In this document: piece by piece, positions 1-64,000 of the stretch
Layout of the letters: the number at the start of each line of letters is the position of its first letter
Position numbering within the stretch: position 1 is the first letter of the stretch
Origin: an uncultured Bacteroidales bacterium
GTDB taxonomy: Bacteria > Bacteroidota > Bacteroidia > Bacteroidales > CAIWKO01
Assembly (NCBI GenBank): GCA_964469155.1
Contig: CAYXXU010000009.1
Location: forward strand, 2,494 to 66,493
Direction: 5' to 3'
DNA: 64,000 bases
The notes under the pieces: generated by a model
Seen by the model: the letters and a program-made list of their open reading frames with translations, nothing else
What the model was told of the DNA's origin: nothing
The model's database searches: none
Program-made: the position numbers and the translations under genes

Positions 1-232
1 TAACCACCACAGATAATATTTTATTAACCCTTAAACAAAGGAGGCAACGGCAAAGATATAAAAAACACACACAAGGAAAAGAAAATTAAAACTTTTTAAC
101 TTTCTATCACACCCTTCCATATTTTAAGAACCCTGCCAGGGTAATTCAAAAATATTTATGCGTCAAATGTTTTGCAGCAAGAATGCTGGTGACATTGGAG
201 AAAAATAAGTCATAAATTTAAAATTTAAAAAA

Positions 233-1168
233 ATGAAATATCAAATAGAAAATAAAATAAATCAGATCGATGTAACGTTGTCGGTCGAAGAAAAGTTCCA
301 TACCGAGATGTCAAGCATTCAGGCATTGGAAGACGGTTTTACAGCCCTTAGAAGTATTCGCAGTGGCATAGATGATGCCCTGGAAGTACATTTGGCTGTT
401 ATTACCGGTATTGCCACCAACAAAAAGCTTTCGAAGCTGGCACTGGTTGAGCACGGAATGCTTGTTTCGGAAGCAATTTCGTCGTATGGGCACAGTATAG
501 GCGATCAGGAACTGAAAGAATCCATGATGTTTTCACGATCGAAGCTGAAACGTTGTCGTGACGAAGCTTTAGTGGGTATTGTGTTGGTGATTTTGGCAAA
601 GGCGACAGAGTATTCAACCCAGTTGGTTGATTATGGAGTGGATGCGGCTGAAATAACCGCGCTTGAAACTGCCAACACAGATTTCAAGAAAAGGATACCA
701 AAACCCAAGGAAGCTCGTGATTCGCGTAAGGAATGTACTGCAAAACTGGACCTTTTATGCAAAGAAGCTTCAGTGCTACAGAAGAATGTGTTGGACAAAC
801 TGGTTGACAGGCTTCCGGATTCTTATGCCGAAGCCAAGGCTGCTTACAAAAATTCGTGTATGATCATTGACAATCGCGGAAAAAGAAAAAAAGCGGCAAA
901 GTTGGCCGGCATGGGAATTCTCTTAGGAACCGTTAACAATAGTGAGGATAGTGGTGTTATTGAAGATGCCACTATTATGATAGTTGAACTGAATATGAGT
1001 GTTACTACGGATGAAGACGGAACTTATTATTTCGAGCAGGTTCCGGCCGGTGTTTATACACTTAAGGTTAGTGCGGCTACTTATGTTAGCGAAACTATCC
1101 CGAATGTTGAAATAGTAAAAGACAGTGAAGTTACACTGGATGTTGCATTAAATTCGGATGAGGGATAA
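233..1168 (+). CDS. hypothetical protein with C-terminal CarboxypepD_reg-like beta-sandwich domain
   Basis: 311-aa ORF with ATG start. The helical N-terminal two thirds has no motif I recognise. The C-terminal ~75 aa (GTVNNSEDSGVIEDATIMIVELNMSVTTDEDGTYYFEQVPAGVYTLKVSAATYVSETIPNVEI) shows the DGxYxF...GxYxL pattern of carboxypeptidase-regulatory-like domains. A strong terminator follows. Confidence 0.6.
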   Translation: MKYQIENKINQIDVTLSVEEKFHTEMSSIQALEDGFTALRSIRSGIDDALEVHLAVITGIATNKKLSKLALVEHGMLVSEAISSYGHSIGDQELKESMMFSRSKLKRCRDEALVGIVLVILAKATEYSTQLVDYGVDAAEITALETANTDFKKRIPKPKEARDSRKECTAKLDLLCKEASVLQKNVLDKLVDRLPDSYAEAKAAYKNSCMIIDNRGKRKKAAKLAGMGILLGTVNNSEDSGVIEDATIMIVELNMSVTTDEDGTYYFEQVPAGVYTLKVSAATYVSETIPNVEIVKDSEVTLDVALNSDEG

Positions 1169-1197
1169 GATGTAGTAATTGTGGTGGTTATGGAAAA

Positions 1198-1227
1198 AGC
1201 CTGTTCTATTTGAACGGGCTTTTTTTT
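1198..1227 (+). terminator. rho-independent terminator
   Basis: 9-bp stem AGCCTGTTC (1198-1206) / GAACGGGCT (1212-1220, one G-U pair), 5-nt loop, then a T7 run at 1221-1227. It lies 30 nt after the stop of 233..1168. Confidence 0.7.
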
Positions 1228-1364
1228 ATTGGAGTCAGGTGTTGACAATATAAACAACAGATTTTTCTCTGTCGGAACTGTTAGTTAGTCAGACTTAACC
1301 ACGACGGACCTTTTTTCTTAAACTTGCACCAGTGTCTGGTTAAAATCTATCACCCAATAATATA

Positions 1365-1432
1365 GTACCTACGGCACTTAGTGTTTTTTCGTAATTATCT
1401 ATTCTGCCAACATTTCGTACCTACGGCACTTA
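1365..1432. repeat. 16-bp perfect direct repeat GTACCTACGGCACTTA (1365-1380 and 1417-1432)
   Basis: Two identical 16-mers read directly from the sequence, 52 bp start to start, in the non-coding gap between the terminator and the ATPase pseudogene. Confidence 0.8.
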
Positions 1433-1581
1433 TCTTTAGCATCGTTTGAAGCGATCCTCCAATTGGCGGACATCAGTTCACGAACTACTAATGCTTAATT
1501 GGGGATTAATAATTATCATTGCATATAATTAGTTCTGATTATGTGAAATTTCACACGTTTATATAACCAATCATGTGAATT

Positions 1582-2908
1582 ATGGATTTTAAAAGAAATA
1601 TTACTGCCCAATTAATATCATGGAAAGAGTCTAAAAACCGTAAACCTCTCCTATTAATTAAAAGGAGCGCGCCAGGTTGGGAAAACATGATTGTTGAAAG
1701 ATTTCGGTAAAACAAATTTTTCAGGGGTTACCTATTTTAATTTTGAGGAACAACCTGAATTAGCTCAGTTTTTTGAACATTCAAAGGATGTATCGCGAAT
1801 TATCCGAAATTTGTCAATAGTTTACGGGTCGGCTATTATGCCTGAAAAAACTTTAATTGTTTTTGATGAAATTCAGGAATGCCTTCCTGCATTGAATTCG
1901 TTAAAATATTTTTGTGAAAACCATCCGGAATATCCCGTTGCCTGCGCCGGTTCATTGTTAGGAATAACATTAGGAAAAGAATCTTCATTCCCTGTCGGTA
2001 AAGTTGAATTTCTCGAAGTTTATCCATTAACTTTTTCTGAATTTTTATACGGATTAGATTCTTCCCTTGCGGATTATCTTCATAGTTTACAAGAAATTGA
2101 ACCTATTCCCGATTTGTTTTTTAATGCGTTGGTTGATAAATTTAAAATGTATTTTATTTCCGGAGGACTTCCGGAAGCTGCGAAAAGCCTTGTTTTTGAA
2201 AACGACATTCAACTTACCGAAAAAGTACTTTCAAATATTTTAAGTTCTTATGCATTTGATTTTTCGAAACATGCAACAGCCAAATATTTCCCTAAAATAA
2301 GTTTGGTTTGGGAGTCTCTTCCTTCGCAATTGTCACGTGAAAATAAAAAGTTTTTATATCAATTAATCAAAGAAGGGGCCAGGGCAAGGGAGTATGAAGA
2401 TGCTATAAAATGGTTAATTGCATCAGGCCTAATAAATAGAATATATTGCTGTAAGAAACCCGGCTTGCCACTTTCTGCCTATGTCGATCTTTCGGCATTT
2501 AAATTGTACATGCTTGATGTAGGAATTTTAAGAAGGCTTTCCAGATTAGATTCCAGTGCATTTCAAGAAGGAAACCCCTTGTTTGTAGAGTTTAAGGGAG
2601 CTCTGACCGAGAATTATATTTTACAAAGCTTGCTTCCGCAATTCGAGGTAATTCCGCGTTATTGGACATCTGAAGGCAAAGCTGAAGTCGATTTTCTGAT
2701 TCAATATAAAAATCAAATTATACCGATAGAAGTTAAATCAGATGAGAATATAAGAAGTAAGAGTCTTACCTATTATCACAATACTTTTCAACCTCCTTTA
2801 CGGATAAGATTTTCGCTAAAAAACCTGGCTCTAAATGATGGTTTATTAAATATTCCCTTGTTTATGGCAGACTATACGAACAAATTAATACATGGAATAA
2901 TATCCTGA
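1582..2908 (+). pseudogene. AAA+ ATPase (DUF4143-type ATP-binding protein), disrupted in the P-loop
   Basis: ATG at 1582 gives MDFKRNITAQLISWKESKNRKPLLLIK, then runs out of frame to a TAA at 1708. The +1 frame reads GARQVGKT-TGA-LLKDFGK and continues as the 405-aa track ORF 1691..2908. This implies an extra A in the A4 run 1660-1663 plus an in-frame TGA at 1688-1690 directly after the Walker A GKT. Confidence 0.75.
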
Positions 2909-2963
2909 ATTCTCAGTGTGAAAACCAATAATTACCATCAGAAGGAGCAAACCATAAAAAAAT

Positions 2964-2971
2964 TATCTTTG
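2964..2971 (+). promoter_or_regulatory. candidate Bacteroidota -7 box TATCTTTG (TAnnTTTG)
   Basis: Exact match to TAnnTTTG, 10 nt upstream of the ATG at 2982. Confidence 0.35.
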
Positions 2972-2981
2972 CTGTAACATT

Positions 2982-4145
2982 ATGGAACTGCTGATACTGA
3001 ATTATGAATATCCGCCATTGGGAGGCGGAGCGGGTGTTATTACGCAGACCCTTGCTGAAGGGCTTGCCGGGTTTGGACATAATGTTACCGTGGTTAGCAC
3101 CTGGTTTGAGGGAGAAAATGAAATATCGGAGGATGAAAACCTGAAAATAATACGATTAAGGTCGAGGCGGAAGTTCACTTATCGCTCCAACCCACGAGAA
3201 ATGTTGTCGTGGATAGTACATTCAAAAAAATTTCTGAAAAATTATTGCACGGATCATCCTTTTGATCTTTGTTTCGCGAATTTCTCAATCCCCGGGGGTG
3301 AAACCGCGCTTTTTCTGAAGAAGAAATTCAATATTCCCTATATCGTGATCTCACACGGACATGATATCCCCTGGTTTTTTCCGAAACAAATGTTTTGGTA
3401 TCATTTGTTTACCTATTTCCGGATACGGAAAATCTGCTACAATTCCGAAAAACTCGTGCTTCTTTCGGAGCCTATGAAGGCCAATGCAGATAGGTTTATG
3501 GGTAAAAAACATAAGGTTAAGAATTATATCATCTCCAATGCCTTTGATAATAGTTTGTTCTATCCTGATTATACAAAACGTAACAAAGTTTTCACTATAG
3601 TTTTCTCCGGAAGGCTTGTAGAGCAAAAAGACCCTATGACCTTTTTAAAAGCCATGCTTTTATTGGCAGAGCAAAATGTAACTTTCAGGGTGGAAATTTG
3701 TGGTGATGGGGTTTTACGCAACAAAATGGAGAACTTTGTTGTCAGGAATCAATTACAGGAAATTGTACAATTTAAGGGTTGGTTAAAAAAAGAAGAATTG
3801 GCTGATTCCTACCGGAAAGCACATGTTTTTGTATCCTCCTCACTTGAGGAAGGTATGTCAGTAGCGATACTTGAGGCCATGGCTTCGGGCTTGTATGCTT
3901 TTGTGACCCCCATCAGTAATAATATTAGAGTTATTACTGATTGTCATAGTGGTGAAATTTTTAATTGCAGCGATGCTCAAACATTATCACAAAAATTGCA
4001 GGATTTTTACGAGAATAAATTCTCACAAAATTATCAGATACCTAATAAAATACTTGAAGAATTCGGTGATTTTTTTCATAATAAAGTGATGGTGGAGGGG
4101 TATCAATCGATTGCAAAAAAAACGTATAGTTCTGAAAATCATTAA
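2982..4145 (+). CDS. glycosyltransferase family 4 (GT-B fold)
   Basis: 387 aa. N-terminal EYPPLGGGAG glycine loop and C-terminal EEGMSVAILEAMASG (E-x7-E), both typical of GT4 enzymes. Confidence 0.85.
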   Translation: MELLILNYEYPPLGGGAGVITQTLAEGLAGFGHNVTVVSTWFEGENEISEDENLKIIRLRSRRKFTYRSNPREMLSWIVHSKKFLKNYCTDHPFDLCFANFSIPGGETALFLKKKFNIPYIVISHGHDIPWFFPKQMFWYHLFTYFRIRKICYNSEKLVLLSEPMKANADRFMGKKHKVKNYIISNAFDNSLFYPDYTKRNKVFTIVFSGRLVEQKDPMTFLKAMLLLAEQNVTFRVEICGDGVLRNKMENFVVRNQLQEIVQFKGWLKKEELADSYRKAHVFVSSSLEEGMSVAILEAMASGLYAFVTPISNNIRVITDCHSGEIFNCSDAQTLSQKLQDFYENKFSQNYQIPNKILEEFGDFFHNKVMVEGYQSIAKKTYSSENH

Positions 4146-4181
4146 GACATTTATTGTAAAAGTACGTATCGGCAAATGAAA

Positions 4182-4214
4182 TTGACAATATTAACGGCAT
4201 ATGATTATTGTCAA
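4182..4214. promoter_or_regulatory. perfect 9-bp inverted repeat TTGACAATA-N15-TATTGTCAA
   Basis: 4182-4190 and 4206-4214 are exact reverse complements. The repeat lies in the GT4-wzm intergenic region. No T-run follows, so an operator-like site is more likely than a terminator. Confidence 0.3.
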
Positions 4215-4240
4215 TTATTAAAAGACTGACTTAAAAGCCA

Positions 4241-4248
4241 TAAATTTG
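4241..4248 (+). promoter_or_regulatory. candidate -7 box TAAATTTG
   Basis: TAnnTTTG match 40 nt upstream of the ATG at 4288. Confidence 0.35.
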
Positions 4249-4287
4249 CGAAATCAAAGTTGAAATTTTTTGCTTGAAGTAAATACA

Positions 4288-5106
4288 ATGAAGGAAAGAA
4301 AAATAATTGATTCGTATAATAAAACACCATTTTTTTCTTACTTAAAACAAATTTGGAAATTCCGATATTTTTCTTTTTCTATCGGTTTTGGCGAACTAAA
4401 AAACAAACATGCCAAAACGTATACCGGTATTTTTATGAGTTTTATTCAAACTCTAATTACCTTATGTATTTACTGGTTTGTTTTTGGAATCATTATTAAA
4501 GTAAAAACCGGCAGCATACCCTATCCTTTGTTTGTACTCAGTGGTTTGATATTATGGCAGTATTTTTCCAATACCGTTAATACGATAACCTGGGCATTAA
4601 TCAGTTCTGAGAATTTAATTTCGAAACTTTATTTTCCCAGAATAAATATCATTTTTTCAAAAATGATACCAGGAACCATAGATTTTTTAATCGGTAGTTG
4701 TATATTTATTATCCTGTTTATTTTATATTCTCAACCATTGTCGCTTTCATTGCTTTTGGTTCCATTTGTTCTGATGATCCTAATAATTAACACCCTATCC
4801 ATAGGGCTTTGGACAAGCATTATTTCATTATATTACAATGATTTGAGCCATATACTGGTTCAATTGATAACTTTCTTTATTTTTATCACTCCCGTATTTT
4901 ATCCCAGTACCATTATTCCAGAACAATATAAGATACTTTTATATATAAACCCCATTGCAGGAACCATAGAATTGTTCAGATCACTTTTTTTTAATTACTC
5001 TTTTGAACAGGGATATATCACAGGTTTTTTCATTTCAGGCCTCTTATTTATTTCTGCCCTGTATTTTCATAAAAAAATTGATAAAAAAATTACTGACTTG
5101 CTTTAA
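4288..5106 (+). CDS. wzm: ABC-2 type polysaccharide export permease
   Basis: I prefer the ATG at 4288 to the track TTG at 4270. 272 aa with about six hydrophobic segments, matching the ABC-2 permease pattern of O-antigen/teichoic-acid exporters. The stop is 2 nt before the partner ATPase gene. Confidence 0.8.
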   Translation: MKERKIIDSYNKTPFFSYLKQIWKFRYFSFSIGFGELKNKHAKTYTGIFMSFIQTLITLCIYWFVFGIIIKVKTGSIPYPLFVLSGLILWQYFSNTVNTITWALISSENLISKLYFPRINIIFSKMIPGTIDFLIGSCIFIILFILYSQPLSLSLLLVPFVLMILIINTLSIGLWTSIISLYYNDLSHILVQLITFFIFITPVFYPSTIIPEQYKILLYINPIAGTIELFRSLFFNYSFEQGYITGFFISGLLFISALYFHKKIDKKITDLL

Positions 5107-5108
5107 TA

Positions 5109-6329
5109 ATGAAAGATATCGTAATACGTATTTCGGATTTAAATAAAGATTATTTTATAAACGACCTTAGACAAACTACAAGGCATCCAAATCCTTTTCA
5201 GAGCAAAAAAGAATCGCACGTATTTCATGCTTTAAAAGATATCAATCTGGAAATAGAAAAGGGAGAAGTTATAGGAATTATCGGGCCAAATGGAGCCGGT
5301 AAATCTACTTTATTAAAACTGATTAGCGAGGTTACTATCCCAACATCCGGGAATATTGAAATTCAAGGAAGTGTTGCTTCCATATTGGAAATAGGGATAG
5401 GATTTCAACCGGATCTGACCGGCTTTGAAAATATTTTTTTATCTGGAAGCTTGTATGGATTAACAAAGAATCAAATTAAAAAAAAGACATGTGAAATAAT
5501 TGACATGTTTGGCTTTCCTGATTTCATACATACAGCCGTTAAATATTACTCGTCTGGGATGTACATGCGATTAGCATTCTCAATAATAACTCATATTGAT
5601 GCAGATATTTATTTATTTGATGAAGTACTTAATGTTGGTGATTTAAATTTTAAAAATAAAGGGGTTTCAAAAATAAAAGAATTGAAGAATAAGGGGAAAA
5701 CAGTTCTAATTATAACTCATGCAGCACAATCACTAATTAAATTATTTGACAGGGTATTAATACTTGATAGCGGAGAAATTAAATTCTATGGCAATCCGGA
5801 CCTTGCAATAAAAATTGATTATGGATTGTTAACAAACAATAGTAAATTAGTTTCAAAGCAAATCAATCAGATAAATCAAAATGAACTCCTTCAAAAACAA
5901 AACCTCTTCAACATTGATTTTCAATCAAAATTATGGTTGAATTTTTTAAAAATATATAATTCTAAAACAAATGATTTTCTATGTACTGATTATGAAATCA
6001 TTATAGAAACCATTTTTCATGTTAATTGTAAAATAAATTTCAGAATGGGAGTTATCATTAAAGATTATAATGATAATGTTATTGCTAATTGTTTTTCGGA
6101 TGAGATTGACACAATTGAGAATAAGGGGGAGTACAATATTAAAGCAATATTCCCTCCCAATACTTTCAGGTCAAATTTTTTTATGATTGATATTGTAATT
6201 GTCTCCATGGATTCAATAATAATGTCATATACAAATGCTTTAAAATTTCGTTTGAGTTCTTCTGACAATCAAAGTTCGTTTGAAATTTTTGGATATATTA
6301 ACCCAACAGTCTGTTTTGAAATAAATTAA
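5109..6329 (+). CDS. wzt: polysaccharide ABC exporter ATP-binding protein with extra C-terminal domain
   Basis: Walker A GPNGAGKST, signature-like YSSGMYMRLAF, Walker B IYLFDEVL. About 160 aa extend beyond the nucleotide-binding domain. Confidence 0.85.
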   Translation: MKDIVIRISDLNKDYFINDLRQTTRHPNPFQSKKESHVFHALKDINLEIEKGEVIGIIGPNGAGKSTLLKLISEVTIPTSGNIEIQGSVASILEIGIGFQPDLTGFENIFLSGSLYGLTKNQIKKKTCEIIDMFGFPDFIHTAVKYYSSGMYMRLAFSIITHIDADIYLFDEVLNVGDLNFKNKGVSKIKELKNKGKTVLIITHAAQSLIKLFDRVLILDSGEIKFYGNPDLAIKIDYGLLTNNSKLVSKQINQINQNELLQKQNLFNIDFQSKLWLNFLKIYNSKTNDFLCTDYEIIIETIFHVNCKINFRMGVIIKDYNDNVIANCFSDEIDTIENKGEYNIKAIFPPNTFRSNFFMIDIVIVSMDSIIMSYTNALKFRLSSSDNQSSFEIFGYINPTVCFEIN

Positions 6330-6337
6330 ACTAATAA

Positions 6338-7861
6338 ATGAGTCCCAAGAAAAAAATAGTATTGTTTTATCCGATTGCAACGAATTTCAAACAAGGTCCA
6401 CCCTATTCTTTGCTTTTTCTGGAACGTATGGTTAGAGATGTTGAAGTTGAGGTTGCGATTTTTGATGAAAAACATGATAAGGGTCTTTTTGAATTTATTA
6501 AGATTAATCAGGAGGACATAATTCTTTTGGGAATTAGTGTTATGCTAAGTAACCAAATAATCAGTGCACGAATTGTTGCCGAATTTACCAAAACACACAC
6601 AAATATTCCTGTATTATATGGAGGATGGTTCCCGACAACATTTCCGGAAATTGTTTTATCTGAAGAATTTATTGATTTTATAATAGTAAAGCAGGGAGAA
6701 ATACCTTTCCGGGAATTAATATTAAAATTGCAAAGTGATAATAATGATTATGAAACTATTAAAGGATTGGGATTTAAAAAAGAGGGATCATTAATTTTAA
6801 ATGAAGAGAATAAATGGGCAAATATTTTTGAATTCCCAAGAGTTGATTTTAACAAAATAGATATCACTAAATATTTAGAAAATGGCAATCTCATACAGTA
6901 TATAGCTTCGCAAGGATGTAATTGCCAGTGTAATTTTTGTACTTTTTCCATTATTAAAGATATCCGTCATTTAACGAACAAACCAGAGAATATAATTGAA
7001 GACATTGTTTCCCTTAAAAATAAAATCCCAGGATTAACTCATATAAGCTTTATTGATGACAATTTCTTTTCAAACAGGCACTTCGTTATGCAACTATGCA
7101 ACTTATTCATTGAGCATAAAATTAATATTACCTGGAATGGCAGCGCTCACATAAAACAATTCTTAACATTTTACAATGAAGATGATATAAAATTCATTAA
7201 AAAAAGTGGTTGTATTATGATCTGGTGTGGAGCTGAATCAGCTGATGATTCTGTCCTTAAGAAAATTAATAAAAATTATAAGAAAAATGACACAATAAAC
7301 ATATTACGTATATTTAAAAGAAATCAAATTAGTGCTTCTTTTAATTTCATGGTTGCATTTCCGATAAATCCACAGATTGACTTTAAAAGAACTTTAAAGT
7401 TTATTATGAAAATATTACTATTAAACAGAAATTTAGAGATTGCTGTCAATTTTTACATGCCATTTACTAAAAACGAATATTATTATGAAGCCAGAAAATT
7501 GGGCTTCTCACTTCCTAATTCATATAAGGAATTTGAGAATGTTATAATGAATGGTTCTGAGATGAACTGGGTAACACCTGAAATGAAAAGACAAATAGGG
7601 TATCTGGGTGAATTTTATTTGCCAATATTGAAACTCAAATATCCACTAAATACGCAAGACGTATTAAAGCAAAAGTGGAACTTATTATTTGCAATATTTT
7701 ATCCTCTTATTTATTTACGTTTTGCCACACGCTTTTACAGATTAAATATTGACGCATATTTAGGACTGAAATATTTAAATTATTTCAGAAAAAAGAAAGG
7801 AATTGAAGTATCAAATCTTAATAATTTTATGACGGGCTTTGATAGGTATGTTGATGAATAA
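6338..7861 (+). CDS. B12-binding domain radical SAM protein (class B)
   Basis: 507 aa. N-terminal Rossmann-like cobalamin-binding-type region (KKIVLFYP...LLGISVM...VLYGGWFPT) followed by CNCQCNFC (CX3CX2C). Confidence 0.85.
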   Translation: MSPKKKIVLFYPIATNFKQGPPYSLLFLERMVRDVEVEVAIFDEKHDKGLFEFIKINQEDIILLGISVMLSNQIISARIVAEFTKTHTNIPVLYGGWFPTTFPEIVLSEEFIDFIIVKQGEIPFRELILKLQSDNNDYETIKGLGFKKEGSLILNEENKWANIFEFPRVDFNKIDITKYLENGNLIQYIASQGCNCQCNFCTFSIIKDIRHLTNKPENIIEDIVSLKNKIPGLTHISFIDDNFFSNRHFVMQLCNLFIEHKINITWNGSAHIKQFLTFYNEDDIKFIKKSGCIMIWCGAESADDSVLKKINKNYKKNDTINILRIFKRNQISASFNFMVAFPINPQIDFKRTLKFIMKILLLNRNLEIAVNFYMPFTKNEYYYEARKLGFSLPNSYKEFENVIMNGSEMNWVTPEMKRQIGYLGEFYLPILKLKYPLNTQDVLKQKWNLLFAIFYPLIYLRFATRFYRLNIDAYLGLKYLNYFRKKKGIEVSNLNNFMTGFDRYVDE

Positions 7862-7880
7862 AAACTAATTTAAGAATAAA

Positions 7881-9635
7881 ATGAAATCTTTTCTTGGAGT
7901 ATATTATAAACGGGAGTTAATAAGCAGGCAAGCCACTCAAATCGTAATTGATCATTTTTTAAATGGTAAAAATAAACAAAAGATTACAGAACATAAATAT
8001 GACCATTTATATTTAGCGCAACATAATTATAGTTCATCTCCAGAGTCCGAACTAGTAATTGGAAAATCTCTGTATGGATTTAACGGTATTATGTATCCTC
8101 CATTTCCACCTGCTTCTAATGGGATAGATTTAAGTGAGCAGATTTTACATTATTTTGAAGCTGGTTATAATAAAACCGGATACGACTCATTCAAACAATT
8201 AAAGGGAAAATACAATGCCTATATTTACAATACTGAAAGGCATGAACTAATTCTGGTTAATGACCCATTGGGAATGAATCCTTTATTTTATTATGAAGAT
8301 GAAGAAGTTTTTATTTTTTGTACCGAATATGAAGCTCTTTCAGAATTTGCACAAGCGAAACAAGAACTGGATATTGATGCCATTTTTGAGTATTTTATTT
8401 TTGGAGCACCACAAAATAACAATACATTTTTCCAGAAGATTAAATTATTGCCGCCCGGAAGTTTATTTACTTTTTGCGGCGAAAAAAAACTGGTTACACC
8501 CATTTACGAACGTATTAATATTCAACCAAATCAATCGGATATTGAAGAAATTGCAGATCGGTATTTTATAACATTTAAAGCAGAATTAAAATTATTACTG
8601 AAATGGTATCCCGATCTACCGGTTACGCTTACAGGCGGTACCGATACACGGATTATTTTAGGAGCAATGGATGAGGACCAAAGAAGAAAGCGAAAGTTCT
8701 TTACGTTTACAAGCAGAGTGGTTGAAAACTTTGAAAATCAGGATGTTTTAATTTCAAACATGCTTGCAAAAGAATTCGGACTACAACATAGTATCCTGGA
8801 AAAAGAGTTTTATGCCATAACTACTTTAGATGATGACTATTTTAATAATGTTCGTAACAATTCGGATTTTTTTGTTTCAGGGTTTCTTGGCTCAGAAACA
8901 CTGAGATTTTCTCCTTCTTATCCAAATAATATTTCTGAAATTTCAAGGAGTATTATATCTTCTACATATAATAAATATGATGATGCGCATGATTTTCTTT
9001 TTCCAATGAAAAAGGGTTTTACAAATTCAAAAAAAATATCCTTTGCAGAAAAGAGTTTGAGGGAATTCTTTAATAAAACCTATAGGAAAAATGTGAAAAT
9101 TACACCTAGCAATCTTTTTAAGTCTATAGAACATGCATCCGGACCTTATCCGGAAATTATTTATACTGATAATTATTTGATTCGTTGTTTCTTTTCCCGT
9201 CATTGCGGAGGTGCCAAGAGTAATGTAATTATGCCAGTTCACAATAGTCAGCATTTTGTTTCACCCTTTGCTATTAAAGAATTGCTTCAAATCATCTGGA
9301 GCATAAATCCCCAATATTTATACAGTAACAAAGATGGCATCTCGAATCGTATATTAAAGGATCACTTGCCTGAATTCTGTAAAGTAGAAAGCAATTCACA
9401 TCTGACAGATTATGATGGGACAATTTTAAAAAAATTCACAAGCGGACGACATACTGTCGATTATAACGCCATAAAATATCCTTCCTTCAACGATATCTGC
9501 AAAGACAATTTTGATTATCTATATAGCATATTTGATCTGAAAAAAGTAAAACGGCATTTTTTCGACAAAAATAATCCTTACATGTTTGTATGGGCGGACC
9601 TGTTCATATGGATAAATTATTTACATACCATATAA
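7881..9635 (+). CDS. asparagine synthetase B family protein lacking the N-terminal Cys nucleophile
   Basis: 584 aa. LILVNDPLGMNPLFYY parallels LLIARDRFGIKPLYY of the bona fide AsnB at 30351. LTGGTDTRIILGAM resembles the SGGxDS PP-loop. The protein begins MKS rather than MCG. Confidence 0.6.
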   Translation: MKSFLGVYYKRELISRQATQIVIDHFLNGKNKQKITEHKYDHLYLAQHNYSSSPESELVIGKSLYGFNGIMYPPFPPASNGIDLSEQILHYFEAGYNKTGYDSFKQLKGKYNAYIYNTERHELILVNDPLGMNPLFYYEDEEVFIFCTEYEALSEFAQAKQELDIDAIFEYFIFGAPQNNNTFFQKIKLLPPGSLFTFCGEKKLVTPIYERINIQPNQSDIEEIADRYFITFKAELKLLLKWYPDLPVTLTGGTDTRIILGAMDEDQRRKRKFFTFTSRVVENFENQDVLISNMLAKEFGLQHSILEKEFYAITTLDDDYFNNVRNNSDFFVSGFLGSETLRFSPSYPNNISEISRSIISSTYNKYDDAHDFLFPMKKGFTNSKKISFAEKSLREFFNKTYRKNVKITPSNLFKSIEHASGPYPEIIYTDNYLIRCFFSRHCGGAKSNVIMPVHNSQHFVSPFAIKELLQIIWSINPQYLYSNKDGISNRILKDHLPEFCKVESNSHLTDYDGTILKKFTSGRHTVDYNAIKYPSFNDICKDNFDYLYSIFDLKKVKRHFFDKNNPYMFVWADLFIWINYLHTI

Positions 9636-9672
9636 TCGAATCGGTTGCCAAATTGAATCTAATAATAACCAC

Positions 9673-11043
9673 ATGAAAAGAAAACTATTATTGATATTCC
9701 CGGTAGATAAATCCTGCATTAGATTTCAGGCACAAGCCCCCCCCTTGTCTTTGGGAATTATAGCCGCTTTAACACCCACAAACTGGGATATTGAAATTAT
9801 TGACGAAAATTGGGAAGATTTTGTTTATAAAGAGGCTGACCTGGTTGGAATTACTTCCTGGACATTTTATATTAACCGAGCATATAAAATTGCCGGCCAA
9901 TATAAAAAAGCAGGAATACCGGTTGTTATGGGAGGGATGCATGTTTCTGCAGTCCCCCATGAAGCAATAAATTATTGCAATTCTGTAGTTGTTGGAATTG
10001 CAGAGGAAATATGGCCCAAAGTGATCCATGATTTTGAAAATGGAAACTTAAAGCAATTTTATCATGGCCAACCGACACGGATTTTTATCAAACCAAGGCG
10101 CGATTTATTCGACAATAGATATATGTGGGGTGTGTTACAGACATCAAGAGGATGTCCAATGAGTTGCGAGTTTTGTTCTATAACACAATTTCATGGCAAT
10201 AGATATATTAAGAGACCCATTGAAGAAGTAATAGATGACATTAACGAAATTCAACAAAAATTCTTATTTATTGTTGACGAAAATATTTTGGGATTTACAA
10301 AAAGAGATGAAGAAAAGACTTTAGATTTATTTATAAAAATGTCACAAAATACTGATAAAAAATATTGGTATGGATTTTCCTCAATAAATATTGCCTACGA
10401 CAATGAGTTGCTAAAAAAAGCTAGTGACAGTGGCTGCGGTATGTTGTTTATTGGAATTGAGTCTGAAGATGAAGATGCTTTAAAATCAATGAACAAAAAA
10501 GTCAATCAAAAAATAAGTTTATCAGAATATGATAATCTTATAAAAAAGTTCCATAAAAATGGAATTGGTGTATTTGCGGGAATGATTTATTGCGCAGAAA
10601 CAGACCGGGTTTCCTCTATAAATAAAAGAGCTAAATTTATCCATAACAGTAAATTCGATGCAATTCATTCGAGTATTTTAACACCATTTCCAGGTACAAA
10701 AATGTTCGAGAGGATGAAAGATACTGAACGATTAATTAAAAATAATTACCCGGAAGACTGGAAATATTATAACTGGAAGTCAATTGTTGTAAAACCTGAT
10801 TTTGAAGTGGATTTTGAGAGTTATACAAAAGATGTGCAAAAAGGAATATTAAGTGTTTACAAGCCGTATAGGATTATTCTTAGGGCGATTAAAACATACA
10901 TATGGACTAAAAGCCTGACAATAGCAATACATGGTTTTTCATCAAATATTAATTATAGAGACTATTTTTTAAATAAAACTAATTCCAGATTGAAAAGAAT
11001 ACACAATTTCCTTAGTACTAAGATATTTAAAAATTTCAGATAA
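9673..11043 (+). CDS. B12-binding domain radical SAM protein (class B)
   Basis: 456 aa. N-terminal LLLIFP...DLVGITS...VVMGGMH region, then TSRGCPMSCEFCS (CX3CX2C). Close paralog of 15149..16510. Confidence 0.85.
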   Translation: MKRKLLLIFPVDKSCIRFQAQAPPLSLGIIAALTPTNWDIEIIDENWEDFVYKEADLVGITSWTFYINRAYKIAGQYKKAGIPVVMGGMHVSAVPHEAINYCNSVVVGIAEEIWPKVIHDFENGNLKQFYHGQPTRIFIKPRRDLFDNRYMWGVLQTSRGCPMSCEFCSITQFHGNRYIKRPIEEVIDDINEIQQKFLFIVDENILGFTKRDEEKTLDLFIKMSQNTDKKYWYGFSSINIAYDNELLKKASDSGCGMLFIGIESEDEDALKSMNKKVNQKISLSEYDNLIKKFHKNGIGVFAGMIYCAETDRVSSINKRAKFIHNSKFDAIHSSILTPFPGTKMFERMKDTERLIKNNYPEDWKYYNWKSIVVKPDFEVDFESYTKDVQKGILSVYKPYRIILRAIKTYIWTKSLTIAIHGFSSNINYRDYFLNKTNSRLKRIHNFLSTKIFKNFR

Positions 11044-11125
11044 CGATTAAATGGCTTCAGAAAAATAAAACACAAGCGGAAATAATGTGTTCATATTGCA
11101 TATCTATGTTTTAATCGGACCAGAG

Positions 11126-12487
11126 TTAATTGACAAAAACAGATTCAATTTCAGCTAGTAATGATTCTTCATCAGCATTGTTAAGAACTTCTAAAAGTTT
11201 TTCACCGGCAAAGGTTTGTATCAACAGTTTGAAATAATAATAGGCTTTTTGGTGATGATAATTCAGCATCAGGTTAAGTTTTTCATTTATGGCATTATTT
11301 TTCACTTCACTTTCAGGATCAAATAAAGAAATGAAATTTTGAATTTCAATCCAAAGTTTATTTTTCAATTTTTCGGCTTCATGCTTAAAGTTTAATGAAA
11401 GTGTCTCCCTGATTATAGCAGATCTTAAATTACTATTTAATACAGTCATCAATCCATTAAAGTGTTCCAGATTACCCGATGTGCTTTCAGAAATATCGTC
11501 AAAATGTTCTGCAGATAGAATTGAAATTATTTCTGAGAGGCTCTTCGAAGATAAAGTCCATAAACCATACCGGGCAGGAAAATAGTATTTATTAAACCAG
11601 ACAGCATTGTTTGTTTTGTTATAAATACGTATAAAATCAGGGATCTCCTGCCAATTCATTCTCATTGGGGTAAAACAAGAAGAGAACAGTGTTTTTTTTA
11701 TTGAACAATAATTGCGAAAAAACTCGATGTTTTCCAGAACTTTGTCGAAATCAGAATTTACCCTGATCGATTCAAAAAGTGATTTATTAACCGAATCAAT
11801 GGATACATTGATATCAAAATTTCCTTTCTGCAGTATATTCTTTATTCGATCATTCAATATAGTTCCGTTAGTTTGTACCGAAATTTTGCATTCAGGATTC
11901 GTTTTTGTAATCATTTCCCATAATGTATAGTTCAATGGTTCTATAAAAGGATCCCCTCCCAGAAAAAAAGTATATTTAAGATGAGGAATAAACAACTCCA
12001 TTTGTTTAAAGAATGAATCATCGTATACCATTGCCGGATCGTTAACATTACATCCACGCGTAAAACTATTGGACAGACACATGACACATTTTAAATTACA
12101 AACATCAGAAAAGCGAAAACCCATAACAGTGGGCATTGGCTGATCCTTAAATATACTCCAATAATCGTATCTTAATGCATTTATTGCATGATAATTTCCA
12201 AGATTCAGGTCTTTGCTGCATTGCAGGCATCCGATTTCATTTAGCTGATTTTTCTTTAAGTGTTTTCGGTAAGTTTTGATATTCTGAGAATTCCATATTT
12301 CAAGAATTGATTGTTTGGAAATATTCCCCAAGGGCCAAGTGTTATTGTTGTGACAAGGAAAAATATTGCCGTTAAAAGAAAAATAAAGAGAAACAAAAGG
12401 AGCATAACAAAAACTTTCTTTTCTGTTTATTTTTCTTATCCTGTAATATTTTTTAAGGTGCTTATTCTGAAAAAAAAGGTATGTCAT
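11126..12487 (-). CDS. radical SAM protein with N-terminal twitch/SPASM-like Cys motif (family copy 1 of 9)
   Basis: 453 aa. CYAPFVSLYFSFNGNIFPC, GCLQC, then SDVCNLKCVMC (CX3CX2C), GGDPFI, QTNGT, VSIDS, GLWTLS. Confidence 0.9.
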   Translation of the reverse strand: MTYLFFQNKHLKKYYRIRKINRKESFCYAPFVSLYFSFNGNIFPCHNNNTWPLGNISKQSILEIWNSQNIKTYRKHLKKNQLNEIGCLQCSKDLNLGNYHAINALRYDYWSIFKDQPMPTVMGFRFSDVCNLKCVMCLSNSFTRGCNVNDPAMVYDDSFFKQMELFIPHLKYTFFLGGDPFIEPLNYTLWEMITKTNPECKISVQTNGTILNDRIKNILQKGNFDINVSIDSVNKSLFESIRVNSDFDKVLENIEFFRNYCSIKKTLFSSCFTPMRMNWQEIPDFIRIYNKTNNAVWFNKYYFPARYGLWTLSSKSLSEIISILSAEHFDDISESTSGNLEHFNGLMTVLNSNLRSAIIRETLSLNFKHEAEKLKNKLWIEIQNFISLFDPESEVKNNAINEKLNLMLNYHHQKAYYYFKLLIQTFAGEKLLEVLNNADEESLLAEIESVFVN

Positions 12488-14747
12488 TTCGTATTTTAAT
12501 AATGTTAATTATAAGGTTCAGTAAGCAAAGAAAGAAATATCCGGAACAAAGAAAAACAGGGAAAATATAGTAACATGCATATCGTGAAACGCCCACCATA
12601 AGTATGGGGATAATTAGAATGTTTAAAATAATAAAAATAAATTGGATTGGAATAACAAGACGTACCCGTTTGAAGAGATAACTAAAAGTTACAATTAACG
12701 GGAATACTACAACGTTTATATCACCCCAAAATAATAAAATTAAAGAGAAAGAAAAACAGGTAATTGATCCGAACATATAGGACGGTTTTTTCTTGTTTGT
12801 TGAAAAAATAAAAAAACAAAATAATAAATTAACAAACAGAAAGTCAAATAATCTTATACTGTATATTTGATCAAAAATTTTTTTAAGTTTTTGAAATGAA
12901 AGTGTAAATATTTTACCGGGATTATGTGTATAAAAATTCAATATTCGTAATGAGGTTTTTTTATCATTCATCCGGTCATTATTATAAAAGCTTTTGCTGT
13001 CCTTAATCCAGGCATCAGAATACATACCATCCTTAATATACTCATTATGACAGTATAGTCCCTCTTTTTCTGGTAAAATCATGATCATAAAAAAAAGATC
13101 AGAGTGCTGCAAAATCATTTCAAAATAAGCCAAATATAAACTTTTGGGTCTATAAATGTTTAAGAGGAACATGCTGGGAGAACCAGTAGTTTCTACTTCC
13201 TGATAAATTGTGTCCTTAAATTGGATTATATCCCTATCTGTAATTCCTGAAATTTTTTGCTTAATTATGCCCCCATAAAATCCCTGATTAATATTCTGGT
13301 TGAGTTGTACTAAGTCAGGTTTGTTTTTAATTGTCTCAATCAACAAACCGGCACTTCTTTTTGTTTCTTTTAGAATATTAATACCCCATAAATTATAGGG
13401 TAACCAGCAAATAATAAAAACACTTCCAATAATAATTAGCTGCCTGAATTTAATAATATTTCTCTCGCGAAAAATAATTATTAAAAGATCCAAAAACATG
13501 AATAGTATGAAAAACATGAGGCTGGATTTTATTAAAAAACTGAAACCACATAATAATCCCAAAACGACACCATTTGACATATTAAACGTTTTACGATATC
13601 TCATATATGCCCATGTAATAAAAAAATTAATAACTATTGTAACCAAATCCGGACTAAAACTTGAGGTCAGAGGAATGATAAGAAATAAAAAAAAAGGAGC
13701 AGTAATTACCCCTGCCCAAAACCCCCTGATATTCCATAGTTCATAGCCTAATAAAGGAAAACAAAAAACAACCATTAAGAGAAGAAATAATTGCAGAAAT
13801 TTTATGAGGAGTGGGCATACTCCGGTAATTTTATATATTAACCCCAGCAATAAGGGATAGCCAGGAAACCTGTGCAAACAAACCAGGCCTTTGTAGAAGT
13901 GAACAGCATTAAAATTTAATTTATTTATTATACTATCTCCAGCATTGTCAACATAAATATTATAATCCACATCATTATTAATCATTCCGTTAACCATAAA
14001 CAGATTGTTTTCAGCAAAATTTACGGCGATAGTTTGATAATCGGCTTGATCGGGATTATCATTAATATGAACATAATTATCAAAATTAAGAAAATTATCA
14101 AATTTTTTTGAAAAATGAATTGTCAAAAGACTAATAATAAAGAGTATTGAAAACAATAAAAGATTTATTAAAATCCTTTTTTTAAAAACAATAAGCTGTA
14201 TGTTAATAATATTGATTCTCTGAATTACTTTGTAAATAAAATGTTTGATTTTTGCACGAAACAATATTAGGTTTAAAGCTATTGACAAAATTAAAAAGGC
14301 AGTAAAACCGCTTTTTAACCATTTAATATTGTAAACAAAAGATGCTAAATAGCCAAGTTTTTCAATAAAGGGTTGATGAATTGAATTTTTAAAAGAGAAG
14401 TCCTGATATATTACACCTGGAGGAACCGAAACTTTTACTAAATGGTTATCATTAAGAAATACATTAATTTTTATACTATCGGCTGAGGCCGTTGTTAATC
14501 GAATTATTGCTTTTTTATAGAATCTATTGTATTTATAAAACAGAGTGTTTTTATTTGATTCTAAAGTAAGTAGGTTACCAAGAGGACTGATTCCAAGAAA
14601 ATTAATTTGACCAGAATACTTGGCATTGTATGAAATTAAAAGTTTTCCATAATAATTGGCGTTTTTCAGATAAATGACAGACGAAATTACAGTGCAAATT
14701 ATTAAAAAACAAATGAATACCAAAATATATTTCAATGACTTTTTCAT
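12462..14747 (-). CDS. large polytopic membrane protein, GT-C (PMT_2/ArnT-like) glycosyltransferase candidate
   Basis: I prefer the ATG at 14747 to the TTG at 14762. 761 aa with more than 12 hydrophobic segments. The loop DQADYQTIAVNFAENN followed by HRFPGYPLLLGLIY resembles the DExxYxxxA...hPPl signature of ArnT/PMT family enzymes. Its 3' end overlaps the downstream rSAM gene by 26 nt. Confidence 0.5.
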   Translation of the reverse strand: MKKSLKYILVFICFLIICTVISSVIYLKNANYYGKLLISYNAKYSGQINFLGISPLGNLLTLESNKNTLFYKYNRFYKKAIIRLTTASADSIKINVFLNDNHLVKVSVPPGVIYQDFSFKNSIHQPFIEKLGYLASFVYNIKWLKSGFTAFLILSIALNLILFRAKIKHFIYKVIQRINIINIQLIVFKKRILINLLLFSILFIISLLTIHFSKKFDNFLNFDNYVHINDNPDQADYQTIAVNFAENNLFMVNGMINNDVDYNIYVDNAGDSIINKLNFNAVHFYKGLVCLHRFPGYPLLLGLIYKITGVCPLLIKFLQLFLLLMVVFCFPLLGYELWNIRGFWAGVITAPFFLFLIIPLTSSFSPDLVTIVINFFITWAYMRYRKTFNMSNGVVLGLLCGFSFLIKSSLMFFILFMFLDLLIIIFRERNIIKFRQLIIIGSVFIICWLPYNLWGINILKETKRSAGLLIETIKNKPDLVQLNQNINQGFYGGIIKQKISGITDRDIIQFKDTIYQEVETTGSPSMFLLNIYRPKSLYLAYFEMILQHSDLFFMIMILPEKEGLYCHNEYIKDGMYSDAWIKDSKSFYNNDRMNDKKTSLRILNFYTHNPGKIFTLSFQKLKKIFDQIYSIRLFDFLFVNLLFCFFIFSTNKKKPSYMFGSITCFSFSLILLFWGDINVVVFPLIVTFSYLFKRVRLVIPIQFIFIILNILIIPILMVGVSRYACYYIFPVFLCSGYFFLCLLNLIINIIKIRNDIPFFSE

Positions 14748-14856
14748 AAAATAACCATTCAAAAATAGTATTAAGAGTCGATTTTAAATAAACTGGCTAA
14801 AATTTTATTTCCGTTTTTTTATTTCTACTATCATTTTATCATTGTCAACTTAATGA

Positions 14857-14895
14857 ATGATTTTTATTGGGGGATACTTATTGATTAAAAATCAT
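14857..14895. promoter_or_regulatory. 10-bp perfect inverted repeat ATGATTTTTA-N19-TAAAAATCAT
   Basis: 14857-14866 and 14886-14895 are reverse complements. They lie in the 400-bp divergent region between the GT-C gene and the B12-rSAM gene. The context is AT-rich, so a chance match is plausible. Confidence 0.2.
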
Positions 14896-15148
14896 ATTCG
14901 CAAAATTTTAGTAAAGTGTGGAAATCCTATCTATTTTTTATAAAACTAGATCTGTGTTAATTGCAACAAATACTATAAAAAAACTGTTATAAATACAAGA
15001 TTAAAATCATGAATTAAATATTAGTGTGAGTAAAATTATGCCCTGAAAATACTTGTGCAAATTTAGGCAAATTATTCCCTGGTGAACAAAATAAGTATTG
15101 CTCGGATAATTTAAATTGTTAATTTTACATAACAGATAGCATTAAATC

Positions 15149-16510
15149 ATGAAAAGATTAGTTTTAATTTTTGCAGTCGACCCAAATATCAAAAAATTAG
15201 AGTCTGTTCTTCCGCCATTGTCTCTTGGAATAATTGCAGCTCTTACGCCAAAAAATTGGGAAATTGTTATTGGAGATGAAAATATTGAAAAGTTTTCTTA
15301 TATGCCGGCTGATTTGGTAGGTATTTCATCGTGGACTTTAAATATTAACAGGGCATATCAGATAGCTGACGAGTATAAAGAAAACAAGACAAAGGTTATA
15401 ATGGGGGGGCAGCATGTTACTGCATTACCTGAAGAGGCTTTGATTCATGCCGATTCTGTCGTTAAAGGCATAGCTGAAGATATTTGGCCCAATGTCATTA
15501 CAGATTTTGAAAATGGAGAATTGAAATCTATTTATTATGGCAAGCCTACAAATACTTTTGTAAAGCCCCGCTACGATTTGTTTCATGAGTCTTACAAACT
15601 TGGAGCAATTCAAACGAGCAGAGGTTGTCCCATGGGTTGTAATTATTGTTCTGTTTCAAATATTACCGGGCACACATATTTTCGAAAGCCTTTGAAAATG
15701 ATAATAGAAGAATTAAGGGAGATGCCACAAAAATACATCTTCTTTACTGACGATAATTTGATCGGGATTACTAATAAACAAAGAAATGAAGCATTAGAGC
15801 TTTTTGAAACAATGATAAATAACAATATTAAAAAGCATTGGATAGGTCAAACAAGCCTTTTAATTGCCGAAGATGATTTACTTATAAAGGCGGCAAAACG
15901 AAGTGGTTGTTATATGGTTTTCATTGGAATTGAAACAGAAAACAAAGCGGGACTCACTATGCTGAATAAGGAAATAAATTTACATGTTGCTCCAAATAAT
16001 TATTCTAATTATATTAAAAAAATTCAAAAAGCAGGTATTGGAGTATTTGCAGGTATAATTTACGGATTAACTACTGATAAAATTGAAAGTTTTCAGGCAC
16101 GATCACAATTTGTAAGAAAACTTAATTTGGCTTGCTTTGGTTCTTTTATTCTCACTCCTTTGCCAGGTACTAAATTTTTCTCAACATTGACCGACAATAA
16201 AAAAATATTATGTAAAGATTTTCCTACAGATTGGAAGTACTTCGATTATAATCATTTATTAGTGGATCTTGAACTAAATGTTTCGCCAGAAATTTTATAC
16301 TCGGAAATAAATAAACAGATACTGAAAACATATACAATGTATCAAATAGCATATAGGGCATTTCGAACCCTATATCAGACAAAAAGCATTTTAGCTACCT
16401 TACATGGGTTATGGACTAATTTAAAATATAAAATGTTTTTATCCAAAAGCTCATCATTAATTAAATTCATGAATTTTGTAAGCCAGATAAAAACTTTTTT
16501 TCTTAAATAA
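15149..16510 (+). CDS. B12-binding domain radical SAM protein (class B)
   Basis: 453 aa. TSRGCPMGCNYCS. Collinear with 9673..11043; more than half of the residues are identical by eye (e.g. PPLSLGIIAALTP, NINRAYQIA, DFENGELK). Confidence 0.85.
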   Translation: MKRLVLIFAVDPNIKKLESVLPPLSLGIIAALTPKNWEIVIGDENIEKFSYMPADLVGISSWTLNINRAYQIADEYKENKTKVIMGGQHVTALPEEALIHADSVVKGIAEDIWPNVITDFENGELKSIYYGKPTNTFVKPRYDLFHESYKLGAIQTSRGCPMGCNYCSVSNITGHTYFRKPLKMIIEELREMPQKYIFFTDDNLIGITNKQRNEALELFETMINNNIKKHWIGQTSLLIAEDDLLIKAAKRSGCYMVFIGIETENKAGLTMLNKEINLHVAPNNYSNYIKKIQKAGIGVFAGIIYGLTTDKIESFQARSQFVRKLNLACFGSFILTPLPGTKFFSTLTDNKKILCKDFPTDWKYFDYNHLLVDLELNVSPEILYSEINKQILKTYTMYQIAYRAFRTLYQTKSILATLHGLWTNLKYKMFLSKSSSLIKFMNFVSQIKTFFLK

Positions 16511-16993
16511 AATCATTTACCTTATTGAAATCATTGATGTTAATAATTCTTAAGAAGCATGTTTAATTTAATGATGTGTGAATACTAGATACGTTTATTC
16601 TTAAGTCCCTAAAAATAATATCAAAAATCACTAATAGAGAATAGTATTGATTTGAAAACATACAATACCGATGATATAAGAATGACAATTATTAATATTG
16701 TTTTAAAAGCAAGTGAATTTTAAACAAATTATAACATTATTCTTTATTTATATGAATGGCAGTCATGAAAATATATAAAGAGAATAAAAACCACATATCA
16801 ACAGCTCTACATTATTATACAGGTTGTTTGATAAAAACTTAATAAAATAATTTAGAATAAAAAGATATTATTATAAGATTTCTTTTATCAGGATATGAAA
16901 AAGACAAATTAAGAGAATATGAATAATATTGTATGAGCATAGTGCGCAATTTGTAATAATTCATAATTTAATAAAAAATAGTTAACAGCATAA

Positions 16994-18436
16994 ATGAAAA
17001 CGTATATAATAAAAGATACATTTTGCTTATTTGTCGCTCCTAAATTCAATGCTGGGAAAGCTAATTTATTGATGATGATTCGTGAGAAGGATCCACCACT
17101 GAACCTTGCTATGCTAGCCAGCTGGATAAGGACTAAAGGAAGCAAGACTGCAATTCTTGATTGTGATATTGATGCCCATAATTACTCCATTTTTAAAAGA
17201 AAAATAAATTATTTTCGGAAAAAGTATCCATTAGAAAAATTTTATATTGGGTTTTATGTTTGTACTCCGACGGCTTATGAGTGTTATCATTTAGCAAAAA
17301 TTGTGAAGGATTGCATTCCGGAAAGCATCCTTATTGCCGGAGGGCCACATGCTACTTTTTTACCGGAGGAAGTGTTAAATAGCTCCCCTATGGATATTGT
17401 TGTAATAGGAGAAGGCGAAATTACACTTGAGGAAATATTGTTACAGCGCGATCTAAATGATGTAAATGGCATTGCATTTCTCAATCCAAAAAACAAAAAG
17501 GAAATCATAAAAACAAAGCCCAGAGAAAGATTTACTAATCTGGATATTTTGCCAATTCCTGCTTATGATTTATTAAATATTAAAAAATACCGATCGCCAA
17601 TTGGTGCTTTCAAACGACTTCCTTCCTTTTTAGTTAGCTTCTCTAGAGGGTGTCCTAATTATTGTTTTTTTTGTACAAAAACATTAGGTACGAGTTTTTT
17701 TCAAAAATCTGCCGTAAAAATGTTTGAAGAAATAAAATACCTTAAAGTAAATTTTGGAATTATCGACTTTGTTATTGTTGACGACACATTTACTGCAGAT
17801 CGTGAGAATGTACTGCGATTTTGTAATATTTTACTGCAAACAAATATGAATATTACCTGGCATTGTTATACACGGGCAAATAATATCGATACCGAATTAT
17901 TAGTAGAAATGAAAAGAGCCGGATGCCACCAGCTAATGTTTGGTATTGAATCTTTTGATGACGATGTCCTAGAAAAAGTAAATAAAGGAATTAACTCCAG
18001 CATTGCAATCGAAGCAATTCAGAAAACACAGGCAACAGGTATTTCATGCAGACTTTCAATGATGGTGGGTAATATTGGTGATACCCCAAAAACATTAAAC
18101 CACAGCATCGATGAAATAATAAGATTAAAACCTGATTTTATTAATATTTTAATAGCTACCCCTGGCCCTGGCACACCTTTTTTTTCCTGGGCAGACAAAA
18201 ACGGCAGGATAATTACTAAAGATTGGGATAAATATACCGGAGGAACAGCAGTTGTAAAACTTGACGACATTTCAATTAATGAAATAAATAAATATTATAA
18301 AAGATTCTGGATAAAATTTTATTTTCATCCTAGGATAATTCTGAGGCATTTGCTCAAGATCACTAATAGATATCAATTAAAGAATTTCCTTGTTGCAATT
18401 ACTAGAATTTTAAAATTTTTGATTTATAGACACTAA
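16994..18436 (+). CDS. B12-binding domain radical SAM protein (class B)
   Basis: 480 aa. N-terminal PPLNLAMLASW...LIAGGPHATF region, then FSRGCPNYCFFCT (CX3CX2C). Confidence 0.85.
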   Translation: MKTYIIKDTFCLFVAPKFNAGKANLLMMIREKDPPLNLAMLASWIRTKGSKTAILDCDIDAHNYSIFKRKINYFRKKYPLEKFYIGFYVCTPTAYECYHLAKIVKDCIPESILIAGGPHATFLPEEVLNSSPMDIVVIGEGEITLEEILLQRDLNDVNGIAFLNPKNKKEIIKTKPRERFTNLDILPIPAYDLLNIKKYRSPIGAFKRLPSFLVSFSRGCPNYCFFCTKTLGTSFFQKSAVKMFEEIKYLKVNFGIIDFVIVDDTFTADRENVLRFCNILLQTNMNITWHCYTRANNIDTELLVEMKRAGCHQLMFGIESFDDDVLEKVNKGINSSIAIEAIQKTQATGISCRLSMMVGNIGDTPKTLNHSIDEIIRLKPDFINILIATPGPGTPFFSWADKNGRIITKDWDKYTGGTAVVKLDDISINEINKYYKRFWIKFYFHPRIILRHLLKITNRYQLKNFLVAITRILKFLIYRH

Positions 18437-18440
18437 TAAA

Positions 18441-19340
18441 TTATTTTTTTAAAAGGAAAACCAATGGGCTTAAATTTGCTTCTGCAAAATGTCCACAATT
18501 TTGACAATCTAAATTTTTACAACTCAAGCGTTCTTCTAATTGGGAATTAAAGTGTTTTACAGCTTGTTTCCAATAGCATGGTTTGTTTTTATGATCTTCT
18601 TTTTGAAACCATTGTATTGCACTATTGCTCATAAGAAAGTGAGCAGGGTACTTTCTTTTCAAACGATACATCTCAGAAATGATTTTATTTCGCAGATCAG
18701 AATGAACAAAGAAGGGGTCCTTTTCAGGATTTACCGGAGAAGGAGTATAGATATCACAGGATACGCCAAGCATATTATTTTGAATAGCCAATTCAACCAC
18801 TGATTCCATCTGATTCCAGTTTTGTGGTGTAACAGTCATACTAATTACCACCCTCCTGTCATTTTTATAGTTTAATAGCACTTTTTCATATGTGCCGGAA
18901 CCTCTGATATTATCATGCGTCTCCCTATTACCATCAATGGATACAAATATTTTTTGATTATAAAATTCACCTATTTTAATGGTGCCATTTGAACAGATAT
19001 CTATAAATTCGAAATGTTTAGAGGCTTCTGATATAATATCCTGTCTCAAGGCCGGTTCACCTCCTATTAACAAAACCCTTCTTATGCCCTGAGCTTTTAG
19101 TTTCAAAAATTCAGATTTCCAACGTTCAATCGGAAGATCCGAAAAGTTTAACTGATTTTTAAAATTAAAATGATAACAATGTTCACAATTTAAATTACAT
19201 TTATCTGTTATGTCGAATTCGGCAATATAAATTGTGCCAAAAATCAATCTTTTTAGTTCATAAAAAAATATCTTTCCGAATCGAATTAGCTTTTGCGACA
19301 TACTCCCCGGCCATTGTCTTGAAAAATAAAAAAATTCCAT
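18441..19340 (-). CDS. radical SAM protein with C-terminal Cys cluster
   Basis: 299 aa. ITDKCNLNCEHCY (CX3CX2C), IGGEPAL. C-terminal cysteines PCYWKQ...SCKNLDCQNCGHF. Starts 17 nt downstream of the UbiA gene stop on the same strand. Confidence 0.85.
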   Translation of the reverse strand: MEFFYFSRQWPGSMSQKLIRFGKIFFYELKRLIFGTIYIAEFDITDKCNLNCEHCYHFNFKNQLNFSDLPIERWKSEFLKLKAQGIRRVLLIGGEPALRQDIISEASKHFEFIDICSNGTIKIGEFYNQKIFVSIDGNRETHDNIRGSGTYEKVLLNYKNDRRVVISMTVTPQNWNQMESVVELAIQNNMLGVSCDIYTPSPVNPEKDPFFVHSDLRNKIISEMYRLKRKYPAHFLMSNSAIQWFQKEDHKNKPCYWKQAVKHFNSQLEERLSCKNLDCQNCGHFAEANLSPLVFLLKK

Positions 19341-19357
19341 TTTCTGTATTTTGGTAT

Positions 19358-20209
19358 TTATATCCTGCTTAATAGAATGATTAATCCACCAATTCCATAA
19401 AAAATTCTGTATATTAACCTGTATCGTGTCCTCTCTTTAATATTATTAATTTTTTTCCTGAAAAATAGCCATACCATAAGCTGAAGAACAAAGGCAAGGA
19501 TAAAACACAAAAATTCTATAAATGAAACAATTTTTATATAGAAAAGAAAAGACCAATATATAGCAGCTATCGTAAAAATAAGAATAACGATGTCCTGAGA
19601 TAATCTGAACCCCATAAAAATTGCTCCGGTTTTCAGACCTGATTCTTTATCAGGCTCATAATCTATTATTTCATGAAATAAATGGCCGGCTGCAAAAATA
19701 AGTGAAAAATAGATAGAAATTAAAACTGCTTTTTGATCAATTGAAACAAATAGCGAATATATCATTAAAAAATGCAAGATCTCAGCAGTAAAATGCAATA
19801 GAGTTCCAATAAAGGGCTTATGTTTAAATCCCCATTCAGGAAAAGAATAAAGCATCCAAATAAAATATATAAGTAGGGCGAAAATGCCGGTATTCAAGTT
19901 GAGAAAAAAACCAAAAAAAGCTGCAAAAATGATAAATATAATAGATGAAAACAGATATTGTTTTTTATTTAAGGCCATATGATCAAGTCTATCATTCAAT
20001 ACATCATAGCCAAATCCACCAAATGCGTTATAGGCGTATATAGACAATATGAGCATAATGGATAAAAAGAATGCTAATATAAATAATATTATATTGTCTG
20101 TATTAATGGCATGTGTCGCAAATACGCCACCGATGAGAAAAAAGCCACTCATTGCTATGGATTCACCAACCCGAAGCGATTTGATATATTGATGCAGTAA
20201 CCGTTTCAA
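19358..20209 (-). CDS. UbiA family prenyltransferase
   Basis: 283 aa with about 8 TM segments. Asp-rich motifs VLNDRLD and IIDYEPDKESGLKTGAIFMG match the two UbiA-superfamily motifs. Confidence 0.8.
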   Translation of the reverse strand: MKRLLHQYIKSLRVGESIAMSGFFLIGGVFATHAINTDNIILFILAFFLSIMLILSIYAYNAFGGFGYDVLNDRLDHMALNKKQYLFSSIIFIIFAAFFGFFLNLNTGIFALLIYFIWMLYSFPEWGFKHKPFIGTLLHFTAEILHFLMIYSLFVSIDQKAVLISIYFSLIFAAGHLFHEIIDYEPDKESGLKTGAIFMGFRLSQDIVILIFTIAAIYWSFLFYIKIVSFIEFLCFILAFVLQLMVWLFFRKKINNIKERTRYRLIYRIFYGIGGLIILLSRI

Positions 20210-20239
20210 ATTTCTCTAAACTCTTATCATTATTCATAA

Positions 20240-20275
20240 AAATCAAAAGTACGAATTTTGTTAAATCAAAAGTAC
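20240..20275. promoter_or_regulatory. 13-bp direct repeat AAATCAAAAGTAC x2
   Basis: 20240-20252 and 20263-20275 are identical, 23 bp start to start. They lie 31-66 bp upstream of the UbiA start codon (minus strand) in the divergent intergenic region. Confidence 0.3.
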
Positions 20276-20451
20276 TATTAATTGGTCTTGGTATTGACCA
20301 CTTAAGAAATATTTTATAGAATTTGAGTGGCTTGCTTAGTAAAATTCTTACTTAAAGGGAACTAAGAAGAAATGTAAAACGAAAAAAAATTCATGAATCC
20401 ACCAGATTGTTAAAGGAAAATGCAAATTTATGAAAAACAAGAAGAATGTAA

Positions 20452-20459
20452 TATCTTTG
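20452..20459 (+). promoter_or_regulatory. candidate -7 box TATCTTTG
   Basis: TAnnTTTG match 26 nt upstream of the ATG at 20486. Confidence 0.35.
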
Positions 20460-20485
20460 CAAAGAATAACTAATAAATACAGTTT

Positions 20486-21076
20486 ATGGTAATTGCTGGT
20501 GCCGGTGCCGCAGGAAAGGAGACTTTTAGGGTTCTTACCCATAATTTAAAGAATAAGGTTTAGATATTTTTTTATGATGATGATGAAAATGCCCCGAATG
20601 TATTTTTTGATAAAATCAGGGTAATTAAGGATAAAGGAGAATTGAAAAAACAATTATTAAGTGATCCGTTTTTTTGTGTTGCTATCGGAAATTCGCGGAT
20701 GCGGGAAAAGGTTTATTGTAATTTGATGAAATGGGGAGGGCAGCCTGTGAATATTATCTCGCCCAATGCATTTTGTTTATCCCTGATAGAAAATAACGGT
20801 ACCATTATTCAGCCGGGAGTTGCATTGTCATTTGATGTAACCATTGGCACATCATGCATGATACATGTCAATAGTACTATAGGGCATAAAACAAAAATAG
20901 GAAATTTTGTTAACATCAGCCCGTTGGTTTCAATAATAGGTCCAATAACAATCAGTGACCACTGTTTTATTGGTGCAGGCTCTGTAATATTGCCCAATAT
21001 TAACATTGGCAAACAGGTTATTATTTCTGCCGGAATTGTTGTTAACCGGAATCTGAGTGATTATGAAACGTTTTAA
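20486..21076 (+). pseudogene. NeuD/PglD-family hexapeptide acetyltransferase with in-frame TAG
   Basis: ATG at 20486 gives MVIAGAGAAGKETFRVLTHNLKNKV, then TAG at 20561-20563. The same frame continues IFFYDDDEN... into the track ORF 20642..21076. It is collinear with the intact paralog at 24182 (MIIIGAGNLGK...DEIFFFDEN). Confidence 0.7.
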
Positions 21077-21361
21077 CTTATAGTCTCATTTTCAAATCAC
21101 TAAATCGGGATCGACCTCACGACACTTCTTATGGGACAGGCTGTTAAGATATGCCCACGCACCTTTTTTTCTGCGAAAAAAATCAGTTTTGACAGCCAAG
21201 TCTTATCCATTCACATTTTGAATTTATTGAAAATTACGCATTGTAAAAGAACAGCCAATTTAAATGTTTTATTCTACTTTTTCGAAGTATTCAAATTTGG
21301 GATAATTGGAAACCACCGATTGCAAAATGAAATCCGAGTTAAATGTTTTACTTTACTTTTT

Positions 21362-22810
21362 TTATGTATTGGAATCCAGTTTAAATTCAACGTTTTGGGT
21401 GAGTTCTGATAATAGAGAATTAAACCCCATAATTGTTAAATGATCTGATATTGTATCCGCATCATTGTTCACAAATTCCTGTCTCATTAAATCATTGTTT
21501 TGGGAAGATAAAATTTGCTTTAGTAGGGAGCCCGTGAATAACATATCGGGTATTTTATCCAATACATGATTAACTTTAGTAATTAGTTCCGGATGATTAT
21601 TTGTATTTGAAAACAATTGTATCAGTTGCTCATAAACAGGGGTTTTAAAATTTTTAGACAATCCCTGAGATTCTGTTGATTGTTTATTGAAGAATTTAAT
21701 AATAATCTTATACCAGGAACTGTATAACTCAATTAGAGCTTTATATTTCTCAATGTTATTATTTTTGCCAGAACTCACAAAATCATTAAACACAAATTGA
21801 TCGTACAGTATAATAATATTATTAAGTTCGTCTGGTGATAGCGACCATAAGGCCAAATTCCAAGGTTTTAAAACAATATTGTAAGAAAAATTCCAGTTTT
21901 CGCGATTACAGGCATCCACAATCCGGGGGATTTCCATGGCATTGATTTGCATGGGGCATGTGGTAATAGTGAATTGTGTCCCCATGGATCTGCAATAATC
22001 CGAAAATTTTGCGATATTTCCCATGGTTTTTTCAAAATTTGCTCCAACCCTTATTTTTTCGTAAACCTCCCTTGTAAAACTGTCAATAGAAACCGTAATA
22101 TTAAAACGTCCACTGTTCAACAAATCCTGAACACGTTTGTTATATATCGTGCCATTTGTGGTTATATAGATGTCCATTTCAGGGTTGGTGCTGACCATTT
22201 TCTCCCACAAACCATAATAGGTATTTATTAAGAATGGTTCTCCTCCGGTGAAAACAGCACCTTTTAAATATGGAATAAATTCGTCAAGTTGTTGGATAAA
22301 TTGTTCGTCATATTGAAACTGATTTTCTCCGGATTGTATGTTTTTGTTTTTTTGAATGGTTGAAGAGAGACTAGCGTCGCACATGATACAGGCCAGATTG
22401 CATGTGTTATCAATAGAAAAATCCATAAAAACCGGGTAGCCTGATTTTAATGGTGCGTAATGATCGAATGACAAGGCATTTACATTGGAGAAGTTGTGAT
22501 TATAAAAATTTGAATTGCAAAAATTACATGAGGCAGGGGCTTTGAAATCTGACATCTGTTTTCTCATAAGCTGTAATTCTTCGCCAAACCAAATCTGTTT
22601 AAGGCTCCTTTCTTTCAATGAAAAGAAATCGAAATGATGACAACAAACCTGAACGTTTCCATTGCGGTGAAAGCGCAGTGAAGTGAACGGTGCCCAACAA
22701 AAAGCGCCATGTTTGTTTGCCGGACGAATTGAGTTATAATCGGAAATCAAATTCTTTTTAAATTTGTCCTTGGGAGATTTACGGGGAAAATGATTTGAAA
22801 ATAACTTCAT
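21362..22810 (-). CDS. radical SAM protein with N-terminal twitch/SPASM-like Cys motif (family copy 2 of 9)
   Basis: I prefer the ATG at 22810 (MKLFSNHF) to the track start at 22888. CWAPFTSLRFHRNGNVQVCC, SCNFC, IDNTCNLACIMC, TGGEPFL, TTNGT, VSIDS, LALWSLS. Confidence 0.9.
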   Translation of the reverse strand: MKLFSNHFPRKSPKDKFKKNLISDYNSIRPANKHGAFCWAPFTSLRFHRNGNVQVCCHHFDFFSLKERSLKQIWFGEELQLMRKQMSDFKAPASCNFCNSNFYNHNFSNVNALSFDHYAPLKSGYPVFMDFSIDNTCNLACIMCDASLSSTIQKNKNIQSGENQFQYDEQFIQQLDEFIPYLKGAVFTGGEPFLINTYYGLWEKMVSTNPEMDIYITTNGTIYNKRVQDLLNSGRFNITVSIDSFTREVYEKIRVGANFEKTMGNIAKFSDYCRSMGTQFTITTCPMQINAMEIPRIVDACNRENWNFSYNIVLKPWNLALWSLSPDELNNIIILYDQFVFNDFVSSGKNNNIEKYKALIELYSSWYKIIIKFFNKQSTESQGLSKNFKTPVYEQLIQLFSNTNNHPELITKVNHVLDKIPDMLFTGSLLKQILSSQNNDLMRQEFVNNDADTISDHLTIMGFNSLLSELTQNVEFKLDSNT

Positions 22811-22995
22811 ATTATTATACTCCAAATGGAATAATGTATTAATTAATCTCCCAAAATGGAAGGATAAATACAAAGGTATAAAAAACAATTGTCACTCTAC
22901 TTTTTCCCCTTGTAACCGATTTCTTATCAGAAATAAAATTGGACGAAAACACATCGTCACCTTCAATAAAAAACATTTGTTCTCGGCAGAATCAT

Positions 22996-23003
22996 TAATT
23001 TTG
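22996..23003 (+). promoter_or_regulatory. candidate -7 box TAATTTTG
   Basis: TAnnTTTG match 73 nt upstream of the ATG at 23076. Confidence 0.3.
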
Positions 23004-23075
23004 TGTAAACAATATTTAATGACTTTCAAAAAATAATTTTTTAAACGAATCAACAGATTATGATAACTGTCTTTT

Positions 23076-24185
23076 ATGAAGTCTGAAACCCCCATTCCAT
23101 TTATTGACATAGGCAGGTTCTATGGTAAACATAAGGAGGCAATAACAGCTATTGGCATTAAGGTATTTTCTTCCGGCAGGTTAATGGATGGTGAAAATAC
23201 AAAAGCCTGCGAACTAAAGCTTGCTGAATTATATTCATATACCGATGCTGTAATGACAGGAAGCTGCACCGATGCTTTATACTTTGCGCTTATTGCTAAT
23301 GGAATTTCGCCCGGAGATGAGGTCATCATCACTTCATTTTCTTTTATTGGCAGTGTCACACCCATAATAAGAGCCGGAGGCATTCCTGTTTTTGTTGATG
23401 TGGATCCATTTACCGGGCTGATGAATATTGATAAGCTCGAAACCAAAATCGGCGAAAAAACCAGAGCCATTATTGCTGTGCATATCTACGGACAACTTTT
23501 GGATATGGAAAGGATCAATCAAATTGCCGGAAGACATCATTTGATAGTTGTTGAGGATGCAGCACAATCCATTGGAGCGATACCCGATTATGATAAATCA
23601 AAAAAATCAGAATGCATTTGTATTAGTTTTGATCCGACAAAAGTTGTACATGCAATTGGCAGCGGAGGTGCTGTAATATGTGATAAAAATGAGGTTGCAG
23701 AAAGGATCAGAGAGATACGGTATCACGGCAAAAGCGGAAAGGATTTTCTCATTAATGGTTTCAATTCAAGAATAAGTGAGCATCAGGCTGCTCTAATATT
23801 ATATCAGTTAAATCTACTTGATAGCCTGATCGAAGAGAGGAAAAGAATTGCCAAGAGATATATTGGGCTTTTGTCAGATTTGGATCAAATCTCCCTCCCG
23901 AAATCTAATTCATTAACTAATTTTCACAAATTTGTCATTCAATCTCCAGAAAGGGACAATCTGAAACAATATTTATCTGATTGTGGAATCCAAACTATGA
24001 TACATTATCAATCTCCATTATTTGAATATTCTGTGGTTAAAAATGCTTTATATAAAGCAGATGGAATAATTTTAACACCGATTTTTTGTTTAAAAGTTTT
24101 ATCGTTACCGATGTATAACTACATGACAGATGATGATATTGAATATATTTGTGAAAGTATTAAATTCTTTTATTTGGCAAAATGA
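23076..24185 (+). CDS. DegT/DnrJ/EryC1/StrS family sugar aminotransferase (PLP-dependent)
   Basis: 369 aa. Family-typical blocks TGSCTDALYFAL, DEVIITSFSF, VVEDAAQSIGA, SFDPTKVV (PLP lysine context). Confidence 0.85.
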   Translation: MKSETPIPFIDIGRFYGKHKEAITAIGIKVFSSGRLMDGENTKACELKLAELYSYTDAVMTGSCTDALYFALIANGISPGDEVIITSFSFIGSVTPIIRAGGIPVFVDVDPFTGLMNIDKLETKIGEKTRAIIAVHIYGQLLDMERINQIAGRHHLIVVEDAAQSIGAIPDYDKSKKSECICISFDPTKVVHAIGSGGAVICDKNEVAERIREIRYHGKSGKDFLINGFNSRISEHQAALILYQLNLLDSLIEERKRIAKRYIGLLSDLDQISLPKSNSLTNFHKFVIQSPERDNLKQYLSDCGIQTMIHYQSPLFEYSVVKNALYKADGIILTPIFCLKVLSLPMYNYMTDDDIEYICESIKFFYLAK

Positions 24186-24781
24186 TAATTATAGGGGCAG
24201 GAAACTTAGGCAAACATGTTTTGGATCAATTGATACTAGACCATTATACAGATGAAATATTTTTTTTTGATGAAAACATTTCGCCTGGAAAAAAAATTTA
24301 TTCTATCTATCCCGTAATCACGAATTTTGAAACTCTTTTGGAACATTTTTCCAAGCATGGGAAAACTTTTATCGCAGCAATTGGTCACCCGCGAAAACGA
24401 AAGAACATTTTCGAAAAAATTGTTTCCCTTGGTGGGGTCCCTTCAACCATGGTTTCATCAAGAGTTGCCGTTTTTTCAGGGTTTTCAAAAATTGGAAAAG
24501 GGAGCGTCGTTCAACCAGGTTGTGCCGTTTCGCATAATGTTGCCATTGGGAAATCAGTTATAATCCATGCGGGAACCCTTATCGGACATGATGTAAAAAT
24601 TTCTGACTTTACATCAATAGGATCAAATGTAAACATATTAAAAAATGTCGCTATCGGGAAGCTGTGTAATATTAATCCCAATGTTCTGATATTAAATGAC
24701 ATTAAAATAGGGAACAATGTTTATGTTGGACCCGGAGTGACAATTAATCATAATCTGGAGGATAACTCAACATTAGTTTAA
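24182..24781 (+). CDS. NeuD/PglD-family sugar N-acetyltransferase (left-handed beta-helix)
   Basis: 199 aa. N-terminal IIIGAGNLGK Rossmann-like region, C-terminal hexapeptide repeats. ATGA overlap with the aminotransferase gene. Confidence 0.8.
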   Translation: MIIIGAGNLGKHVLDQLILDHYTDEIFFFDENISPGKKIYSIYPVITNFETLLEHFSKHGKTFIAAIGHPRKRKNIFEKIVSLGGVPSTMVSSRVAVFSGFSKIGKGSVVQPGCAVSHNVAIGKSVIIHAGTLIGHDVKISDFTSIGSNVNILKNVAIGKLCNINPNVLILNDIKIGNNVYVGPGVTINHNLEDNSTLV

Positions 24782-25890
24782 CTGGTTTTAAACAAGTTTC
24801 CAAAACGTGTCATTCTGTGATAATTTTTAAAATTTTTTCCTGTTTCTTTCTCTATAGATAAAATTTCTGATTCACTTATTTCGTCTATAAAACAGGTGGG
24901 GTCTTCGGCAAATACATCGCCTGATTGATAATAAGCCATAACCCGGCATCCACCACAGGTATAATTATATCTGCATTTTCCGCATTTTCCCCCAAGGTTT
25001 CCGCGTTGTATGATGTTTTTAAATAAATCACTTTCGAAAAGAATATTCTTAAGAGAGGTCTTTTGGATGTTTCCGCCAGAAATATGATCAAGCAAAAGCG
25101 GACAGGGTGCTACCTCGCCTTCAGCGTTAATTCCATAAAATGAACCGACCCAACAACCCACAGATGGGTTAGTGGGAACAATTGAGTTCTTTTCATCCTG
25201 GCCAGTAGCAGTTTTATATGTTGTTTGTGAAAGAAAAAAGGGGGTATAGCTGACATATCCTCTAAAGTACTTTCTTAAAACAGGATGTATTATAGTTTTC
25301 ATTGTCTCTTTGTCGAACATTTGCTCCTTACAATATTTATTTCGTGGGGAAAATGGAATTCTGTTATATGCTATACCCAATTTATCGATAGATTCAATAG
25401 TTTCCCCAAAAGTATCAGCATTAAACTTTCCAACCGTGACGCAAAGATTCATTGTAATATAGTATTCTTCCAAAAGATTAATAAGCGATAGAATTTTTTC
25501 AGCTTCATAATCTCTTGTCTCCTTGTTTTTATCACTAAAATCATTTATTCCCAGTGATATAAGAAGGTTTTCACCAGTAATTGTTTTTATTTTTTCAATT
25601 GTTTTTCGATTTAAAGTTGTTCCATTTGAAACAATTGAAAGTTTAAATCCTATTTTATTTGCCTCGTCCAGTATATCAAGCGCATCTTTTCTCAATAAAA
25701 ATTCACCACCAGAAAGGTCAAGTTGTCTGGTTCCCAATTCCCATGCGGGTTCAAAGATTTTCTTAATAATTATATTAATAGAAAGATCGGGATTGTTTTT
25801 TTTTATATTAGATGACGTTGAACAACTTGGACAAGAGAGGTTGCAGTTTCTTGTCGCTTCAAAATAGAGTGTATGGTAGAGAGAAAGCAT
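24778..25890 (-). CDS. radical SAM/SPASM domain protein (canonical C-terminal SPASM)
   Basis: 370 aa. EATRNCNLSCPSC (CX3CX2C). C-terminal CWVGSFYGINAEGEVAPC (C-x11-G-x4-C), then CGKCRYNYTCGGC and DPTC. Confidence 0.9.
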   Translation of the reverse strand: MLSLYHTLYFEATRNCNLSCPSCSTSSNIKKNNPDLSINIIIKKIFEPAWELGTRQLDLSGGEFLLRKDALDILDEANKIGFKLSIVSNGTTLNRKTIEKIKTITGENLLISLGINDFSDKNKETRDYEAEKILSLINLLEEYYITMNLCVTVGKFNADTFGETIESIDKLGIAYNRIPFSPRNKYCKEQMFDKETMKTIIHPVLRKYFRGYVSYTPFFLSQTTYKTATGQDEKNSIVPTNPSVGCWVGSFYGINAEGEVAPCPLLLDHISGGNIQKTSLKNILFESDLFKNIIQRGNLGGKCGKCRYNYTCGGCRVMAYYQSGDVFAEDPTCFIDEISESEILSIEKETGKNFKNYHRMTRFGNLFKTS

Positions 25891-25917
25891 TTTTCAACAA
25901 AATTACGAAAATTTAAT

Positions 25918-25925
25918 TATATTTG
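25918..25925 (+). promoter_or_regulatory. candidate -7 box TATATTTG for the long plus-strand operon
   Basis: TAnnTTTG match 18 nt upstream of the ATG at 25943, inside a 52-bp divergent gap. Confidence 0.4.
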
Positions 25926-25942
25926 CCAGAGATTAATTATGT

Positions 25943-26755
25943 ATGGGTATGTATAAAAACTCAGGCACATGGGCATTGATTTTGGGGGGGTCGGGAGGTT
26001 TTGGTCTTGCCAGCGCGAAGTACCTCGCAGAAAAAGGCATGAATATTTTTGTTGTTCACAGAGACACTCGCAATGCTATGGCCAGCATTTCTGTTGAATT
26101 TGACAAAATTCTAAAGGCAGGTGTAAACTTTCACTCGATAAATATAAACGCCAATAATTCAGATAATGCTGATAAAATAATAAATAAGCTAATTAATGTC
26201 ATGGCACCACATGAATCATTAAAATTGTTCATTCATTCAATATCAGATGGAAATATTAAGCCGTTTGTGAAAAACGGGACTAATAGATTTAATTTATTAA
26301 CGGATGATGATTTTCAACATACTATAAATGCCATGGGTCTAAGCTTTGTTTTTTGGTCCAGGATTTTACTTGAAAAGAAAATACTGAAAAAAAACTCCAG
26401 AATTATAGGATTTACCAGCGAGGGCAGTTTGAAAGTTTTACCCGGATACACGGCAATTTCTGCAGCTAAAGGCGTTGTTGAGGCATTTTGCAGAAATTTA
26501 GCGGTAGAATTAGCCCCTTATCAGATTACTGTAAATTTAATTAATGCCGGAATTACAGATACAAAAGCATTAAGGGCCTTTCCTGATCATGCGTTATTAT
26601 TAAAAAATGCATTAAGAAGAAATCCTTCTGGCCGTCTTACACAACCTGAAGATATTGCAAAAGTTGTATATTTGCTAACTCTGGATGAAGCAGAATGGAT
26701 AACCGGAGATATTATCAGAGTGGATGGCGGTGAGCAATTAATAGGCTTTTTATAA
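25943..26755 (+). CDS. SDR family enoyl-ACP reductase, FabL-like
   Basis: 270 aa. GGSGGFGLA cofactor loop. YTAISAAK has the Y-x6-K spacing of enoyl reductases. The C-terminal half (LAVELAPYQITVNLINAGITDTKALRAFP...RVDGG) closely parallels B. subtilis FabL as I remember it. Confidence 0.7.
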   Translation: MGMYKNSGTWALILGGSGGFGLASAKYLAEKGMNIFVVHRDTRNAMASISVEFDKILKAGVNFHSININANNSDNADKIINKLINVMAPHESLKLFIHSISDGNIKPFVKNGTNRFNLLTDDDFQHTINAMGLSFVFWSRILLEKKILKKNSRIIGFTSEGSLKVLPGYTAISAAKGVVEAFCRNLAVELAPYQITVNLINAGITDTKALRAFPDHALLLKNALRRNPSGRLTQPEDIAKVVYLLTLDEAEWITGDIIRVDGGEQLIGFL

Positions 26756-26760
26756 AAAGA

Positions 26761-27210
26761 ATGATAGACAACTTAGTAAAGTATAATATTTTAAATTCAC
26801 TACCTTATGGTAAGGCATTTCATTTTGTCAATGATATTCTGAGTATTGACGATAACTCAATAACATCTGTTACTGAGTTTAATAAAAATCACTTCTATTA
26901 TAATTCTCATTTTATTGATTTCCCGATTATCCCTGGAGTAATTATGATTGAAGCTATGGGTCAAGCGGGCATGATATGTCATCTGATTTTTTTGGAAAAA
27001 ATTCATGAAACCAAAAAAAAATTTATACCGGTCTTATCAAATTTAGATGTCGAATTCTATAAAAGTCCAGATTATGATAAAAGCTATTTTGTCGTTGCAA
27101 AAAAAAAATATTTTAGAAATAAAACCCTTCGTTCAGAAATTAAACTCATAGATGACAACAATGAAGTATATGTTTTATTGTCTGCAACAGTTAAAATAAA
27201 ATATTTCTAA
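26761..27210 (+). CDS. FabZ/FabA-like hot-dog fold 3-hydroxyacyl-ACP dehydratase
   Basis: 149 aa. HFIDFPIIPGVIMIEAMGQ matches the catalytic His / PGV..EA.AQ block of FabZ. Confidence 0.75.
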   Translation: MIDNLVKYNILNSLPYGKAFHFVNDILSIDDNSITSVTEFNKNHFYYNSHFIDFPIIPGVIMIEAMGQAGMICHLIFLEKIHETKKKFIPVLSNLDVEFYKSPDYDKSYFVVAKKKYFRNKTLRSEIKLIDDNNEVYVLLSATVKIKYF

Positions 27211-28496
27211 TGGGGAAAAAGCGTGTTGTAATAACCGGATTAGGGATTGTTGCATCAAATGCAACTGGTATAGATAATTTTACAATTGCCCTTCGAAAAG
27301 GGCAGTCTGGTATAAAAAAAATTCAATGGTTAGAAGATCTGAATTTCGGATGTCAGATCGGCGGTATTCCAGATATTTCAGAAAATAAATACGCTGATTT
27401 TCTAACGGATAAACATCTGGAAGAAGCTGGTGACAATGTAAAATATATATCCATTGCAGGAAAGGAAGCCTGGGAGGATGCCGGATTTAGCCTGCCAGAT
27501 TTTGACAGTTGCGATGTTGATTATGATACCGGTGTTGTTATTGGAAGTGGCGTGGGAAGCATAGATGTTTTCAGTGATAAAATTTTTCCCCATATAAACG
27601 AAGGGCATGTGCGAAAGTTGAGAAGTAATATAGCTGAATTTACCATGTTTAGTGCGCCCGGCGCCAATCTGTCCGGATTATTTGCACTCGGTAATCAGGT
27701 TACAGCAAATTCATCGGCCTGTTCAACCGGTAATGAGTCCATTATTAATGCATTTGACAGGATTCGTGAAGGGAAGGCCCAAAGAATGCTTGCAGGAAGT
27801 TGTGAAATTGCATCACCCTATGTTTGGGGTTGTTTTGATTCCATGAGGTTATTATCGCGTAAATCAAATAATGAACCTGAAAAGGGGAGTCGCCCAATGA
27901 GTGCAACAGCAAGTGGTTTTGTACCAGGTTCGGGTGCGGGTATTATTGTCCTTGAAGAATTGAATTCGGCCTTGTCCCGTAATGCAAAAATTTATGGTGA
28001 AATATTAGGAGGGTTTTTAAATAGCGGGGGTCAGCGAAATGGAGGGACTATGCAAGCTCCCGGTCCTAATGGTATTCAGAATTGTATCACAAATGCCTTA
28101 AAAGACGCATCCGTAAATCCTTATGATATAGATTATATTTCAGGTCATCTTAGCTCAACTATGGCTGATCCACTTGAGATAAAAAACTGGTGTGGAGCAT
28201 TGAATCGTTATGGAAAGGATTTTCCTTATATCAATTCACTGAAATCACTCACCGGACATGGTCTTGGAGCCGCTGGTACACTTGAAACTATTGCTGCTAT
28301 TTTGGAAATGTATCATGGATTTTTATTCCCCAGCATAAACTGTGAAGACCCACACCCTAATATTATACAATTAATAAGTCCAGATAAAATCCCTCATAAT
28401 ACTATGGAAAATATCAATATTGAAATATTTGCGAAAGCCAGTTTTGGTTTCGGCGATATTAATTCATGTATTATTATTGGTAAATATAAAAACTAA
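27210..28496 (+). CDS. beta-ketoacyl-ACP synthase (KAS I/II type, Cys-His-His)
   Basis: 428 aa. Active-site SSACSTG, SGHLSST, LTGHGLGAAG. TAATG overlap with the dehydratase gene. Confidence 0.85.
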   Translation: MGKKRVVITGLGIVASNATGIDNFTIALRKGQSGIKKIQWLEDLNFGCQIGGIPDISENKYADFLTDKHLEEAGDNVKYISIAGKEAWEDAGFSLPDFDSCDVDYDTGVVIGSGVGSIDVFSDKIFPHINEGHVRKLRSNIAEFTMFSAPGANLSGLFALGNQVTANSSACSTGNESIINAFDRIREGKAQRMLAGSCEIASPYVWGCFDSMRLLSRKSNNEPEKGSRPMSATASGFVPGSGAGIIVLEELNSALSRNAKIYGEILGGFLNSGGQRNGGTMQAPGPNGIQNCITNALKDASVNPYDIDYISGHLSSTMADPLEIKNWCGALNRYGKDFPYINSLKSLTGHGLGAAGTLETIAAILEMYHGFLFPSINCEDPHPNIIQLISPDKIPHNTMENINIEIFAKASFGFGDINSCIIIGKYKN

Positions 28497-28500
28497 AACG

Positions 28501-28755
28501 ATGGAAGATTATAAAGCAATTAAATTGAAAGTGCTTACTATTATTGAAAAATATGCTTTTAACAAAGAACTTGTGCGCAATGCTGTGGATGAATCCAGAA
28601 TTGTTGCAGATCTAAAAATAAATTCAGCCCGAATTGTTGACATTATTTTGGATGTGGAAGAAATGTTTGATATTACCATAGATGATAATCATATTGAGAA
28701 AATGATCACCGTGAAAGATTCAGTGAACATTATTATATCTGCCAAGAAAGGCTGA
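28501..28755 (+). CDS. acyl carrier protein
   Basis: I prefer the ATG at 28501 (MEDYKAIKLK); the track start at 28420 lies inside the KAS gene. 84 aa. DLKINSARIVDIILDVEEMF places Ser at the DSL-equivalent phosphopantetheine site. Confidence 0.8.
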   Translation: MEDYKAIKLKVLTIIEKYAFNKELVRNAVDESRIVADLKINSARIVDIILDVEEMFDITIDDNHIEKMITVKDSVNIIISAKKG

Positions 28756-29393
28756 TGGCAATGAATGTTTTTATTGGGAATGATATTATTTGCATTAATA
28801 AAGAATCATATGAGAATAATTTTCAAAACTCTCTGCAATATTACAATAGGATTTCATCCAGTAAGGAACGGCTGTTAATGTCTTCCAAATACAATATTCT
28901 TATAAGGACACACATCATTTTTTCCATCAAAGAAGCCGCTTACAAAGTTATGTTAAAACTTGGATTTCAAAAAGCATTTTCACCCCGAAAATTCTTAATA
29001 GAGTCGATAGAAACTACAAATCATGATGGACACTTGATAGCAAGAGGGGTAATAAAATATGGAATCCAGGAACTTTTTTTTCAGTCTTTCTGTAATAAGT
29101 CTTATTCACACAGTATAGCATCCTCTCGAAAAATCTCATTTGACAAGGTAGATGTTGATATCCAAACATATAAAAATCTTAATCCAGACAATCAGACACA
29201 AACTGCAAAAGGACAACTCATCAAGCATTTACATAGTATCATTCCAGATTGTAGAGGAATAAATGTTATTAAAGACAATGTTGGCATACCGGTTCCGGTT
29301 CTTGGAAAACAAATAATACCTATTGAAGTGTCGTTAAGTCATGACGGGAATTATATTGCAAGCGTTGTTTATAATTCTAAAGAAAGTGAGTAA
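28755..29393 (+). CDS. 4'-phosphopantetheinyl transferase (AcpS-like)
   Basis: 212 aa. IGNDIICI, FSIKEAAYK, VSLSHDGNYIASV blocks. TGATG overlap with the ACP gene. Confidence 0.7.
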   Translation: MAMNVFIGNDIICINKESYENNFQNSLQYYNRISSSKERLLMSSKYNILIRTHIIFSIKEAAYKVMLKLGFQKAFSPRKFLIESIETTNHDGHLIARGVIKYGIQELFFQSFCNKSYSHSIASSRKISFDKVDVDIQTYKNLNPDNQTQTAKGQLIKHLHSIIPDCRGINVIKDNVGIPVPVLGKQIIPIEVSLSHDGNYIASVVYNSKESE

Positions 29394-30348
29394 GCCAGAA
29401 TTAAGCATTGGAATAATAACTTATAATCAGGGAGTTTTTTTAAAAAGAACTATCGATTCCGTTCTGGAACAACAGACAACATACTCCATAGAAATTATTA
29501 TTTGTGATGATGCTTCAGAAGATAATACAGAAGCAATAGTACAAATTTTTCAGAGAGAACATCCCAAAATCATACAGTATTATAAAAACAACACCCGCCA
29601 GGGCCCACTTTTAAATGGAAAACAGTTATGGAGCCATGCAGGGGGAAAATACTTATGCTGGATTGATGCAGACGATTATTGGTGTTATTATGGTAAAATA
29701 CAAACTCAACTTGATTTTCTGGAAAATAATCCTGAATATGCCGGATGTTTTCACGATGCCCAAATCTTAAGCGATATTGATTCTGAGGCAAACATCGCGG
29801 AACAATTAAAAATTCAAACACACGGTCAATGGAAAAGCTATTCGCAGTTCAATACTTATTCCGCCGATTTTTTCCCATGGGACGTATTACAAAGGAAAAT
29901 CATTCCAACCGCTTCATTGGTTTTCCGAAGAAAAAATTTCGAAGCCTTTTTTGAACTTTTTTCCAATGTTGGTCTTTCTATCAGTTGGGCCCTGCATCTG
30001 GAGATCATTAAAAACAGTAAGTTCAAATATTTTAATGAGGCGTGGTCGGTGTATTTTGATCATGAAAAAGGATTTTCTAAAAGCGTAGATCTGTTGACTT
30101 TTAAACTCAATAATATCCGGATTTTACTGAAACTGCTTGATGATGATTATTATAAAACTATCGTTAAGGATGTATATAAAGCAATAGCCAATGAGTACTT
30201 TTACCTGTTGCATTGCAGCGATTCGAAAAGATTAAGCAAAAAAGAATACTATTCATATTGCAAAGCTTATAAAAAATGGATGGAAAAAGCGATAGAAGCA
30301 GAAATTATTAGTTTTAAAGAGTCGATTATTAATCACCGGGAACAATAG
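29386..30348 (+). CDS. glycosyltransferase family 2
   Basis: The start is uncertain: GTG at 29386, or the track ATG at 29341 which overlaps the PPTase gene. LSIGIITYNQG...ICDDASEDNT and WIDADDYW (DxD) are typical of GT-A/GT2. Confidence 0.8.
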   Translation: MSKPELSIGIITYNQGVFLKRTIDSVLEQQTTYSIEIIICDDASEDNTEAIVQIFQREHPKIIQYYKNNTRQGPLLNGKQLWSHAGGKYLCWIDADDYWCYYGKIQTQLDFLENNPEYAGCFHDAQILSDIDSEANIAEQLKIQTHGQWKSYSQFNTYSADFFPWDVLQRKIIPTASLVFRRKNFEAFFELFSNVGLSISWALHLEIIKNSKFKYFNEAWSVYFDHEKGFSKSVDLLTFKLNNIRILLKLLDDDYYKTIVKDVYKAIANEYFYLLHCSDSKRLSKKEYYSYCKAYKKWMEKAIEAEIISFKESIINHREQ

Positions 30349-30350
30349 GC

Positions 30351-32138
30351 ATGTGTGGAATCATAGGGAAGATAGATCACCGGCACGGGGTTCAAATTGA
30401 AGAATTTGTTTTACAAAGGGATTCAATGTTTTTACGTGGTCCTGATGATAAAGGGTTTTACTTTGATGCGGATAAAAAAATAGCTTTAGGCTATCGCAGG
30501 CTTTCGATAGTAGATCTGAGTCCCCAGGCTAACCAGCCGATGTCAAACGAAGATGAAACTCTTTTTCTGGTTTGCAACGGAGAAATATATAATTCGCCTG
30601 TTATACGGCAAATGCTTTTACATGCCGGACATACTTTTAAAAGCAAATCGGATTGCGAGGTAATATTGCATGGTTATGAAGAATGGGGCGTTGATGTTTT
30701 GAAAAGAATTGATGGCATGTTTGCTATGGGATTATGGGATGCTACGAAACAGGAATTATTGATCGCCCGCGACCGGTTTGGAATTAAACCCCTCTATTAT
30801 GAAAACAATGATGGATGCTTTACTTTTGCCTCCTCCTTGCAGGCAATTGGCTGCAGATCGGGCCATGGTAAAGAACTTTCATTGGATGCGATCTGCGATT
30901 ATCTCACATATCGTTACGTCCCCTCTCCGAAAACAATTTACAAAAATGTCGAAAAGCTTGAACCTGCTCATTATTTAATTTACGATAGAAACTCTAAAAC
31001 CAGGATCGGATGTTATTGGAATCTGCAATATAATCCCGTCATAGCAGATGATGAGGAGATACAAAAGGAATGTCAGATTTTGCTAAACAAATCTATTCAA
31101 TCACATTTACGAAGTGATGTGCCGGTGGGTTGTTTTTTAAGCGGAGGATATGATTCTACAGTGCTGGCTATGCTTATGAGAAAGCAAGACTACAATCCAA
31201 TTACCTTTAGTATTGGATTTGAGGGGTGGGAAGGCAGCGAGCTCAATCAGGCAATAATTACAGCCCAACAGCTGGATCTTTCAAATCAGTGTTCAATTTT
31301 AAACAAGGAAGACTTTATCACAGACGATATTATTTCTGCTTATGATGAGCCCATAGCAGATATCTCAATAATCCCCACTTTTGCTATAAGCCATTTAGCT
31401 TCCAGGAGTGTTAAAACAGTTTTTTCAGGTGAAGGAGCTGATGAACTTTTTGGAGGTTATGATTGGCATCATGAACTCTTTAAACAATATTCGAACAAAA
31501 CATTTATTGCTAAAGTCCTGACTCAAAAAAGAAAACTATCTCTTGGGGTTTATTCACAATTTATGGCGATGGGAGCGTTTGAAACGAATTCGCTTCGTCA
31601 ATTATTCCATACTCAATTCCATAATCACATTCCCGGTGATAGTTTTTGGTTCTATAAAAGACACTTTAACTCTGATCTGCCCATACCCAAATGTTTACAA
31701 TACCTGGATATAAAAACCTTTATGACGGAATTGGTTCTGACAAAAGTCGACAGGGCCTCCATGGCAAATTCGCTTGAAGTAAGAGTCCCTTATCTTGACA
31801 AAACGCTGTTTGAATTTGTTTTCAATCTTCCTCCTGAAAAATATTTTGATCCGCAATCCCAAAAACCATTGTTGGCAAATATATTGAGACCCATTTTGGG
31901 TGATGATTTTCTGAATCGCAAAAAGCAGGGCTTTGTTGGTCCTGATGCTTTTTATGATCATTTTGAGATGTATAAACTCATAATGGACGATTCGGTTTTA
32001 ATTGACCAGGGGATTATGAATCGAAAATATATTGACACCCTATTAACCTGTAAAGACCGCTGGCGACTATGGAAAATTGTAATTTTGGAGTTATGGGTTC
32101 AAAAAAACCGGAACAATATTAATCTTCCCACAGCATGA
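30351..32138 (+). CDS. asnB: asparagine synthase (glutamine-hydrolysing)
   Basis: 595 aa. MCGIIG N-terminal Cys nucleophile, LSGGYDST PP-loop, FSGEGADELFGGY. Confidence 0.9.
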   Translation: MCGIIGKIDHRHGVQIEEFVLQRDSMFLRGPDDKGFYFDADKKIALGYRRLSIVDLSPQANQPMSNEDETLFLVCNGEIYNSPVIRQMLLHAGHTFKSKSDCEVILHGYEEWGVDVLKRIDGMFAMGLWDATKQELLIARDRFGIKPLYYENNDGCFTFASSLQAIGCRSGHGKELSLDAICDYLTYRYVPSPKTIYKNVEKLEPAHYLIYDRNSKTRIGCYWNLQYNPVIADDEEIQKECQILLNKSIQSHLRSDVPVGCFLSGGYDSTVLAMLMRKQDYNPITFSIGFEGWEGSELNQAIITAQQLDLSNQCSILNKEDFITDDIISAYDEPIADISIIPTFAISHLASRSVKTVFSGEGADELFGGYDWHHELFKQYSNKTFIAKVLTQKRKLSLGVYSQFMAMGAFETNSLRQLFHTQFHNHIPGDSFWFYKRHFNSDLPIPKCLQYLDIKTFMTELVLTKVDRASMANSLEVRVPYLDKTLFEFVFNLPPEKYFDPQSQKPLLANILRPILGDDFLNRKKQGFVGPDAFYDHFEMYKLIMDDSVLIDQGIMNRKYIDTLLTCKDRWRLWKIVILELWVQKNRNNINLPTA

Positions 32139-33547
32139 ATACTTTTTCGCTGAAAGCGCTGATGAGAAAAAGAGGATACAGGAAATTTAACCTGAGCAGG
32201 ACTATTGTTCAATCCGAAAGGCTCTGTCATGCGCCTTTTAAAAGTCTGTTGTTTACCCAAAGCGGTGCTATAATGGTCTGTCATTTCAACAGAGGATATG
32301 TATTGGGAAATTATCCGGCGAATTCAATAAATGAAATTTTAGAGAGTGCGTCATTACAAAAACTGCAAAAACAACACAATTTCTATAACTTTCCGGAAAG
32401 CTGTCAATATTGCAAGATTGAAATTGAGAACCAACGTTATTATAACGCAGGGTGCAAAAAATATGATTATTTGGCAGAATATGGTAAACCGGAGGAAATT
32501 GTATCGCTGGAATTTCAGACGTCAAATGCCTGTAATCTCGAATGCATTATGTGCAGCGGAGAGTATTCCTCACTTATCAGAAAAAACAGAGAATGCGGAG
32601 TGGAATATCCGGATCCATATGATGATGTCTTTATTGAACAAATTAAACCTCTTTTAAGGTCAGTTAAATTTGCCAGCTTCACGGGTGGTGAGCCTTTTTT
32701 AAATCCTTTGTACTACAAAATATGGAAATTGATTGTTGAAATTAACCCACAAATAAAAATTACTATTTCGACCAATGGAACCCTATTAAATGATAAAATT
32801 AAAGAACTCTTTAATGCGCTTACTATTGATCTCACGCTTTCAATCGATTCTCTTGACAAAAAAACCTATGGTCAAATTCGAAAAAATGCCGATTTTGATA
32901 AGACCTTTGAAAATATCCAATATTTTATTGAAGTATCTAAGGCAAAACAAAGACTTTTTTCGATAAAATTTGTCATCATGAAGGGAAACATACAAGATGT
33001 TCCTGAACTTTTTGAATACTTTAATGAACAGAATGTTCAGATATATCCCAAGCTGGTATGGGTTCCTGTTGACCTGTCTCTTCGTTATGGAACTTCAGAG
33101 GAATTGAAGGAATGGATATATATATTGAAGCGGTGTCATTTAAACCGGAAACTGGAATATCAAAAGTTTAATTGTGAACGCTATTCTGAAATAATTTCTA
33201 CTTTGGAAAAATGGGAAGAAGAGCTGGCCCTGTTCACAAAAGAAAAACTAATACTTCTCACAACAGAGGATCTTACCGGTAAATTACATGAATTGTTGTG
33301 CAATTTTGTAAACAATGATTCCATGATTGAATACGACAAAAGAATTAAGTTGTTGAATTTTGCAGAGGAACTACTACATTTTATTACCCGTAGTAATATA
33401 CCAGAAAAAGAAATGCAAAATTTTCTAGCCTATTTACTCAGTCTTCCCAGATATTTGCTGGTGAACGAATTTTACAGAATGAATGCGGAAAAATTCGTGA
33501 ACAGGTTAAAAGTTAAAAAGTCTTTCAATAAGAACAGAACATGTTAA
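32135..33547 (+). CDS. radical SAM protein with N-terminal twitch/SPASM-like Cys motif (family copy 3 of 9)
   Basis: 470 aa. CHAPFKSLLFTQSGAIMVC, SCQYC, TSNACNLECIMC, TGGEPFL, STNGT, LSIDS. ATGA overlap with asnB. Confidence 0.9.
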   Translation: MNTFSLKALMRKRGYRKFNLSRTIVQSERLCHAPFKSLLFTQSGAIMVCHFNRGYVLGNYPANSINEILESASLQKLQKQHNFYNFPESCQYCKIEIENQRYYNAGCKKYDYLAEYGKPEEIVSLEFQTSNACNLECIMCSGEYSSLIRKNRECGVEYPDPYDDVFIEQIKPLLRSVKFASFTGGEPFLNPLYYKIWKLIVEINPQIKITISTNGTLLNDKIKELFNALTIDLTLSIDSLDKKTYGQIRKNADFDKTFENIQYFIEVSKAKQRLFSIKFVIMKGNIQDVPELFEYFNEQNVQIYPKLVWVPVDLSLRYGTSEELKEWIYILKRCHLNRKLEYQKFNCERYSEIISTLEKWEEELALFTKEKLILLTTEDLTGKLHELLCNFVNNDSMIEYDKRIKLLNFAEELLHFITRSNIPEKEMQNFLAYLLSLPRYLLVNEFYRMNAEKFVNRLKVKKSFNKNRTC

Positions 33548-34863
33548 AAATAAAAGACATATTCCACTTTGGACAAAACAAGGCTTATATAAAATGTAAT
33601 GCGGCCGAAAAAAGTTTGCGTTTTGGCATTGGGGGAAGAGTTTCTGTCTGTTGTCATAACCACAAGGACATTGTTGGGAGTATTCCACAAAATTCCATTA
33701 TGGAAATATGGCATGGACCCGCAATAAAATCTTTGAGACATACACTTCAAAAAAAATATTCTCAGGGTTGTACCTATTGCATTCATGAAGGGCAATCAGT
33801 ACATTCTTCGGGAAGTTCGGCCCTTTACGAACGTTATGAATCAAATCCCGTTCATCCTGTCATCTTGGATTTCAAGGCCGACAACTCATGCAATTTAGCC
33901 TGTATTATGTGTTCCGGGCTTTCTTCAACAGGTTTGAGAGCAAAGGAAAGCAAGTGCACTATGAACCCATACGACAACAATAAATTTCTCAGTGAACTTC
34001 AGGAAATCATACCCTTTATTAATGAAGCCCGTTTCAGTGGCGGAGAGCCGTTCTTATCAGAATTGTACTTTAAGATATGGGAAAGCATTATTCAGAAGAA
34101 TCCCCAATGCAAAATTGTTGTACAAACCAATGGGACAATTCTTAACCCAAAAGTCAGGGATATAATGGAAAGAGGGAATTTCAATATCAATTTATCTATT
34201 GATTCATTTCAAAAAGACACTTACGAAAAAATAAGACGCGGCGGTTCATTTGATATCATTTTAAAAAACATCAGCTATTTTAAAGAATATTGTCTGGGCC
34301 AATCCAGATTCTGGGGTATGACCAGTTGTGCAATGATTGAAAATAGTGCCGAATTTTCAGATATCATAAATAACTGGAATCTTCACCAGGCAAACGGATG
34401 GTTTAGCGTGGTGTGGTTTCCACCAAAAAACGCAATATGGACATTAAGCGAAATGGAAATTGAAAAAATTTCAGAACAGCTCAATAATATTAGTTTTATT
34501 GGTGATGCCGAATACTTAATCAACAATTCGCGGGCGTTGGAGATACTGAAAACCATGATGAAGCAGCAATTGAAGCTTTCGAAACTTCATCATGATCCAC
34601 CTGTATCAATTGATGGCGAGGCTTTTTATACAACGGTAACAGATTATTTTTCGAAAGTGCTAAAACAAACAATAGAATTTCAGCAAATCGAAACTAAGCT
34701 TCAACAATACTTTTCACAAAATGGAGATTCCTTATATAACGCGACGAGTTTTAAAAAAATTCGTAACTTTACCTCAGAAGAACATTTTTTCGACTTATTA
34801 TCAATGATTGATAAAGAAAGTATATCCGAATTGTTCTTTCCTTTTGTAACAAAACATAAATGA
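33541..34863 (+). CDS. radical SAM protein with N-terminal twitch/SPASM-like Cys motif (family copy 4 of 9)
   Basis: 440 aa. CNAAEKSLRFGIGGRVSVCC, GCTYC, ADNSCNLACIMC, SGGEPFL, QTNGT, LSIDS, AIWTLS. 7-nt overlap with the upstream gene. Confidence 0.9.
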   Translation: MLKIKDIFHFGQNKAYIKCNAAEKSLRFGIGGRVSVCCHNHKDIVGSIPQNSIMEIWHGPAIKSLRHTLQKKYSQGCTYCIHEGQSVHSSGSSALYERYESNPVHPVILDFKADNSCNLACIMCSGLSSTGLRAKESKCTMNPYDNNKFLSELQEIIPFINEARFSGGEPFLSELYFKIWESIIQKNPQCKIVVQTNGTILNPKVRDIMERGNFNINLSIDSFQKDTYEKIRRGGSFDIILKNISYFKEYCLGQSRFWGMTSCAMIENSAEFSDIINNWNLHQANGWFSVVWFPPKNAIWTLSEMEIEKISEQLNNISFIGDAEYLINNSRALEILKTMMKQQLKLSKLHHDPPVSIDGEAFYTTVTDYFSKVLKQTIEFQQIETKLQQYFSQNGDSLYNATSFKKIRNFTSEEHFFDLLSMIDKESISELFFPFVTKHK

Positions 34864-36329
34864 ATACCGGCATAAAACATTTCGCGGCAAAAGCCATAGG
34901 TATCCTCAACAGATTTCGTTTTATGGCATCCCATGGTATAAAGGATGATGGAACTTATAACCCGCTTCCCGGCAAAGTAATTCACGATTTTAACAAAACC
35001 CGTATGCTGGGTCCTCAAAAATGGTTATGCTATGCTCCGTTTAATATGATCTACTTTGCATTTAACGGAGAAATGATTGCCTGTTGTCACAACCGCAAAC
35101 ATATTATGGGCAGATACCCTGAACAAAGCATTGAAGACATATGGGGTGGTGCCAAATATGAAATACTTCGGGAACACATTCGTCATAACGATCTGTCATA
35201 TGGTTGTGATGTTTGTAAAAACGCACTGATTGCAGGGAATTACGATGGCGCTAAAAATGGTCTCTATGACAGATATGGTAGTCGTAGCTATCCTCAAATC
35301 ATGGAATTCGAACTTGACAACCTATGCAACCTTGCCTGCGTTATTTGCAATGATAATTTTAGTTCCGGCATAAAACCACTGGAATTAAAGACTCAGAACC
35401 CATCTCCCTATGATGCTGAGTTTGTAAAACAAATTACTCCTTACATTCCAAAATTGAAAGAAGCAAAATTTTATGGTGGCGAACCGTTTTTAATTAATTT
35501 ATATTATAACATCTGGGAGAAGATGCTGGAAATGAATCCTAAAATAGAAATTCTTATCCAGACAAATGGAACCGTTCTTAACGAAAAAGTAATAAAATTA
35601 CTTGAAAGAGGAAGATTTAATATAAACATATCGATAGACTCATTACATAAAGAGAATTTTGAAAAGATCCGTAAAAATGCCAATTTTGAAGAGACAATGG
35701 AAAATGTTGCTTTTTTCATAGATTACTGTAAACAGAAGGGGACTCACCTAGGGATCATTCCCACTCCCAACCGATTAAACTGGCAGGATATACCTGAAAT
35801 AACGAATTGGGCAACTTCAATTGGTGCCAAAGTCTATTTCAATACGCTGATCACCCCTCTTGAATTGGCATTATGGAACCTTCCACAGAAAGATATTGAA
35901 ACCATTTACAGCCAATTATCCGCTAAAGATATCCAAACCATAGGACTGGCTGGAAAAGAAAATGCCAGACATTATAAGGATTTTTTACATCAAATACAGG
36001 GGTGGAAGGTAAACAAAACCATCACAGAAAACGCTAAAACGAAAATTAGTCTTTTTGATCTTAAACAAATGAAAGATAAGTTTATTCTGGAACTCAGCAA
36101 AACCTTACATGAGAAAGAAAGGGATGAACTCATGCTGCTTTTTGAACAAACACTTTCTTCATTTGACGAAAATATAAACCATGATCTGTTTTTTGCTGTT
36201 ATCAGAAAAGTACCCATTGAAATTGTAGTTAAAGAAATTCAAAAAAGAGATCTTGAACACTTAAAAAAAAATATGGGAAAAAAAATATATGAAGGTAGTG
36301 TGGAATATGAAATAATTCGGGTTAATTAA
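34860..36329 (+). CDS. radical SAM protein with N-terminal twitch/SPASM-like Cys motif (family copy 5 of 9)
   Basis: 489 aa. C57-x12-G-x4-C75 (CYAPFNMIYFAFNGEMIAC), C116-x2-C119, then C156-x3-C160-x2-C163 (CNLACVIC), YGGEPFL, QTNGT, ISIDS, LALWNL. Confidence 0.9.
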   Translation: MNTGIKHFAAKAIGILNRFRFMASHGIKDDGTYNPLPGKVIHDFNKTRMLGPQKWLCYAPFNMIYFAFNGEMIACCHNRKHIMGRYPEQSIEDIWGGAKYEILREHIRHNDLSYGCDVCKNALIAGNYDGAKNGLYDRYGSRSYPQIMEFELDNLCNLACVICNDNFSSGIKPLELKTQNPSPYDAEFVKQITPYIPKLKEAKFYGGEPFLINLYYNIWEKMLEMNPKIEILIQTNGTVLNEKVIKLLERGRFNINISIDSLHKENFEKIRKNANFEETMENVAFFIDYCKQKGTHLGIIPTPNRLNWQDIPEITNWATSIGAKVYFNTLITPLELALWNLPQKDIETIYSQLSAKDIQTIGLAGKENARHYKDFLHQIQGWKVNKTITENAKTKISLFDLKQMKDKFILELSKTLHEKERDELMLLFEQTLSSFDENINHDLFFAVIRKVPIEIVVKEIQKRDLEHLKKNMGKKIYEGSVEYEIIRVN

Positions 36330-36330
36330 T

Positions 36331-37716
36331 ATGAACGCATTTGCAACAAAAATTGATAACTGGGTTAACCAAATAGCACGATGGTCCAATCCCTTTCATA
36401 AGGATATATTTTGCAAAGCTCCTTTCAATACCCTTTTTTTTTCAATGACAGGTGATGTATATTTTTGCTTAAGTAATCGTATTCAAATTGCAGGTAAATA
36501 TCCCCAAAATTCTATCAAGGATATTATTGAAGGGCAAATGGTTCAGGACCTAAGAAAATATTTTACAGAACACAATGGAATGCCCGGCTGTGAGTATTGT
36601 AAAGAACAAATTGATCTGGGGAATTATGACGCAGCATTCAATCATTACAGCAATGTCAGAAGCAAAAAGGGAGAGATTTCTGTAATAGAGTTTGAATTAT
36701 CTAACCGTTGCAACCTTCAATGTATGATGTGCAGTGAACAATATTCTTCAATACACCAGGGGAATAGCAAAAACGTAAAGATCCCCTACGATGATCAATT
36801 TATATTTCAGATTGCCCCATACCTTAAAAACCTGAAAAAAGCCAGTTTTAGAGGAGGAGAACCCTTCCTTATTCCAATTTATTACAAATTATGGGATAAG
36901 TTATTAGAGCAGAATAAAAGCGTAGCCATTGGAATTACTACTAACGGAACCATTTATAATTCGAAGATAGAAACCTATCTCCAAAGCCGTCAATTTCAAA
37001 TCAACATATCTGTTGATACTTTGCAAAAAGAGTCCTTCCAGGCAATTAGGGTTAATGGAGAATTTGATCAATATTTAAAAAATATTATGACCTTTCTTGA
37101 GTTGTCAAAAAAAGGAGTTTGCGGTCTGAGTATCTGTACATGCCTTATGGTTAACAACTGGAAAGAAATACCTTCCATATTTAGTTTTTGCAATGAAAAC
37201 AGATTGACAATCCATATTAATTATGTAGAATATCCTTTAAATGTTTCTATACAGAGTTTGCTGCCAAATGAGATTGAAGCTATTATATCATATTTGAAGG
37301 ACCATAAAAATATTAATGATTACAACATTACAATTTACGATTCGATATTGTCTATTTTGAAGTCATGGGTAAATAACAGAAAACCAAACACAAAAACAAA
37401 TATAAGTGATATTGTCAATTCAATTTTACCAATGACCATTAGCCTTTCAGAACTTCACCAACAAAAGCAAAGTTTTTTTAATAAAATTGAATTATATTCT
37501 CATTCACAACAGTCAGTTGATTTGTTAGAAAAATTTGAAAAACTCGAAAAACATTTTAAAAACGCTAATGACATTTTTTTTCTTTATTTCATATTGGATC
37601 ATATCCCTGAAAAAATTGTAATCGACAACATCAGTCATTTTTCAGTTGAAAACCTAATAATTGAATCTGAAGAGTTGATTGAAATCAGCAAACAAAAATT
37701 TTCAATAAATGGCTAA
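36331..37716 (+). CDS. radical SAM protein with N-terminal twitch/SPASM-like Cys motif (family copy 6 of 9)
   Basis: 461 aa. CKAPFNTLFFSMTGDVYFC, GCEYC, SNRCNLQCMMC, RGGEPFL, TTNGT, ISVDT. Confidence 0.9.
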   Translation: MNAFATKIDNWVNQIARWSNPFHKDIFCKAPFNTLFFSMTGDVYFCLSNRIQIAGKYPQNSIKDIIEGQMVQDLRKYFTEHNGMPGCEYCKEQIDLGNYDAAFNHYSNVRSKKGEISVIEFELSNRCNLQCMMCSEQYSSIHQGNSKNVKIPYDDQFIFQIAPYLKNLKKASFRGGEPFLIPIYYKLWDKLLEQNKSVAIGITTNGTIYNSKIETYLQSRQFQINISVDTLQKESFQAIRVNGEFDQYLKNIMTFLELSKKGVCGLSICTCLMVNNWKEIPSIFSFCNENRLTIHINYVEYPLNVSIQSLLPNEIEAIISYLKDHKNINDYNITIYDSILSILKSWVNNRKPNTKTNISDIVNSILPMTISLSELHQQKQSFFNKIELYSHSQQSVDLLEKFEKLEKHFKNANDIFFLYFILDHIPEKIVIDNISHFSVENLIIESEELIEISKQKFSING

Positions 37717-39160
37717 AAAGATAGTAGAAAAGATATCGCATTTATTTAATTCAAAAACAAAACGTCCCTTGCCTCTCTGTTATGCTCCGTTCAATAATTT
37801 ATTGATCGATCAGCAAGGCTGTATAAAAATTTGCTGTCATAACATATCATATATTTTAGGTAGATTTCCTATTGACAGAATTAATGATGTCTGGTTTGGC
37901 AAAATGCGACAATCTATAACAAATCAATTCCTTTTTGATGAAACTCCCGATTCGTGTAATAGTTGCATAAAGAACGGTTTAAATATTGACTTGTTGAGCA
38001 CCAAAACAGCATACTCAAAAAGAAAAAATTTAATCAATTTCAATCAATATCCTTATCAAATTGATTTTTTACTTGACAATAATTGCAATCTGGATTGTAT
38101 AATGTGTTCTTCAAACATATCCACTTCTTCAACTAATACTGATGTATATGCTCTTGAAAAAGTTAATTTCAATGAAGATTTTTTCACTCAAATAAAACCA
38201 TTTCTTGAAAAAGGACGTTTTTTCGTTTTTGGGGGTGGCGAACCTTTTCTCATTCAAATCTATTCAAAGATGTGGAAGTATATTTATGAAAAAAATTCTT
38301 CTGCAACGATCTATGTTCAAACCAATGGAACTATTCTAACTGACCAAATAAAGAAAACCATTGAAAAATATAAAATAAATATTGGAATCTCTATTGATTC
38401 GGTTAATAAGGAAAATTATGAAAAGATAAGAAGAAATGCTTCTTTTGAGAAAACGTTCGAAAATATCGAATATTTCATACAATACTCTGATTCGCAAAAG
38501 AAAAACATGACTCTAATGGTCACACCTATGATCATAAATGCAGATGAAATACCACATATTTTTGAATATGCCAACAATAATAACCTTCATTTCTCATTAA
38601 GTATACTAGACAGGCCTGTTCATTTGGCCATATGGTCACTGCCTTCAAAAGAGATTTTTAAACTGATAGATAAATACAAATCTTTTAAGTTTTTGACTGA
38701 TAGTTCTCAGAATCTGATAAAAAACAATATTAAGGCATTTCAGATTTTTATTTTACTTGTTGAAAAATATGCCCGGCGAAAAGTTTTCATTGAACAACAT
38801 CAACAAAAGATATTATCGCAAATCATTAAACTATCAGAGTATTTTGCTGAAAATTATGAGACAATACTTAAATTCAGTATTGAAAATTCATCCATTGAAA
38901 AATATAAAAAAGAGGCTTTTCATAATCGCGCCAAAGATTTAATTAATCAATTGATTGAAAAAAACGCCACCCTATTCGATAACAAACTCTATTTGTATTC
39001 ATATTTTATCAACAAAGAAATGAGTTCGTTTGTCAACAATCTTATTAATTTTGACGACTATACTATAAGCCAATTTTTTCAGGAAAAAATTTATGAGCAT
39101 AAGATATTTTTTGACACCCTTTCCTATGATCATATAATTGATTTGGATTATTATGAGTGA
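37709..39160 (+). CDS. radical SAM protein with N-terminal twitch/SPASM-like Cys motif (family copy 7 of 9)
   Basis: 483 aa. CYAPFNNLLIDQQGCIKICC, SCNSC, DNNCNLDCIMC, GGGEPFL, QTNGT, ISIDS, LAIWSL. 8-nt overlap with the upstream gene. Confidence 0.9.
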   Translation: MAKKIVEKISHLFNSKTKRPLPLCYAPFNNLLIDQQGCIKICCHNISYILGRFPIDRINDVWFGKMRQSITNQFLFDETPDSCNSCIKNGLNIDLLSTKTAYSKRKNLINFNQYPYQIDFLLDNNCNLDCIMCSSNISTSSTNTDVYALEKVNFNEDFFTQIKPFLEKGRFFVFGGGEPFLIQIYSKMWKYIYEKNSSATIYVQTNGTILTDQIKKTIEKYKINIGISIDSVNKENYEKIRRNASFEKTFENIEYFIQYSDSQKKNMTLMVTPMIINADEIPHIFEYANNNNLHFSLSILDRPVHLAIWSLPSKEIFKLIDKYKSFKFLTDSSQNLIKNNIKAFQIFILLVEKYARRKVFIEQHQQKILSQIIKLSEYFAENYETILKFSIENSSIEKYKKEAFHNRAKDLINQLIEKNATLFDNKLYLYSYFINKEMSSFVNNLINFDDYTISQFFQEKIYEHKIFFDTLSYDHIIDLDYYE

Positions 39161-40640
39161 ACTGTTATCCTCCTTTAAAAAATGGTTACTGGTTGTTATT
39201 CGCTTCTATAGAAAAAGTGCTGTCACACCTACAAATATTATAGAGGAATCTTTACAAAGACAATACAGTGAATATAATGTACAACGCTTTTATGGCCCTC
39301 AAAAATATTTTTGTTATGCTCCTTTTGGGAGTATGTTCATTAGCTATAGTGGCAGGGTGTCACCATGTTATGCCTGTAAAAATGAGGAATCGCTTCAAAG
39401 CAGGTCTTTAGATGAAATCTGGAATGGCCCTGTTTTTTCTGAACTGAGAAATCAATTTAAAACCGGAATCGTTCCGGAAGCCTGTTCTTTCTGCAAGGAC
39501 CATCTGCTTCAAAAAAACTATGGAAGTATTTTAGCCAACAAATATGACCACTATCTTTTATCGGCCGTTGGCAATCCGGTAATTGCCGAACTGGAATTAT
39601 CAAACCTATGCAACCTGGAATGCATTATGTGTTCTGGAAACCTTTCATCGGGCATACGGAAAAACAGGGAACAGTTGCCCCCTGTTATAAACCAACTCCC
39701 CGCAGATTTTATTCATCAGTTCGAAAAGTTTATTCCCAAACTAAAAACCATTGAATTGACAGGGGGCGACCCCTTCCTTATAGATGAATACTACCAGATA
39801 TTAAATGAAATTGAGCGATCAAATCCCAAAATTGAGGTGTTAATAACTACCAATGCAAATACCATAACCCCGAAAACGGAGGCATTATTAAAAAAAAGAC
39901 TCCTTTTAAGCTTTAATATATCCATCGATTCCCTGGATGAAATCATTTATGCCGAAATCCGCCGCAAAGGATCACTCAAAACCGTCATGAGAAACATTGA
40001 GTATTTTTCGGAATACACAAAAAAGAATAACACATCACTTGGGTTTTTAGTATGTCCGCTGAAACAGAACTGGAAAGAACTTCCATCGTTTGTTGATTTT
40101 GCCAATAAATATCATGCGACACTTAGTTATCATGTAGTTTTCAAACCTTCAGAGCATGCTTTATGGTCATATTCTTCAGCAACATTACATGAAATTTATC
40201 TCTACTTAGCGTCCTTTTCATTTATAGGTAATGATTTTAACAGCAATATCAATGCCCGCAGTTATAATGCACTGGTAATTTTAATAGAATCATGGTATAA
40301 GAAGGCGATTACACGGGAAGCAAAATATCAAAATCTGATATTTGATTTGCAAAAACAGGTTGAGGGAGCTAAAAGATCTTTGCGAACCAACTTAAACGAT
40401 GATTACCTGTTCCATAAAATCGAAAAGACTATAGGCTTATTAAATATTTCTGAATTCCCCGAATTGGTTTTTCTTGAATTATATAAGAAAACAAAAACGG
40501 AAATAGAAGAGGGATTAAGGCAATTTTCGGATGAAGAATTAATTCGAAAACTGCAACTTTATCATCAGGAGCAATATTCTGCTTACTTTTATGACTTACA
40601 ACTGAGTGATAACGATAAATATTTAAACAATTCCCTGTAA
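39153..40640 (+). CDS. radical SAM protein with N-terminal twitch/SPASM-like Cys motif (family copy 8 of 9)
   Basis: I prefer the ATG at 39153 (MSELLSSF) to the track start at 39138. CYAPFGSMFISYSGRVSPC, ACSFC, SNLCNLECIMC, TGGDPFL, TTNAN, ISIDS, HALWSY. Confidence 0.9.
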   Translation: MSELLSSFKKWLLVVIRFYRKSAVTPTNIIEESLQRQYSEYNVQRFYGPQKYFCYAPFGSMFISYSGRVSPCYACKNEESLQSRSLDEIWNGPVFSELRNQFKTGIVPEACSFCKDHLLQKNYGSILANKYDHYLLSAVGNPVIAELELSNLCNLECIMCSGNLSSGIRKNREQLPPVINQLPADFIHQFEKFIPKLKTIELTGGDPFLIDEYYQILNEIERSNPKIEVLITTNANTITPKTEALLKKRLLLSFNISIDSLDEIIYAEIRRKGSLKTVMRNIEYFSEYTKKNNTSLGFLVCPLKQNWKELPSFVDFANKYHATLSYHVVFKPSEHALWSYSSATLHEIYLYLASFSFIGNDFNSNINARSYNALVILIESWYKKAITREAKYQNLIFDLQKQVEGAKRSLRTNLNDDYLFHKIEKTIGLLNISEFPELVFLELYKKTKTEIEEGLRQFSDEELIRKLQLYHQEQYSAYFYDLQLSDNDKYLNNSL

Positions 40641-40644
40641 GTCC

Positions 40645-41847
40645 ATGAAAAAGGAAAATGGATTCGTATATGTTGTTTGCGGAGGCGATAAACACATCAA
40701 TACTCTTAATACGTCAATAAAATATCTAAAGAGATTTTCGAAAAATAAAATAATCGTTATTACTGATTCTTCCCGAAACCAAATCAAAATAGCACATGAT
40801 TTAATTATTGACATTAAAACCGATTCGAAATACACCCACCATCAGGCGGCTATTTTTCTGAAAACATCGGTTCACAAATATCTTGACATGGATAATGCCT
40901 TGTATTGTTATCTGGATTCTGATGTGATCGCTTTATCAGAAGAAGTGGATGAAGTTTTTAACCAGACTTTTGACACCATAGGATTTTGTCCGGACAATAT
41001 TACTTTTGATTATTTTAGTCCTTATGCCATGAATTGCAGCTGCATTGATGAAAGTATCCAAAACCGGGAAAAATTGATGCGCACCTCTGAAGAATATGAT
41101 AAATTGCATGGGGAATGGTCCTCGTTTATAAAAGAAAATGGTGGAACTGTTTTAAATGACAAACTTGAAAAAATAAAAAAACCGTTGCCTGAAAACTGGG
41201 GGAAACTTGTCTGGTTCCAAATTCAGAAAACATTGCCATTTTGTAAAACCATCCGTCTGTTTGATCATCTTATGGATAAAAAAAGTAAACAATGGAAAAA
41301 CAAAGAGGGAAAGGTGGTTCTTTATCCTGTTGAATCGTATGAAAGTTTTATCCATAGCCACACCGGGTTTGTTTATCACAAAAATGATAACTTTTGGAGC
41401 AAGGCAGACGACCCATATGATGTTACCATTCCGCGTTGTGGGCATTTGCATAAAGCCATCAGCGAGACATTTGGGGTAAATATTTCTCCTGTATACTGGC
41501 AACATCCTAATGGGGGGGTATTTTTATTTGATGCAGGGTCGTCTGATTTTCTGAACTTTTGGCATGAAAATACCATAGAGATATTCAGTAACTCAACATG
41601 GAAAATCAGGGATCAGGGAACATTAGCTTATGCTTTCTGGAATTTTTCGCTTCAAAAAAGATCATATCTCCCCAAAGAATTTAATTTTATTGCGGACTAT
41701 TATTCGAAAAACTCAGTTCTTGATTATGATGGAACTTTTAATATTAATGGGAGAAAAATCAAACCCCATTTTATTCACATATTTCATCACTGGGACGACA
41801 AAGATTGGCCTGTATGGAACTCTATTCTTTCATTTTTACATAAATAG
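40645..41847 (+). CDS. hypothetical protein, possible GT-A fold nucleotide-sugar transferase
   Basis: 400 aa. N-terminal FVYVVCGGDKHINTLNTSIKYLKRFS...IIVITD and YCYLDSDVIAL (DxD-like) resemble GT8-like/GT-A enzymes. The rest is unrecognised. It sits inside the rSAM array with 4-nt and 1-nt gaps. Confidence 0.35.
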   Translation: MKKENGFVYVVCGGDKHINTLNTSIKYLKRFSKNKIIVITDSSRNQIKIAHDLIIDIKTDSKYTHHQAAIFLKTSVHKYLDMDNALYCYLDSDVIALSEEVDEVFNQTFDTIGFCPDNITFDYFSPYAMNCSCIDESIQNREKLMRTSEEYDKLHGEWSSFIKENGGTVLNDKLEKIKKPLPENWGKLVWFQIQKTLPFCKTIRLFDHLMDKKSKQWKNKEGKVVLYPVESYESFIHSHTGFVYHKNDNFWSKADDPYDVTIPRCGHLHKAISETFGVNISPVYWQHPNGGVFLFDAGSSDFLNFWHENTIEIFSNSTWKIRDQGTLAYAFWNFSLQKRSYLPKEFNFIADYYSKNSVLDYDGTFNINGRKIKPHFIHIFHHWDDKDWPVWNSILSFLHK

Positions 41848-41848
41848 A

Positions 41849-43372
41849 ATGAACAATATCTCGGGAAAAATACTTTACTCATCGGCAAAGGCCGTGAATC
41901 ATTTCAGAAGTGTCTTTTATAAAAAATACAGCCCAATTGGTGAAAATAAATCCCTTGAAAAAGAACGCATCCATTACTACAATAAACATCGGCCTTTTGG
42001 TCCATTACCCAAATTATGTTATGCTCCCTGGACCAATCTGTTTTTTAATACCGATGGCAAAGCATCTGTATGCTGCAAGAACACCAAAGTGCTTATGGGA
42101 GAATATCCAGCTTCTTCGATTCACGATATCTGGTTTAATTCGGGAGTGAATGATCTCAGAAAAAAAATTCAATGTAATGACGTTTCTTTTGGTTGTTATA
42201 AATGCAGGGATTCTATTACTCAGAAGAATTTTAGCACCTTAACTTCAACACAATTCGACAAATATGGATTATTTCCTCTGTCGAAATACCCTCGTATTAT
42301 TGAATTTGAACTAAGCAACCGTTGTAATTTGGAATGCATTATGTGTTCTGAAAGAGTTTCCTCGGCTATTGCATTGGCCAAGAACCAAAATCCTAATATC
42401 GAATCAAGATATGATCAGTCATTTATTCACCAACTTAAAGAGTTCATACCACATCTAGATAAAGCAAAGTTTTCAGGTGGTGAACCATTTTTAATACCTA
42501 TTTATTATAAAATTTGGGAAGAAATCATAAAACTGAATCCTTCAACAAAAATATTTGTGCAGACAAATGGTACGATCTTAAATGAAGAAATCAAAAAAAT
42601 GGTGCGTAAGCTTCATTTTCGTATAAATATATCACTTGATTCTGTCGATAAGAACAATTATGAATTTATTCGTAAAAATGCTAGTTTCGAATTAACCATG
42701 AGTAACATTGCCTGGTATGGAAAAAACACAACCCAACTTGGTATCCTTACAACTCCATTCCGGCAAAACTGGCATGACGTTCCTGATATTATCCGTTTTT
42801 GCAATAAAAACCAATATCATTTCAATATTAGTCCTGTTTATCAACCTAAAGAGTTGGCACTATGGAGTCTCGATATCAGATCACAAGACGAGATTATAAA
42901 TTTTTATCAATCAGAATCATTATCCTCAGGAAACTGGCTTGAAAAGAAGAATAAACAAGTTTTTCAGGAGTTAATCAATTCAATCAAAGATTGGAGAACC
43001 CGAAAAGTTCAGAATGATAACTTTGATCAGGATTTCACAAACAATATTGTTGAACAGGAAAAAGCAGAAGGTTTGCTTGTCAAGAAAAAATTCTCATTAC
43101 AAGCTATTAATCTTCTCATGAATGAATGTATTGAAAACTTAATAAAGACAGGTCTCTCATCTGAAGAAATAAATACATTAACATGTATGAGTGAAAATGT
43201 AAGAAAAGAACAATATCCGTCATTACCATCATTCTCCATCTACTTAAAGCTAAAAGAAATCAAGCCCACTGATATTTTGAATGTAATACGGACTACAGCT
43301 TCTGAGGGTATTTATAAGAAAATAGGATTGTTATATGAGTCAATAATTGAAGATTATGAAATTGACTATTAA
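41849..43372 (+). CDS. radical SAM protein with N-terminal twitch/SPASM-like Cys motif (family copy 9 of 9)
   Basis: I prefer the ATG at 41849 (MNNISGK); the track start at 41630 overlaps the upstream gene by 218 nt. CYAPWTNLFFNTDGKASVCC, GCYKC, SNRCNLECIMC, SGGEPFL, QTNGT, ISLDS, LALWSL. Confidence 0.9.
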   Translation: MNNISGKILYSSAKAVNHFRSVFYKKYSPIGENKSLEKERIHYYNKHRPFGPLPKLCYAPWTNLFFNTDGKASVCCKNTKVLMGEYPASSIHDIWFNSGVNDLRKKIQCNDVSFGCYKCRDSITQKNFSTLTSTQFDKYGLFPLSKYPRIIEFELSNRCNLECIMCSERVSSAIALAKNQNPNIESRYDQSFIHQLKEFIPHLDKAKFSGGEPFLIPIYYKIWEEIIKLNPSTKIFVQTNGTILNEEIKKMVRKLHFRINISLDSVDKNNYEFIRKNASFELTMSNIAWYGKNTTQLGILTTPFRQNWHDVPDIIRFCNKNQYHFNISPVYQPKELALWSLDIRSQDEIINFYQSESLSSGNWLEKKNKQVFQELINSIKDWRTRKVQNDNFDQDFTNNIVEQEKAEGLLVKKKFSLQAINLLMNECIENLIKTGLSSEEINTLTCMSENVRKEQYPSLPSFSIYLKLKEIKPTDILNVIRTTASEGIYKKIGLLYESIIEDYEIDY

Positions 43373-43420
43373 TTACTTGTGGTTATTATTTCCCCCAGAA
43401 CCAATTCTAAAATTATAAAG

Positions 43421-43930
43421 ATGAATATTATACTTATTGATGAAAAAGACAACATTACCGGATACAATGAAAAGTCATTGGTACATAGAGAGGGACTATT
43501 GCATAGGGCATTTTCCATTTTTATTCTTAATTCAAAAAAGGAGTTGTTGATTCAGCAAAGAAAACATGATAAATACCATTCCGGGGGATTATGGTCCAAT
43601 ACATGCTGCGGACATTTTACTTCAGGAATAGATATGGTAAAACAGGCCGAAAAACGTTTGCATGAAGAAATGGGAATTCATTGTCAGTTGAATTGGATTT
43701 TTAATTACAGATATTCCGTATTGCTTAATAATGGACTGAAAGAGAATGAACTTGTTTATGCTTATTCAGGATTTTGTGATGAAAATCCACTCCCTGATCG
43801 GGAGGAAGTTAATGATTGGAGGTGGGTGAATTTAATTAGTTTGAAGGAAGATCAGAATCAGAATCCCCAACAATATACATTTTGGTTTACCTACTCTTTT
43901 AATGATCTTTACAGTAATATTTATAAATAA
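43421..43930 (+). CDS. idi: isopentenyl-diphosphate delta-isomerase, type 1 (Nudix fold)
   Basis: I prefer the ATG at 43421 (MNIILIDEKD). LHRAFSIFILNSKKELLIQQRKHDKYHSGGLWSNTCCGH is the hallmark IDI-1 block, including the catalytic Cys context. Confidence 0.85.
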   Translation: MNIILIDEKDNITGYNEKSLVHREGLLHRAFSIFILNSKKELLIQQRKHDKYHSGGLWSNTCCGHFTSGIDMVKQAEKRLHEEMGIHCQLNWIFNYRYSVLLNNGLKENELVYAYSGFCDENPLPDREEVNDWRWVNLISLKEDQNQNPQQYTFWFTYSFNDLYSNIYK

Positions 43931-43952
43931 TAGGGGATATTATCCGGCACCA

Positions 43953-45176
43953 ATGATCTTTAAAAAAAAGAATACACATTTCATAGTTTTCAGTTCTCTA
44001 CTGATAATTTGTATTATAGCCCATGTGTTGTTTTTTATTATTTCCGGATCGTATTTGATCACCTCAGGTTTGTTTGTTATTATACTTATTTCTCTGTTAA
44101 TATATTATCTTATTGGTTTTTTATCATCCGTTTTTGGGTTGAAAAGGAAACTAAATGAAACGCGTCTTATTGTTTTTACGACAGCCATTTGTTTATGTAT
44201 TATTGAATTATTATTTGTGCTTACCGGTTATAAAAGCACTAGTGTGGAAAAAAGAAATCTTTTTTACTATTCTTCACAATATGATCCTGTTAAAACAAAA
44301 CGTTTTCATTTATGGAAAGAAGACCATCCCTTAAAGACAGCAGAATATTGCTATTACCGGACTTTAAATTCAGACAGCTTGTCAGATAAAGAACATGTTG
44401 TTGAAAAAAATATAAATGAATATAGAATTATAGGGTTAGGCGATTCATTTACTGAGGGAGATGGGACTGATGCTGATTCTACCTGGCTTAAATTTCTGGA
44501 AAGAAATGTTGCAATAAAATATCCTTTAAAAAAGCAGCTCACTTATTTTAATGCAGGTGTTTGTGGAAGTGACCCTTGTTTTGAATATATCCTACTAAGA
44601 GAAAGATTGTTGAAATATAATCCGGATTTGGTGATATTGGCCATTAATATTTCAGATATTAATGATGTTATTATACGCGGCGGAATGGAACGTTTTAAAC
44701 CGGATGGTAGTGTTCATTATAAGAATGCCCCCTGGTGGGAACCCCTTTATGCCATGAGCCATATTTCGCGTTTGTTTTTTTCAGGACTAGGCTATAACGA
44801 ACTTCTTTTTAAAGAAAATGAAAGTAATTTTAATAAGGCCAAACAGAAAATCACAGAGATAATTCTTATTTTTAAAGAATTTTCCGAAAGAAATCACTTT
44901 AAGCTAATTGTAATATTTCATCCTTATCAGGGGGAAATTAACACGAACCATTTGGAATTACATAATGTAATGGAAAAAGTTTCAGAAGAATACAAAATTG
45001 ATGTTTTGAACATGCCGGAATATTTCAAAGAAAAAGAAAAAATAAATTCTGCTAACAGTAGTGAATATTTCTGGAAGTATGATGGCCACCACAATGCAAA
45101 AGGTTATGCTGCCTTTGCCCGTGGCGTGGAGTGGAAATTAAAACAAATGGGAGTTATTGACTCCTTATCGAAATGA
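43953..45176 (+). CDS. membrane-anchored SGNH/GDSL hydrolase family protein
   Basis: I prefer the ATG at 43953. Three N-terminal TM segments, block I IIGLGDSFTEGDG, block V YDGHHNAKGY. Confidence 0.7.
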   Translation: MIFKKKNTHFIVFSSLLIICIIAHVLFFIISGSYLITSGLFVIILISLLIYYLIGFLSSVFGLKRKLNETRLIVFTTAICLCIIELLFVLTGYKSTSVEKRNLFYYSSQYDPVKTKRFHLWKEDHPLKTAEYCYYRTLNSDSLSDKEHVVEKNINEYRIIGLGDSFTEGDGTDADSTWLKFLERNVAIKYPLKKQLTYFNAGVCGSDPCFEYILLRERLLKYNPDLVILAINISDINDVIIRGGMERFKPDGSVHYKNAPWWEPLYAMSHISRLFFSGLGYNELLFKENESNFNKAKQKITEIILIFKEFSERNHFKLIVIFHPYQGEINTNHLELHNVMEKVSEEYKIDVLNMPEYFKEKEKINSANSSEYFWKYDGHHNAKGYAAFARGVEWKLKQMGVIDSLSK

Positions 45177-45256
45177 TCAAAAACATCTGGTTCAATATTC
45201 TTTTTTATCATAAATGTAAAATTTTTACTAATTTTAATGGCAAAAAAAACAGGACT

Positions 45257-45264
45257 TATGTTTG
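45257..45264 (+). promoter_or_regulatory. candidate -7 box TATGTTTG
   Basis: TAnnTTTG match 62 nt upstream of the ATG at 45326. Confidence 0.3.
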
Positions 45265-45325
45265 ATAATAAATCAAAATATCCTAACCCCCGTCTTCTTC
45301 TATAATAACACCTGATAATCTTCAG

Positions 45326-46555
45326 ATGAGTCCACGGCAAATAAAATATTTGGATTATTGGTTTGGTGTTCCTTTTGTATTTATGCTCACTCTGTGTAGG
45401 TACTTTTTTTTAATGTTCACATCAAAGAATCATTTTCCTTGTAAACCTGAAAAAATAATTTTCATTAAACTCATAGAGCAGGGTGCCACCGTATTGGCAT
45501 ATTCCAGTATACAAAAAGCAGTAGATCTGGTAGGGGCAAAAAATGTTTATTTTCTGGTTTTCGAGGAAAACAAGCCGATTTTGGAGATTATTGACATCAT
45601 CCCTGAAGAAAATATCCTCACCTTAAGGAATAAGGGACTCTTTCAGTTTTCACTGGATATCATAAAATCGTTGTTGAGCATTAACAGGATCAGGATCGAC
45701 ACGGCAATTGACATGGAATTTTTCTCCAGGTTCTCAGCCATTCTTACTTATTTAAGCGGTGCAAAAAACAGGGTGGGCAATCATCGTTATTTAAGCGAAC
45801 TGCCCTATAGGGGGGATTTAATGACCCATAAAATACAGTACAATCCTTTTCTTCATGTTTCTGTAGCCTACCAATTAATGGTTGAGTCACTAAACTCAAT
45901 ACGTAAAGATGTTCCTTTGCCCAAAATTAACATTGAAAATGTAATAACTACTGCAAAGAAATATTGGCCACCGGATCAGGAAATAGAAAATATTAAGGAT
46001 GTCATAAAGTCCGAATTAAAAGGTGAAATCATATTTCCTGTAATTATTTTAAATCCCAACACCAGCGATATGATTCCAATAAGAAAATGGGCCAAAGAGA
46101 ATTTTATTAGTCTGGCCCAAAAACTTTTGAATTATTTTGAAAATAAAACCACTATTGTCATTACAGGTAGCAATCGTGAAGGTGCAGAAGGAGAAAACAT
46201 TTGTCAGAAAATCGGGTCCAACTGCGTAGTAAATCTGGCCGGGAAAACCACTCTTAAGGAATTAATGGCTCTGTATTCAGTGAGTGATGCTTTGATAACC
46301 AATGATAGTGGCCCCGGTCATTTTGCCTCTATGACTGATATAACCGACCTGGTTTTGTTTGGTCCGGAAACCCCCAAATTGTATGGGCCTATCGGGAAAA
46401 ATGTTGTTTGCATTGAATCGCATTTAGGTTGCAGCCCCTGTGTGAATCCGTTTAATCACAGGTTTTCACCCTGCAATAATAATCTTTGTATGCAATCTAT
46501 TACAGTTGAAATAGTTCTTAATAAATTAATCGAAGCATTTGCTTGTAAAACATAA
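45326..46555 (+). CDS. glycosyltransferase family 9 (heptosyltransferase-like)
   Basis: 409 aa. NLAGKTTLKELMALYSVSDALITNDSGPGHFAS matches the GKTSL.EL.AL...A.L.I.NDSGPMH block of GT9. Confidence 0.8.
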   Translation: MSPRQIKYLDYWFGVPFVFMLTLCRYFFLMFTSKNHFPCKPEKIIFIKLIEQGATVLAYSSIQKAVDLVGAKNVYFLVFEENKPILEIIDIIPEENILTLRNKGLFQFSLDIIKSLLSINRIRIDTAIDMEFFSRFSAILTYLSGAKNRVGNHRYLSELPYRGDLMTHKIQYNPFLHVSVAYQLMVESLNSIRKDVPLPKINIENVITTAKKYWPPDQEIENIKDVIKSELKGEIIFPVIILNPNTSDMIPIRKWAKENFISLAQKLLNYFENKTTIVITGSNREGAEGENICQKIGSNCVVNLAGKTTLKELMALYSVSDALITNDSGPGHFASMTDITDLVLFGPETPKLYGPIGKNVVCIESHLGCSPCVNPFNHRFSPCNNNLCMQSITVEIVLNKLIEAFACKT

Positions 46556-46686
46556 GATCAATATGATAACGTTTATAATAAATAAAACGAAAATAATTAA
46601 TCAGCTTTTCTTACATTTTATAAAGCATTTAAATTGTTTATAATTGTGTCAATTTCATTGCATTTTATTCTTTACCCTGTATTTTT

Positions 46687-48555
46687 ATGAAAATTTTAGG
46701 AATATCGGCTTATTATCATGATTCGGCGGCAGCAATAATCAGCGATGGCAAGATATTGGCGGCAGCCCAGGAAGAAAGGTTTACGCGCATCAAACAAGAT
46801 GAATCATTCCCTACTCAAGCGATTAAATACTGTCTTGAGGTTTCGGGATTCTCATTATCCCAACTGGATGCTATAGTGTTTTACGACAAACCCCTGCTGA
46901 AATTCGAAAGACTGTTGGAAACGTTTTATACCAACGCTCCCAAAGGATTAAAAACGTTTATCACTTCTATGCCGGTTTGGATAAAAGAAAAGATCTTTCT
47001 GAAGAAATTGCTGCTTGACGAACTGTATAAGATTGAAAAATGCAAAAGATCGAAATTGAAACTGCTTTTCACCGAACATCATTTGTCACATGCGGCCTCA
47101 GCTTTTTATCCTTCGGGTATGCAAGAGGCAGCCATTGTAACTTTGGATGGGGTGGGCGAATGGGCCACAGCTTCTATTTGCCATGGAAAAGGGAATTCGA
47201 TAGAAATATTAAAAGAACTGCGTTTTCCTCATTCCCTGGGGTTGTTGTATTCAGCTTTTACCTACTTTCTGGGATTTAAAGTAAATTCGGGGGAGTACAA
47301 ACTGATGGGGCTGGCCCCATACGGAAATGCAAGGTCTGAGAACACCCTGAAATATATTAAGATTATACGCGAAAAGCTGGTTGGTATAAAAGAAGACGGC
47401 TCCATAGTATTGGATCTGAGCTATTTTAATTATGAGACTGGGCTTCGCATGATACACGAAAAAAAGTGGGAAGCGCTATTTGGGTTCAAAACAAGATCGC
47501 CGGAATCGGAGACCCTTCAGGAGCATTGCGACCTAGCTTATGCCATTCAGCATATCACCAATGAGATCGTTCTTAAAATCGCCCAAACCGCCCAACGCCT
47601 TACGGGATCTGAAAATCTATGTCTTGCTGGAGGCGTTGCGCTAAATTGTGTGGCAAACGGTCATCTGTTACGATCAGAATTGTTTAAGAACATCTTTATC
47701 CAGCCGGCAGCAGGCGATGCAGGTGGAGCATTGGGTGCTACTTTGGCTGCATATTATATTTATTTTGGCAGGGAAAGAATTACCCATACAGAAAAGGTTG
47801 TTGACAGTATGCAAGGTGCATACCTCGGACCGGAGTATTCGGATACGACCATAGAGGCCATGGCGAGAAAACATGATGCCGTATTTGTAAAACAGCAACA
47901 CTTTGATGAGGTTGCCGAAATAACGGCTCGTTTACTCAACGACGGAAATGTCGTTGGATGGTTTCAGGGCAGGATGGAATTTGGCCCCCGGGCATTGGGC
48001 AACCGAAGCATTCTGGGCGATGCCAGAAACCCCGAAATGCAGAAAAAGCTGAACCTTAAGATTAAATATAGGGAGGGTTTTCGCCCTTTTGCCCCCTCAG
48101 TCCTTGCTGAAGAGGTGAGCGATTATTTCGAAATAAAAGATTCATCGCCTTATATGCTTTTGGTTGCAGACGTGGTTTCAGAACGAAGAAAATCCTTACC
48201 GGATAATTATTCCCAAATGCCCCTGATGCAAAAACTATACATTCAGCGTTCCGATATTCCGGCAATAACTCATGTGGATTTTTCGGCAAGGGTGCAGACG
48301 GTTCAAAAGGAAACCAATGAAAGATACTGGACCCTGATCAATAAATTTAAGGCGTTGACCGGTTACGGAGTTATCGTAAATACCAGTTTCAATGTAAGAG
48401 GCGAACCTATAGTCTGTTCTCCCGAAGATGCTTATATTTGCTTCATGAATACTGAAATGGATTACCTGGTGATGGGAAACTATATCTTTGACAAAAAATT
48501 GCAATTGAAAAAAGAGAACAACGAACAATTTGTTTCACAAATAAAACCGGATTAA
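46687..48555 (+). CDS. carbamoyltransferase (NodU/CmcH family)
   Basis: 622 aa. MKILGISAYYHDSAAAIISDGKILAAAQEERFTRIKQDESFP is the family-typical N-terminus. C-terminal NTSFNVRGEPIVCSPEDA. Confidence 0.9.
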   Translation: MKILGISAYYHDSAAAIISDGKILAAAQEERFTRIKQDESFPTQAIKYCLEVSGFSLSQLDAIVFYDKPLLKFERLLETFYTNAPKGLKTFITSMPVWIKEKIFLKKLLLDELYKIEKCKRSKLKLLFTEHHLSHAASAFYPSGMQEAAIVTLDGVGEWATASICHGKGNSIEILKELRFPHSLGLLYSAFTYFLGFKVNSGEYKLMGLAPYGNARSENTLKYIKIIREKLVGIKEDGSIVLDLSYFNYETGLRMIHEKKWEALFGFKTRSPESETLQEHCDLAYAIQHITNEIVLKIAQTAQRLTGSENLCLAGGVALNCVANGHLLRSELFKNIFIQPAAGDAGGALGATLAAYYIYFGRERITHTEKVVDSMQGAYLGPEYSDTTIEAMARKHDAVFVKQQHFDEVAEITARLLNDGNVVGWFQGRMEFGPRALGNRSILGDARNPEMQKKLNLKIKYREGFRPFAPSVLAEEVSDYFEIKDSSPYMLLVADVVSERRKSLPDNYSQMPLMQKLYIQRSDIPAITHVDFSARVQTVQKETNERYWTLINKFKALTGYGVIVNTSFNVRGEPIVCSPEDAYICFMNTEMDYLVMGNYIFDKKLQLKKENNEQFVSQIKPD

Positions 48556-48561
48556 AATATT

Positions 48562-48711
48562 ATGGGCGCTTTAAAAGACTTATGGGATTTTCTGAAAGTA
48601 CGCAAGAAATGGTGGCTTGTGCCAATCATCATTGTGTTACTGTTGGTAGGAGTACTAATTGTTTTTGGGAGCGGATCGGCTGTTGCTCCTTTTGTTTATA
48701 CCTTATTCTAA
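48562..48711 (+). CDS. small membrane protein, DUF5989-like (not in the ORF track, 49 aa)
   Basis: ATG at 48562 to TAA at 48709-48711: MGALKDLWDFLKVRKKWWLVPIIIVLLLVGVLIVFGSGSAVAPFVYTLF. It starts 6 nt after the carbamoyltransferase stop. As I recall, the sequence pattern and this position match the small protein usually found after NodU-type carbamoyltransferases. Confidence 0.65.
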   Translation: MGALKDLWDFLKVRKKWWLVPIIIVLLLVGVLIVFGSGSAVAPFVYTLF

Positions 48712-48863
48712 TTGTGTCTGTATGAAAGCCTCAGCTACTTCGTTGTTCTTGTCTTTCAAATCAGTCATTTACAATAGTAAACTCCTGATCTTCAATCCTA
48801 CGAAGCGCCTCATATTTGAGCCTTTCATTTCAGCCACAGAATAATGTTCTCAACAAAAAACCC

Positions 48864-49217
48864 ATGAAAAAGGACAATCCAAAAGATGCAATAATAGCCA
48901 TTACAGGCGGCCTGTTGATTTTTTATCTGATCTATAAATTAATCGCCTTGCTGATCATAGCTATGTGTTTATTAGCCATTGGTTTGTTTTCGACTTTTCT
49001 TTCTGCAAAAATTTCATGGTTGTGGATGGGATTGGCAAAAATGTTGGGTTATATAAATTCACGAATATTGCTGGGTCTTATCTTTTTCCTGATACTGACA
49101 CCTTTGGCTGCCCTCAGAAGATTGTTCAGACCCAAAGAAAAAAGAACTGAAAAAAGTAGTTCTTTTTTTTACAGAAACCACGAATATGTCTCAAGCGATT
49201 TCGAAAAACCTTTTTAA
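48864..49217 (+). CDS. SxtJ-like small membrane protein
   Basis: I prefer the ATG at 48864 (MKKDNPKD). 117 aa with 3 TM segments. GYINSRILLGLIFFLILTPLAALRRLF resembles the conserved SxtJ-family block. Third member of the carbamoyltransferase trio. Confidence 0.6.
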   Translation: MKKDNPKDAIIAITGGLLIFYLIYKLIALLIIAMCLLAIGLFSTFLSAKISWLWMGLAKMLGYINSRILLGLIFFLILTPLAALRRLFRPKEKRTEKSSSFFYRNHEYVSSDFEKPF

Positions 49218-49297
49218 AAAACCTGTTTACACAATCTGTTTTATAGTCTCTTTTCTAACACCTCCTCAACACATGCAGTCCGCACAATTACATTGCT

Positions 49298-49486
49298 GTC
49301 ACGCATCATTGTTAAGGTGTCACTCATCATTGTCAGACCGTCACGCATCATTGTTAAGCTGGCACGCATCAATGTTAAGGTGGCACGCATCATTGTCAGA
49401 CCGTCACGCATCATTGTTAAGGTGACACGCATCATTGTCAGACCGTCAAGCATCAATGATAAGGTGGCACGCATCGTTACTGAAAA
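49298..49486. repeat. 21-bp tandem repeat, 8 good units plus 1 degenerate
   Basis: Units start at 49298, 49319, 49340, 49361, 49382, 49403, 49424, 49445 and 49466. There are two sub-types: GTCACGCATCATTGTTAAGGT and GTCACTCATCATTGTCAGACC. A possible degenerate unit lies at 49277-49297. Confidence 0.9.
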
Positions 49487-49585
49487 TTTCTTTAGCATTT
49501 CATAAGGGTCTATTCCCATTTCAGAGAACTCCCGCGGCATTTCAATAAATTAACTAATTTCGTAACTCCTTTAATTTAGTACCAT

Positions 49586-50443
49586 TTGGAAAGTCAAAAT
49601 AAAATAATACACGGCTTGTGGATAGGAAAAACCCTTTCCCCCATAGAACTTCTGTGTATAAAGTCGTTTTTGTTCCATGGCCACGAATTCCACTTGTGGG
49701 CTTACGATGTGATTGAAACATCCTTGCCGGAAGGAGTGATTTTAGAAGATGCGTGTCTCATCATTCCAAGTGAAAAGGTATTCTATTATAAGAACAAAAA
49801 CCAGTTCGGCCATGGAAAAGGAAGCTTTGCCGGGTTTTCCGACATCTTTCGTTACAAATTACTCTATGAAAAAGGAGGCTGGTGGGTGGATATGGATGTT
49901 TGTTGCCTGAAGCCTTTTGATTTTGCGCAAGAATATGTTTTTCGAAGTCATCATGATTTTCCCGTGGTAGGCAATATCATGAAATGTCCCAAAGGAAGTG
50001 AACTTATGAAGGTATGTTATGAGGAAGCCATGACCCAAGTGAATTCAGAAAACAGGGATTGGAACAAACCTATTGTGATTCTGAACAACAATATAAAGAA
50101 TCTTGGATTAGAAAATTTCACGATCACTTTATCCAATGCTGATAGCTGGCTGGTGGTAAGAAAACTGATCAATTCTGTTCAACCCCTTCCCGACACATGG
50201 TATGCCATACATTGGATCAATGAAGAGTGGCGGGCCAATGCGGTCAATAAAAAAGCCTTGAGCAGTAAAAGCACGATGGGCTTTTTATTAAAAAGCTATG
50301 GACTTTACGAAAAACCCGCATTTCTAAAATTATTAGTAAATAATTATAAACTTAGCTGGTTCGGATTTTTTATCAAAAAGGCACCCCTATATTTCTACCA
50401 GTATATTAAGAACTTTGTGATGTTCCATTCAAAAAAATGTTAA
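49586..50443 (+). CDS. glycosyltransferase, GT32-like (Gly_transf_sug / DXD)
   Basis: 285 aa. TTG is the only start candidate after the upstream in-frame TAG. IIHGLWIG... and FAGFSDIFRYKLLYEKGGWWVDMDV match the GT32 sugar-transferase motif. Confidence 0.7.
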   Translation: MESQNKIIHGLWIGKTLSPIELLCIKSFLFHGHEFHLWAYDVIETSLPEGVILEDACLIIPSEKVFYYKNKNQFGHGKGSFAGFSDIFRYKLLYEKGGWWVDMDVCCLKPFDFAQEYVFRSHHDFPVVGNIMKCPKGSELMKVCYEEAMTQVNSENRDWNKPIVILNNNIKNLGLENFTITLSNADSWLVVRKLINSVQPLPDTWYAIHWINEEWRANAVNKKALSSKSTMGFLLKSYGLYEKPAFLKLLVNNYKLSWFGFFIKKAPLYFYQYIKNFVMFHSKKC

Positions 50444-50475
50444 GAAAAAAGCAAGAATAAAAGACAATATAAAAA

Positions 50476-50675
50476 TACAAAATAGGTTATTTCATGTTTT
50501 TTTGCCACTAAGGCACCAAGTCACCAAGAAACACAAAATGGTATTAACAAGAGTGTTTTTTATATGTCCACCAGATTGGCGAATTGTGTCTTTGAATCCT
50601 TGCATGAGGTCAGGCAGGTTTGTGGCATTTTAAAAACCACCTTGTGTTTATAATTATCAATTTTTAAACAGCCTC
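50476..50675. repeat. intergenic repeat element, intact copy (~200 bp)
   Basis: TACAAAATAGGTT...TTTTTTGCCACTAAG...CACCAAGAAACACAAAATGGTATTAACAAGAGTG...TTTGTGGCATTTTAAAAA...TTAAACAGCCTC. A second, interrupted copy lies at 52348-52836. Confidence 0.75.
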
Positions 50676-50680
50676 AAAGA

Positions 50681-52210
50681 CTAGGCCATCTTAAAAGAGA
50701 ATTTTTCGCGGAAATAAACCGTTAGGTTTTCCACCGCTATTCTATCCTGCACCATAGTATCCCTGAAACGAACCGTAACCGTATTTTCTGTTAGTGTTTC
50801 GTTGTCGATGGTGATACAATAAGGCGTTCCGATGGCATCCTGACGACGGTATCTTCTTCCAATGGCGTCCTTTTCGTCATACTGACACATATAGTCGTAT
50901 TTCAACAAATCAAAAACCTGACGGGCCTTCTCAGGGAAGCCATCCTTTTTAACCAGAGGAAGCACAGCTATTTTCAAAGGAGCCAGAATGGGTGGAATAT
51001 TTAATAATTCCCTTACGGAACCGTCTTCCAGCTTTTCTTCTTTATAGGAGTTGCTAAGTATAGCAAGGAACATGCGGTCCAGTCCTATAGAGGTTTCAAC
51101 CACAAAAGGAACATAACTTTCGTTGGTTTCCGGATCAAAATACTGAAGTTTTTTACCGGAGAATTTCTGGTGAGCATTCAAATCGAAATCGGTACGGGAA
51201 TGTATGCCCTCGAGTTCTTTGAAACCAATAGGAAATTCAAACTCAATATCGCTGGCAGCATTGGCATAATGAGCCAGTTTTTCATGTTTGTGAAAGCGGT
51301 ATTTGGAAGGAGAAATGCCCAGGGATAAATGCCATTTCATGCGAAGGTCTTTCCAGTATTCGTACCATTTCAATTCTTCGCCCGGGCGGACAAAGAATTG
51401 CATTTCCATTTGCTCGAATTCGCGCATACGGAAAATGAACTGACGGGCCACGATCTCATTACGAAAAGCCTTACCGGTTTGGGCAATGCCGAAAGGAACC
51501 TTCATACGGCCCGATTTCATTACGTTCAGGAAGTTCACAAAGATACCCTGGGCTGTTTCCGGTCGCAGGTATAAGGTATTAGAATCATCTGTCACCGAAC
51601 CCATCTGGGTAGAAAACATCAGATTGAATTGACGCACCTCGGTCCAGTTCTTGGAACCCGAAACGGGACAAACGATGCCCAGTTCTTCGATCAATGATTT
51701 AACCCCTGACAGATCACCCTGTTCCAACATGGAATAGAAACGTGATGTGATATCGTTGATCTTATTCTGATATTCCGTCACACGGGGATTGGTCTCGCGA
51801 TAAAGTTTTTCATCGAAGGTTTCTCCGAATCTTTGTGCGGCCTTAATAACTTCTTTTTCTATCTTGTCTTCAATTTTGGCAATATAGTCTTCCACCAAAA
51901 CATCTGCTCGATAGCGTTTTTTGGAATCCTTGTTATCAATCATGGGATCATTAAAAGCATCCACATGTCCGGAAGCTTTCCAGATGGTGGGGTGCATAAA
52001 AATAGCGGAATCAATTCCCACAATGTTTTCATTATACTGAACCATCCATTTCCACCAATAAGTGCGAATGTTGTTTTTCAGCTCCACACCATACTGACCG
52101 TAATCATAAACAGCACTCAGGCCGTCGTAGATCTCACTCGAAGGAAATACAAACCCGTACTCCTTGGCATGTGAGATGATCTTCCTAAATAATTCTTCGT
52201 TATTTGCCAT
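50681..52210 (-). CDS. glyQS: glycine--tRNA ligase (class II, homodimeric type)
   Basis: I prefer the ATG at 52210 (MANNEELFRKII). SEIYDGLSAVYDYGQYGVELKNN, FRNEI..R.FIFRMREFEQMEMQFF (motif 2), ETSIGLDR. Confidence 0.95.
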   Translation of the reverse strand: MANNEELFRKIISHAKEYGFVFPSSEIYDGLSAVYDYGQYGVELKNNIRTYWWKWMVQYNENIVGIDSAIFMHPTIWKASGHVDAFNDPMIDNKDSKKRYRADVLVEDYIAKIEDKIEKEVIKAAQRFGETFDEKLYRETNPRVTEYQNKINDITSRFYSMLEQGDLSGVKSLIEELGIVCPVSGSKNWTEVRQFNLMFSTQMGSVTDDSNTLYLRPETAQGIFVNFLNVMKSGRMKVPFGIAQTGKAFRNEIVARQFIFRMREFEQMEMQFFVRPGEELKWYEYWKDLRMKWHLSLGISPSKYRFHKHEKLAHYANAASDIEFEFPIGFKELEGIHSRTDFDLNAHQKFSGKKLQYFDPETNESYVPFVVETSIGLDRMFLAILSNSYKEEKLEDGSVRELLNIPPILAPLKIAVLPLVKKDGFPEKARQVFDLLKYDYMCQYDEKDAIGRRYRRQDAIGTPYCITIDNETLTENTVTVRFRDTMVQDRIAVENLTVYFREKFSFKMA

Positions 52211-52347
52211 GTTGCAAAAGTAACACAAATTTCAATTTTATGCTACGTTGGTTTCTGATTGAATTCCAAATTAGGCGAATCAATTCTATAATTATGATAT
52301 CGTCTCATAATAGAATCAAGAATCCGGACTTAGAGACTATTTAAATT

Positions 52348-52386
52348 TACAAAATAGGTTTATTACTTGTTTTTTTTGCCACTAAG
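52348..52386. repeat. intergenic repeat element, left part of the interrupted copy
   Basis: TACAAAATAGGTTTATTACTTGTTTTTTTTGCCACTAAG aligns with 50476-50512. Confidence 0.7.
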
Positions 52387-52701
52387 TCCTCACTGCTTTA
52401 AAAACCGAACCTCAAAACAGATAACCTGAATTGGCAGCCATTTTTATTTCCCTTTGATCTCGCTGAATTACGAAGATAAATTAACCACAAAGCGCACAAA
52501 GGTTTTTCACAAAGGACACAATGATTTCTATGTGAACATTGTGTTCTTTTCCTTGTGAGCATTGTGGTTTCCTTTTTTTGTTTCCTGCTGATTTACGCAG
52601 ATTATTTATCTTGCTTTTTTTCATCAGCGATTATCTGCGGAATCTGCGGGAACTCCTTAAAAAACATACTTGAATTAAAGTAACTTCCAGTTTGTTATAA
52701 T
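52387..52701. repeat. nested insertion of a second, hairpin-forming repeat type (~315 bp)
   Basis: This segment is absent from the copy at 50476-50675. It contains the imperfect inverted repeat AACCACAAAGCGCACAAAGG (52483-52502) / CCTTGTGAGCATTGTGGTT (52551-69) and the inner ACACAATG/CATTGTGT pair. It also contains CTGCTGATTTACGCAGATTA...CAGCGATTATCTGCGGAATCTGCGGGAA blocks, which resemble REP/MITE-like Bacteroidota intergenic repeats. Confidence 0.6.
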
Positions 52702-52836
52702 AGGCACCATCCGCCGCAGCGGACACCAAGAAACACAAAATGCTATTAACAAGAGTGTTTCCTTTGTGAAACTTTAAGTCTTTGTGGCATATTAAAAAGC
52801 ATTTTGTATTTATTGTTATCGGTTTTAAACAGACTC
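52702..52836. repeat. intergenic repeat element, right part of the interrupted copy
   Basis: AGGCACCA...CACCAAGAAACACAAAATGCTATTAACAAGAGTG...CTTTGTGGCATATTAAAAA...TTAAACAGACTC aligns with 50512-50675. Confidence 0.7.
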
Positions 52837-52863
52837 TTATTTCTTTACAGATGACAATCGGGT

Positions 52864-53121
52864 TTAATCGTAATGAAACCTGTATTTGGCAATAAGTATA
52901 GCATCGTCAGTAGCCTGATAAATCAAACGGTGTTCTCCATCAATTCTGCGCGACCAAAACCCGCTGTACTTATATTTTAATGGTTCCGGTTTCCCCTTAC
53001 CTGAAAAAGGATTACGTGCAATATCTTTCAACAAATCGTTAATCTTGGTGAGAATTTTTTTGTCGGTTTTTTGCCAATACAAATAGTCTTCCCAGGATTC
53101 GTCAACGAATATGTACTTCAT
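52864..53121 (-). CDS. yoeB: type II toxin, YoeB/Txe family
   Basis: 85 aa. WEDYLYWQKTDKKILTKINDLLKDIARNPFSGKGKPEPLKYKYSGFWSRRIDGEHRLIY is a near-textbook YoeB sequence. Confidence 0.9.
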   Translation of the reverse strand: MKYIFVDESWEDYLYWQKTDKKILTKINDLLKDIARNPFSGKGKPEPLKYKYSGFWSRRIDGEHRLIYQATDDAILIAKYRFHYD

Positions 53122-53372
53122 TTTACTACAAGGTCTTTTGGAAATGATGATCCCTTTTTCAGTTTTTCAATAGCAGAATCTAATCTGTCCTCATTCTTTT
53201 TGGAGGACAACTCATGATGAGTGGCCTTCAATGAATTATATTCGTCCAAGGATATGACCACAACGCCGTTATCCTTACCCCTGTTGATTATCAGTGTTTC
53301 AAAATTATCGGTCACACGATCAAGATATCTTTTAATATCTTTTCGAAAATCGGAAATGGTGGTTGTAAACAT
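53118..53372 (-). CDS. yefM: type II antitoxin, Phd/YefM family
   Basis: 84 aa. FRKDIKRYLDRV...ETLIINRGKDNGVVVISLDEYNSLKAT. ATGA overlap with yoeB. Confidence 0.9.
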   Translation of the reverse strand: MFTTTISDFRKDIKRYLDRVTDNFETLIINRGKDNGVVVISLDEYNSLKATHHELSSKKNEDRLDSAIEKLKKGSSFPKDLVVK

Positions 53373-53384
53373 GATCTTTCTTTT

Positions 53385-53414
53385 TGTACATTATTTTGTA
53401 CAAAATTAAGTACA
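53385..53414. promoter_or_regulatory. candidate YefM-YoeB operator: TGTACA, TGTACA, aGTACA at 12-bp phasing
   Basis: Hexamers at 53385-53390, 53397-53402 and 53409-53414, lying 13-42 nt upstream of the yefM start. As I recall, the E. coli yefM-yoeB operator uses TGTACA cores 12 bp apart. Confidence 0.55.
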
Positions 53415-53471
53415 AATTTTGAACTTTTAGTATTTTTTCAAAAGTATTATTTAACAGATCAGAAATTCTAC

Positions 53472-54467
53472 TCATTCATTACAATTCCTGCAAATCTCAA
53501 TATCCTTTCTTTGGGTAAAAACTTTTGTCCGAAAATCATTGTACGCCTGACTTTCCCAAATGTCATTCAGGCTTTGGTTATGGATATTCCCGAAAGCATG
53601 GTCTGCGTTTTTATCAAAACAGCAGGGAACCACATCTCCGTTCCAGGTGATCACGCATGAATTCCACATGCGGAAACAGAAATTGTAAAGTTCTTTTTTG
53701 ATGCTTACATTTCCGTCGGTTGATACTTTGTACCTCGACTGCTCATCAGGCAACCATTCGGCAGCCTGCTCAAAATGTATCAGCTGCATGGATTTGATAG
53801 CAACCTTATCCACCCCCAGGGTTTTCTTAAAAGCCTTAATTTGTTTTAGCTGGACTTGGTTCTTTTTATGCAGTAGGAATTGTAGTTCAATGAAAGGATG
53901 ATTCCTTCTCATCTGTTTTTTTGCCGCCACCAGTGCTTTGATCCCCTCTATCACTTTATCGAAATCACCGCCTTTTCGGTATTGCTGATAGGTTTCTGCA
54001 TCGGTACCATCCAGCGAAACTATGATTTTATCCAATCCGGAATCGATAACAGCATTGATATTGTCAGCAGACAAATAATGCGCATTCGTCGAAATGGCCA
54101 CATAAAATTTTGCCTGTTTTGCTTGGCCAATAAAGCTCCCCAGATCTTTATTCAGAAAGGGTTCGCCCTGAAAATACAAATTCAGATAGAAGGCAAAAGG
54201 TGAGGCTTGTTGAAGTATCTTTTCAAAAGTTTCACTGTCAAGCATGCCCTTGGGACGGGTAAACCCTTTATCCGTAGTGAAGCATTGGGGGCATTTTAAA
54301 TTGCATTGAGTGGTGGGTTCAACCGATATGAAACCCGGCAGTCCTTTATGGATTATCTTTTTAGTGACTTTTGTCCTGTGAAAACTCCATTTGATTAACA
54401 GATAATTTATTATTCTCGCAATAGAAAGTACCCGCAACAATCTAAGAAGATCACAGATGAAAGCCAT
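53472..54467 (-). CDS. radical SAM protein with C-terminal twitch/SPASM-type Cys motif
   Basis: 331 aa. PTTQCNLKCPQC (CX3CX2C), FQGEPFL. C-terminal CFRMWNSCVITWNGDVVPCC and CRNC. Confidence 0.85.
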   Translation of the reverse strand: MAFICDLLRLLRVLSIARIINYLLIKWSFHRTKVTKKIIHKGLPGFISVEPTTQCNLKCPQCFTTDKGFTRPKGMLDSETFEKILQQASPFAFYLNLYFQGEPFLNKDLGSFIGQAKQAKFYVAISTNAHYLSADNINAVIDSGLDKIIVSLDGTDAETYQQYRKGGDFDKVIEGIKALVAAKKQMRRNHPFIELQFLLHKKNQVQLKQIKAFKKTLGVDKVAIKSMQLIHFEQAAEWLPDEQSRYKVSTDGNVSIKKELYNFCFRMWNSCVITWNGDVVPCCFDKNADHAFGNIHNQSLNDIWESQAYNDFRTKVFTQRKDIEICRNCNE

Positions 54468-54476
54468 TTTTCCCTG

Positions 54477-55571
54477 TTAAATATTTCGCGTGAACCTATT
54501 CACAATAGGATATTGATTGAGAAACTCCTTGGCAATGATACGCAAAACTGTGTAAGCCGGAATAGCCAATATCATTCCGGGAATTCCCGCCAGGCTGCCG
54601 GCAAGCAATATTACCAGAAATATTTCAAGCGGATGGGCCTTGACCACATTGGAGTAAATGGTTGGTTGAAGTATAAACGCATCCAACAGATTTATTAAAA
54701 TCAGGGTTCCGCTAATCTTTATGGATACCTGAAAAAGATCCAGAGTTTGTCCGGAGTCAATAATACCGGTTATCGCAAATAACATGGCTAAACCCCATCC
54801 TATAAAAGGACCAATATAGGGTACTATGTTCATAATCCCGGCAAAGAAACCTATCATCAACGCATTTTTAAATCCGAAAAGCCAGGTAGACAAAGTGATT
54901 AGTGTCATTACAATGATCAGATCAAGACACAATCCTAAAAAGTATTTTGAGAGCATGCGGATGACCTTCAGATAGATGTGTTTGATCTCAGATTGCAGCC
55001 TGACAGGGGTTAATGCCATGATACCGTTGATGAGCATACGATCTTGTTTCAGAAAAAAGAATGTGATAAACCCTATGGCAAATATAGCAATGAAAAGGCT
55101 TCCCGCCAGGCTGACAGCCGAATTGGCAATATCCGATGCATTGGTTATGTTGACATAAGCCATAACTTTATTGGTAACCAGAAGTTCAACACTCTCATTG
55201 GGAAGTATCATTTGATGGCTGATCAGAAAATGATTGAGCCATCCCAGAGGTTCTTTGATACTGTTCATTAGTACAACCGGATTCAATGAGGCTAAGGATT
55301 GCACCTGTGAAAAAAGCAAGGGAACAACCACGGCAAAAAAACCGCCGATAAGGCCATAAATTACCAAAAGCGTCAGGATGGCACTCAGCGTATGGGGCAT
55401 TTTAAATTCCCCGATTTTTATTTTATCAAGCAGTATCAATAAAGGCCGGCCCATGATGGATAATACTGCTGATATAAGAATATATATCACAATATTGGAA
55501 AAAAACCAGATCAGATAGCCTGCTATTACTAGTCCTGCTATTAAAATGATCCATTTGTTTCGGGTTGCCAT
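54477..55571 (-). CDS. AI-2E family transporter (PerM/UPF0118)
   Basis: 364 aa with about 8 TM segments. Family-like block NIVPYIGPFIGWGLAMLFA...LILINLLDAFILQP. Confidence 0.75.
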   Translation of the reverse strand: MATRNKWIILIAGLVIAGYLIWFFSNIVIYILISAVLSIMGRPLLILLDKIKIGEFKMPHTLSAILTLLVIYGLIGGFFAVVVPLLFSQVQSLASLNPVVLMNSIKEPLGWLNHFLISHQMILPNESVELLVTNKVMAYVNITNASDIANSAVSLAGSLFIAIFAIGFITFFFLKQDRMLINGIMALTPVRLQSEIKHIYLKVIRMLSKYFLGLCLDLIIVMTLITLSTWLFGFKNALMIGFFAGIMNIVPYIGPFIGWGLAMLFAITGIIDSGQTLDLFQVSIKISGTLILINLLDAFILQPTIYSNVVKAHPLEIFLVILLAGSLAGIPGMILAIPAYTVLRIIAKEFLNQYPIVNRFTRNI

Positions 55572-55608
55572 TAGAAAGGTTTTGTCAAAATTAATGAAAA
55601 TAGTGCAG

Positions 55609-56685
55609 TTAAGAAATACTTTCTAAAATTACTCTTTCTAACTTTTCATCATTTGCCGGACAAAGAATTCCAATTGTATTCCTAACCTCCATCAATGCTT
55701 GCTGCAGATCAAAACTGTCCTGCTGAGGACAATAAAAGATGTTTTTTTCCGAAAGATATTTGGCCAGATATTCCTGCTCAGTTTGTCCCGGTGTTGGGAT
55801 CAATATGGCTTTCTTCCCCAGAGTTGCAAGATCCATAATGGTGGAATATCCTGAACGGGCCACAACAAATTCCGACTTATGAATATAATTCTGAATTTGA
55901 TCAGGCAACAAACTGGAAAAGACATGAATTCTTTCGTCAATCACCGTTTTTATATTCCGGGAAGGCTGACCCAATATTACTATAGCCTTATAATTCGCTT
56001 TCTTCAATTGTGCCAGCAAATTTTCTTCAAAAATGGAGCGTTGTGGTTCAGGGCCTGACAATAATACGCACAAATCGAATTCTTTTTTTACCTCCATTTG
56101 AGGGTGTCCGAATCGTGACAAAATTCCAATATATTCTGCATTTTCAGGCAAATTATCAGTTCCGGAAAGTGTTCCTGCCAACTTAAATTCACCAGAAAAA
56201 TCAGGGATCCAGCAAACATTATACTTTTTTATGAAATACCGATGAAGTTTATATAAAAACTGTTCAATTCTTCTGTTTTCTCCCGGAGCTTTAATACGGA
56301 TCTGATGTGTGATATAAACCGTTTTTACTTTTTTATTCCATAAGCCAAAGCGGTTGTCAGAAATAACAATATCAATATCCAACTCCCGGATAAGTTTCTT
56401 TAGTCTTTTATGTTCCCTCAGGATGTTAAGAAAAATTCCGGGTGTCTGAAAAAATATCTTACATAACTGGTTTTTCCCTCTTGAGTATTTTATGTTATAA
56501 TCTTCAAACCAGATAAGAGGCAGATGGGGAAAGGTTTCTTCCAGCAAATGGTAAGTGCTTCCGCTGGCAGCTAAAAACACATTATAGTGATTCTTCTCCA
56601 GAATTCTGATAATAGGAATACAGCGACTGGCATGACCCAAGCCCCAGTTGAGCGGACAAATGAGAATATTTTCCCGCTCTTTCAC
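55609..56685 (-). CDS. GT-B fold glycosyltransferase (MurG/GT28-C-like, TIGR00661-like)
   Basis: 358 aa. N-terminal ILICPLNWGLGHASRCIPIIRIL, C-terminal ARSGYSTIMDLATLGKKAILIPTPGQTEQEYLA. Confidence 0.65.
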   Translation of the reverse strand: MKERENILICPLNWGLGHASRCIPIIRILEKNHYNVFLAASGSTYHLLEETFPHLPLIWFEDYNIKYSRGKNQLCKIFFQTPGIFLNILREHKRLKKLIRELDIDIVISDNRFGLWNKKVKTVYITHQIRIKAPGENRRIEQFLYKLHRYFIKKYNVCWIPDFSGEFKLAGTLSGTDNLPENAEYIGILSRFGHPQMEVKKEFDLCVLLSGPEPQRSIFEENLLAQLKKANYKAIVILGQPSRNIKTVIDERIHVFSSLLPDQIQNYIHKSEFVVARSGYSTIMDLATLGKKAILIPTPGQTEQEYLAKYLSEKNIFYCPQQDSFDLQQALMEVRNTIGILCPANDEKLERVILESIS

Positions 56686-56691
56686 TCTTAG

Positions 56692-59091
56692 TTAAAATGC
56701 AAGGTAATATTGAATGGCAATATTTCTGGGAGCTTCAATAAATCCGGGTCGTGTCATATATTCAGTATTAAATACATTATTTACGAACAGCCCAATTCTT
56801 TGTGTTTCGGTGATATCAAAGAGTCCTCTTATATTAAACAAACTATACCCTTTGTTATGTTTGTCGCGATATTCCTTTACACCCGGAAGCAAATTTGATG
56901 AGGGGATACCCGTGATCAGTTCAGCTTCAAAAGCTTTGTCAATATTGATCATATTGCTGTTGTATATATAGCCTATTCCCAAAGTGAAAAAAGCAAAAGT
57001 GACTTCAAAATCGGCTTTTACAGAATGTAAAAAACGATATTTCAAATATTTATTGTTTTCCGTCTTGGTTGTGTCTGTATCTGGATCATAATTCAGGTCA
57101 ATAGGGTTTGTAAAAGTGTATCCGGCAAGTATTGAGGCCGGAAATCCAAAAAGAGTTCCCTGTCCTGTAAAGGTAATATCAACACCGTTTATTCTGGCAT
57201 GTCCTACATTGAGAGATTTAAACCCTACATCATTCAGGGTGGGATATTCTGCTGTATCCGGTTTGTAAATTCCAAACGTAAACTCTATCATGTCGGTATA
57301 TTCTGTCCAGAATCCGGCTACATCAAGATAGCCATTCCAACGACCCAGTTTTACCCCTTGTTTCACTCCCAGTTCTGCACTCCACCCTGTCTCAGGTTTC
57401 AAAAGTTTGTTTGGAAAAATATTTAATCCCCCCAGACTTGTTTTGACAAATTTCTCGGCAATGGACGGGAAACGATATCCCTGACCAAATGAAGCCCTGA
57501 TAAAAGTATATTTTGTCGCCTGATAATTTAACCCCGCTCTGAAAACCGGCATAAAAGGAAGTGTGTGGTTTTTTCCTTTTATTTTATAGGAGAATGTTGA
57601 TTCAGACTGGGCCGTATCAATTCTGAAGTACTCTCCCCTGATACCCAGAGAAACTGTTAGTTTTTTCCAAAACTTTGCATCATATTGGGCATATAGGGAA
57701 ATATTAAGTCCGTCGTGATCACCAAACAACTGAGCCTGTGAGTTTGAATAACTTCCCGATAGACCTGCTGTCAGATTATGTTTGCCTTTAAAATTGTGTT
57801 GATACTGATAATCGCCATAATAAATATCAGCCACATTATTTTTATCCGGTTCATTCTTAAAAAGATTAGAGGTGCGAAAATACCTTAGTTTTAAACTATA
57901 CTTACTTCCTCTTTTATTAAAATACATAAAGTATGGATCAACATTTATCCGATAGCCCTGATTATGTGTTGTTGCGGCAGGGTTCTGTTTCCATGCACCT
58001 GAATCAGCATCCTGCCACAGAAAAAAATCTGATTTTTCGGCAAGCATATAATTGGTGTTCAACCCAAACGAAAGTCCTTCAATTTTTTTCACACGATACC
58101 TGAGGTTGGCATTCGCACGCACACGTCTTTCCTCGTTGGGCAAGCGAAATCCCTGATCTTCAAAAAAATTGCCTCCTACCGTCACATCAAATTGGCGTAT
58201 CTTGCGCGAATGAGAAAAGTTTATGCCACCAAATCCCGGATTTTTTATACCAAAGTTTGACAAGGGGAATAAAAATACACCCTCACTATTATTGGATAAA
58301 TCGGGCGTTGTTTCATCCCACCATATTAATTCTTTCCTTTTAGGATTCATGTAAACCCCGTTATTGATTGCGATTTTTGTTTGTGGCTTATCAGTTGGAT
58401 AGGCAGTGCGTAAATTTATCACTCCATTAAGTGCAGATGAACCAAAAAGAGCCGAAGAAGCCCCTTTAATAACTTCTATCTGTGAAATGTTTTCGATAGG
58501 CATAAAGTTCCATTTTGCATCTCCTGCATCGGGTGAAAGCATGGGAATGTCATCAACCATTACCAATACACGGCTTCCGGCGCCGTAACTATAACCGCTT
58601 CCGGCCCTGATGCTGGGCTGACCATCGTAAATATCCACTCCCGGCAATTTATTGATTGCTTCGTTGATTACATTTGTATTTTGATTGGTAACTTGTTCCG
58701 GTTTTAATACCGACATAGATATGGTTACATCTGAAAGTTTTTGTTCAAATTTTCCGGCACTGACCACTACACCCTCAATCATCATCGATTCTTCAAACAA
58801 ACTGATATCTTCAGTTATCACTTGCCCGGCTTTCAGCACATAGCTTTTCACTACGGTGCTAAAACCTATGTATTTAAATGTAACCTTGATATTTCCCGCA
58901 TTCACTTTAAGGATGTAATTCCCATCAATATCAGAAACAACTCCGGTTTTTTCATCCAAAATAACATTAACCCCGGGTATGGTTTCTTTTGTTTTTCCGT
59001 TAACTATTTTCCCTTTAATTTGAGCCTGTTGAGCCCATAAAGAAACGGAAGCTAAAAAAATGATAAGGGTCAGAATAAATGTTTTTCTCAT
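56692..59091 (-). CDS. TonB-dependent receptor with N-terminal CarboxypepD_reg domain
   Basis: 799 aa. Signal peptide, IKGKIVNGKTKETIPGVNV, plug region GASSALFGSSALNGVINLRTA, C-terminal beta-barrel ending QYYLAF. Confidence 0.9.
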   Translation of the reverse strand: MRKTFILTLIIFLASVSLWAQQAQIKGKIVNGKTKETIPGVNVILDEKTGVVSDIDGNYILKVNAGNIKVTFKYIGFSTVVKSYVLKAGQVITEDISLFEESMMIEGVVVSAGKFEQKLSDVTISMSVLKPEQVTNQNTNVINEAINKLPGVDIYDGQPSIRAGSGYSYGAGSRVLVMVDDIPMLSPDAGDAKWNFMPIENISQIEVIKGASSALFGSSALNGVINLRTAYPTDKPQTKIAINNGVYMNPKRKELIWWDETTPDLSNNSEGVFLFPLSNFGIKNPGFGGINFSHSRKIRQFDVTVGGNFFEDQGFRLPNEERRVRANANLRYRVKKIEGLSFGLNTNYMLAEKSDFFLWQDADSGAWKQNPAATTHNQGYRINVDPYFMYFNKRGSKYSLKLRYFRTSNLFKNEPDKNNVADIYYGDYQYQHNFKGKHNLTAGLSGSYSNSQAQLFGDHDGLNISLYAQYDAKFWKKLTVSLGIRGEYFRIDTAQSESTFSYKIKGKNHTLPFMPVFRAGLNYQATKYTFIRASFGQGYRFPSIAEKFVKTSLGGLNIFPNKLLKPETGWSAELGVKQGVKLGRWNGYLDVAGFWTEYTDMIEFTFGIYKPDTAEYPTLNDVGFKSLNVGHARINGVDITFTGQGTLFGFPASILAGYTFTNPIDLNYDPDTDTTKTENNKYLKYRFLHSVKADFEVTFAFFTLGIGYIYNSNMINIDKAFEAELITGIPSSNLLPGVKEYRDKHNKGYSLFNIRGLFDITETQRIGLFVNNVFNTEYMTRPGFIEAPRNIAIQYYLAF

Positions 59092-59390
59092 AGGAAGAGT
59101 TTTGGTGGGTGCAAATTTATGAAATATTTTATAACCCCAACTTTCTTTATAATATTGAATTTCAACAACATATAAATACCGGGAAGTTTAACCTATCTGA
59201 CACACTCTTTGTATCACCTGTTTTTATTGACTTTCTTACATTACAAGCCATTTATTTGGAGTGCAGTTTGTGCTCAATTTATTTTGTTAAAAAAACTTAA
59301 AAGTCAGCTTTTACGGACTTAAAATGATATAAATCATGTAAAAAGTGCTTTTGACAAAAGAATTCAACCAAAACTTCCTATTGGCTCTGT

Positions 59391-61811
59391 CTATAATTTT
59401 AAAGAATATTGAAGGGCAATATTTCTCGGAGCCTCAATAAAGCCGGGACGTGTCATATATTCTGTATTCAGCACATTGTTTACAAACAAACCTATTTTCT
59501 GATGCTCGGTAATGTCAACCCACAAACGCAGATTCAGCACATGATAGCCCTTGTTGTGCTCAGCACGATATTGCTTTAACCCCGGCAGCAATTCAGACGA
59601 CGGTATCCCCTCAATCAGGGGGGCTTCAAATGCATGGTCAATATTAATTGTATTACTGCTAAAGGTGTAGGATGCCCCAATAGTAACAATGCTAAAAGTT
59701 ATTTCAAAATCGGCTTTTACAGAATGAAAATACCGGTATTTTAAATACTTATTACCGGTTACGGTGTCAACAGTTGGATCATAGTCCAGATTTACCGGAT
59801 TCATATAGGTATATCCTGCCAGAAAAGAAGCCGGGAAACCGAAAATTGTCCCTTTGGCTGCTAAGGAAAAGTCTATCCCGCTAATACGGGCATGCCCCAC
59901 GTTTATTGACTTAAATCCCACATCATTCAGGGTTGGATACAATGCTGTGTCGGGCTTATAGATGCCGAACGTAAACTCCATCATGTTTTTATATTGGGTC
60001 CAGAAACCGGCGAGGTCGACATACCCTGACCATGTACCCACCTTAAAGGCCTGTTTGATACCCAGTTCTGCACTCCACCCGGTTTCAGGCTTAAGCTCGG
60101 GATTGGGGAATATGTTTAATCCGCCAATGCTGGTTTTTATATATTTTTCAGCAATGGTGGGAAACCGGTAACCCTGTCCGAAAGAAGCCCTTATAAATGT
60201 GTATTTCGCAGCATTATAATTTATCCCGGCCCTGAATACCGGCTGTATAGGTAAGGTAATGGTGTCCTTTTTTGTGCGAATAGAAAATGTGGAAACAGAT
60301 TCTGACTTATCTATTTTGAAATACTCGCCCCTTATACCCAATGAGAAAGTGAACTTTTTCCATACATTTGCATCCAATTGGGCATAAAATGAGGCATTCA
60401 CTCCGGTGTGATGACCAAACAGGGCGGCCGTGGATTCGGTATAACTCCCCGACAAACCAGTAGTAAAATTATAGCGGTCTTTGAATTTGTGCTGATATTG
60501 ATAATCGCCATACACCACATTGCCATTGTTATTTTTTGAAGGGTCTTCGGTAAAAGTATTCGTATGCCTGAAATACCTCATTTTAAAAGAGTATTTGCTC
60601 GCCCTTTTGTTGAAATACAATATATAGGGGTCGACATTAAAGCGCGATCCCTTATTATAATTAATGGTCGCCGGATTCTGCCTGTAGGCACCCGAATCAG
60701 CGTCGACCCATAGGAAAAAATTGGTTTTGTCCTGATACATATAGTTGCCGTTGATACCGAATGACAATCCCTCCACTTTTTTTGCACGATATCGCAGGTT
60801 AACATTAAGCCGGCTGCGCGATTCACTTTCGCCCTGCCTGAAACTTTGATTCTTATAGGTATTTCCACCCACCACCAGGTCTAACTGCCCTATTTTTCTC
60901 GAGTGAAAAAAATTCATCCCGCCAAATCCGGGGTTCTTAATACCAAAATTTGATAAGGGGAAGAAAAATACACCGGCACTGCCCTTTGAATAACTGAGTT
61001 CGTCATTATCCCACCATATCATTTCTTTGCGTTGAGGATTCAAATAGACGCCGTTATTTATGCTGATACGGGTTTCGGGTTTATCCTTCGGGAAAGCAGT
61101 GCGCAAATTGATAACACCATTTAAAGCCGATGATCCAAAAAGCGCTGATGATGCACCCTTAAGAACTTCGACCTGTGAAAGATTTTCGATGGGTAAATAG
61201 TTCCATTTAACATCACCGGCATCGGGCGACAGCATGGGCATATCGTCCACCATCAGCAAAACACGGCTTCCGGCGCCATAGCTATATCCACTACCTCCGC
61301 GAATACTGGGCTGGGAATCGTAGATATCAACACCCGCCACTTTATTGAGCGACTCCATAATGTTGTTCGCATTCTGGTTGGCGATCCGGTCGGCTTTGAT
61401 AACCTCCATGGAAATGGTTACGTCAGAAAGTTTTTGCTCGAATTTTCCGGCACTCACAACTATGCCTTCCAGTGCCTGGCTTTGTTCAGTCATCTGAATA
61501 TCCAGCGTAATGGTTTCTCCAGGTTTGACATCCAACATTTTGGTGACATTGGCAAACCCTATGTATTTAAACACCAATCTGTTTTTCCCCTGACGAACCG
61601 TAATGCTGTATTTTCCGTCAATATCAGATGCTACACCTGTTTTTTCCTCGGTAAGCACATTAACGCCCGGTATGGTTTCGCTATTGGTCGCGTTTGTAAT
61701 AGTCCCTTTCACCGTAGAGTTTTGGGCAAAAAGCGAAGAGTTGGATATTATTATTACAATAAAAGTGAGTAAAAAGTATTGGTGTTTCATTTTAAATTTT
61801 TTACTTAGCAT
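59391..61811 (-). CDS. TonB-dependent receptor with N-terminal CarboxypepD_reg domain (tandem paralog)
   Basis: 806 aa; an alternative start lies at 61790 (MKHQYF). Collinear with 56692..59091, sharing long identical blocks (GKFEQKLSDVTISM, FPLSNFGIKNPGFGG, TEYMTRPGFIEAPRNIA). Confidence 0.9.
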   Translation of the reverse strand: MLSKKFKMKHQYFLLTFIVIIISNSSLFAQNSTVKGTITNATNSETIPGVNVLTEEKTGVASDIDGKYSITVRQGKNRLVFKYIGFANVTKMLDVKPGETITLDIQMTEQSQALEGIVVSAGKFEQKLSDVTISMEVIKADRIANQNANNIMESLNKVAGVDIYDSQPSIRGGSGYSYGAGSRVLLMVDDMPMLSPDAGDVKWNYLPIENLSQVEVLKGASSALFGSSALNGVINLRTAFPKDKPETRISINNGVYLNPQRKEMIWWDNDELSYSKGSAGVFFFPLSNFGIKNPGFGGMNFFHSRKIGQLDLVVGGNTYKNQSFRQGESESRSRLNVNLRYRAKKVEGLSFGINGNYMYQDKTNFFLWVDADSGAYRQNPATINYNKGSRFNVDPYILYFNKRASKYSFKMRYFRHTNTFTEDPSKNNNGNVVYGDYQYQHKFKDRYNFTTGLSGSYTESTAALFGHHTGVNASFYAQLDANVWKKFTFSLGIRGEYFKIDKSESVSTFSIRTKKDTITLPIQPVFRAGINYNAAKYTFIRASFGQGYRFPTIAEKYIKTSIGGLNIFPNPELKPETGWSAELGIKQAFKVGTWSGYVDLAGFWTQYKNMMEFTFGIYKPDTALYPTLNDVGFKSINVGHARISGIDFSLAAKGTIFGFPASFLAGYTYMNPVNLDYDPTVDTVTGNKYLKYRYFHSVKADFEITFSIVTIGASYTFSSNTINIDHAFEAPLIEGIPSSELLPGLKQYRAEHNKGYHVLNLRLWVDITEHQKIGLFVNNVLNTEYMTRPGFIEAPRNIALQYSLKL

Positions 61812-61884
61812 AAATTTTATCGAAGCAAAAATAAGAATTATTACTATTCAGAATGTGTAATTTAGTGTTGATACTTAATATTAC

Positions 61885-63009
61885 ATGCAAAATTTAGAGC
61901 AGATCAATAATATGTTATTAAACCGTATAGCGATCACACTGATTCCGGGAATTGGCGATATTACAGGAAAAAAACTTATTGAGTTCTGCGGAGGCGTTGA
62001 AGCTGTTTTTACCGAAAAGAAGCAGAACCTTAAGAAAATTCCGGGTATTGGCGATGTTTTAGTGGCTGCAATTATCAATGGACGCAGAGAGGCTTTGCTG
62101 AGGGCTGAAAAGGAAATTGCTTTTATTGAAAAATATAAGATCGATTGTTTATTCTATACTGAAGAAACATATCCTTACCGGTTGAAGAACTGTATAGATG
62201 CCCCCATGATGCTCTATTTTAAAGGCAAATGCGACCTGAACCAGGCAAAGATACTTAGTATTGTCGGCACCCGCAGCGCTACTGAATACGGAAAGAATTG
62301 CTGTAAAACGATAGTGGATGGATTTGCCGGCAGCGAGGTGCTTATTGTTAGCGGACTGGCTCATGGCATCGACACTTGTGCACACAAAGAAGCCATGAAA
62401 AACAAACTTGAAACTGTTGCGGTTTTGGCTCATGGACTGGACCGGATCTATCCGGCCGTTAACCGCCCGCTGGCCGAAAAAATGCTGGATTCAGGCGGAT
62501 TATTGACCGACTTTATCAGTGAGACTACCCCCGACCGCGAAAACTTCCCCAAAAGGAACCGTATCATTGCCGGGCTTGCCGATGCCACGGTGGTGGTTGA
62601 GGCGGCCAAACGTGGCGGGGCATTGATTACTGCCGAAATGGCCAACTCGTATAATCGGGATGTTTTCGCGGTTCCCGGTAAAATTACAGATCAATATTCA
62701 GAAGGCTGCAATTACTTTATAAAGATCAATAAAGCAGCCCTGGTGCAATCAGCCGATGATATTAAGTACATTATGCGATGGAAAACAGATGACACGAAAA
62801 ATGAAAGTATTCAGCGCAAGCTTTTCATTAATCTGACACCTGACGAAGAAGCCATAGTTACAATGCTGACCGATACTCCCGAACTGAGCATAGATGCCAT
62901 TTGCTATAGCATGCAGGCTACCATGAGCCGTGTGGCTACCGCCCTGTTGAATATGGAATTTGAAGGCATTATCAAACGATTGCCGGGAAAGATGTATAAA
63001 TTACAATAA
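61885..63009 (+). CDS. dprA: DNA-processing protein DprA
   Basis: 374 aa. IVGTRSATEYG, SGLAHGIDTCAHKEA, NFPKRNRIIAGLADATVVVEA..RGGALITA. Confidence 0.9.
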   Translation: MQNLEQINNMLLNRIAITLIPGIGDITGKKLIEFCGGVEAVFTEKKQNLKKIPGIGDVLVAAIINGRREALLRAEKEIAFIEKYKIDCLFYTEETYPYRLKNCIDAPMMLYFKGKCDLNQAKILSIVGTRSATEYGKNCCKTIVDGFAGSEVLIVSGLAHGIDTCAHKEAMKNKLETVAVLAHGLDRIYPAVNRPLAEKMLDSGGLLTDFISETTPDRENFPKRNRIIAGLADATVVVEAAKRGGALITAEMANSYNRDVFAVPGKITDQYSEGCNYFIKINKAALVQSADDIKYIMRWKTDDTKNESIQRKLFINLTPDEEAIVTMLTDTPELSIDAICYSMQATMSRVATALLNMEFEGIIKRLPGKMYKLQ

Positions 63010-63025
63010 TTCCTGTTTTTCAGCT

Positions 63026-64000
63026 TTATTTTATCACCACCACTTTGCCCGTTTCAATAGAAACATCCTCAGATACCAATCTATACATATAAACCCCTCT
63101 GCTCAGATAAGTGGCAGAAATATCTGTCCTACCCGTGGATTGTGTGAGTTGAATACTGTAAACCTTTCTTCCGGTATAATCATATATTTCAAATTCTGCG
63201 GGCTGAATGTCAGCAAGAATATACACAAGTTGCATGCTGCCGTCATTCGGATTCGGAAACAGTTTTACATTAGTTTCTGTTACTTTTTCTTCGGTTTTAT
63301 TATCCGATGTTGATTTCAAGCTGGCTGTTGCATTGCACTGGGCATATTTTGACGAAAACGATTCAAAGCCATATTCACCAGTACCATTTTTCCCATTACA
63401 GTAAATATTAGCATTTTCCGATATCGTATAATCAAACAAGTGAGTATTCTCAACCGATTGCTCCCATAATTTTTCTCCCTTAAAATGAAATTTATACAAG
63501 TAAGACAGGAATTTAACATTATTTTCTTCATTACTGGCTAATAATATGTAATGATCTCCATTTATATCAGTTTTTAACGCCAGTTTTTTAATAATAGCAA
63601 ACCAATTACCATTTTCAGTAATATTCCAATTATCATGCCCTTCAAAATCAAATGAAGTAATGGAAAACCCCAAATTATCATAACACAAAACAGTAACATT
63701 TCCTGCTGTGTCACGGGTCATACAATCTGGTGTAATACTGATTATCTCCGATTCAATCTCGTTATACCATTCGGTTGAATTATTATAATTGTTGTACTTC
63801 ATTACTATCACCCTATCTCCCATGTAATAATTCCCTGCCATCAAGTAATTGTTTTGATTATCTACAATTAAATTGTTTAGATAAACTTCCGCCAAAACTA
63901 TATCCGAAATTAGTTCGCCATTATCTCTGTTTATCACCGAAATGCGCGATTCATTGCTCAATGAATCAATTCTGATGACAACAATATTTGTGTCAAGGTC
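63026..64000 (-). CDS. T9SS C-terminal sorting domain protein (5' end beyond the window)
   Basis: The C-terminal KLFPNPNDGSMQLVYIL...IYDYTGRKVYS...GVYMYRLVSEDVSIETGKVVVIK is a type A Por/T9SS CTD. The reading frame stays open from the track TTG at 63961 to the window edge, so the gene is probably truncated. Confidence 0.8.
   Translation of the reverse strand, partial: DLDTNIVVIRIDSLSNESRISVINRDNGELISDIVLAEVYLNNLIVDNQNNYLMAGNYYMGDRVIVMKYNNYNNSTEWYNEIESEIISITPDCMTRDTAGNVTVLCYDNLGFSITSFDFEGHDNWNITENGNWFAIIKKLALKTDINGDHYILLASNEENNVKFLSYLYKFHFKGEKLWEQSVENTHLFDYTISENANIYCNGKNGTGEYGFESFSSKYAQCNATASLKSTSDNKTEEKVTETNVKLFPNPNDGSMQLVYILADIQPAEFEIYDYTGRKVYSIQLTQSTGRTDISATYLSRGVYMYRLVSEDVSIETGKVVVIK

Follow-up and report, generated by a model that had tools for sequence, protein, structure and literature searches.

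The window analyzed here, a 64,000-nucleotide stretch of DNA, carries genes for glycosyltransferases, an ABC exporter, radical SAM (rSAM) enzymes, and lipid-related functions. The functional locus extends from about 2982 to 50443 (~47 kb) in an uncultured Bacteroidota bacterium, most probably of the Bacteroidales. The preliminary description had drawn the bounds at 4288 and 46555, and these did not hold. All 48 large open reading frames (ORFs) in the window were scanned with Pfam and NCBIfam profiles. Coordinates are window positions, and genes lie on the forward strand unless marked (−). The locus has a G+C content of 33.3%, against 36.5% and 39.1% in its flanks; within it, positions 4270 to 22888 have 30.5% and positions 23076 to 46555 have 34.3%, and the coding strand changes several times.

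Fifteen rSAM genes lie between 6338 and 43372 and sum to 20,673 of 37,035 bp (55.8%), a density far above chance; the ~20.6 kb and ~55% claimed earlier for 15 genes in this span thus held. Related genome loci carry one to nine rSAM genes each within ±10 kb. The cluster (catalytic) cysteines are retained in all 15. Nine genes have an N-terminal twitch domain (NF033640-like; N-twitch), four have a B12-binding domain, and the remaining two are a small gene and a gene with SPASM at the C terminus. The B12-binding enzymes were identified by profile scans at 6338 to 7861 (PF02310 and PF04055, with no NCBIfam equivalog reached), 9673 to 11043, 15149 to 16510 (46% identical to the preceding one), and 16994 to 18436 (top matches HpnJ/BchE, 177 bits versus cutoffs of 481 to 578). 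Their best NCBIfam matches include HpnJ, HpnR, BchE, and a "ladderane-type lipid" model, all far below cutoffs, and the match to AprD4 is weak (91 bits). The small gene (18441 to 19340, −; 299 aa; PF04055; CNLNCEHC motif) lies downstream of a UbiA gene on the same strand, and the SPASM gene (24778 to 25890, −) is AhbD/NirJ-like in Pfam and NCBIfam.

N-twitch gene 1 (11126 to 12487, −; NF033640, 137 bits) encodes SPASM at residues 27 to 90 followed by Radical_SAM, and gene 2 (21362 to 22888, −; 173 bits) is the sole paralog above the cutoff of 170. Genes 3 through 8, each with twitch/SPASM preceding the rSAM core, form a tandem array at 32135 to 40640 (32135 to 33547; 33541 to 34863; 34860 to 36329; 36331 to 37716; 37709 to 39160; and 39138 to 40640) with pairwise identities of 27 to 38%. 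Gene 9 (41849 to 43372; 166 bits) most probably starts at the ATG at 41849 rather than at 41630 and has a 507-aa ortholog in related locus L084. All nine keep four N-terminal cysteines, the CNLxCxMC motif, and GGEPF; their auxiliary domain lies at the N terminus and has one four-cysteine cluster motif.

The exporter comprises a Wzm-type ABC-2 permease (4270 to 5106; PF01061; best PDB matches Aquifex Wzm 6m96/6oih and TarG) and a Wzt-type ATPase (5109 to 6329; PF00005) with a C-terminal extension of ~160 aa and unknown fold. The ATPase scores 183 bits with TagH, 163 bits with galactan Wzt/RfbE, and 123 bits with DrrA in NCBIfam, and it matches Aquifex Wzt in the PDB (E = 3e-54) over residues 38 to 240 only. 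Six or seven glycosyltransferases are encoded, including a GT8-like/GT32 pair. The GT4 gene, the left anchor (2982 to 4145; Glycos_transf_1/Glyco_transf_4), and the GT32 gene, the conserved right anchor (49586 to 50443; PF04488/PF05704), lie just outside the rSAM span, as described before; GT2 (29341 to 30348; PF00535) and heptosyltransferase-family GT9 (45326 to 46555; PF01075) genes lie between them. The 400-aa product of 40645 to 41847 (unk400), previously called GT-A-like, has no Pfam match. Its AlphaFold (AF2) model (pLDDT, 92.9) matches UGGT GT24, glycogenin GT8, LARGE1, and WbbM in Foldseek (E = 7e-6 to 2e-4), and D91/D93 of its YLDSD motif are invariant. WbbM is an O-antigen polymerase. 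On this high-confidence model, unk400 is a GT8-like GT-A glycosyltransferase, which upholds and refines the earlier call; about 11 of its top 120 homologs fuse GT8-like and GT32 parts in one protein. A 766-aa polytopic membrane protein (12462 to 14762, −) has many transmembrane segments and no Pfam, NCBIfam, or PDB sequence match. Its earlier label, GT-C-like, is possible and only weakly supported, by a PMT_2 match (E = 0.008) in two of six homologs; homologs sit between GT32 and GT4 in three related loci. None of the 48 ORFs matched the WbaP/WecA, Wzx, Wzy, or Wzz families in Pfam/NCBIfam, in agreement with the preliminary description, and no initiating phosphoglycosyltransferase, ligase, or chain terminator was found in the window. 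Loci of the ABC-dependent type often lack an initiating transferase, and its absence is not odd in itself.

Sugar modification is represented by a DegT-family aminotransferase (23076 to 24185; PF01041, 283 bits; PseC-like, 196 bits), a NeuD/PglD-type N-acyltransferase (24182 to 24781; PglD_N and Hexapep; TIGR03570, 140.5 bits versus a cutoff of 160.8), and a small hexapeptide-repeat acyltransferase (20642 to 21076; PF00132), a 66% identical ortholog of which adjoins N-twitch gene 2 in one related locus. Two AsnB-type enzymes are present, as had been claimed. One, at 30351 to 32138, is a full glutamine amidotransferase/synthetase (Asn_synthase, 237 bits, and GATase_7) with an MCGI N terminus and Cys2. 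The divergent one, at 7881 to 9635 (GATase_7; asn_synth, 78 bits, far below cutoff), begins MKSF, not MCG, and lacks the Cys2 glutaminase nucleophile; it may be an amide ligase, and its lasso-cyclase score is 64 bits against a cutoff of 525. A NodU/CmcH/TobZ-type O-carbamoyltransferase (46687 to 48555; Carbam_trans_N/C, 316 and 249 bits), which is found repeatedly in N-twitch loci of bacteria and viruses, is followed by a 49-aa single-pass membrane protein (48562 to 48711), kept in eight loci and always after the carbamoyltransferase, and by an SxtJ-like small membrane protein (48816 to 49217; PF19588).

A fatty-acid cassette comprises an SDR (FabG/FabI-like reductase; 25943 to 26755; adh_short_C2), a FabA/FabZ-like dehydratase (26761 to 27210; PF07977), a beta-ketoacyl synthase (KAS; 27210 to 28496; PF00109/PF02801), and an 84-aa acyl carrier protein (ACP; 28501 to 28755; NCBIfam ACP models, 30 to 38 bits), and is followed by a gene for a probable phosphopantetheinyl transferase (28755 to 29393; 212 aa). 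The ACP start is most probably the ATG at 28501; a related locus has an 84-aa gene call, and the gene is kept in six loci. The 212-aa protein itself matches nothing in Pfam or NCBIfam, and its syntenic counterpart in L004 matches PF01648 (ACPS) weakly. The UbiA-family prenyltransferase (19358 to 20209, −; PF01040) has both Asp-rich motifs, weak likeness to AfUbiA (4tq3), and no detectable likeness to phosphoribosyl-transferring UbiA enzymes in NCBIfam and PDB comparisons. The type 1 isopentenyl-diphosphate isomerase (Idi; 43379 to 43930; NTCCGH and ENE motifs) exceeds both NCBIfam cutoffs (NF002995, 137 bits versus 127; TIGR02150, 107.5 versus 105.8), and a membrane-anchored SGNH/GDSL hydrolase or acyltransferase (43902 to 45176; PF13472) has N-terminal transmembrane segments. 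Neither a polyprenyl synthase nor a terpene cyclase could be identified in the window. Every gene class listed in the preliminary description was recovered in the Pfam and NCBIfam scans at the coordinates given there, with the GT-A-like and GT-C-like assignments qualified as above.

All close relatives are Bacteroidota metagenome-assembled genomes (MAGs), in which the N-twitch genes are one-to-one orthologous and in the same order; genes 3 through 8 are so conserved in L004/L011, L007, L084, L127, and L128. The order KAS-ACP-GT2-AsnB-N-twitch 3 to 8-GT8-like-N-twitch 9-GT32 is kept in several Bacteroidales MAGs (orthologs 43 to 61% identical). The core that recurs throughout the Bacteroidota consists of AsnB, N-twitch, GT8-like, and GT32 genes, with SGNH, Wzm/Wzt, and carbamoyltransferase genes optional; sugar-nucleotide SDR epimerases, short GT2 genes, and additional GT8-like genes are other repeated neighbors. 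In L006, L084, and L087, the transporter genes form one contiguous stretch with the B12-rSAM and N-twitch genes. UbiA adjoins rSAM genes in L006, L017, and L087; most N-twitch loci lack UbiA. CMAS-like methyltransferases occur in 24 genome loci, and PhyH and P450 genes occur in relatives. GT32 orthologs (47 to 64% identical) flank N-twitch genes in most related loci. Beyond close relatives, the block of rSAM genes beside GT32 is accessory and variable; GT32 orthologs have no rSAM gene nearby in five loci and stand alone in one of these (L086). In L094 and L099, Idi-SGNH-carbamoyltransferase-SxtJ-GT32-GT4 occurs without rSAM genes, and Idi, conserved at 58 to 62% identity, adjoins SGNH and GT32 in loci without them. 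GT4 orthologs (~50% identity) lie directly beside GT32 in 19 of 55 GT32-anchored metagenome loci; the two genes are adjacent in simpler genomes and bracket the present locus. The chromosomal site, beside GT32 and ProRS, is fixed, and its gene content varies much as that of a serotype locus does. The island appears to be a variable mosaic anchored on the conserved GT32 and GT4 genes. Since GT32 occurs elsewhere without rSAM genes and the modules vary independently among related loci, the window may hold more than one pathway.

The twitch domain of the N-twitch proteins resembles that of BtrN (E = 3e-10), and their best fold match is the sugar decarboxylase BlsE. Viperin, MoaA, SkfB, SuiB, and GDGT-MAS (the last at the highest identity, 20%) score about as well as BlsE, CteB is also among the fold matches, and the fold and sequence matches of the core are therefore generic. 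NCBIfam scans of the rSAM genes gave weak similarities to Tes and HpnH, far below cutoffs, and weak matches to many peptide-maturase models. Three proteins, distinct at the 50% cluster level, fuse UbiA to N-twitch. Every carrier identified is a MAG, a metagenome contig, or a viral contig. Phage contigs, too, have N-twitch arrays, without Wzm/Wzt and near sugar-nucleotide epimerase genes, an observation beyond the reach of the preliminary description; on viral contigs, 9 to 641 bp separate an N-twitch-like gene from a UDP-sugar epimerase/decarboxylase-like SDR gene.

We favor, at a probability of about 0.6, the reading that 2982 to 50443 is a variable surface glycan island making an ABC-transporter-dependent, lipid-linked glycan tailored by rSAM enzymes. 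Gene families, gene order, conservation, and natural fusions are directly established; the product, and its type (O antigen, capsule, or glycolipid), are inferred from gene content only. A G+C content below that of the flanks is usual for such islands and was counted in favor. On the cytoplasmic side, the GT4, GT2, GT9, and GT8-like/GT32 enzymes would assemble the glycan on a polyprenyl-phosphate carrier, the last pair probably forming a two-activity chain-extending unit. An amino sugar made by DegT would receive an N-acyl group from the PglD-type or hexapeptide transferases, and this group may be built on the private ACP/KAS/KR/DH cassette; the AsnB-type enzymes would amidate carboxylates, and hydroxyls would be carbamoylated. 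After export by Wzm/Wzt, the SGNH protein may acylate or de-acylate the chain in the periplasm, and the GT-C-like protein may glycosylate it, with a UbiA-made polyprenyl-phosphate sugar as donor. The 15 rSAM enzymes would carry out C-H chemistry without oxygen, acting either on sugar nucleotides or, as is more likely, on lipid-linked intermediates, with the four B12 enzymes C-methylating and the nine N-twitch paralogs acting position-specifically in oxidation, epimerization, deoxygenation, or C-C bond formation; their exact reactions are unknown. UbiA-N-twitch fusions and UbiA beside rSAM genes link the rSAM enzymes to lipid-linked substrates, and the BtrN-like twitch, the BlsE match, and the viral SDR proximity suggest that the N-twitch family leans toward carbohydrates. 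Every testable element of the lipid-linked, amino-sugar-containing, amidated, acylated, radical-tailored exported polymer proposed in the preliminary description held. Against this reading stand the restriction of known carriers to MAGs and to metagenome and viral contigs, the lack of an initiating phosphoglycosyltransferase, ligase, and chain terminator in the window, the weak GT-C assignment, a UbiA not detectably like phosphoribosyl-transferring enzymes, the generic N-twitch core matches, the GT32 orthologs without rSAM genes and the independently varying modules, and the phage arrays without Wzm/Wzt; Idi, UbiA, the CMAS-like genes, and the weak Tes, HpnH, HpnJ, and HpnR likenesses would be just as compatible with radical chemistry directed at the lipid portion.

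That last point is the basis of a lipid-centered alternative, in which the rSAM enzymes act chiefly on the hydrophobic moiety of a glycolipid (a UbiA-attached prenyl and/or ACP-made acyl chain), remodeling it by C-methylation, ring formation, or cross-linking, Idi supplies DMAPP, the glycosyltransferases add only a head group, and Wzm/Wzt exports the glycolipid. Grs, Tes, HpnP, and HpnR do such chemistry in other lipids. The UbiA-N-twitch fusions, the retention of Idi beside SGNH and GT32 where rSAM genes are absent, the CMAS-like, PhyH, and P450 genes of relatives, the B12-rSAM matches to lipid-related models, and the GDGT-MAS, Tes, and HpnH matches speak for it. We nevertheless regard it as unlikely: all lipid-enzyme similarities fall far under family cutoffs, the most constant N-twitch neighbors are glycosyltransferases, AsnB, and sugar-nucleotide SDRs rather than lipid enzymes, UbiA is missing from most N-twitch loci, and the window lacks an identified polyprenyl synthase or terpene cyclase. 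It is likewise doubtful that the window holds two or three independent neighboring systems, for example, LPS-core genes (GT4, GT9, and GT32), an ABC-exported O-polysaccharide, and a separate rSAM-rich module. The modules do separate elsewhere (L094 and L099, L086, and the phage arrays), and the two G+C levels and strand switches fit such a division, but the 26- to 50-kb half is a single syntenic block in several genomes, transporter and rSAM genes are contiguous in three loci, and both kinds of fusion protein join the parts. Moreover, single-product surface-glycan loci are normally built as mosaics.

A diffusible pseudo-oligosaccharide or aminoglycoside- or nucleoside-like product, for which the ABC-2 pump would provide both export and self-resistance, has the attraction that the parts list parallels the butirosin, gentamicin, and tobramycin pathways: a BtrN-like twitch with a DegT aminotransferase, B12-rSAM genes with a weak AprD4 match, a TobZ-family carbamoyltransferase, an ACP-borne side chain, GT4, and BlsE as top fold match. 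It is very unlikely, as 2-deoxy-scyllo-inosose synthase, inositol-phosphate synthase, and a nucleoside-forming enzyme are absent among the 48 ORFs, the pump scores higher with TagH and Wzt than with DrrA, the GT-C-like, GT9, and membrane-anchored SGNH proteins suggest the envelope, and the site is fixed with serotype-like variation. Maturation of a ribosomal peptide (RiPP) can be all but dismissed. Peptide maturation is the best-known role of SPASM/twitch rSAM enzymes, and the weak maturase-model matches, the SkfB, SuiB, and CteB fold matches, and the lasso-cyclase resemblance of the AsnB-like protein without glutaminase cysteine point that way. However, no intergenic gap of the window holds a plausible precursor ORF, and 1,702 clustered small ORFs from ~240 related loci yielded no conserved precursor peptide, only the ACP, the 49-aa carbamoyltransferase partner, and artifacts. 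The earlier statement that the locus has no precursor peptide therefore held, and a PqqD/RRE domain, which would have counted against the glycan reading, was sought and not found among the window ORFs; nor was a peptidase or bacteriocin-type exporter. The N-terminal position and single four-cysteine motif of the N-twitch auxiliary domain, and its constant glycosyltransferase neighbors, also argue against a RiPP.

The preliminary description did not recognize this combination as a described pathway, and we found no earlier account of such a locus in the full-text literature searched. To our knowledge, the N-twitch family, the source of most of the 15 rSAM genes, has no characterized member. If the glycan reading is correct, the locus points to oxygen-independent chemistry of an as yet unknown type on glycans of the cell surface. 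The nearest solved structures and NCBIfam models of the exporter are Aquifex O-antigen Wzm-Wzt, TagGH/TarGH, and the mycobacterial galactan exporter, all of which export polyprenyl-diphosphate-linked glycans.

The 48 substantial ORFs of the window were all scanned against Pfam and most also against NCBIfam. These scans place exactly 15 radical SAM (rSAM) genes within positions 6338 to 43372: four with an N-terminal B12-binding domain (PF02310 and PF04055), nine with a Cys-rich domain of the SPASM/twitch type ahead of the rSAM core (N-twitch genes), one encoding a small protein of 299 aa, and one with a conventional C-terminal SPASM domain. Their summed length is 20,673 bp of a 37,035-bp span (55.8%), and the preliminary description, which had counted 15 rSAM genes making up about 55% of a 37-kb core, held on both points. 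The total assumes that the last N-twitch gene starts at the ATG at 41849; this start was chosen over 41630 because the longer ORF would overlap the gene before it and because L084, a related locus, has an orthologue of 507 aa. The CxxxCxxC motif is kept in all 15 proteins, and the nine N-twitch proteins all carry the SAM-cluster motif CNLxCxMC, the SAM-binding motif GG(E/D)PF, and four invariant N-terminal cysteines. With the motif cysteines and SAM-binding motif kept, the rSAM proteins are likely to be catalytically competent rather than decayed copies, as far as motifs can tell. Pairwise identity among the nine N-twitch proteins is only 27 to 38%, and they are therefore old paralogues. A 16th rSAM gene, with a C-terminal SPASM domain, lies beyond the locus at 53472-54467 (reverse strand), adjoining genes for an AI-2E family transporter and a GT28 protein; it scores best with the model for the tungsten-cofactor oxidoreductase maturase, reaching 152 bits where the cut-off is 380.

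All nine N-twitch proteins have NF033640 (twitch domain-containing radical SAM protein, N_Twi_rSAM) as their best model, matched over nearly the full length and, for each protein, leading the next-best model by over 60 bits. One paralogue scores 173.0 against the cut-off of 170 bits, and the other eight score 135.5 to 165.6. Pfam finds SPASM at residues ~20 to 125 followed by Radical_SAM in eight of the nine, the ninth being covered by NF033640. The protein encoded at 34860-36329 has 732 detectable homologues, and the family has 1,827 representatives in a 50%-identity library (E ≤ 1e-30, 50%-identity clusters). Neither a characterised NF033640 member nor a functional description was found in the full-text literature searched. 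An N-twitch profile matched the auxiliary-cluster domain of BtrN with its twitch domain (E = 3e-10) and viperin and MoaA with its core. An AlphaFold model (pLDDT 92.0) is closest in fold to BlsE, the radical decarboxylase of a glucuronate nucleoside, followed by SkfB, SuiB, viperins, MoaA, GDGT-MAS, and anSME. As a means of identifying the substrate, the fold search was set aside: it returned generic rSAM cores only and left the substrate undecided. The predicted core is that of the generic SPASM/twitch clade, with a possible, not decisive, lean toward small-molecule sugar or nucleotide substrates.

The four B12-binding enzymes reach none of the characterised subfamilies in NCBIfam, with best scores of 71 to 177 bits against cut-offs of 360 to 650 (HpnR, HpnJ, BchE, PhpK, GenK/AprD4, and others). 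By analogy with most class B enzymes, we infer that they probably methylate unactivated carbons. The window has no 4,6-dehydratase, despite a DegT aminotransferase and N-acyltransferases; given this gap, a BtrN-like radical oxidation could supply the keto-sugar for DegT, a possibility that remains speculative.

The remaining families named in the preliminary description are all present: Wzm, Wzt, GT2, GT9, DegT, NeuD/PglD, and two AsnB-type genes, the SDR/FabZ/KAS/ACP cassette, UbiA, Idi, and an SGNH hydrolase, with GT4 (2982-4145) and GT32 (49586-50443) outside the rSAM span. Wzm and Wzt are encoded side by side as an ABC-2 permease and ATPase related to exporters of polyprenyl-PP-glycans, with the Aquifex Wzm-Wzt as best structural relatives. 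Wzt has a C-terminal extension of ~160 aa; its PDB and Pfam matches are confined to residues ~38 to 260, and neither source gave a recognisable carbohydrate-binding domain. The locus encodes GT4, GT2, GT8-like, GT32, and GT9 glycosyltransferases. Judged by family alone, these cytoplasmic enzymes could together assemble the complete chain. None of the 48 ORFs matched a family of Wzx, Wzy, or Wzz proteins, no chain terminator was recognised in the window, and no initiating phosphoglycosyltransferase of the WecA or WbaP type was found there (PF00953, PF02397). Initiating transferases are often encoded elsewhere in the genome, so this absence does not exclude an ABC-dependent pathway. For Idi, the scores exceed the two curated NCBIfam cut-offs, and the motifs NTCCGH and ENE are present. 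One of the two AsnB-type enzymes has a Cys2 nucleophile; the one at 7881-9635 starts MKSF, without an N-terminal Cys nucleophile, and asparagine-synthase models match its first ~300 residues only. From its sequence, the latter may be an ATP-dependent amide ligase joining an amine to a carboxylate, not a glutamine amidotransferase. A 49-aa single-pass membrane protein (48562-48711), encoded between the carbamoyltransferase and an SxtJ-like gene, is near-identical in eight related loci; the carbamoyltransferase, the small membrane protein, and SxtJ therefore form a conserved trio.

Two proteins resisted sequence searches. The 400-aa product of 40645-41847 has no match in Pfam, NCBIfam, or PDB sequences, even with a 25-sequence profile. 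Its AlphaFold model, built from 46 homologues, has a pLDDT of 92.9, and in a Foldseek search its N-terminal half grouped with GT-A enzymes of the retaining type, namely the catalytic domain of UGGT (GT24), glycogenin and XXYLT1 (GT8), LARGE1, and WbbM, a bifunctional O-antigen polymerase. A YLDSD motif is invariant, and one homologue has a precomputed GT8 Pfam match. The GT-A-like gene proposed in the preliminary description is thus upheld as GT8-like by the fold search, which resolved what sequence searches could not. About 11 of the best 120 GT8-like homologues are fusions of 660 to 685 aa with GT32 (P0271, P0274, P0279, and others), an architecture shared with two-activity chain-extending enzymes of ABC-dependent pathways. 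The 766-aa membrane protein (12462-14762) has no PDB match with a single sequence or a profile; it is polytopic, and two of six homologues weakly match PMT_2 (E = 0.008). Its proposed identity as a GT-C glycosyltransferase is plausible and unproven, resting on these weak homologue matches.

The UbiA protein has both Asp-rich motifs, and the only named proteins it resembles are prenyltransferases of generic or archaeal type, at ≤34 bits, and AfUbiA, at E = 0.0025. Three separate proteins at the 50% cluster level (P0055 at 10001-12550 of the related locus L006, P0411, and P0447; 843 to 872 aa) are fusions of UbiA with N-twitch, with UbiA halves that bear a distant similarity to the UbiA of the window. 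UbiA also neighbours rSAM genes in L006 and in two further related loci, L017 and L087. Since these fusions tether a soluble rSAM enzyme to a membrane prenyltransferase, we infer that at least some N-twitch enzymes likely act on a prenyl-linked, membrane-bound intermediate produced by UbiA. Double N-twitch rSAM fusions were also seen (P0361, P0366, and P0368; 870 to 981 aa).

The named N-twitch relatives and all 77 genome loci, drawn from one representative genome per species, come from Bacteroidota metagenome-assembled genomes (MAGs; Bacteroidales, Chitinophagales, Saprospiraceae, Crocinitomicaceae, and Flavobacteriales). No cultured bacterial carrier occurs among the 77 loci or the named homologues, all of which are MAGs. 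When locus ORFs were mapped onto the window proteins, close relatives, including the 4.86-Mb Bacteroidales chromosome OY782882, were found to have one-to-one orthologues (43 to 61% identity) in the same order as in the window: KAS-ACP-(PPTase-like)-GT2-AsnB-NTw3-NTw4-NTw5-NTw6-NTw7-NTw8-GT8like-NTw9-GT32, where NTw3 to NTw8 are the tandem N-twitch genes at 32135-40640 and NTw9 is that at 41849-43372. One-to-one orthology in a fixed order implies that each paralogue has been conserved in its own right and has a distinct function. In the phylum as a whole, the recurring core consists of AsnB, one to four N-twitch genes, GT8-like, and GT32, often joined by SGNH genes, Wzm/Wzt, carbamoyltransferase, and B12-rSAM genes. 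L084 is a compact example, with Wzm-Wzt, a single B12-rSAM gene, five N-twitch genes, GT8-like, and GT32. Conservation is highest for GT32 (47 to 64% identity). In a scan anchored on GT32 (55 loci, each ≥8 kb), N-twitch genes were present in 28 loci and an orthologue of the window GT4 lay directly beside GT32 in 19.

In the window, GT4 (from 2982) and GT32 (to 50443) enclose the rest of the system, with ProRS coming after them, as it does in relatives. The extent of the system is therefore ~2982 to 50443, and that of 4288 to 46555 first assigned to it was too small. In its behaviour the locus likely resembles a variable island set between two glycosyltransferase genes that are themselves conserved. 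The G+C content of the locus is 33.3%, against 36.5% and 39.1% in the flanks, which encode T9SS sorting domains and CarboxypepD_reg-TonB receptors that assign the organism to Bacteroidota. Among the flanking genes are tandem TonB-dependent receptors with CarboxypepD_reg domains (56692-59091 and 59391-61811, both reverse; 67% mutual identity) and, directly at the left border of the island, an AAA_14/DUF4143 ATPase gene (1691-2908). Overlapping ORFs of 85 and 84 aa (52864-53121 and 53118-53372, both reverse) resemble a YoeB/Txe-type toxin and a Phd/YefM-type antitoxin, judged by eye from translations only. The gap just upstream of GT32 holds a 21-bp tandem repeat (49295-49475; 8.6 copies, 72% matches) that can alternatively be read as 2.3 copies of a 63-bp period and that yields spurious repeat-peptide ORFs on both strands. 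A short sequence absent from the window is kept in five metagenome loci (L124:10438-10575, L130:14111-14248, L142:15591-15791, L145, and L146) downstream of GT32, membrane-protein, and GT4 genes; several of its frames read as ORFs, and the element is probably noncoding. Rfam and tRNA scans found no RNA genes in the window.

More than 500 stretches of IMG/VR contigs encode N-twitch-like proteins, which are as distant from the window genes as the window paralogues are from each other; many of these stretches are arranged in arrays. The viral locus L207 (4113-19596) has eight N-twitch-like genes and an 852-aa B12-rSAM gene in 21 kb of a 230-kb contig; L244 (2511-20466) has about eleven rSAM genes; and L173, L176, and L212 (L212:5610-18839) have four to eight N-twitch-like genes and a carbamoyltransferase. 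The 157-kb viral contig of L226 carries the bacterial core, with GT32-like, AsnB-like, three N-twitch, and carbamoyltransferase genes. Adjoining the L212 array is a gene with an IMC domain of the tail-spike type, whose product matches virion and baseplate proteins of PA5oct-like jumbo phages, so this contig is genuinely viral. Arrays in the viral loci L168 to L247 often occur with a B12-rSAM of ~860 aa, a carbamoyltransferase, and an SDR resembling UDP-sugar epimerases. At nine viral loci, only 9 to 641 bp separate an N-twitch-like gene from the gene of an SDR akin to UDP-glucose 4-epimerase and UDP-glucuronate decarboxylase. Among cultured phages, only single, distant N-twitch copies (26 to 29% identity) were found, in nt-1-like Vibrio phages, with an uninformative neighbourhood. 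The rSAM array is a mobile module able to exist without the exporter, and the viral data strengthen the case that it belongs with sugar-nucleotide and glycan metabolism.

We read the window, with a probability of about 0.6, as encoding a lipid-linked glycan or glycolipid that leaves the cell through an ABC transporter and is tailored in its sugars, and possibly also in its lipid, by a battery of radical enzymes. The interpretation first proposed, an ABC-transporter-dependent glycan or glycolipid locus, is supported as far as genomics allows. Lipid-centred tailoring by the rSAM enzymes is an unlikely alternative. Lipid-modifying rSAM enzymes form sets of position-specific paralogues acting on isoprenoid chains; those known (GrsA/B, Tes/GDGT-MAS, and HpnH/HpnP/HpnR) show weak sequence or fold similarity to the window proteins, and the locus has UbiA and Idi. 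However, all window scores fall far under the family cut-offs, and the neighbours are glycan rather than lipid-core enzymes. Less likely again is a mosaic of independent pathways sharing one stretch of DNA. Some GT32 loci have Idi-SGNH-carbamoyltransferase-SxtJ-GT32-GT4 without rSAM genes, and some have GT32 alone; close relatives keep the order of the window, N-twitch genes included.

A diffusible, aminoglycoside-like product is very unlikely. The twitch-domain match to BtrN and the DegT aminotransferase recall butirosin and 2-deoxystreptamine, but the twitch domain is C-terminal in BtrN and N-terminal in N-twitch proteins, the cores are not specifically related, and the window lacks a cyclitol synthase: no match to a 2-deoxy-scyllo-inosose synthase (DHQ-synthase-like) was found among the 48 ORFs. 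A RiPP cluster, with the rSAM enzymes as maturases, is all but excluded. No plausible precursor ORF lies in any intergenic gap of the window, and clustering of 1,702 small ORFs from ~240 related loci gave as recurring members only ACP, the 49-aa carbamoyltransferase partner, and overlapping-frame artefacts. No ORF has a Pfam or NCBIfam domain for a RiPP recognition element (PqqD-like; fused or stand-alone), and the window has no peptidase or bacteriocin exporter. The RiPP reading was rejected on these grounds. The initial observation that no precursor-peptide gene is present therefore stands, the search for a precursor and recognition element being the test that could have refuted it.

Known surface-glycan pathways diversify sugars almost wholly by two-electron chemistry on nucleotide sugars. 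With over half of the core given to radical enzymes, the glycan-tailoring reading implies modifications beyond that chemistry, such as alterations of unactivated carbons and the oxygen-independent formation of rare or branched sugars. A bolder reading, which we hold only tentatively and rate as less likely than not, is that N-twitch arrays are a widespread, unrecognised toolkit of Bacteroidota and large phages, editing the sugars of lipid- or nucleotide-linked glycans by oxygen-independent radical chemistry. This would comprise position-specific oxidation, epimerisation, deoxygenation, or C-branching, with one position per ancient paralogue, together with B12-dependent C-methylation. If so, the resulting surface polysaccharides or glycolipids would be chemically a class of their own, with an added layer of serotype variation and phage-host interplay. 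The family is large (~1,800 clusters at 50% identity), linked by fusion to a prenyltransferase and by neighbourhood to glycosyltransferases, and arrayed on phage genomes, and solving one N-twitch reaction would allow thousands of genes to be annotated. Such a solution could bring to light new antigens or glycolipids among the abundant uncultured Bacteroidota of digesters, sediments, and waters, and it might account for the presence of as many as a dozen rSAM genes in large phages.

Several known systems resemble parts of the locus. Some O-polysaccharide loci, such as that of Flavobacterium psychrophilum, have an ACP/KAS/KR cassette for an amino-sugar N-acyl side chain. By analogy, the ACP, ketosynthase, reductase, and dehydratase of the window similarly adjoin a sugar aminotransferase and N-acyltransferases; loci of that type are not known to contain rSAM genes. 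An aryl-polyene or "ladderane-type" lipid cluster was considered for the ACP/KAS cassette and set aside, the matching B12-rSAM model scoring only 55 to 98 bits against a cut-off of 360. Three-component extracytoplasmic pentofuranosylation of O antigens combines a UbiA-type polyprenyl-phosphoribose synthase, a MATE flippase, and a GT-C glycosyltransferase of GT136, with auxiliary epimerases (SDR or DprE1/E2, not rSAM) acting on the undecaprenyl-phosphate sugar (Kelly et al. 2024, PMC11127046). The window likewise has UbiA and a GT-C-like protein inside an ABC-dependent glycan locus, and tailoring of a polyprenyl-phosphate sugar before flipping would fit the UbiA-N-twitch fusions. However, no MatE or HAD match for a flippase or a phosphoribose phosphatase was found among the 48 ORFs, the UbiA has no specific similarity to DPPRS-type enzymes, and the GT-C assignment is weak; because of the missing MATE and HAD genes and the nonspecific UbiA, the likeness is one of analogy, not membership.

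The nine N-twitch proteins share with NF033640 the N-terminal four-Cys domain followed by an rSAM core and are likely best described as divergent members of that family, from which the window differs in carrying an array of nine ancient paralogues, eight of them below the curated cut-off. The closest counterparts of the locus as a whole are ABC-dependent O-antigen and capsule loci, such as those of E. coli O9a and Klebsiella O2a (WbbM) and the Wzm-Wzt system of Aquifex aeolicus. Like these, it has a Wzm/Wzt pair and several cytoplasmic glycosyltransferases, lacks Wzx/Wzy, and forms a low-G+C variable island, and its GT8-like fold also matches WbbM; unlike them, it shows within the window no initiating transferase, terminator, or recognisable Wzt carbohydrate-binding domain, and 15 rSAM genes fill more than half of its core. 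To our knowledge, no described O-antigen or capsule locus has a comparable rSAM share. No rSAM-rich glycan locus like this one is described in the full-text literature searched. We place the locus among ABC-transporter-dependent surface-glycan loci because of its transporter, its glycosyltransferases, and its island-like behaviour. A radical enzyme battery of this size appears unprecedented, and we regard the locus as belonging to a familiar type whose distinguishing part is an enzyme family without a characterised member.

Follow-up and report, generated by a model that had tools for sequence, protein, structure and literature searches.

Radical SAM genes of class B architecture in a Wzm/Wzt surface-glycan locus of a Bacteroidota bacterium

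Characterised class B enzymes and the four proteins of the locus

AprD4 is a radical SAM 1,2-diol dehydratase in apramycin biosynthesis, and HpnJ and BchE, of the class B superfamily, form or contract rings. TokK, OxsB, TsrM, QCMT/MgmA, and CysS, which share the class I architecture, combine a Rossmann domain with a CX3CX2C TIM barrel and act in antibiotic, cofactor, or MCR maturation. By analogy with the GenK/GenD1/Fom3/CysS type, the class B enzymes of the locus would be expected to methylate unactivated carbons in sugars or carrier-bound chains. The crystal structures of CysS and TokK contain bound pantetheinylated substrates, according to their PDB titles. In a review of class B enzymes (PMC12931638), C-methyltransferases occur in every group that has a characterised member; neither HpnJ nor BchE is listed among the methyltransferases, and AprD4, whose substrate is an aminoglycoside sugar, does not bind cobalamin. 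We found no published work on class B enzymes in loci for surface glycans.

The window, the whole stretch of 64,000 nucleotides analysed here, comes from the MAG of an uncultured Bacteroidota bacterium with a total of 16 radical SAM genes, of which nine are N-twitch paralogues. Four genes on the plus strand, B1 (6338..7861), B2 (9673..11043), B3 (15149..16510), and B4 (16994..18436), are full-length ORFs of 507, 456, 453, and 480 aa. Judged by their sequences, they encode intact radical SAM enzymes of class B architecture. The original prediction, in which these four ORFs join an N-terminal B12-binding-type region to a CX3CX2C motif, was borne out at the exact coordinates. In the order B1 to B4, the N-terminal PF02310 (B12-binding) matches score 34.9, 37.5, 43.4, and 43.5 bits (Pfam gathering cut-off 32.1), and the PF04055 (Radical_SAM) matches score 61.2, 47.2, 44.8, and 65.2 bits (cut-off 29.5). 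Each protein has a Rossmann/B12-binding-type domain followed by a TIM-barrel core with a single CX3CX2C, at C194/198/201 in B1, C161/165/168 in B2, C160/164/167 in B3, and C220/224/227 in B4. None of the four contains a DxHxxG motif.

The reading that we tentatively prefer is that B1-B4 are methylating tailoring enzymes of a Wzm/Wzt surface-glycan locus of the O-antigen or capsule type, with an acyl or amino-sugar target. The most likely chemistry would be the C-methylation of a side unit, either acyl or amino-sugar.

The class B placement that had been predicted holds for the B12-binding/radical SAM superfamily but does not extend to any curated family. None of the NCBIfam cut-offs, including those for HpnJ, BchE, HpnR, PhpK, AprD4, and the ladderane model, is approached by B1-B4, so the specificity of known enzymes cannot be transferred to them. 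The top models are BchE for B1 (106 bits, cut-off 481) and HpnJ and BchE for B4 (176.8 bits against 578 and 176.6 bits against 481), amounting to 18-37% of the equivalog cut-offs. Best hits to BchE-type enzymes, named in the original prediction as counting against it, thus occur for two genes at 106-177 bits versus cut-offs of 481-578, which is a superfamily resemblance only, and the prediction stands on this point. Furthermore, the window has no hopanoid or bacteriochlorophyll genes, and its Bacteroidota host is non-phototrophic.

A real, though less likely, alternative is that some or all of B1-B4 carry out non-methylating radical chemistry on sugar units, such as 1,2-diol dehydration (deoxygenation) of the AprD4 type, ring contraction of the HpnJ/OxsB type, or cyclisation of the BchE type. 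In that case the Rossmann domain would have a structural role, with cobalamin perhaps dispensable, or would use cobalamin for something other than methyl transfer. In profile searches, no solved structure is closer than AprD4, with its amino-sugar substrate, to any of the three clades into which the four proteins fall (61.5, 120.7, and 112.7 bits), and AprD4 is also the first fold match of B2. That AprD4 works without cobalamin, and that neither HpnJ nor BchE, the top curated models for B4 and (BchE) B1, is a listed methyltransferase (PMC12931638), also favours such chemistry. However, the AprD4 model NF033070 gives at most 91 bits for B1-B4 (cut-off 500), HpnJ and BchE give at most 177 (cut-offs 578 and 481), and all four proteins pass the PF02310 cut-off. 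The AprD4 matches of the B1 and B4 family profiles are restricted to the radical SAM core, whereas OxsB, TokK, and CysS matches begin much nearer the N-terminus. No AprD3-like partner reductase was identified. As for cobalamin supply, neither a cobalamin riboswitch nor a BtuB-grade receptor is found within the window.

Three clades with different relatives

The four proteins belong to three uncharacterised sequence clades: B1, B2 with B3, and B4. B2 and B3 are paralogs, as predicted, but their identity is 46.0% across 446 aa (E 6e-152) rather than the more than half estimated; the remaining pairs share 23-26%. B2 and B3 are not mutual nearest relatives, because B2 has a 60% orthologue in the metagenomic contig L005, where it neighbours genes for PglD, a radical SAM/SPASM protein, SDR, FabA, KS, ACP, and GT2.

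The AlphaFold2 model of B2 (pLDDT 90.3) begins with a region of alternating strands and helices, and the same alternation continues behind it. Among PDB folds, the best matches are AprD4 (TM 0.72), QCMT/MgmA, TsrM, CysS, TokK, and OxsB. TokK, OxsB, TsrM, QCMT, and CysS, all among the fold or profile matches, share the Rossmann and CX3CX2C TIM-barrel architecture with the window proteins. They differ in identity, which is 11-18% in the structural alignments, have no curated family in common with them, and lie outside a cell-surface glycan setting. In a profile search, the N-terminal domain of B2 and B3 gave no sequence-level match to solved cobalamin domains.

The B1 family profile aligns to OxsB and TokK chains, and that of B4, whose radical SAM region is of a BchE/HpnJ-like superfamily type, aligns to OxsB, TokK, and CysS chains; these alignments start in or near the N-terminal regions. 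The CysS and TokK profile matches to the window proteins are weak, at 22-64 bits. B1 has an orthologue in L090 (40%) and relatives at 34-36% in L094, L096, L098/99, and L101. Its sequence YGGWFPT corresponds to WGGWHPT in the family consensus, with Phe replacing the His of the GGxH segment.

The B2 clade is very large and conserved. It comprises more than 6,400 relatives at 39-48% identity across bacterial and archaeal phyla, and mean column identity over phyla including archaea is 64%. Among 79 B2-family loci, 47 are single-copy and other window genes are seldom shared, except for an SDR family (24 loci); a MarR gene stands beside a family member in 12 loci, mostly of Chloroflexota. Similarly, B4-like genes of 55-58% identity occur in non-glycan settings in L088 and L089, where genes for a TPR protein and a protein of 225 aa flank them. 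Clade membership alone therefore implies no glycan substrate. Such high conservation, single copies, and unrelated neighbours would suit enzymes of general use in anaerobes, such as ones for cofactor or housekeeping modification, at least for B2, B3, and B4, which would have entered the locus by rearrangement and have no glycan role. We regard this as improbable, since the closest known relative of B2 and the closest contextualised relative of B4 (a 60% orthologue in L087, paired there with a small radical SAM gene) both lie inside the same cluster type. B2-B4 also have the depressed GC of the locus; the class B genes all lie in its low-GC part (28-31% across 4-20 kb versus 36-42% in the flanks). 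The number of class B genes varies from 1 to 6 per cluster fragment, as expected of tailoring genes.

The small radical SAM, UbiA, and probable GT-C neighbours of B4

Convergent with B4 is a gene for a small radical SAM protein of 299 aa that has no SPASM domain (18441..19340, minus strand; PF04055 42 bits). Its orthologues in L087 (58%), L090 (43%), and L092 (37%) each lie within or beside a class B array. It is followed by a UbiA-superfamily prenyltransferase gene (19358..20209, minus strand; PF01040 52.9 bits). The NCBIfam matches of this protein are all weak, and its sole PDB match is 4tq3, deposited as 'Prenyltransferase' (E 0.0025). L087 contains an orthologue at 35%.

Between B2 and B3 lie two minus-strand genes. 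The first encodes an N-terminal-twitch/SPASM radical SAM protein, NTwi_1 (11126..12487), with a 42% orthologue in L087 and a SPASM match N-terminal of the Radical_SAM match. The N-twitch label given to it originally stands (NF033640, 137 bits), but the score is under the cut-off of 170. The second (12462..14762) encodes a 766-aa protein in which a hydropathy scan predicts many hydrophobic membrane-spanning segments. It has no Pfam match and 10 homologues among 5.8e9 proteins; PF13231 (PMT_2) is found in two of the 10, and one is named ArnT-like. The top fold matches of its AF2 model (pLDDT 74) are all GT-C proteins (ArnT, STT3, ALG3, PglB, and Emb), at E 1.5e-3 or weaker and TM 0.23-0.33. The GT-C label made in advance is supported by PF13231 and by these folds, but weakly, and we consider the protein a probable ArnT/PMT-like GT-C glycosyltransferase of a rare family. 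Like ArnT/PMT_2 systems, which make Arn-type lipid-linked decorations with the help of amino-sugar supply genes, the window has a large predicted membrane protein together with an aminotransferase (DegT), an N-acyltransferase, and a GT2. It differs from them in the missing Pfam match, the weak fold scores, and the family of about 10 members, and its GT2 is not specifically ArnC-like.

The paralogs B2 and B3 do flank this pair in the window, as had been pointed out, but the layout is absent from L087, L090, and L092, where the GT-C homologue is flanked by other genes. The bracketing is therefore specific to the window and not conserved. GT-C homologues nevertheless adjoin class B arrays in L087/91, L090, and L092 (full-length in three), and a shorter homologue is present in L008. 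The linkage of B4, the small radical SAM gene, and the GT-C gene is kept in L087 and is looser in L090 and L092. B4, the 299-aa protein, UbiA, and the ArnT-like GT-C would form a separate conserved sub-module, which probably makes a lipid-linked donor; the GT-C would add the donor unit to the polymer exported by Wzm/Wzt.

The surface-glycan locus and its recurrence in metagenomes

The four class B genes lie in a genuine Wzm/Wzt glycan locus. The exporter reported alongside them was confirmed as a Wzm-type ABC-2 permease (4270..5106, plus strand; PF01061, ABC2_membrane, 46.6 bits), with a 51% counterpart in L087, and a Wzt/TagH-type ATPase (5109..6329, plus strand; PF00005, ABC_tran). The latter has 406 aa with an unassigned C-terminal extension of about 140 aa, and the NCBIfam TagH/Wzt models score 158-183 bits, under their equivalog cut-offs. 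The glycan genes of the locus encode GT4, GT2, GT9, DegT, PglD, AsnB-type amidotransferases, and a carbamoyltransferase. The DegT-type sugar aminotransferase (23076-24185, plus strand; PF01041 283 bits, PseC 196, ArnB 156) is followed by a NeuD/PglB/VioB-type N-acyltransferase (24182-24781, plus strand; TIGR03570 140.5 bits). Profile matches place a GT2 glycosyltransferase at 29341-30348 and NCBIfam a bona fide AsnB-type amidotransferase, AsnB_2, at 30351-32138, both on the plus strand; AsnB_2 scores 442 bits with asn_synth_AEB (cut-off 267). A divergent AsnB-like gene with only the GATase_7 domain by Pfam/NCBIfam (7881..9635, plus strand) has a counterpart of 38% identity adjoining Wzt in L087. 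A NeuD/PglD-type hexapeptide acyltransferase gene (20483..21076, plus strand) is interrupted by an in-frame stop after codon 26, as comparison with its intact L087 orthologue (49% over 196 aa) reveals.

A dedicated acyl-chain module follows on the plus strand (25943..29393), with an SDR, a FabA-like dehydratase, a FabF-like KS, an ACP (inside ORF 28420-28755), and a tentative PPTase (28755-29393). The L092 gene at the same position as the PPTase passes the ACPS cut-off, and a KE(A/S)xxK segment is common to both. The conserved partner of the module is a 370-aa radical SAM/SPASM protein identified by profile matches (24778..25890, minus strand), with orthologues in L005 (64%), L090 (54%), L091 and L101 (53%), and L092 (48%).

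The cluster type, previously undescribed, recurs across metagenomes and contains unusually many radical SAM genes. Nine distinct instances were found: the window, L005, L087 (identical to L091), L090, L092, L094, L096, L098/99, and L101. The related clusters pair class B genes with most of the N-twitch radical SAM genes, KS-ACP-FabA-SDR, DegT/PglD, and Wzm/Wzt. A class B gene abuts the KS/ACP/SDR module, or lies one gene away, in L005, L094, L098/99, and L101. This module is the most regular class B neighbour in the cluster family and likewise in about 25 other Bacteroidota genomes; a FabH-ACP-SDR-GT2 set adjoins two to three tandem B2-type genes in 22-25 of the 79 other B2-family loci, the 22-25 all belonging to Bacteroidota MAGs. 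An acyl side-chain is therefore no less likely a target than a sugar carbon. The pantetheinylated substrates of CysS and TokK parallel the ACP module.

B1-B4 are unlikely to act on an isoprenoid or fatty-acyl lipid, whether membrane lipid or carrier, instead of the exported glycan. Precedents include HpnP/HpnR, enzymes of ladderane clusters, and ring synthases, with UbiA and the KS-ACP module supplying the lipid. The UbiA gene next to B4 and the small radical SAM gene, kept in L087, would accord with this, as would the B2-type triplets adjoining FabH-ACP-SDR. The ladderane-lipid B12 radical SAM model is the best curated match of B3, and HpnR is the second-best of B2, yet these score 67-73 bits against cut-offs of 360-650. 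Moreover, the window contains no glycerolipid or hopanoid genes, and the KS-ACP module always occurs together with DegT, PglD, GT2, AsnB, and Wzm/Wzt, which fits an acylated sugar better.

The preferred methylation of a glycan side unit would run as follows, with the use of cobalamin, the transfer of a methyl group, the substrate, and the sequence of steps all inferred. SAM would be cleaved at the [4Fe-4S] cluster of each class B enzyme, and the 5'-deoxyadenosyl radical would remove a hydrogen atom bound to an unactivated sp3 carbon. The substrate radical would then receive a methyl group from methylcobalamin. Methylation may be repeated, or may hit several positions. The most likely targets would be a short acyl chain built on the KS-ACP-FabA-SDR system of the locus, or an N-acyl amino sugar derived from DegT/PglD and bearing the acyl chain. 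This would apply most to B1, B2, and B3.

A very improbable alternative is that the radical SAM arrays mature a ribosomal peptide (RiPP), in which case AsnB-like proteins would act as cyclases and the ABC transporter would export the product. Matches to the C-methyltransferase model TIGR03975 (61-94 bits), the lasso cyclase, and many SPASM peptide maturase models point this way, but all are far under their cut-offs. AsnB_2, instead, passes the asparagine-synthase equivalog model, the locus is rich in glycosyltransferases and sugar-nucleotide enzymes, and no conserved small ORF or intergenic sequence is common to the window and the related clusters.

The other N-twitch proteins of the window are NTwi_2 (21362..22888, minus strand), which reaches the NF033640 cut-off of 170 with 173 bits, and an array of seven paralogues (32135..43372, plus strand). 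Three scored members of the array have 144-166 bits against the same cut-off. The CX3CX2C motif is intact in all seven, and their pairwise identity is 27-38%. The array also includes a 400-aa gene (40645-41847, plus strand).

Architecture and placement of the four class B genes

The original prediction placed four cobalamin-type (class B) radical SAM genes in the window, and the ORF listing recovers all of them at exactly those coordinates on the plus strand. B1 (6338-7861), B2 (9673-11043), B3 (15149-16510) and B4 (16994-18436) encode proteins of 507, 456, 453 and 480 aa, respectively. Each was said to join an N-terminal B12-binding-type region to a CX3CX2C motif, which is borne out by Pfam scores and a motif scan. 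From B1 to B4, the N-terminal B12-binding domain (PF02310, cut-off 32.1 bits) scores 34.9, 37.5, 43.4 and 43.5 bits, and the Radical_SAM core (PF04055, cut-off 29.5 bits) scores 61.2, 47.2, 44.8 and 65.2 bits. The single CX3CX2C motif lies at C194/198/201 in B1, C161/165/168 in B2, C160/164/167 in B3 and C220/224/227 in B4. Judged by sequence, all four have the architecture of class B enzymes, a radical SAM core with a predicted Rossmann-type domain at the N-terminus. The DxHxxG motif is absent from all four proteins. A GGxH segment in the Rossmann part is kept in B2, B3 and B4, and B1 has GGWF at the site where the consensus of its family is GGWH. In the AlphaFold2 model of B2, built with 30 homologues (pLDDT 90.3, pTM 0.89), residues 4-132 form an N-terminal region of alternating beta and alpha elements, and strands and helices go on alternating beyond it.

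B2 and B3 had been described as sharing more than half of their residues; the measured identity is lower, 46.0% over 446 aa. The two are not sister genes either, since the closest relative of B2 is a 60% identical orthologue on another metagenomic contig and B3 ranks only about fifth. The remaining pairs are 23-26% identical, and the four genes thus form three clades, namely B1, B2/B3 and B4.

None of the four proteins approaches a curated NCBIfam cut-off. Best hits to BchE-type enzymes had been named beforehand as evidence against glycan or lipid tailoring. HpnJ (TIGR03471, cut-off 577.6 bits) and BchE (TIGR02026, cut-off 481.35 bits) are indeed the top curated models for B4 (176.8 and 176.6 bits), and BchE is the top one for B1 (105.9 bits, with 79.3 on HpnJ), but all of these scores are far under the cut-offs, as are the 58.7-67.5 bits of B2 and B3. 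The best curated matches also include ApyD (134 bits, cut-off 750) and AprD4 for B4, the ladderane-lipid model for B1 and B3, the MJ_1487 family for B3 (70 bits, cut-off 251), and PhpK (71 bits) and HpnR (69 bits) for B2. On the AprD4 family diol dehydratase model (NF033070, cut-off 500), B4 scores 90.7, B1 40.2 and B2 32.7 bits, and B3 has no match. The curated C-methylase families that were scored likewise do not take in B1-B4, which reach 24.8-103.7 bits on HpnR (cut-off 650), 62-95 on PhpK (600), 48-75 on QCMT (TIGR04014, 360), at most 61 on KedN5 (700) and at most 94 on the RiPP C-methyltransferase model (282). A membrane lipid instead of a glycan as the target is quite unlikely; on the model for the ladderane-type lipid B12 radical SAM protein (TIGR04072, cut-off 360), the scores are 98.2 (B4), 86.3 (B1), 73.0 (B3) and 55.5 bits (B2).

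Over 80,000 sequences of class B radical SAM enzymes are known, divided among more than 100 similarity groups, most of which, including the largest, are unexplored, and every group with a characterised member includes C-methyltransferases (2026 review, PMC12931638). AprD4 and ArsL fall within the same network and carry a related domain, yet bind no cobalamin (PMC12931638). A Foldseek search of the PDB with the B2 model returned, in order of E-value, AprD4 (E 7e-20, TM 0.72), QCMT/MgmA (9ccb, 9e-19), TsrM (7e-17), CysS (3e-16), MiaB (1.4e-14), TokK (5.6e-14) and OxsB (7.1e-14). Single sequences gave only weak matches in the PDB. With family profiles (alignments A1, A3 and A4), AprD4 came first in all cases (61.5, 112.7 and 120.7 bits) and QCMT next. 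AprD4 as the nearest solved relative throughout, together with the ranking of HpnJ and BchE for B4, makes non-methylating and possibly cobalamin-free sugar chemistry of the AprD4/HpnJ/OxsB/BchE type a serious, if somewhat unlikely, rival to methylation. For the B1 and B4 family profiles, the AprD4 match is limited to the radical SAM core. Their matches to OxsB and TokK, and for B4 also to CysS, start at profile positions 29-80, well ahead of this core, and on the chains of those enzymes in or close to the N-terminal region. The B2/B3 profile has no sequence-level match to any solved cobalamin domain.

As for cobalamin supply, no cobalamin riboswitch or any other Rfam family was matched in the window, and it holds no BtuB-grade receptor. 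Its two TonB-dependent receptors reach 116 bits on the BtuB model (cut-off 600) and slightly more on models of haem/haemoglobin receptors.

The glycan locus and its other radical SAM genes

The polysaccharide locus spans about 3-50 kb of the window. GC content is 28-31% over 4-20 kb, compared with 36-42% in the flanks. Among related clusters on other contigs, six (L005, L087, L094, L096, L098 and L101) have 27-29% GC, and L090 and L092 have 45-50%, which places these two in different lineages. The pattern fits a mobile low-GC surface-antigen island common to several lineages. The assignment to Bacteroidota draws on T9SS Por_Secre_tail domains, on TonB-dependent receptors whose N-termini are of the CarboxypepD_reg type, and on the taxonomy of the closest homologues. 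The window also encodes a DUF4143 ATPase, and window proteins are present in the SRR10083293-310 assemblies.

The locus encodes GT4, GT2, GT9 and DXD-motif glycosyltransferases, two AsnB-type amidotransferases, a UbiA prenyltransferase, a DegT aminotransferase, two NeuD/PglD-type acyltransferases, NUDIX and GDSL proteins and a carbamoyltransferase. It also holds an acyl module of SDR, FabA-like protein, KS, ACP and a tentative PPTase (25943-29393, plus strand). The predicted Wzm/Wzt exporter is found as an adjacent ABC-2 permease (PF01061) and ABC ATPase (PF00005), both above cut-off; since the TagH/Wzt equivalog models give 158-183 bits, under their cut-offs of 320-538, the assignment holds at the family level only. 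An analogy of the GT2 protein with the Arn pathway was dropped, as its best matches are of the TuaG, PglI and EpsE types and not ArnC. A role of UbiA as decaprenyl-phosphate phosphoribosyltransferase is unsupported, the sole PDB match being 4tq3 ("Prenyltransferase", E 0.0025).

One of the NeuD/PglD-type hexapeptide acyltransferase genes (20483-21076, plus strand) has an in-frame stop after codon 26, although it aligns end-to-end with an intact orthologue in L087 (49% over 196 aa). The stop reflects pseudogenization, misassembly or read-through, and the locus has an intact paralogue at 24182-24781. The distal end (46687-49217) encodes a NodU/CmcH-type carbamoyltransferase (316 and 249 bits) and, 260 bp downstream of it, a small SxtJ-like protein, which suggests O-carbamoylation of the glycan.

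Sixteen radical SAM genes are found in the window, 15 of them inside the glycan locus proper. Besides the four class B genes, there are nine N-twitch/SPASM paralogues, a 299-aa radical SAM protein whose gene is convergent with B4, a 370-aa rSAM/SPASM protein adjoining the acyl module, and one gene at 53.5 kb. The N-twitch paralogues, in which the twitch/SPASM domain is N-terminal, lie at 11126-12487 (minus strand), at 21362-22888 (minus strand) and, for the other seven, in a single tandem array on the plus strand (32135-43372). All nine proteins have an intact CX3CX2C of the form CNLxC[IVM][MI]C, and their pairwise identity is 27-38%. Five of them were scanned with NF033640 (N_Twi_rSAM, cut-off 170) and score 137-173 bits. 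The protein encoded at 11126-12487 is under the cut-off (137.3 bits) and has the expected architecture, with SPASM at residues 27-90 and Radical_SAM at 126-261; that encoded at 21362-22888 reaches it (173 bits). N-twitch genes occur together with class B genes in nearly all related clusters, and the class B set may be less unusual than the expansion of this N-twitch family.

The first 218 bp of the ninth N-twitch ORF as listed (41630-43372) overlap with a 400-aa ORF (40645-41847). The true start of this N-twitch ORF is probably downstream, since the N_Twi model aligns only from residue 128 onwards. No Pfam or NCBIfam match was found for the 400-aa protein; homologues of 39-40% identity occur in L005, as two copies, and in L098, and AsnB is followed by similarly sized genes in L090 and L092. 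The sixteenth radical SAM gene, an rSAM/SPASM gene at 53472-54467 (minus strand), is not part of the glycan locus and has a gene for an AI-2E family transporter as its neighbour. Its best match is the tungsten-cofactor oxidoreductase maturase model (152 bits, cut-off 380).

Recurrence of the cluster and the proposed chemistry

The cluster type was found in nine distinct instances, gathered from the contigs of homologues and one metagenome scan: the window, L005, L087 (identical to L091), L090, L092, L094, L096, L098/99 and L101. In L087 (Bacteroidales GCA_029558535.1), the order is epimerase, Wzm (51%), Wzt (45%), AsnB-like (38%), N-twitch (42%), UbiA (35%), a B4 paralogue (37%), the B4 orthologue (60%), the small radical SAM gene (58%), GT-C (36%), GT2, DegT, acyltransferase, a B1-like gene and two N-twitch genes. 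L090 has six class B genes around the small radical SAM gene, and L092 has five. In both, this set leads directly to GT-C, with a sulfotransferase in between in L092, and then to DegT, PglD, rSAM/SPASM, FabA, KS, ACP, PPTase, GT2 and AsnB. In L005, a 60% B2 orthologue lies between an acyltransferase and a block of rSAM/SPASM, SDR, FabA, KS, ACP and GT2. A B1-type gene directly follows the acyl-module SDR in L098/99 and L101, and follows GT2 in L094. The number (1-6) and type of class B genes vary among the instances, which is the behaviour of tailoring genes. Their nearness to the ACP module is conserved, and class B genes as incidental housekeeping genes are a highly improbable reading.

The probable GT-C protein is encoded on the minus strand between B2 and B3 (12462-14762, 766 aa). 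It has many hydrophobic, probably membrane-spanning segments according to hydropathy, no Pfam match, and only 10 homologues among 5.8 billion proteins. Two of these (P0255 and P0257) carry PMT_2 (PF13231), and one is named ArnT-like. The top 14 fold matches of its model (pLDDT 74) are all GT-C proteins (ArnT, STT3, ALG3, PglB and Emb), and weak (E 1.5e-3 to 8.5e-2, TM 0.23-0.33). An invariant segment with D233 and Q238, NPDQADYQTIAVNF, appears to resemble the ArnT motif PDETRYAEISREM. Given the weak fold matches, the missing Pfam match and the few PF13231-bearing or ArnT-like homologues, the protein is probably, though not provably, a GT-C glycosyltransferase. The paralogs B2 and B3 had been described as bracketing a GT-C/radical SAM unit. 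This layout is present in the window and is not found in L087, L090 or L092, and a functional meaning of the bracket was dropped for that reason. What is kept is the proximity of class B genes to GT-C, in the window, L087, L090 and L092, and, with a shorter GT-C homologue, in L008.

Co-location of the class B genes with an acyl-carrier system, amino-sugar genes, the probable GT-C protein and Wzm/Wzt is conserved. An unusually C-alkylated glycan or lipid, as originally predicted, is a reasonable but unproven product, and with the synteny, the likely target moves towards a side unit of acyl or amino-sugar type. Each enzyme would make a 5'-deoxyadenosyl radical and take a hydrogen from an unactivated carbon, after which a methyl group would pass from methylcobalamin to that carbon; the methylation step by itself is, at best, about evenly balanced. 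The recurrent abutment to KS, ACP and SDR genes points to a carrier-bound acyl chain, or an N-acyl amino sugar made from that chain, as the substrate of the B1 and B2/B3 types. Loosely, there is a precedent for a carrier-bound substrate in CysS and TokK, whose structures were solved with pantetheinylated substrates bound. B4, the small radical SAM protein, UbiA and GT-C may form a second sub-module that makes or modifies a lipid-linked donor, which GT-C would add to the polymer exported by Wzm/Wzt. This overall picture is possible, falling somewhat short of an even chance. A RiPP pathway is hardly credible, since no small ORF or intergenic sequence is conserved between the window and six related-cluster loci (L008 shares only the B2-type/GT-C pair) and the gene content is overwhelmingly of glycan type.

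A broader reading, which we offer with some doubt, sees in the window a single example of a conserved, so far undescribed surface-glycan pathway, rich in radical SAM enzymes, in uncultured anaerobic Bacteroidota. Arrays of class B (1-6) and N-twitch (2-9) enzymes would heavily modify a carrier-bound acyl-amino-sugar unit, and a new ArnT-like GT-C family would install it on the Wzm/Wzt-exported polymer. One possibility within this reading is iterative C-methylation that builds branched alkyl groups, that is, polytheonamide- or cystobactamid-style chemistry on a cell-surface polysaccharide. To our knowledge, almost every class B enzyme characterised so far belongs to a pathway for antibiotics, cofactors, pigments or methanogenesis. 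The literature yielded no report that places radical SAM enzymes of the class B or twitch type in loci for O-antigen, cell-surface polysaccharide or LPS. Nor did it yield a description of a surface-glycan locus of this kind, conserved and combining two expanded families of radical SAM genes with a dedicated ACP system and a rare GT-C protein; such a locus appears to be new. The class B genes recur in a gene set that is defined and portable and also holds a second radical SAM family in expanded form. If the glycan or its acyl decoration is C-alkylated, the known chemistry of bacterial surface polymers would be extended, and corrinoid availability would be tied to surface-antigen structure in anaerobic Bacteroidota. 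The small ACP-bound substrate and co-located partner genes would then also make function assignment tractable for three orphan class B clades.

Distribution of the three clades

The B2/B3 clade is widespread, with more than 6,400 matches at E <1e-5 among 8,000 candidates scored and a mean column identity of 64%. Members are 39-48% identical across Bacteroidales, Chloroflexota, Spirochaetota, Syntrophomonadaceae, WOR-3, Caldisericales, Bathyarchaeia, Methanophagales and Promethearchaeota. The best 80 genome matches are all MAGs. Among 79 genome loci, the B2-family gene is single in 47 and occurs in 2-4 tandem copies in 32. An SDR-family gene is present in 24 of the 79; otherwise, almost no window gene recurs. 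In 22-25 of them, all Bacteroidota MAGs, there is a different conserved cluster, with the order Wzx flippase, one or two sulfotransferases, GNAT, GT2, SDR, FabH-type KS and ACP, ending in two or three tandem B2-family B12-rSAM genes. L007, L016, L018, L024, L027, L038, L040, L051, L060 and L081 are among the examples; an AMP-ligase and a TonB receptor are often nearby, and a few loci have a stand-alone 143-aa ORF with a B12-binding domain. In 12 loci (including L019-L022, L029, L030, L036, L050, L065, L077 and L079), mostly from Chloroflexota with one Caldisericales and one Spirochaetales MAG, a MarR-family gene directly precedes the single-copy B2-family gene; the MarR assignment was confirmed by Pfam for one representative.

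The B4 clade has about ten relatives at 46-61% identity. It is not limited to glycan loci, since the B4-like genes at 10001-11425 of L088 and 10001-11428 of L089 (55-58% identity) lie in a conserved non-glycan context, with a TPR protein of ~650 aa on one side and, encoded on the opposite strand, an unknown protein of 225 aa on the other.

The B1 clade has about 30 full-length representatives at E 1e-59 or better; at weaker E-values it grades into the wider class B continuum, which counts 28,971 representatives up to E 1e-3. Outside the cluster type, most B1-family loci are without any other window gene. Five giant proteins of 1,497-2,331 aa (P0279, P0286, P0290, P0292 and P0297) contain three or four separate B1-matching stretches and look like class B radical SAM modules fused in tandem.

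Follow-up and report, generated by a model that had tools for sequence, protein, structure and literature searches.

BtrN, the 2-deoxy-scyllo-inosamine dehydrogenase of the butirosin pathway (PDB 4M7S/4M7T), is a protein of about 250 amino acids whose auxiliary-cluster (twitch) domain follows the radical-SAM core; its gene occurs in one copy within an aminoglycoside cluster. Other described enzymes relevant here are the cytosylglucuronate decarboxylase BlsE (PDB 7VOB), viperin, MoaA and anSME, the last of which carries a full SPASM domain with a seven-cysteine motif and two auxiliary clusters. The archaeal GDGT enzymes GrsA/GrsB and GDGT-MAS/Tes are paralogous radical-SAM proteins, each of which works on one particular position of an isoprenoid substrate with a repeating structure. 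With respect to gene content, the comparison is with O-antigen and capsule loci that encode a Wzm/Wzt exporter.

The window analyzed here, a 64,000-nucleotide stretch of DNA from an uncultured Bacteroidales bacterium, encodes nine intact radical-SAM paralogs, seven in tandem and two dispersed nearby (Table 1). Their N-terminal domain is homologous to the twitch domain of BtrN (E 9e-12, 36.6 bits), with the cysteines aligned on C169, C187, C232 and C235 of BtrN, an equal x17 spacing, a CxxC pair and all-cysteine ligands; judging by context, both are enzymes of carbohydrate pathways. However, the twitch domain precedes the core in the window copies, BtrN is devoid of their C-terminal helical domain, and the cores align with a score of 10.9 bits (independent E 1.4), so that homology was not recovered over the whole enzyme. 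The best structural matches of the core are BlsE, viperin, MoaA and anSME (Foldseek E 3e-8 to 3e-6), for which the core alone aligns, at 13-19% identity and a TM-score of about 0.35 of the query length, and the profile matches are weak. Outside the twitch domain, the similarity to BtrN is marginal and the Foldseek matches cover only the generic radical-SAM core, an observation that counts against the explanation preferred below. In contrast to anSME, the copies have only four invariant cysteines outside the core, and the array copies score 32-48 bits against the anSME model TIGR03942 (cut-off 349). Comparison with BtrN and anSME, a check proposed in the first-pass annotation, matched the twitch domain to the auxiliary domain of BtrN and not to an anSME-type SPASM.

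The likeness to the archaeal GDGT enzymes is one of concept, in that the linkage to UbiA points to a prenyl-containing product; the similarity to GDGT-MAS is weak (E 6e-5; TM 0.32), and the Tes score is 36 bits against 450. Like Wzm/Wzt O-antigen and capsule loci, the locus combines the Wzm/Wzt pair with several glycosyltransferases, an aminotransferase/acetyltransferase pair (DegT-type and NeuD/PglD-type, respectively, both amino-sugar genes), a carbamoyltransferase, AsnB and a G+C content lower than that of the flanks. Unlike them, it has no detected WecA- or WbaP-type initiating transferase, contains 16 radical-SAM genes in all and includes UbiA as a core enzyme. We know of no described Wzm/Wzt O-antigen or capsule locus with such a radical-SAM array.

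Table 1. Radical-SAM paralogs and partner genes in the window.
Feature	Coordinates	Strand	Size and basis of assignment
Wzm (ABC-2 permease) and Wzt (ATPase), glycan-type ABC exporter	4270..6329	+	Pfam
Dispersed N-twitch radical SAM paralog	11126..12487	-	453 aa; blastp, alignment, Cys pattern
Divergent UbiA-family membrane prenyltransferase	19358..20209	-	Pfam UbiA; NDxxD and DxxxD motifs
Dispersed N-twitch radical SAM paralog	21362..22888	-	508 aa; blastp, alignment, Cys pattern
Operon 5' of asnB: SDR, FabA/ApeI-like dehydratase, KAS II, ACP (28501-28755), PPTase-like protein, GT2	25943..30348	+	
Glutamine-hydrolysing AsnB-type amidotransferase	30351..32138	+	Pfam Asn_synthase and GATase; TIGR01536 442 bits (cut-off 267)
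N-twitch radical SAM paralog, array copy 1	32135..33547	+	470 aa; Pfam, NF033640, positional orthologs
N-twitch radical SAM paralog, array copy 2	33541..34863	+	440 aa; Pfam, NF033640, blastp, alignment
N-twitch radical SAM paralog, array copy 3	34860..36329	+	489 aa; Pfam, NF033640, AlphaFold2
N-twitch radical SAM paralog, array copy 4	36331..37716	+	461 aa; Pfam, NF033640, blastp, alignment, orthologs
N-twitch radical SAM paralog, array copy 5	37709..39160	+	483 aa; Pfam, NF033640, alignment, orthologs
N-twitch radical SAM paralog, array copy 6	39153..40640	+	495 aa from ATG; Pfam, NF033640, orthologs
GT-A fold, GT8/GT24-like glycosyltransferase, partner within array	40645..41847	+	AlphaFold2 and Foldseek
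N-twitch radical SAM paralog, array copy 7	41849..43372	+	507 aa; Pfam, NF033640, orthologs
Type-1 isopentenyl-diphosphate isomerase	43379..43930	+	NF002995 137.4 bits (cut-off 127); TIGR02150 107.5 (cut-off 105.8)
SGNH/GDSL protein	43902..45176	+	Pfam; four N-terminal hydrophobic TM-like segments (hydropathy scan)
GT32-like (Gly_transf_sug, DXD) glycosyltransferase	49586..50443	+	Pfam; often fused to GT8-like protein

The coordinates and strand of the seven tandem genes in the first-pass annotation were reproduced, and so was its description of a coupled unit: the junctions from asnB through copies 1-6 are -4, -7, -4, +1, -8 and -8 nt (the asnB stop and the copy 1 start overlap by 4 nt), followed by +4 nt between copy 6 and the 400-aa GT8-like gene and +1 nt between the latter and copy 7. 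Judging solely from the overlapping stops and starts, this tightly packed operon is probably co-transcribed. Copy 6 has an alternative TTG start at 39138, and the frame of copy 7 is open from 41630; its start was set downstream because the lengths of the orthologs (507-509 aligned residues) support that position. The first of the dispersed copies in Table 1 overlaps the upstream gene for a 766-aa membrane protein by 26 nt, and the second lies 1.1 kb from the UbiA gene. An assembly artefact is ruled out by the identical assembly of neighboring copies 2-4 in three separate sequencing runs and by the presence of syntenic arrays in several further MAGs of Bacteroidales, one of them a closed chromosome of 4.86 Mb. 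The suggested search for such arrays and for copy-number variation showed that the family occurs in 1 to 9 copies per locus across many uncultured Bacteroidota; the array, far from unique to this genome, is one end of this range in a module conserved across the phylum.

In each copy, a BtrN-type twitch domain (approximately aa 19-120) is followed by a radical-SAM core with the CX3CX2C and GGE motifs and then by a helical C-terminal domain (about 120-150 aa), the reverse of the canonical SPASM/twitch order, in which the auxiliary domain comes after the core. The cysteine spacing Cx17Cx38-41Cx2C ... Cx3Cx2C and the SAM-binding motif GG[ED]PF are found in all nine copies, and the nine-sequence alignment shows invariance of the four N-terminal cysteines, the CX3CX2C cysteines, GG-PF, TN, S-D, IR and other positions. 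The counts of [AG][LI]W[STN][LY] in the first-pass annotation (five of the seven array copies and seven of all nine) are correct, and its claim that all copies are intact, with complete catalytic motifs, holds. Pfam Radical_SAM (PF04055) is above threshold in all array copies (48.8-72.9 bits against 29.5; 67.9 in copy 1), and SPASM (PF13186) in six of the seven, N-terminal to the core (in copy 1, 31.9 bits at aa 31-94); copy 5 lacks a SPASM match, yet retains all four twitch cysteines. Because only four extra cysteines are conserved, the auxiliary domain was classified as a twitch rather than a full SPASM; on these sequence grounds, the extra motifs form an N-terminally placed BtrN-type twitch with one predicted auxiliary cluster. 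In the AlphaFold2 model of copy 3 (mean pLDDT 94), the twitch forms a hairpin, the TIM barrel is partial and the C-terminal helices pack into a bundle. No hydrophobic TM-like segments were found in the copies by the hydropathy scan. The Pfam search found no cobalamin-binding domain (PF02310) in any of the nine, which places them outside the B12-dependent class B; this domain is carried by four other genes of the cluster.

The best match of all nine copies is NCBIfam NF033640 (N_Twi_rSAM), an uncharacterised family described as 'twitch domain-containing radical SAM protein'. The alignments extend from profile positions 2-5 to 360-381 of 398 and retain the twitch-then-core order, whereas the C-terminal helical domain is a copy-specific addition beyond the model. 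The window copies score 135.5-166.2 bits (copy 1, 151.1), below the curated cut-off of 170, and relatives from other Bacteroidota straddle it (154-193 bits, with 2 of 10 passing). One homolog that passes stands by itself in unrelated genomic surroundings, so the family also occurs outside this pathway. By these profile scores, the window copies constitute a peripheral clade of this 'N-terminal twitch radical SAM' family and are therefore not wholly unknown. Consistent with the earlier statement that no characterised glycan, lipid or RiPP pathway could be named for so many consecutive paralogs, the profile, structure and literature searches found no characterised family, relative, product, solved structure or published tandem array; because no member of the clade has been characterised, substrate and chemistry rest on analogy.

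The duplications within the family are ancient. All-vs-all blastp between the copies yields 27-38% identity (E 1e-36 to 1e-94) and also recovers both dispersed copies. Reciprocal best matches at the same array position were found in up to seven other loci, with 42-61% full-length identity (36% in one pair): positional orthologs of copy 1 in L001, L006, L011 and L022 are 45-56% identical over the full length, copy 2 has reciprocal best matches at the equal position in the same four loci, and those of copy 6 are 45-61% identical, again over the full length. In the core, a copy is as similar to its counterparts in other lineages (33-50% identity) as to its own paralogs (34-40%), or more so; the core of copy 3, the copy most similar to the single copy of compact loci in other lineages, is 50% identical to a lone copy beside UbiA-AsnB in L054, compared to 40% for its best paralog. 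The C-terminal 120-150 aa cannot be aligned between paralogs (local alignment scores 28-80), whereas most pairs of positional orthologs are 30-50% identical over the full length of this domain, with scores of 100-337 in 23 of 26 pairs; the other three, all involving the more distant MAG L001, score only 29-74. The existence of full-length orthologs for each array position suggests that the C-terminal domains, modeled with a pLDDT of about 86-97, are conserved specificity modules rather than low-complexity tails. The first-pass annotation was correct in describing these regions as unrelated between paralogs, but not as low-complexity; its view of the copies as old, diverged paralogs rather than recent duplicates agrees with the blastp identities and with the separate ortholog group at each position. 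Each array position is conserved, and the proposal of position-specific tailoring fits the data, each position having a separate set of full-length orthologs and a distinct C-terminal domain.

The gene that separates copies 6 and 7 has no Pfam or NCBIfam match, but its AlphaFold2 model (pLDDT 93.9) matches the UGGT catalytic domain, glycogenin, LARGE1, XXYLT1 and WbbM in Foldseek, and a DxD motif (D91 and D93) is invariant; modeling thus indicates a GT-A glycosyltransferase. About a dozen of its 399 homologs are fused to a PF04488 glycosyltransferase. Far from being an intruder, this gene is a conserved partner, present in 47 of the 80 non-redundant loci carrying the family. In this set, which is biased toward relatives of copy 3 and for which all counts are lower bounds because many loci are short contigs, the other partners are SGNH proteins (42 loci), AsnB (33), the GT32-like glycosyltransferase (33), UbiA (31) and Wzt (18). 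SGNH proteins reach five copies per locus and also form paralog arrays elsewhere, and Wzm/Wzt recurs in related loci. Where AsnB is present, the typical order is UbiA, AsnB and the N-twitch gene, extended by the GT8-like, GT32-like and SGNH genes in the compact loci L017 and L047, and by the same genes without the GT32-like one in L012, L035 and L078. UbiA is fused to the N-twitch enzyme in P0055, P0274 and P0347, which belong to three separate 50%-identity clusters; other fusions join the GT8-like and GT32-like proteins, these two with UbiA, and the GT32-like protein with UbiA. The gene order of the operon 5' of asnB is also found in the Bacteroidales relatives L001 and L086. Several features could point to a lipid substrate, namely the UbiA fusions, the IPP isomerase gene 6 nt 3' of copy 7, the KAS/ACP block, the B12 radical-SAM proteins of the cluster, which give weak matches of the hopanoid- or ladderane-lipid kind and whose best, sub-threshold ones are to HpnJ, HpnR and the 'lipid biosynthesis B12 rSAM' family, and the occurrence of CMAS-like methyltransferase genes in related loci.

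Our tentative preference is for the explanation that the copies tailor, by radical chemistry and each at its own site, a glycoconjugate that is anchored in the membrane and exported, with the copy-specific C-terminal domain picking the site. It builds on the observed architecture, paralogy, positional orthology, synteny and gene fusions; beyond these, we infer that the enzymes are site-specific, that they act on a glycan linked to a lipid, and which type of reaction they catalyse. Under this model, the copies would be soluble cytoplasmic enzymes of one undescribed clade, each binding a SAM-cleaving [4Fe-4S] cluster via CX3CX2C and GGE, with a single, fully cysteine-ligated auxiliary [4Fe-4S] cluster predicted in the twitch domain ahead of the core. 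UbiA, AsnB, the GT8-like and GT32-like glycosyltransferases, the membrane-anchored SGNH proteins and Wzm/Wzt would make up the conserved core of a Bacteroidota pathway that builds a glycoconjugate with a lipid anchor on the cytoplasmic side of the membrane, from where it is exported. Given the ancient duplications and the conserved array positions, it is most likely that each copy would perform the same type of radical step at a different site on the growing product, selected by the C-terminal domain. By likeness to BtrN, the favored chemistry is abstraction of a hydrogen atom from a sugar C-H, leading to oxidation to a ketone or to epimerisation, with the auxiliary cluster presumably serving as an electron route as it does in BtrN. 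The possible reactions proposed in the first-pass annotation were oxidation, epimerisation, C-C bond formation or methylation, each at one of several successive positions.

It is possible, if on the whole doubtful, that the targets of the paralogs are not sugars but different positions along the isoprenoid (or acyl) chain that UbiA makes or attaches as an anchor, with reactions such as cyclisation, C-C coupling, desaturation or hydroxylation. A repetitive chain would account for many paralogs with differing 'ruler' domains, and the three separate clusters of UbiA fusions, the standing of UbiA as a core neighbor, the adjacent IPP isomerase gene, the location of the KAS/ACP/dehydratase/SDR/PPTase block immediately 5' of asnB and the array, the lipid-like B12 radical-SAM matches and the CMAS-like methyltransferases all fit such a substrate. 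However, the GT8-like and GT32-like partners are as constant as UbiA or more so, the type-1 IPP isomerase is peculiar to this window (absent from 86 other loci), and KAS occurs in only 5 of the 80 loci. Moreover, the nearest twitch domain belongs to a carbohydrate-oxidising enzyme, the GDGT-MAS matches are weak, and UbiA-family enzymes can serve glycan pathways on polyprenyl phosphate, as established for Rv3806c. Action on soluble nucleotide-sugars prior to transfer instead of on the finished lipid-linked product, each paralog supplying its own kind of rare sugar (a keto, epimeric, deoxy or decarboxylated one) to a complex repeat unit, would suit the nearest core neighbors BlsE, viperin and MoaA, all of which use nucleotides or nucleoside sugars, as well as the aminotransferase and acyltransferase genes, and uronic acids may be common to AsnB and BlsE-type chemistry. 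This route is nevertheless improbable: the matches concern only the generic radical-SAM core, fusion to the integral-membrane UbiA places at least part of the family at the membrane, and nucleotidyltransferase or 4,6-dehydratase genes are not among the conserved partners in the 80 loci.

A RiPP substrate for the array is unlikely, and very little probability attaches to the corresponding scenario, in which peptide maturases would add multiple crosslinks or epimerisations and AsnB would be a lasso/macrolactam-type cyclase. SPASM/twitch radical-SAM enzymes are typical RiPP maturases, but the secondary NCBIfam matches of the array copies to such models (WgkB, GggB, PapB, CcpM and others) reach 35-59 bits, far below cut-offs of 340-650, and the AsnB match to the lasso cyclase family is likewise sub-threshold (202 bits against 525), whereas AsnB passes the equivalog cut-off for a true glutamine-hydrolysing asparagine synthase. 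The intergenic gaps of the cluster hold no plausible precursor ORF, for which the array itself leaves no space, searches of the cluster genes with Pfam and NCBIfam detected neither an RRE nor a leader peptidase or peptide-type exporter, and the genes conserved alongside the family encode glycosyltransferases, UbiA, SGNH proteins and Wzm/Wzt. Hardly credible, finally, is gene amplification with little functional differentiation, producing redundant or decaying duplicates, or an artefact of assembly, as the common architecture and tandem placement might suggest: the catalytic motifs are intact in every copy, the copies are only 27-38% identical, the array was assembled separately in three runs and is present in a closed chromosome, and positional orthologs, including their C-terminal domains, are kept across MAGs.

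The window encodes nine intact twitch-type radical-SAM (rSAM) enzymes with copy-specific C-terminal domains, which arose by ancient, positionally conserved duplication and are embedded in a module of glycosyltransferase, UbiA, AsnB, SGNH and ABC-exporter genes. Seven of these enzymes (copies 1 to 7) form the array downstream of asnB, and the first-pass annotation proved exact in its coordinates and description of the seven ORFs, in the integrity of all nine copies and in the junctions from asnB onward (-4, -7, -4, +1, -8 and -8 nt). The sixth copy is followed, after a gap of 4 nt, by a gene for a 400-aa protein and, after a gap of 1 nt, by the seventh copy. In an all-vs-all blastp comparison, the seven array copies and the two dispersed minus-strand copies were mutually linked, at 27-38% identity across about 300-500 residues (E 1e-36 to 1e-94). 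The nine-way alignment that had been suggested as a check of the shared motifs showed the three cysteines of CX3CX2C and the GG-PF (GGE) motif to be invariant, together with four N-terminal cysteines, TN, S-D, IR and several asparagines and prolines; the cysteine spacing Cx17Cx38-41Cx2C ... Cx3Cx2C is found in all nine copies. The possibility of an assembly artefact had also been raised; neighbouring copies are identical in assemblies from three separate sequencing runs, which shows that the array is real, and a search for syntenic arrays recovered them in other MAGs, one of which is a Bacteroidales chromosome assembled as a single 4.86 Mb contig. A scan for sigma-70 promoters and terminators gave no meaningful enrichment, and this consensus does not cover Bacteroidota promoters; the scan is silent on whether the array forms a single transcript.

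According to Pfam, a SPASM-type Fe-S domain at the N terminus (about aa 19-120) precedes the Radical_SAM core. When the nine-copy profile was compared with PDB sequences, the top match was the auxiliary-cluster (twitch) domain of BtrN (E 9e-12), such that the cysteines of the copies fall on BtrN C169, C187, C232 and C235; core matches to SkfB, anSME, viperin and MoaA were weak. In the confident AlphaFold2 model of copy 3 (mean pLDDT 94), a domain made of a hairpin and helices at the N terminus is followed by a partial TIM barrel and, at about residues 343-482, by a bundle of helices. With this full model as the query, Foldseek matched the generic core alone in the PDB (BlsE, SkfB, viperin, MoaA and anSME; TM about 0.35) and retrieved no structure that resembles either the complete architecture or the C-terminal bundle. 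By hydropathy scanning, all nine proteins are free of TM-like segments.

The expectation that the copies would lie outside all characterised families was borne out by the NCBIfam search; however, they are not without a family model, given that the best match of every copy is the uncharacterised NF033640 ('N_Twi_rSAM, twitch domain-containing radical SAM protein'), at 135.5-166.2 bits and hence slightly short of the curated cut-off of 170. All remaining NCBIfam models were far under threshold for the copies. Relatives in other Bacteroidota score 154-193 bits, and the clade therefore straddles the edge of that uncharacterised subfamily; the gene context of a relative above the cut-off gave no information. 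The enzymes are predicted to work much as twitch rSAM enzymes do; judged by sequence, they are near-members of NF033640, although they miss its cut-off and carry one domain more, and they belong to none of the BtrN, anSME, RiPP-maturase and B12-rSAM families. In full-text literature searches (N-terminal twitch; NF033640; rSAM with polysaccharide, Bacteroidetes, O-antigen, AsnB, B12 or epimerase; UbiA with rSAM, AsnB or GT), neither the family nor the module nor a comparable array turned up; the one seeming match was an item in a reference list. Of the features seen here, the superfamily and its twitch cofactor domain are well known; those not yet described are the order of the domains, the specificity domain, the conserved module and the arrays of multiple paralogs.

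Each array copy has reciprocal best hits at the matching position in up to seven other loci, and these positional orthologs share 42-61% identity along the full length; a single pair, at 36%, falls lower. Paralogs, in contrast, are alignable over the first 300-350 residues only. In the core, identity to sequences from other orders (33-50%) is compared with 34-40% to the best paralog in the window; the copies are as close or closer to the former, and the duplications are therefore older than the lineage split. Relationships among the copies were also assessed from neighbor-joining distances. Amplification and assembly artefact were considered as explanations of the array and rejected because of this positional orthology combined with the independent assemblies. 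As the first-pass annotation had noted, the C-terminal parts (the last 117-149 residues) are unrelated between paralogs, with local alignment scores of 28-80, but its description of them as low-complexity is contradicted by scores of 100-337 in 23 of 26 positional-ortholog pairs, most of which are 30-50% identical over the whole segment. The other three pairs, all with the more distant MAG locus L001, score only 29-74. Accordingly, we regard the tails as conserved, folded specificity domains.

The gene cluster spans about 47 kb (roughly 2982-50443). Its G+C content is 28-37% (over about 4-46 kb) vs 38-42% in the flanks within window positions 1-64000, a pattern that would fit a surface-glycan locus that varies or is exchanged horizontally. 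The cluster encodes a GT4 glycosyltransferase and a Wzm/Wzt pair; four B12-binding rSAMs, a degenerate AsnB-like protein, a polytopic membrane protein, a further rSAM and UbiA; a hexapeptide transferase, a DegT aminotransferase, a NeuD/PglD-type acyltransferase and an rSAM-SPASM protein; an SDR, a FabA-like dehydratase, KAS II, ACP, a PPTase-like protein, GT2 and AsnB; the array with the 400-aa gene inside it; and a type-1 IPP isomerase, an SGNH protein, GT9, a carbamoyltransferase with DUF5989 and SxtJ-like genes, and a GT32-like glycosyltransferase. There are 15 rSAM genes within the cluster and a 16th past its end, which makes 16 in 64 kb. The seven of other types than the N-twitch copies comprise four B12-binding class B enzymes, one protein of 299 aa adjoining UbiA and two with canonical C-terminal SPASM domains. 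The best matches of the class B enzymes (HpnJ, BchE, HpnR, PhpK and a 'lipid B12 rSAM' family) are all sub-threshold.

Features of the rSAM cluster and its surroundings, in window coordinates
Feature	Position	Strand	Size	Remarks
rSAM genes of other types	6338-7861, 9673-11043, 15149-16510, 16994-18436	+
rSAM genes of other types	18441-19340, 24778-25890, 53472-54467	-		53472-54467 lies past the cluster end
Second AsnB-like protein	7881-9635	+	584 aa	partial GATase and synthetase match
Dispersed N-twitch rSAM copies	11126-12487, 21362-22888	-
Polytopic membrane protein	12462-14762	-	766 aa	about 14 hydrophobic segments; 26-nt overlap with dispersed rSAM copy
ACP	28501-28755	+	84 aa	longer TTG ORF also readable
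PPTase-like protein	28755-29393	+	212 aa	1-nt overlap with ACP; orthologs have weak ACPS (phosphopantetheinyl transferase) match
N-twitch rSAM array	32135-43372	+		copies 1 to 7
GT8-like protein	40645-41847		400 aa	embedded in array
Type-1 isopentenyl-diphosphate isomerase	43379-43930	+		NUDIX-hydrolase-like; 6 nt past last rSAM copy; above both NCBIfam equivalog cut-offs
Carbamoyltransferase, DUF5989 and SxtJ-like genes	46687-49217	+		in this order
DUF5989 gene	48562-48711	+	49 aa
SxtJ-like membrane protein	48864-49217	+	117 aa
Tandem repeat	49295-49475			intergenic, before GT32-like gene
YoeB-type toxin and Phd/YefM antitoxin	52864-53372	-	85 and 84 aa	type II toxin-antitoxin pair

Several partners are recognizable by fold or motif. 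The embedded 400-aa protein has no match in Pfam or NCBIfam, and its profile yielded only noise against PDB sequences, whereas a fold search with its confident model (pLDDT 93.9) was informative and identified a GT-A glycosyltransferase fold, closest to the UGGT catalytic domain, glycogenin, LARGE1, XXYLT1 and WbbM. The DxD motif is invariant in this GT8-like protein (GT8L), and about a dozen of its homologs are fused to a PF04488 glycosyltransferase. UbiA keeps its NDxxD and DxxxD motifs but cannot be assigned to any named subfamily (all NCBIfam matches <45 bits). The 766-aa protein, for which Pfam and NCBIfam returned no match, could be a GT-C-type glycosyltransferase, polymerase or ligase acting on polyprenyl-linked donors. 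The second AsnB-like protein lacks the N-terminal catalytic cysteine (it starts MKSF...) and is probably a non-glutaminase paralog. ACP and the 212-aa protein, together with the SDR, FabA-like and KAS proteins, are a dedicated mini fatty-acid- or polyketide-type set; NCBIfam left the PPTase-like and GT32-like proteins unclassified.

The module is conserved well beyond this genome. The first homolog search gave 642 matches at E <= 1e-10, and among the matches listed the taxon labels were all Bacteroidota and the names generic; clustering at 50% identity yielded ~1,678 representatives at E <= 1e-30. GTDB species representatives contained 141 relatives, in a scan that used an alignment of copy-3 orthologs and hence favors loci with copy-3 relatives. 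The best 80 of the 141 (77 distinct loci) are all from MAGs and belong to Bacteroidales, Chitinophagales, Saprospiraceae, Flavobacteriales and Crocinitomicaceae, along with two Desulfobacterota-type MAGs. The number of copies per locus, counted within +-10 kb, ranges from 1 to 9. Profile searches of 80 non-redundant loci detected GT8L in 47, SGNH proteins in 42, AsnB and the GT32-like glycosyltransferase (GT32L) in 33 each, a divergent UbiA in 31, Wzt in 18 and Wzm in 12; the shortness of many contigs makes these numbers minimum values. The compact order UbiA-AsnB-N-twitch rSAM-GT8L-GT32L-SGNH occurs in two related loci (L017 and L047) and, minus GT32L, in three others (L012, L035 and L078). 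UbiA is fused to the N-twitch rSAM in three separate 50%-identity protein clusters, and GT8L-GT32L, GT8L-GT32L-UbiA and GT32L-UbiA fusions are found as well. A KAS/ACP block was seen in just 5 of the 80 loci, all of them from Bacteroidales relatives. None of the 86 related loci examined has the IPP isomerase, which is thus an accessory specific to this genome; its presence hints at a supply of DMAPP or prenyl groups for the UbiA of the cluster.

These observations can be cast as a model, which we offer tentatively and regard as a serious possibility rather than a probable one. Under this model, UbiA, AsnB, the N-twitch rSAMs, GT8L, GT32L and SGNH proteins, with Wzm/Wzt export, constitute an undescribed envelope pathway of Bacteroidota, in which circularly rearranged twitch rSAMs catalyze a reaction new to the superfamily, namely site-selective radical modification of a polyprenyl-linked glycan or isoprenoid anchor; interchangeable C-terminal helical domains are the position selectors, and the copy number (1 to 9) sets the degree of decoration. 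A membrane-anchored glycoconjugate would be assembled on the cytoplasmic face and then exported by Wzm/Wzt. Every copy would perform one radical step of the same type at a different site of the glycoconjugate, with the C-terminal domain picking the site. By analogy with BtrN, a fully cysteine-ligated auxiliary cluster might provide the electron route for oxidation or epimerisation at a sugar C-H.

The main rival reading places the chemistry on the isoprenoid or acyl anchor instead of the sugar, and is favored by the UbiA fusions, the IPP isomerase adjoining the array, the FAS-like genes in the cluster and the lipid-like matches of the B12-binding rSAMs. A role of the paralogs in nucleotide-sugar metabolism is also possible. 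Maturation of a RiPP, on the other hand, is unlikely because a small-ORF scan found no precursor ORF in any gap of the cluster, AsnB clears the equivalog cut-off of the model for true asparagine synthase, and the partners conserved across loci are of the glycan type.

To our knowledge, few rSAM enzymes act on glycans or lipid-linked intermediates, and every characterised one has brought new chemistry. Nine naturally diversified, position-conserved paralogs with a common catalytic core and swappable C-terminal domains offer a system for studying site selectivity in radical enzymes, and the N-terminal position of the twitch domain is a natural test of auxiliary-cluster placement vs function. The locus also reveals a conserved, wholly uncharacterised gene module whose carriers among the Bacteroidota abound in digesters, sludge, groundwater and sediments. 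This module probably makes a major surface glycolipid or polysaccharide that undergoes extensive tailoring; a compound of this kind would bear on phage and predator recognition, on biofilm and floc properties and on biomarker lipids. The locus should be of substantial interest to specialists in radical enzymes and envelope glycans.

Several additional features of the related loci and the window deserve mention. Arrays of up to five SGNH/GDSL paralogs adjoin rSAM genes in L045, L060, L064, L081, L082 and other loci (Chitinophagales-type), and multi-paralog arrays of tailoring enzymes therefore seem to be general to the module. Two homologous proteins of 870-981 aa (P0241 and P0251) contain two complete N-twitch rSAM units per chain and may either be tandem fusions that exist in nature or reflect gene calls that read through adjoining array copies. 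An AsnB pair similar to that of the window is present in L080, and the carbamoyltransferase/DUF5989/SxtJ-like trio also lies beside the array in L086. The tandem repeat can be described with a 21-nt period (8.6 copies, 72% matches) or, alternatively, a 63-nt period (91% matches), and yields spurious repetitive ORFs on both strands. The flanks hold T9SS-sorted proteins and TonB-dependent receptors typical of Bacteroidota, and the toxin-antitoxin pair is located just past the cluster end, after a class II aminoacyl-tRNA synthetase gene.
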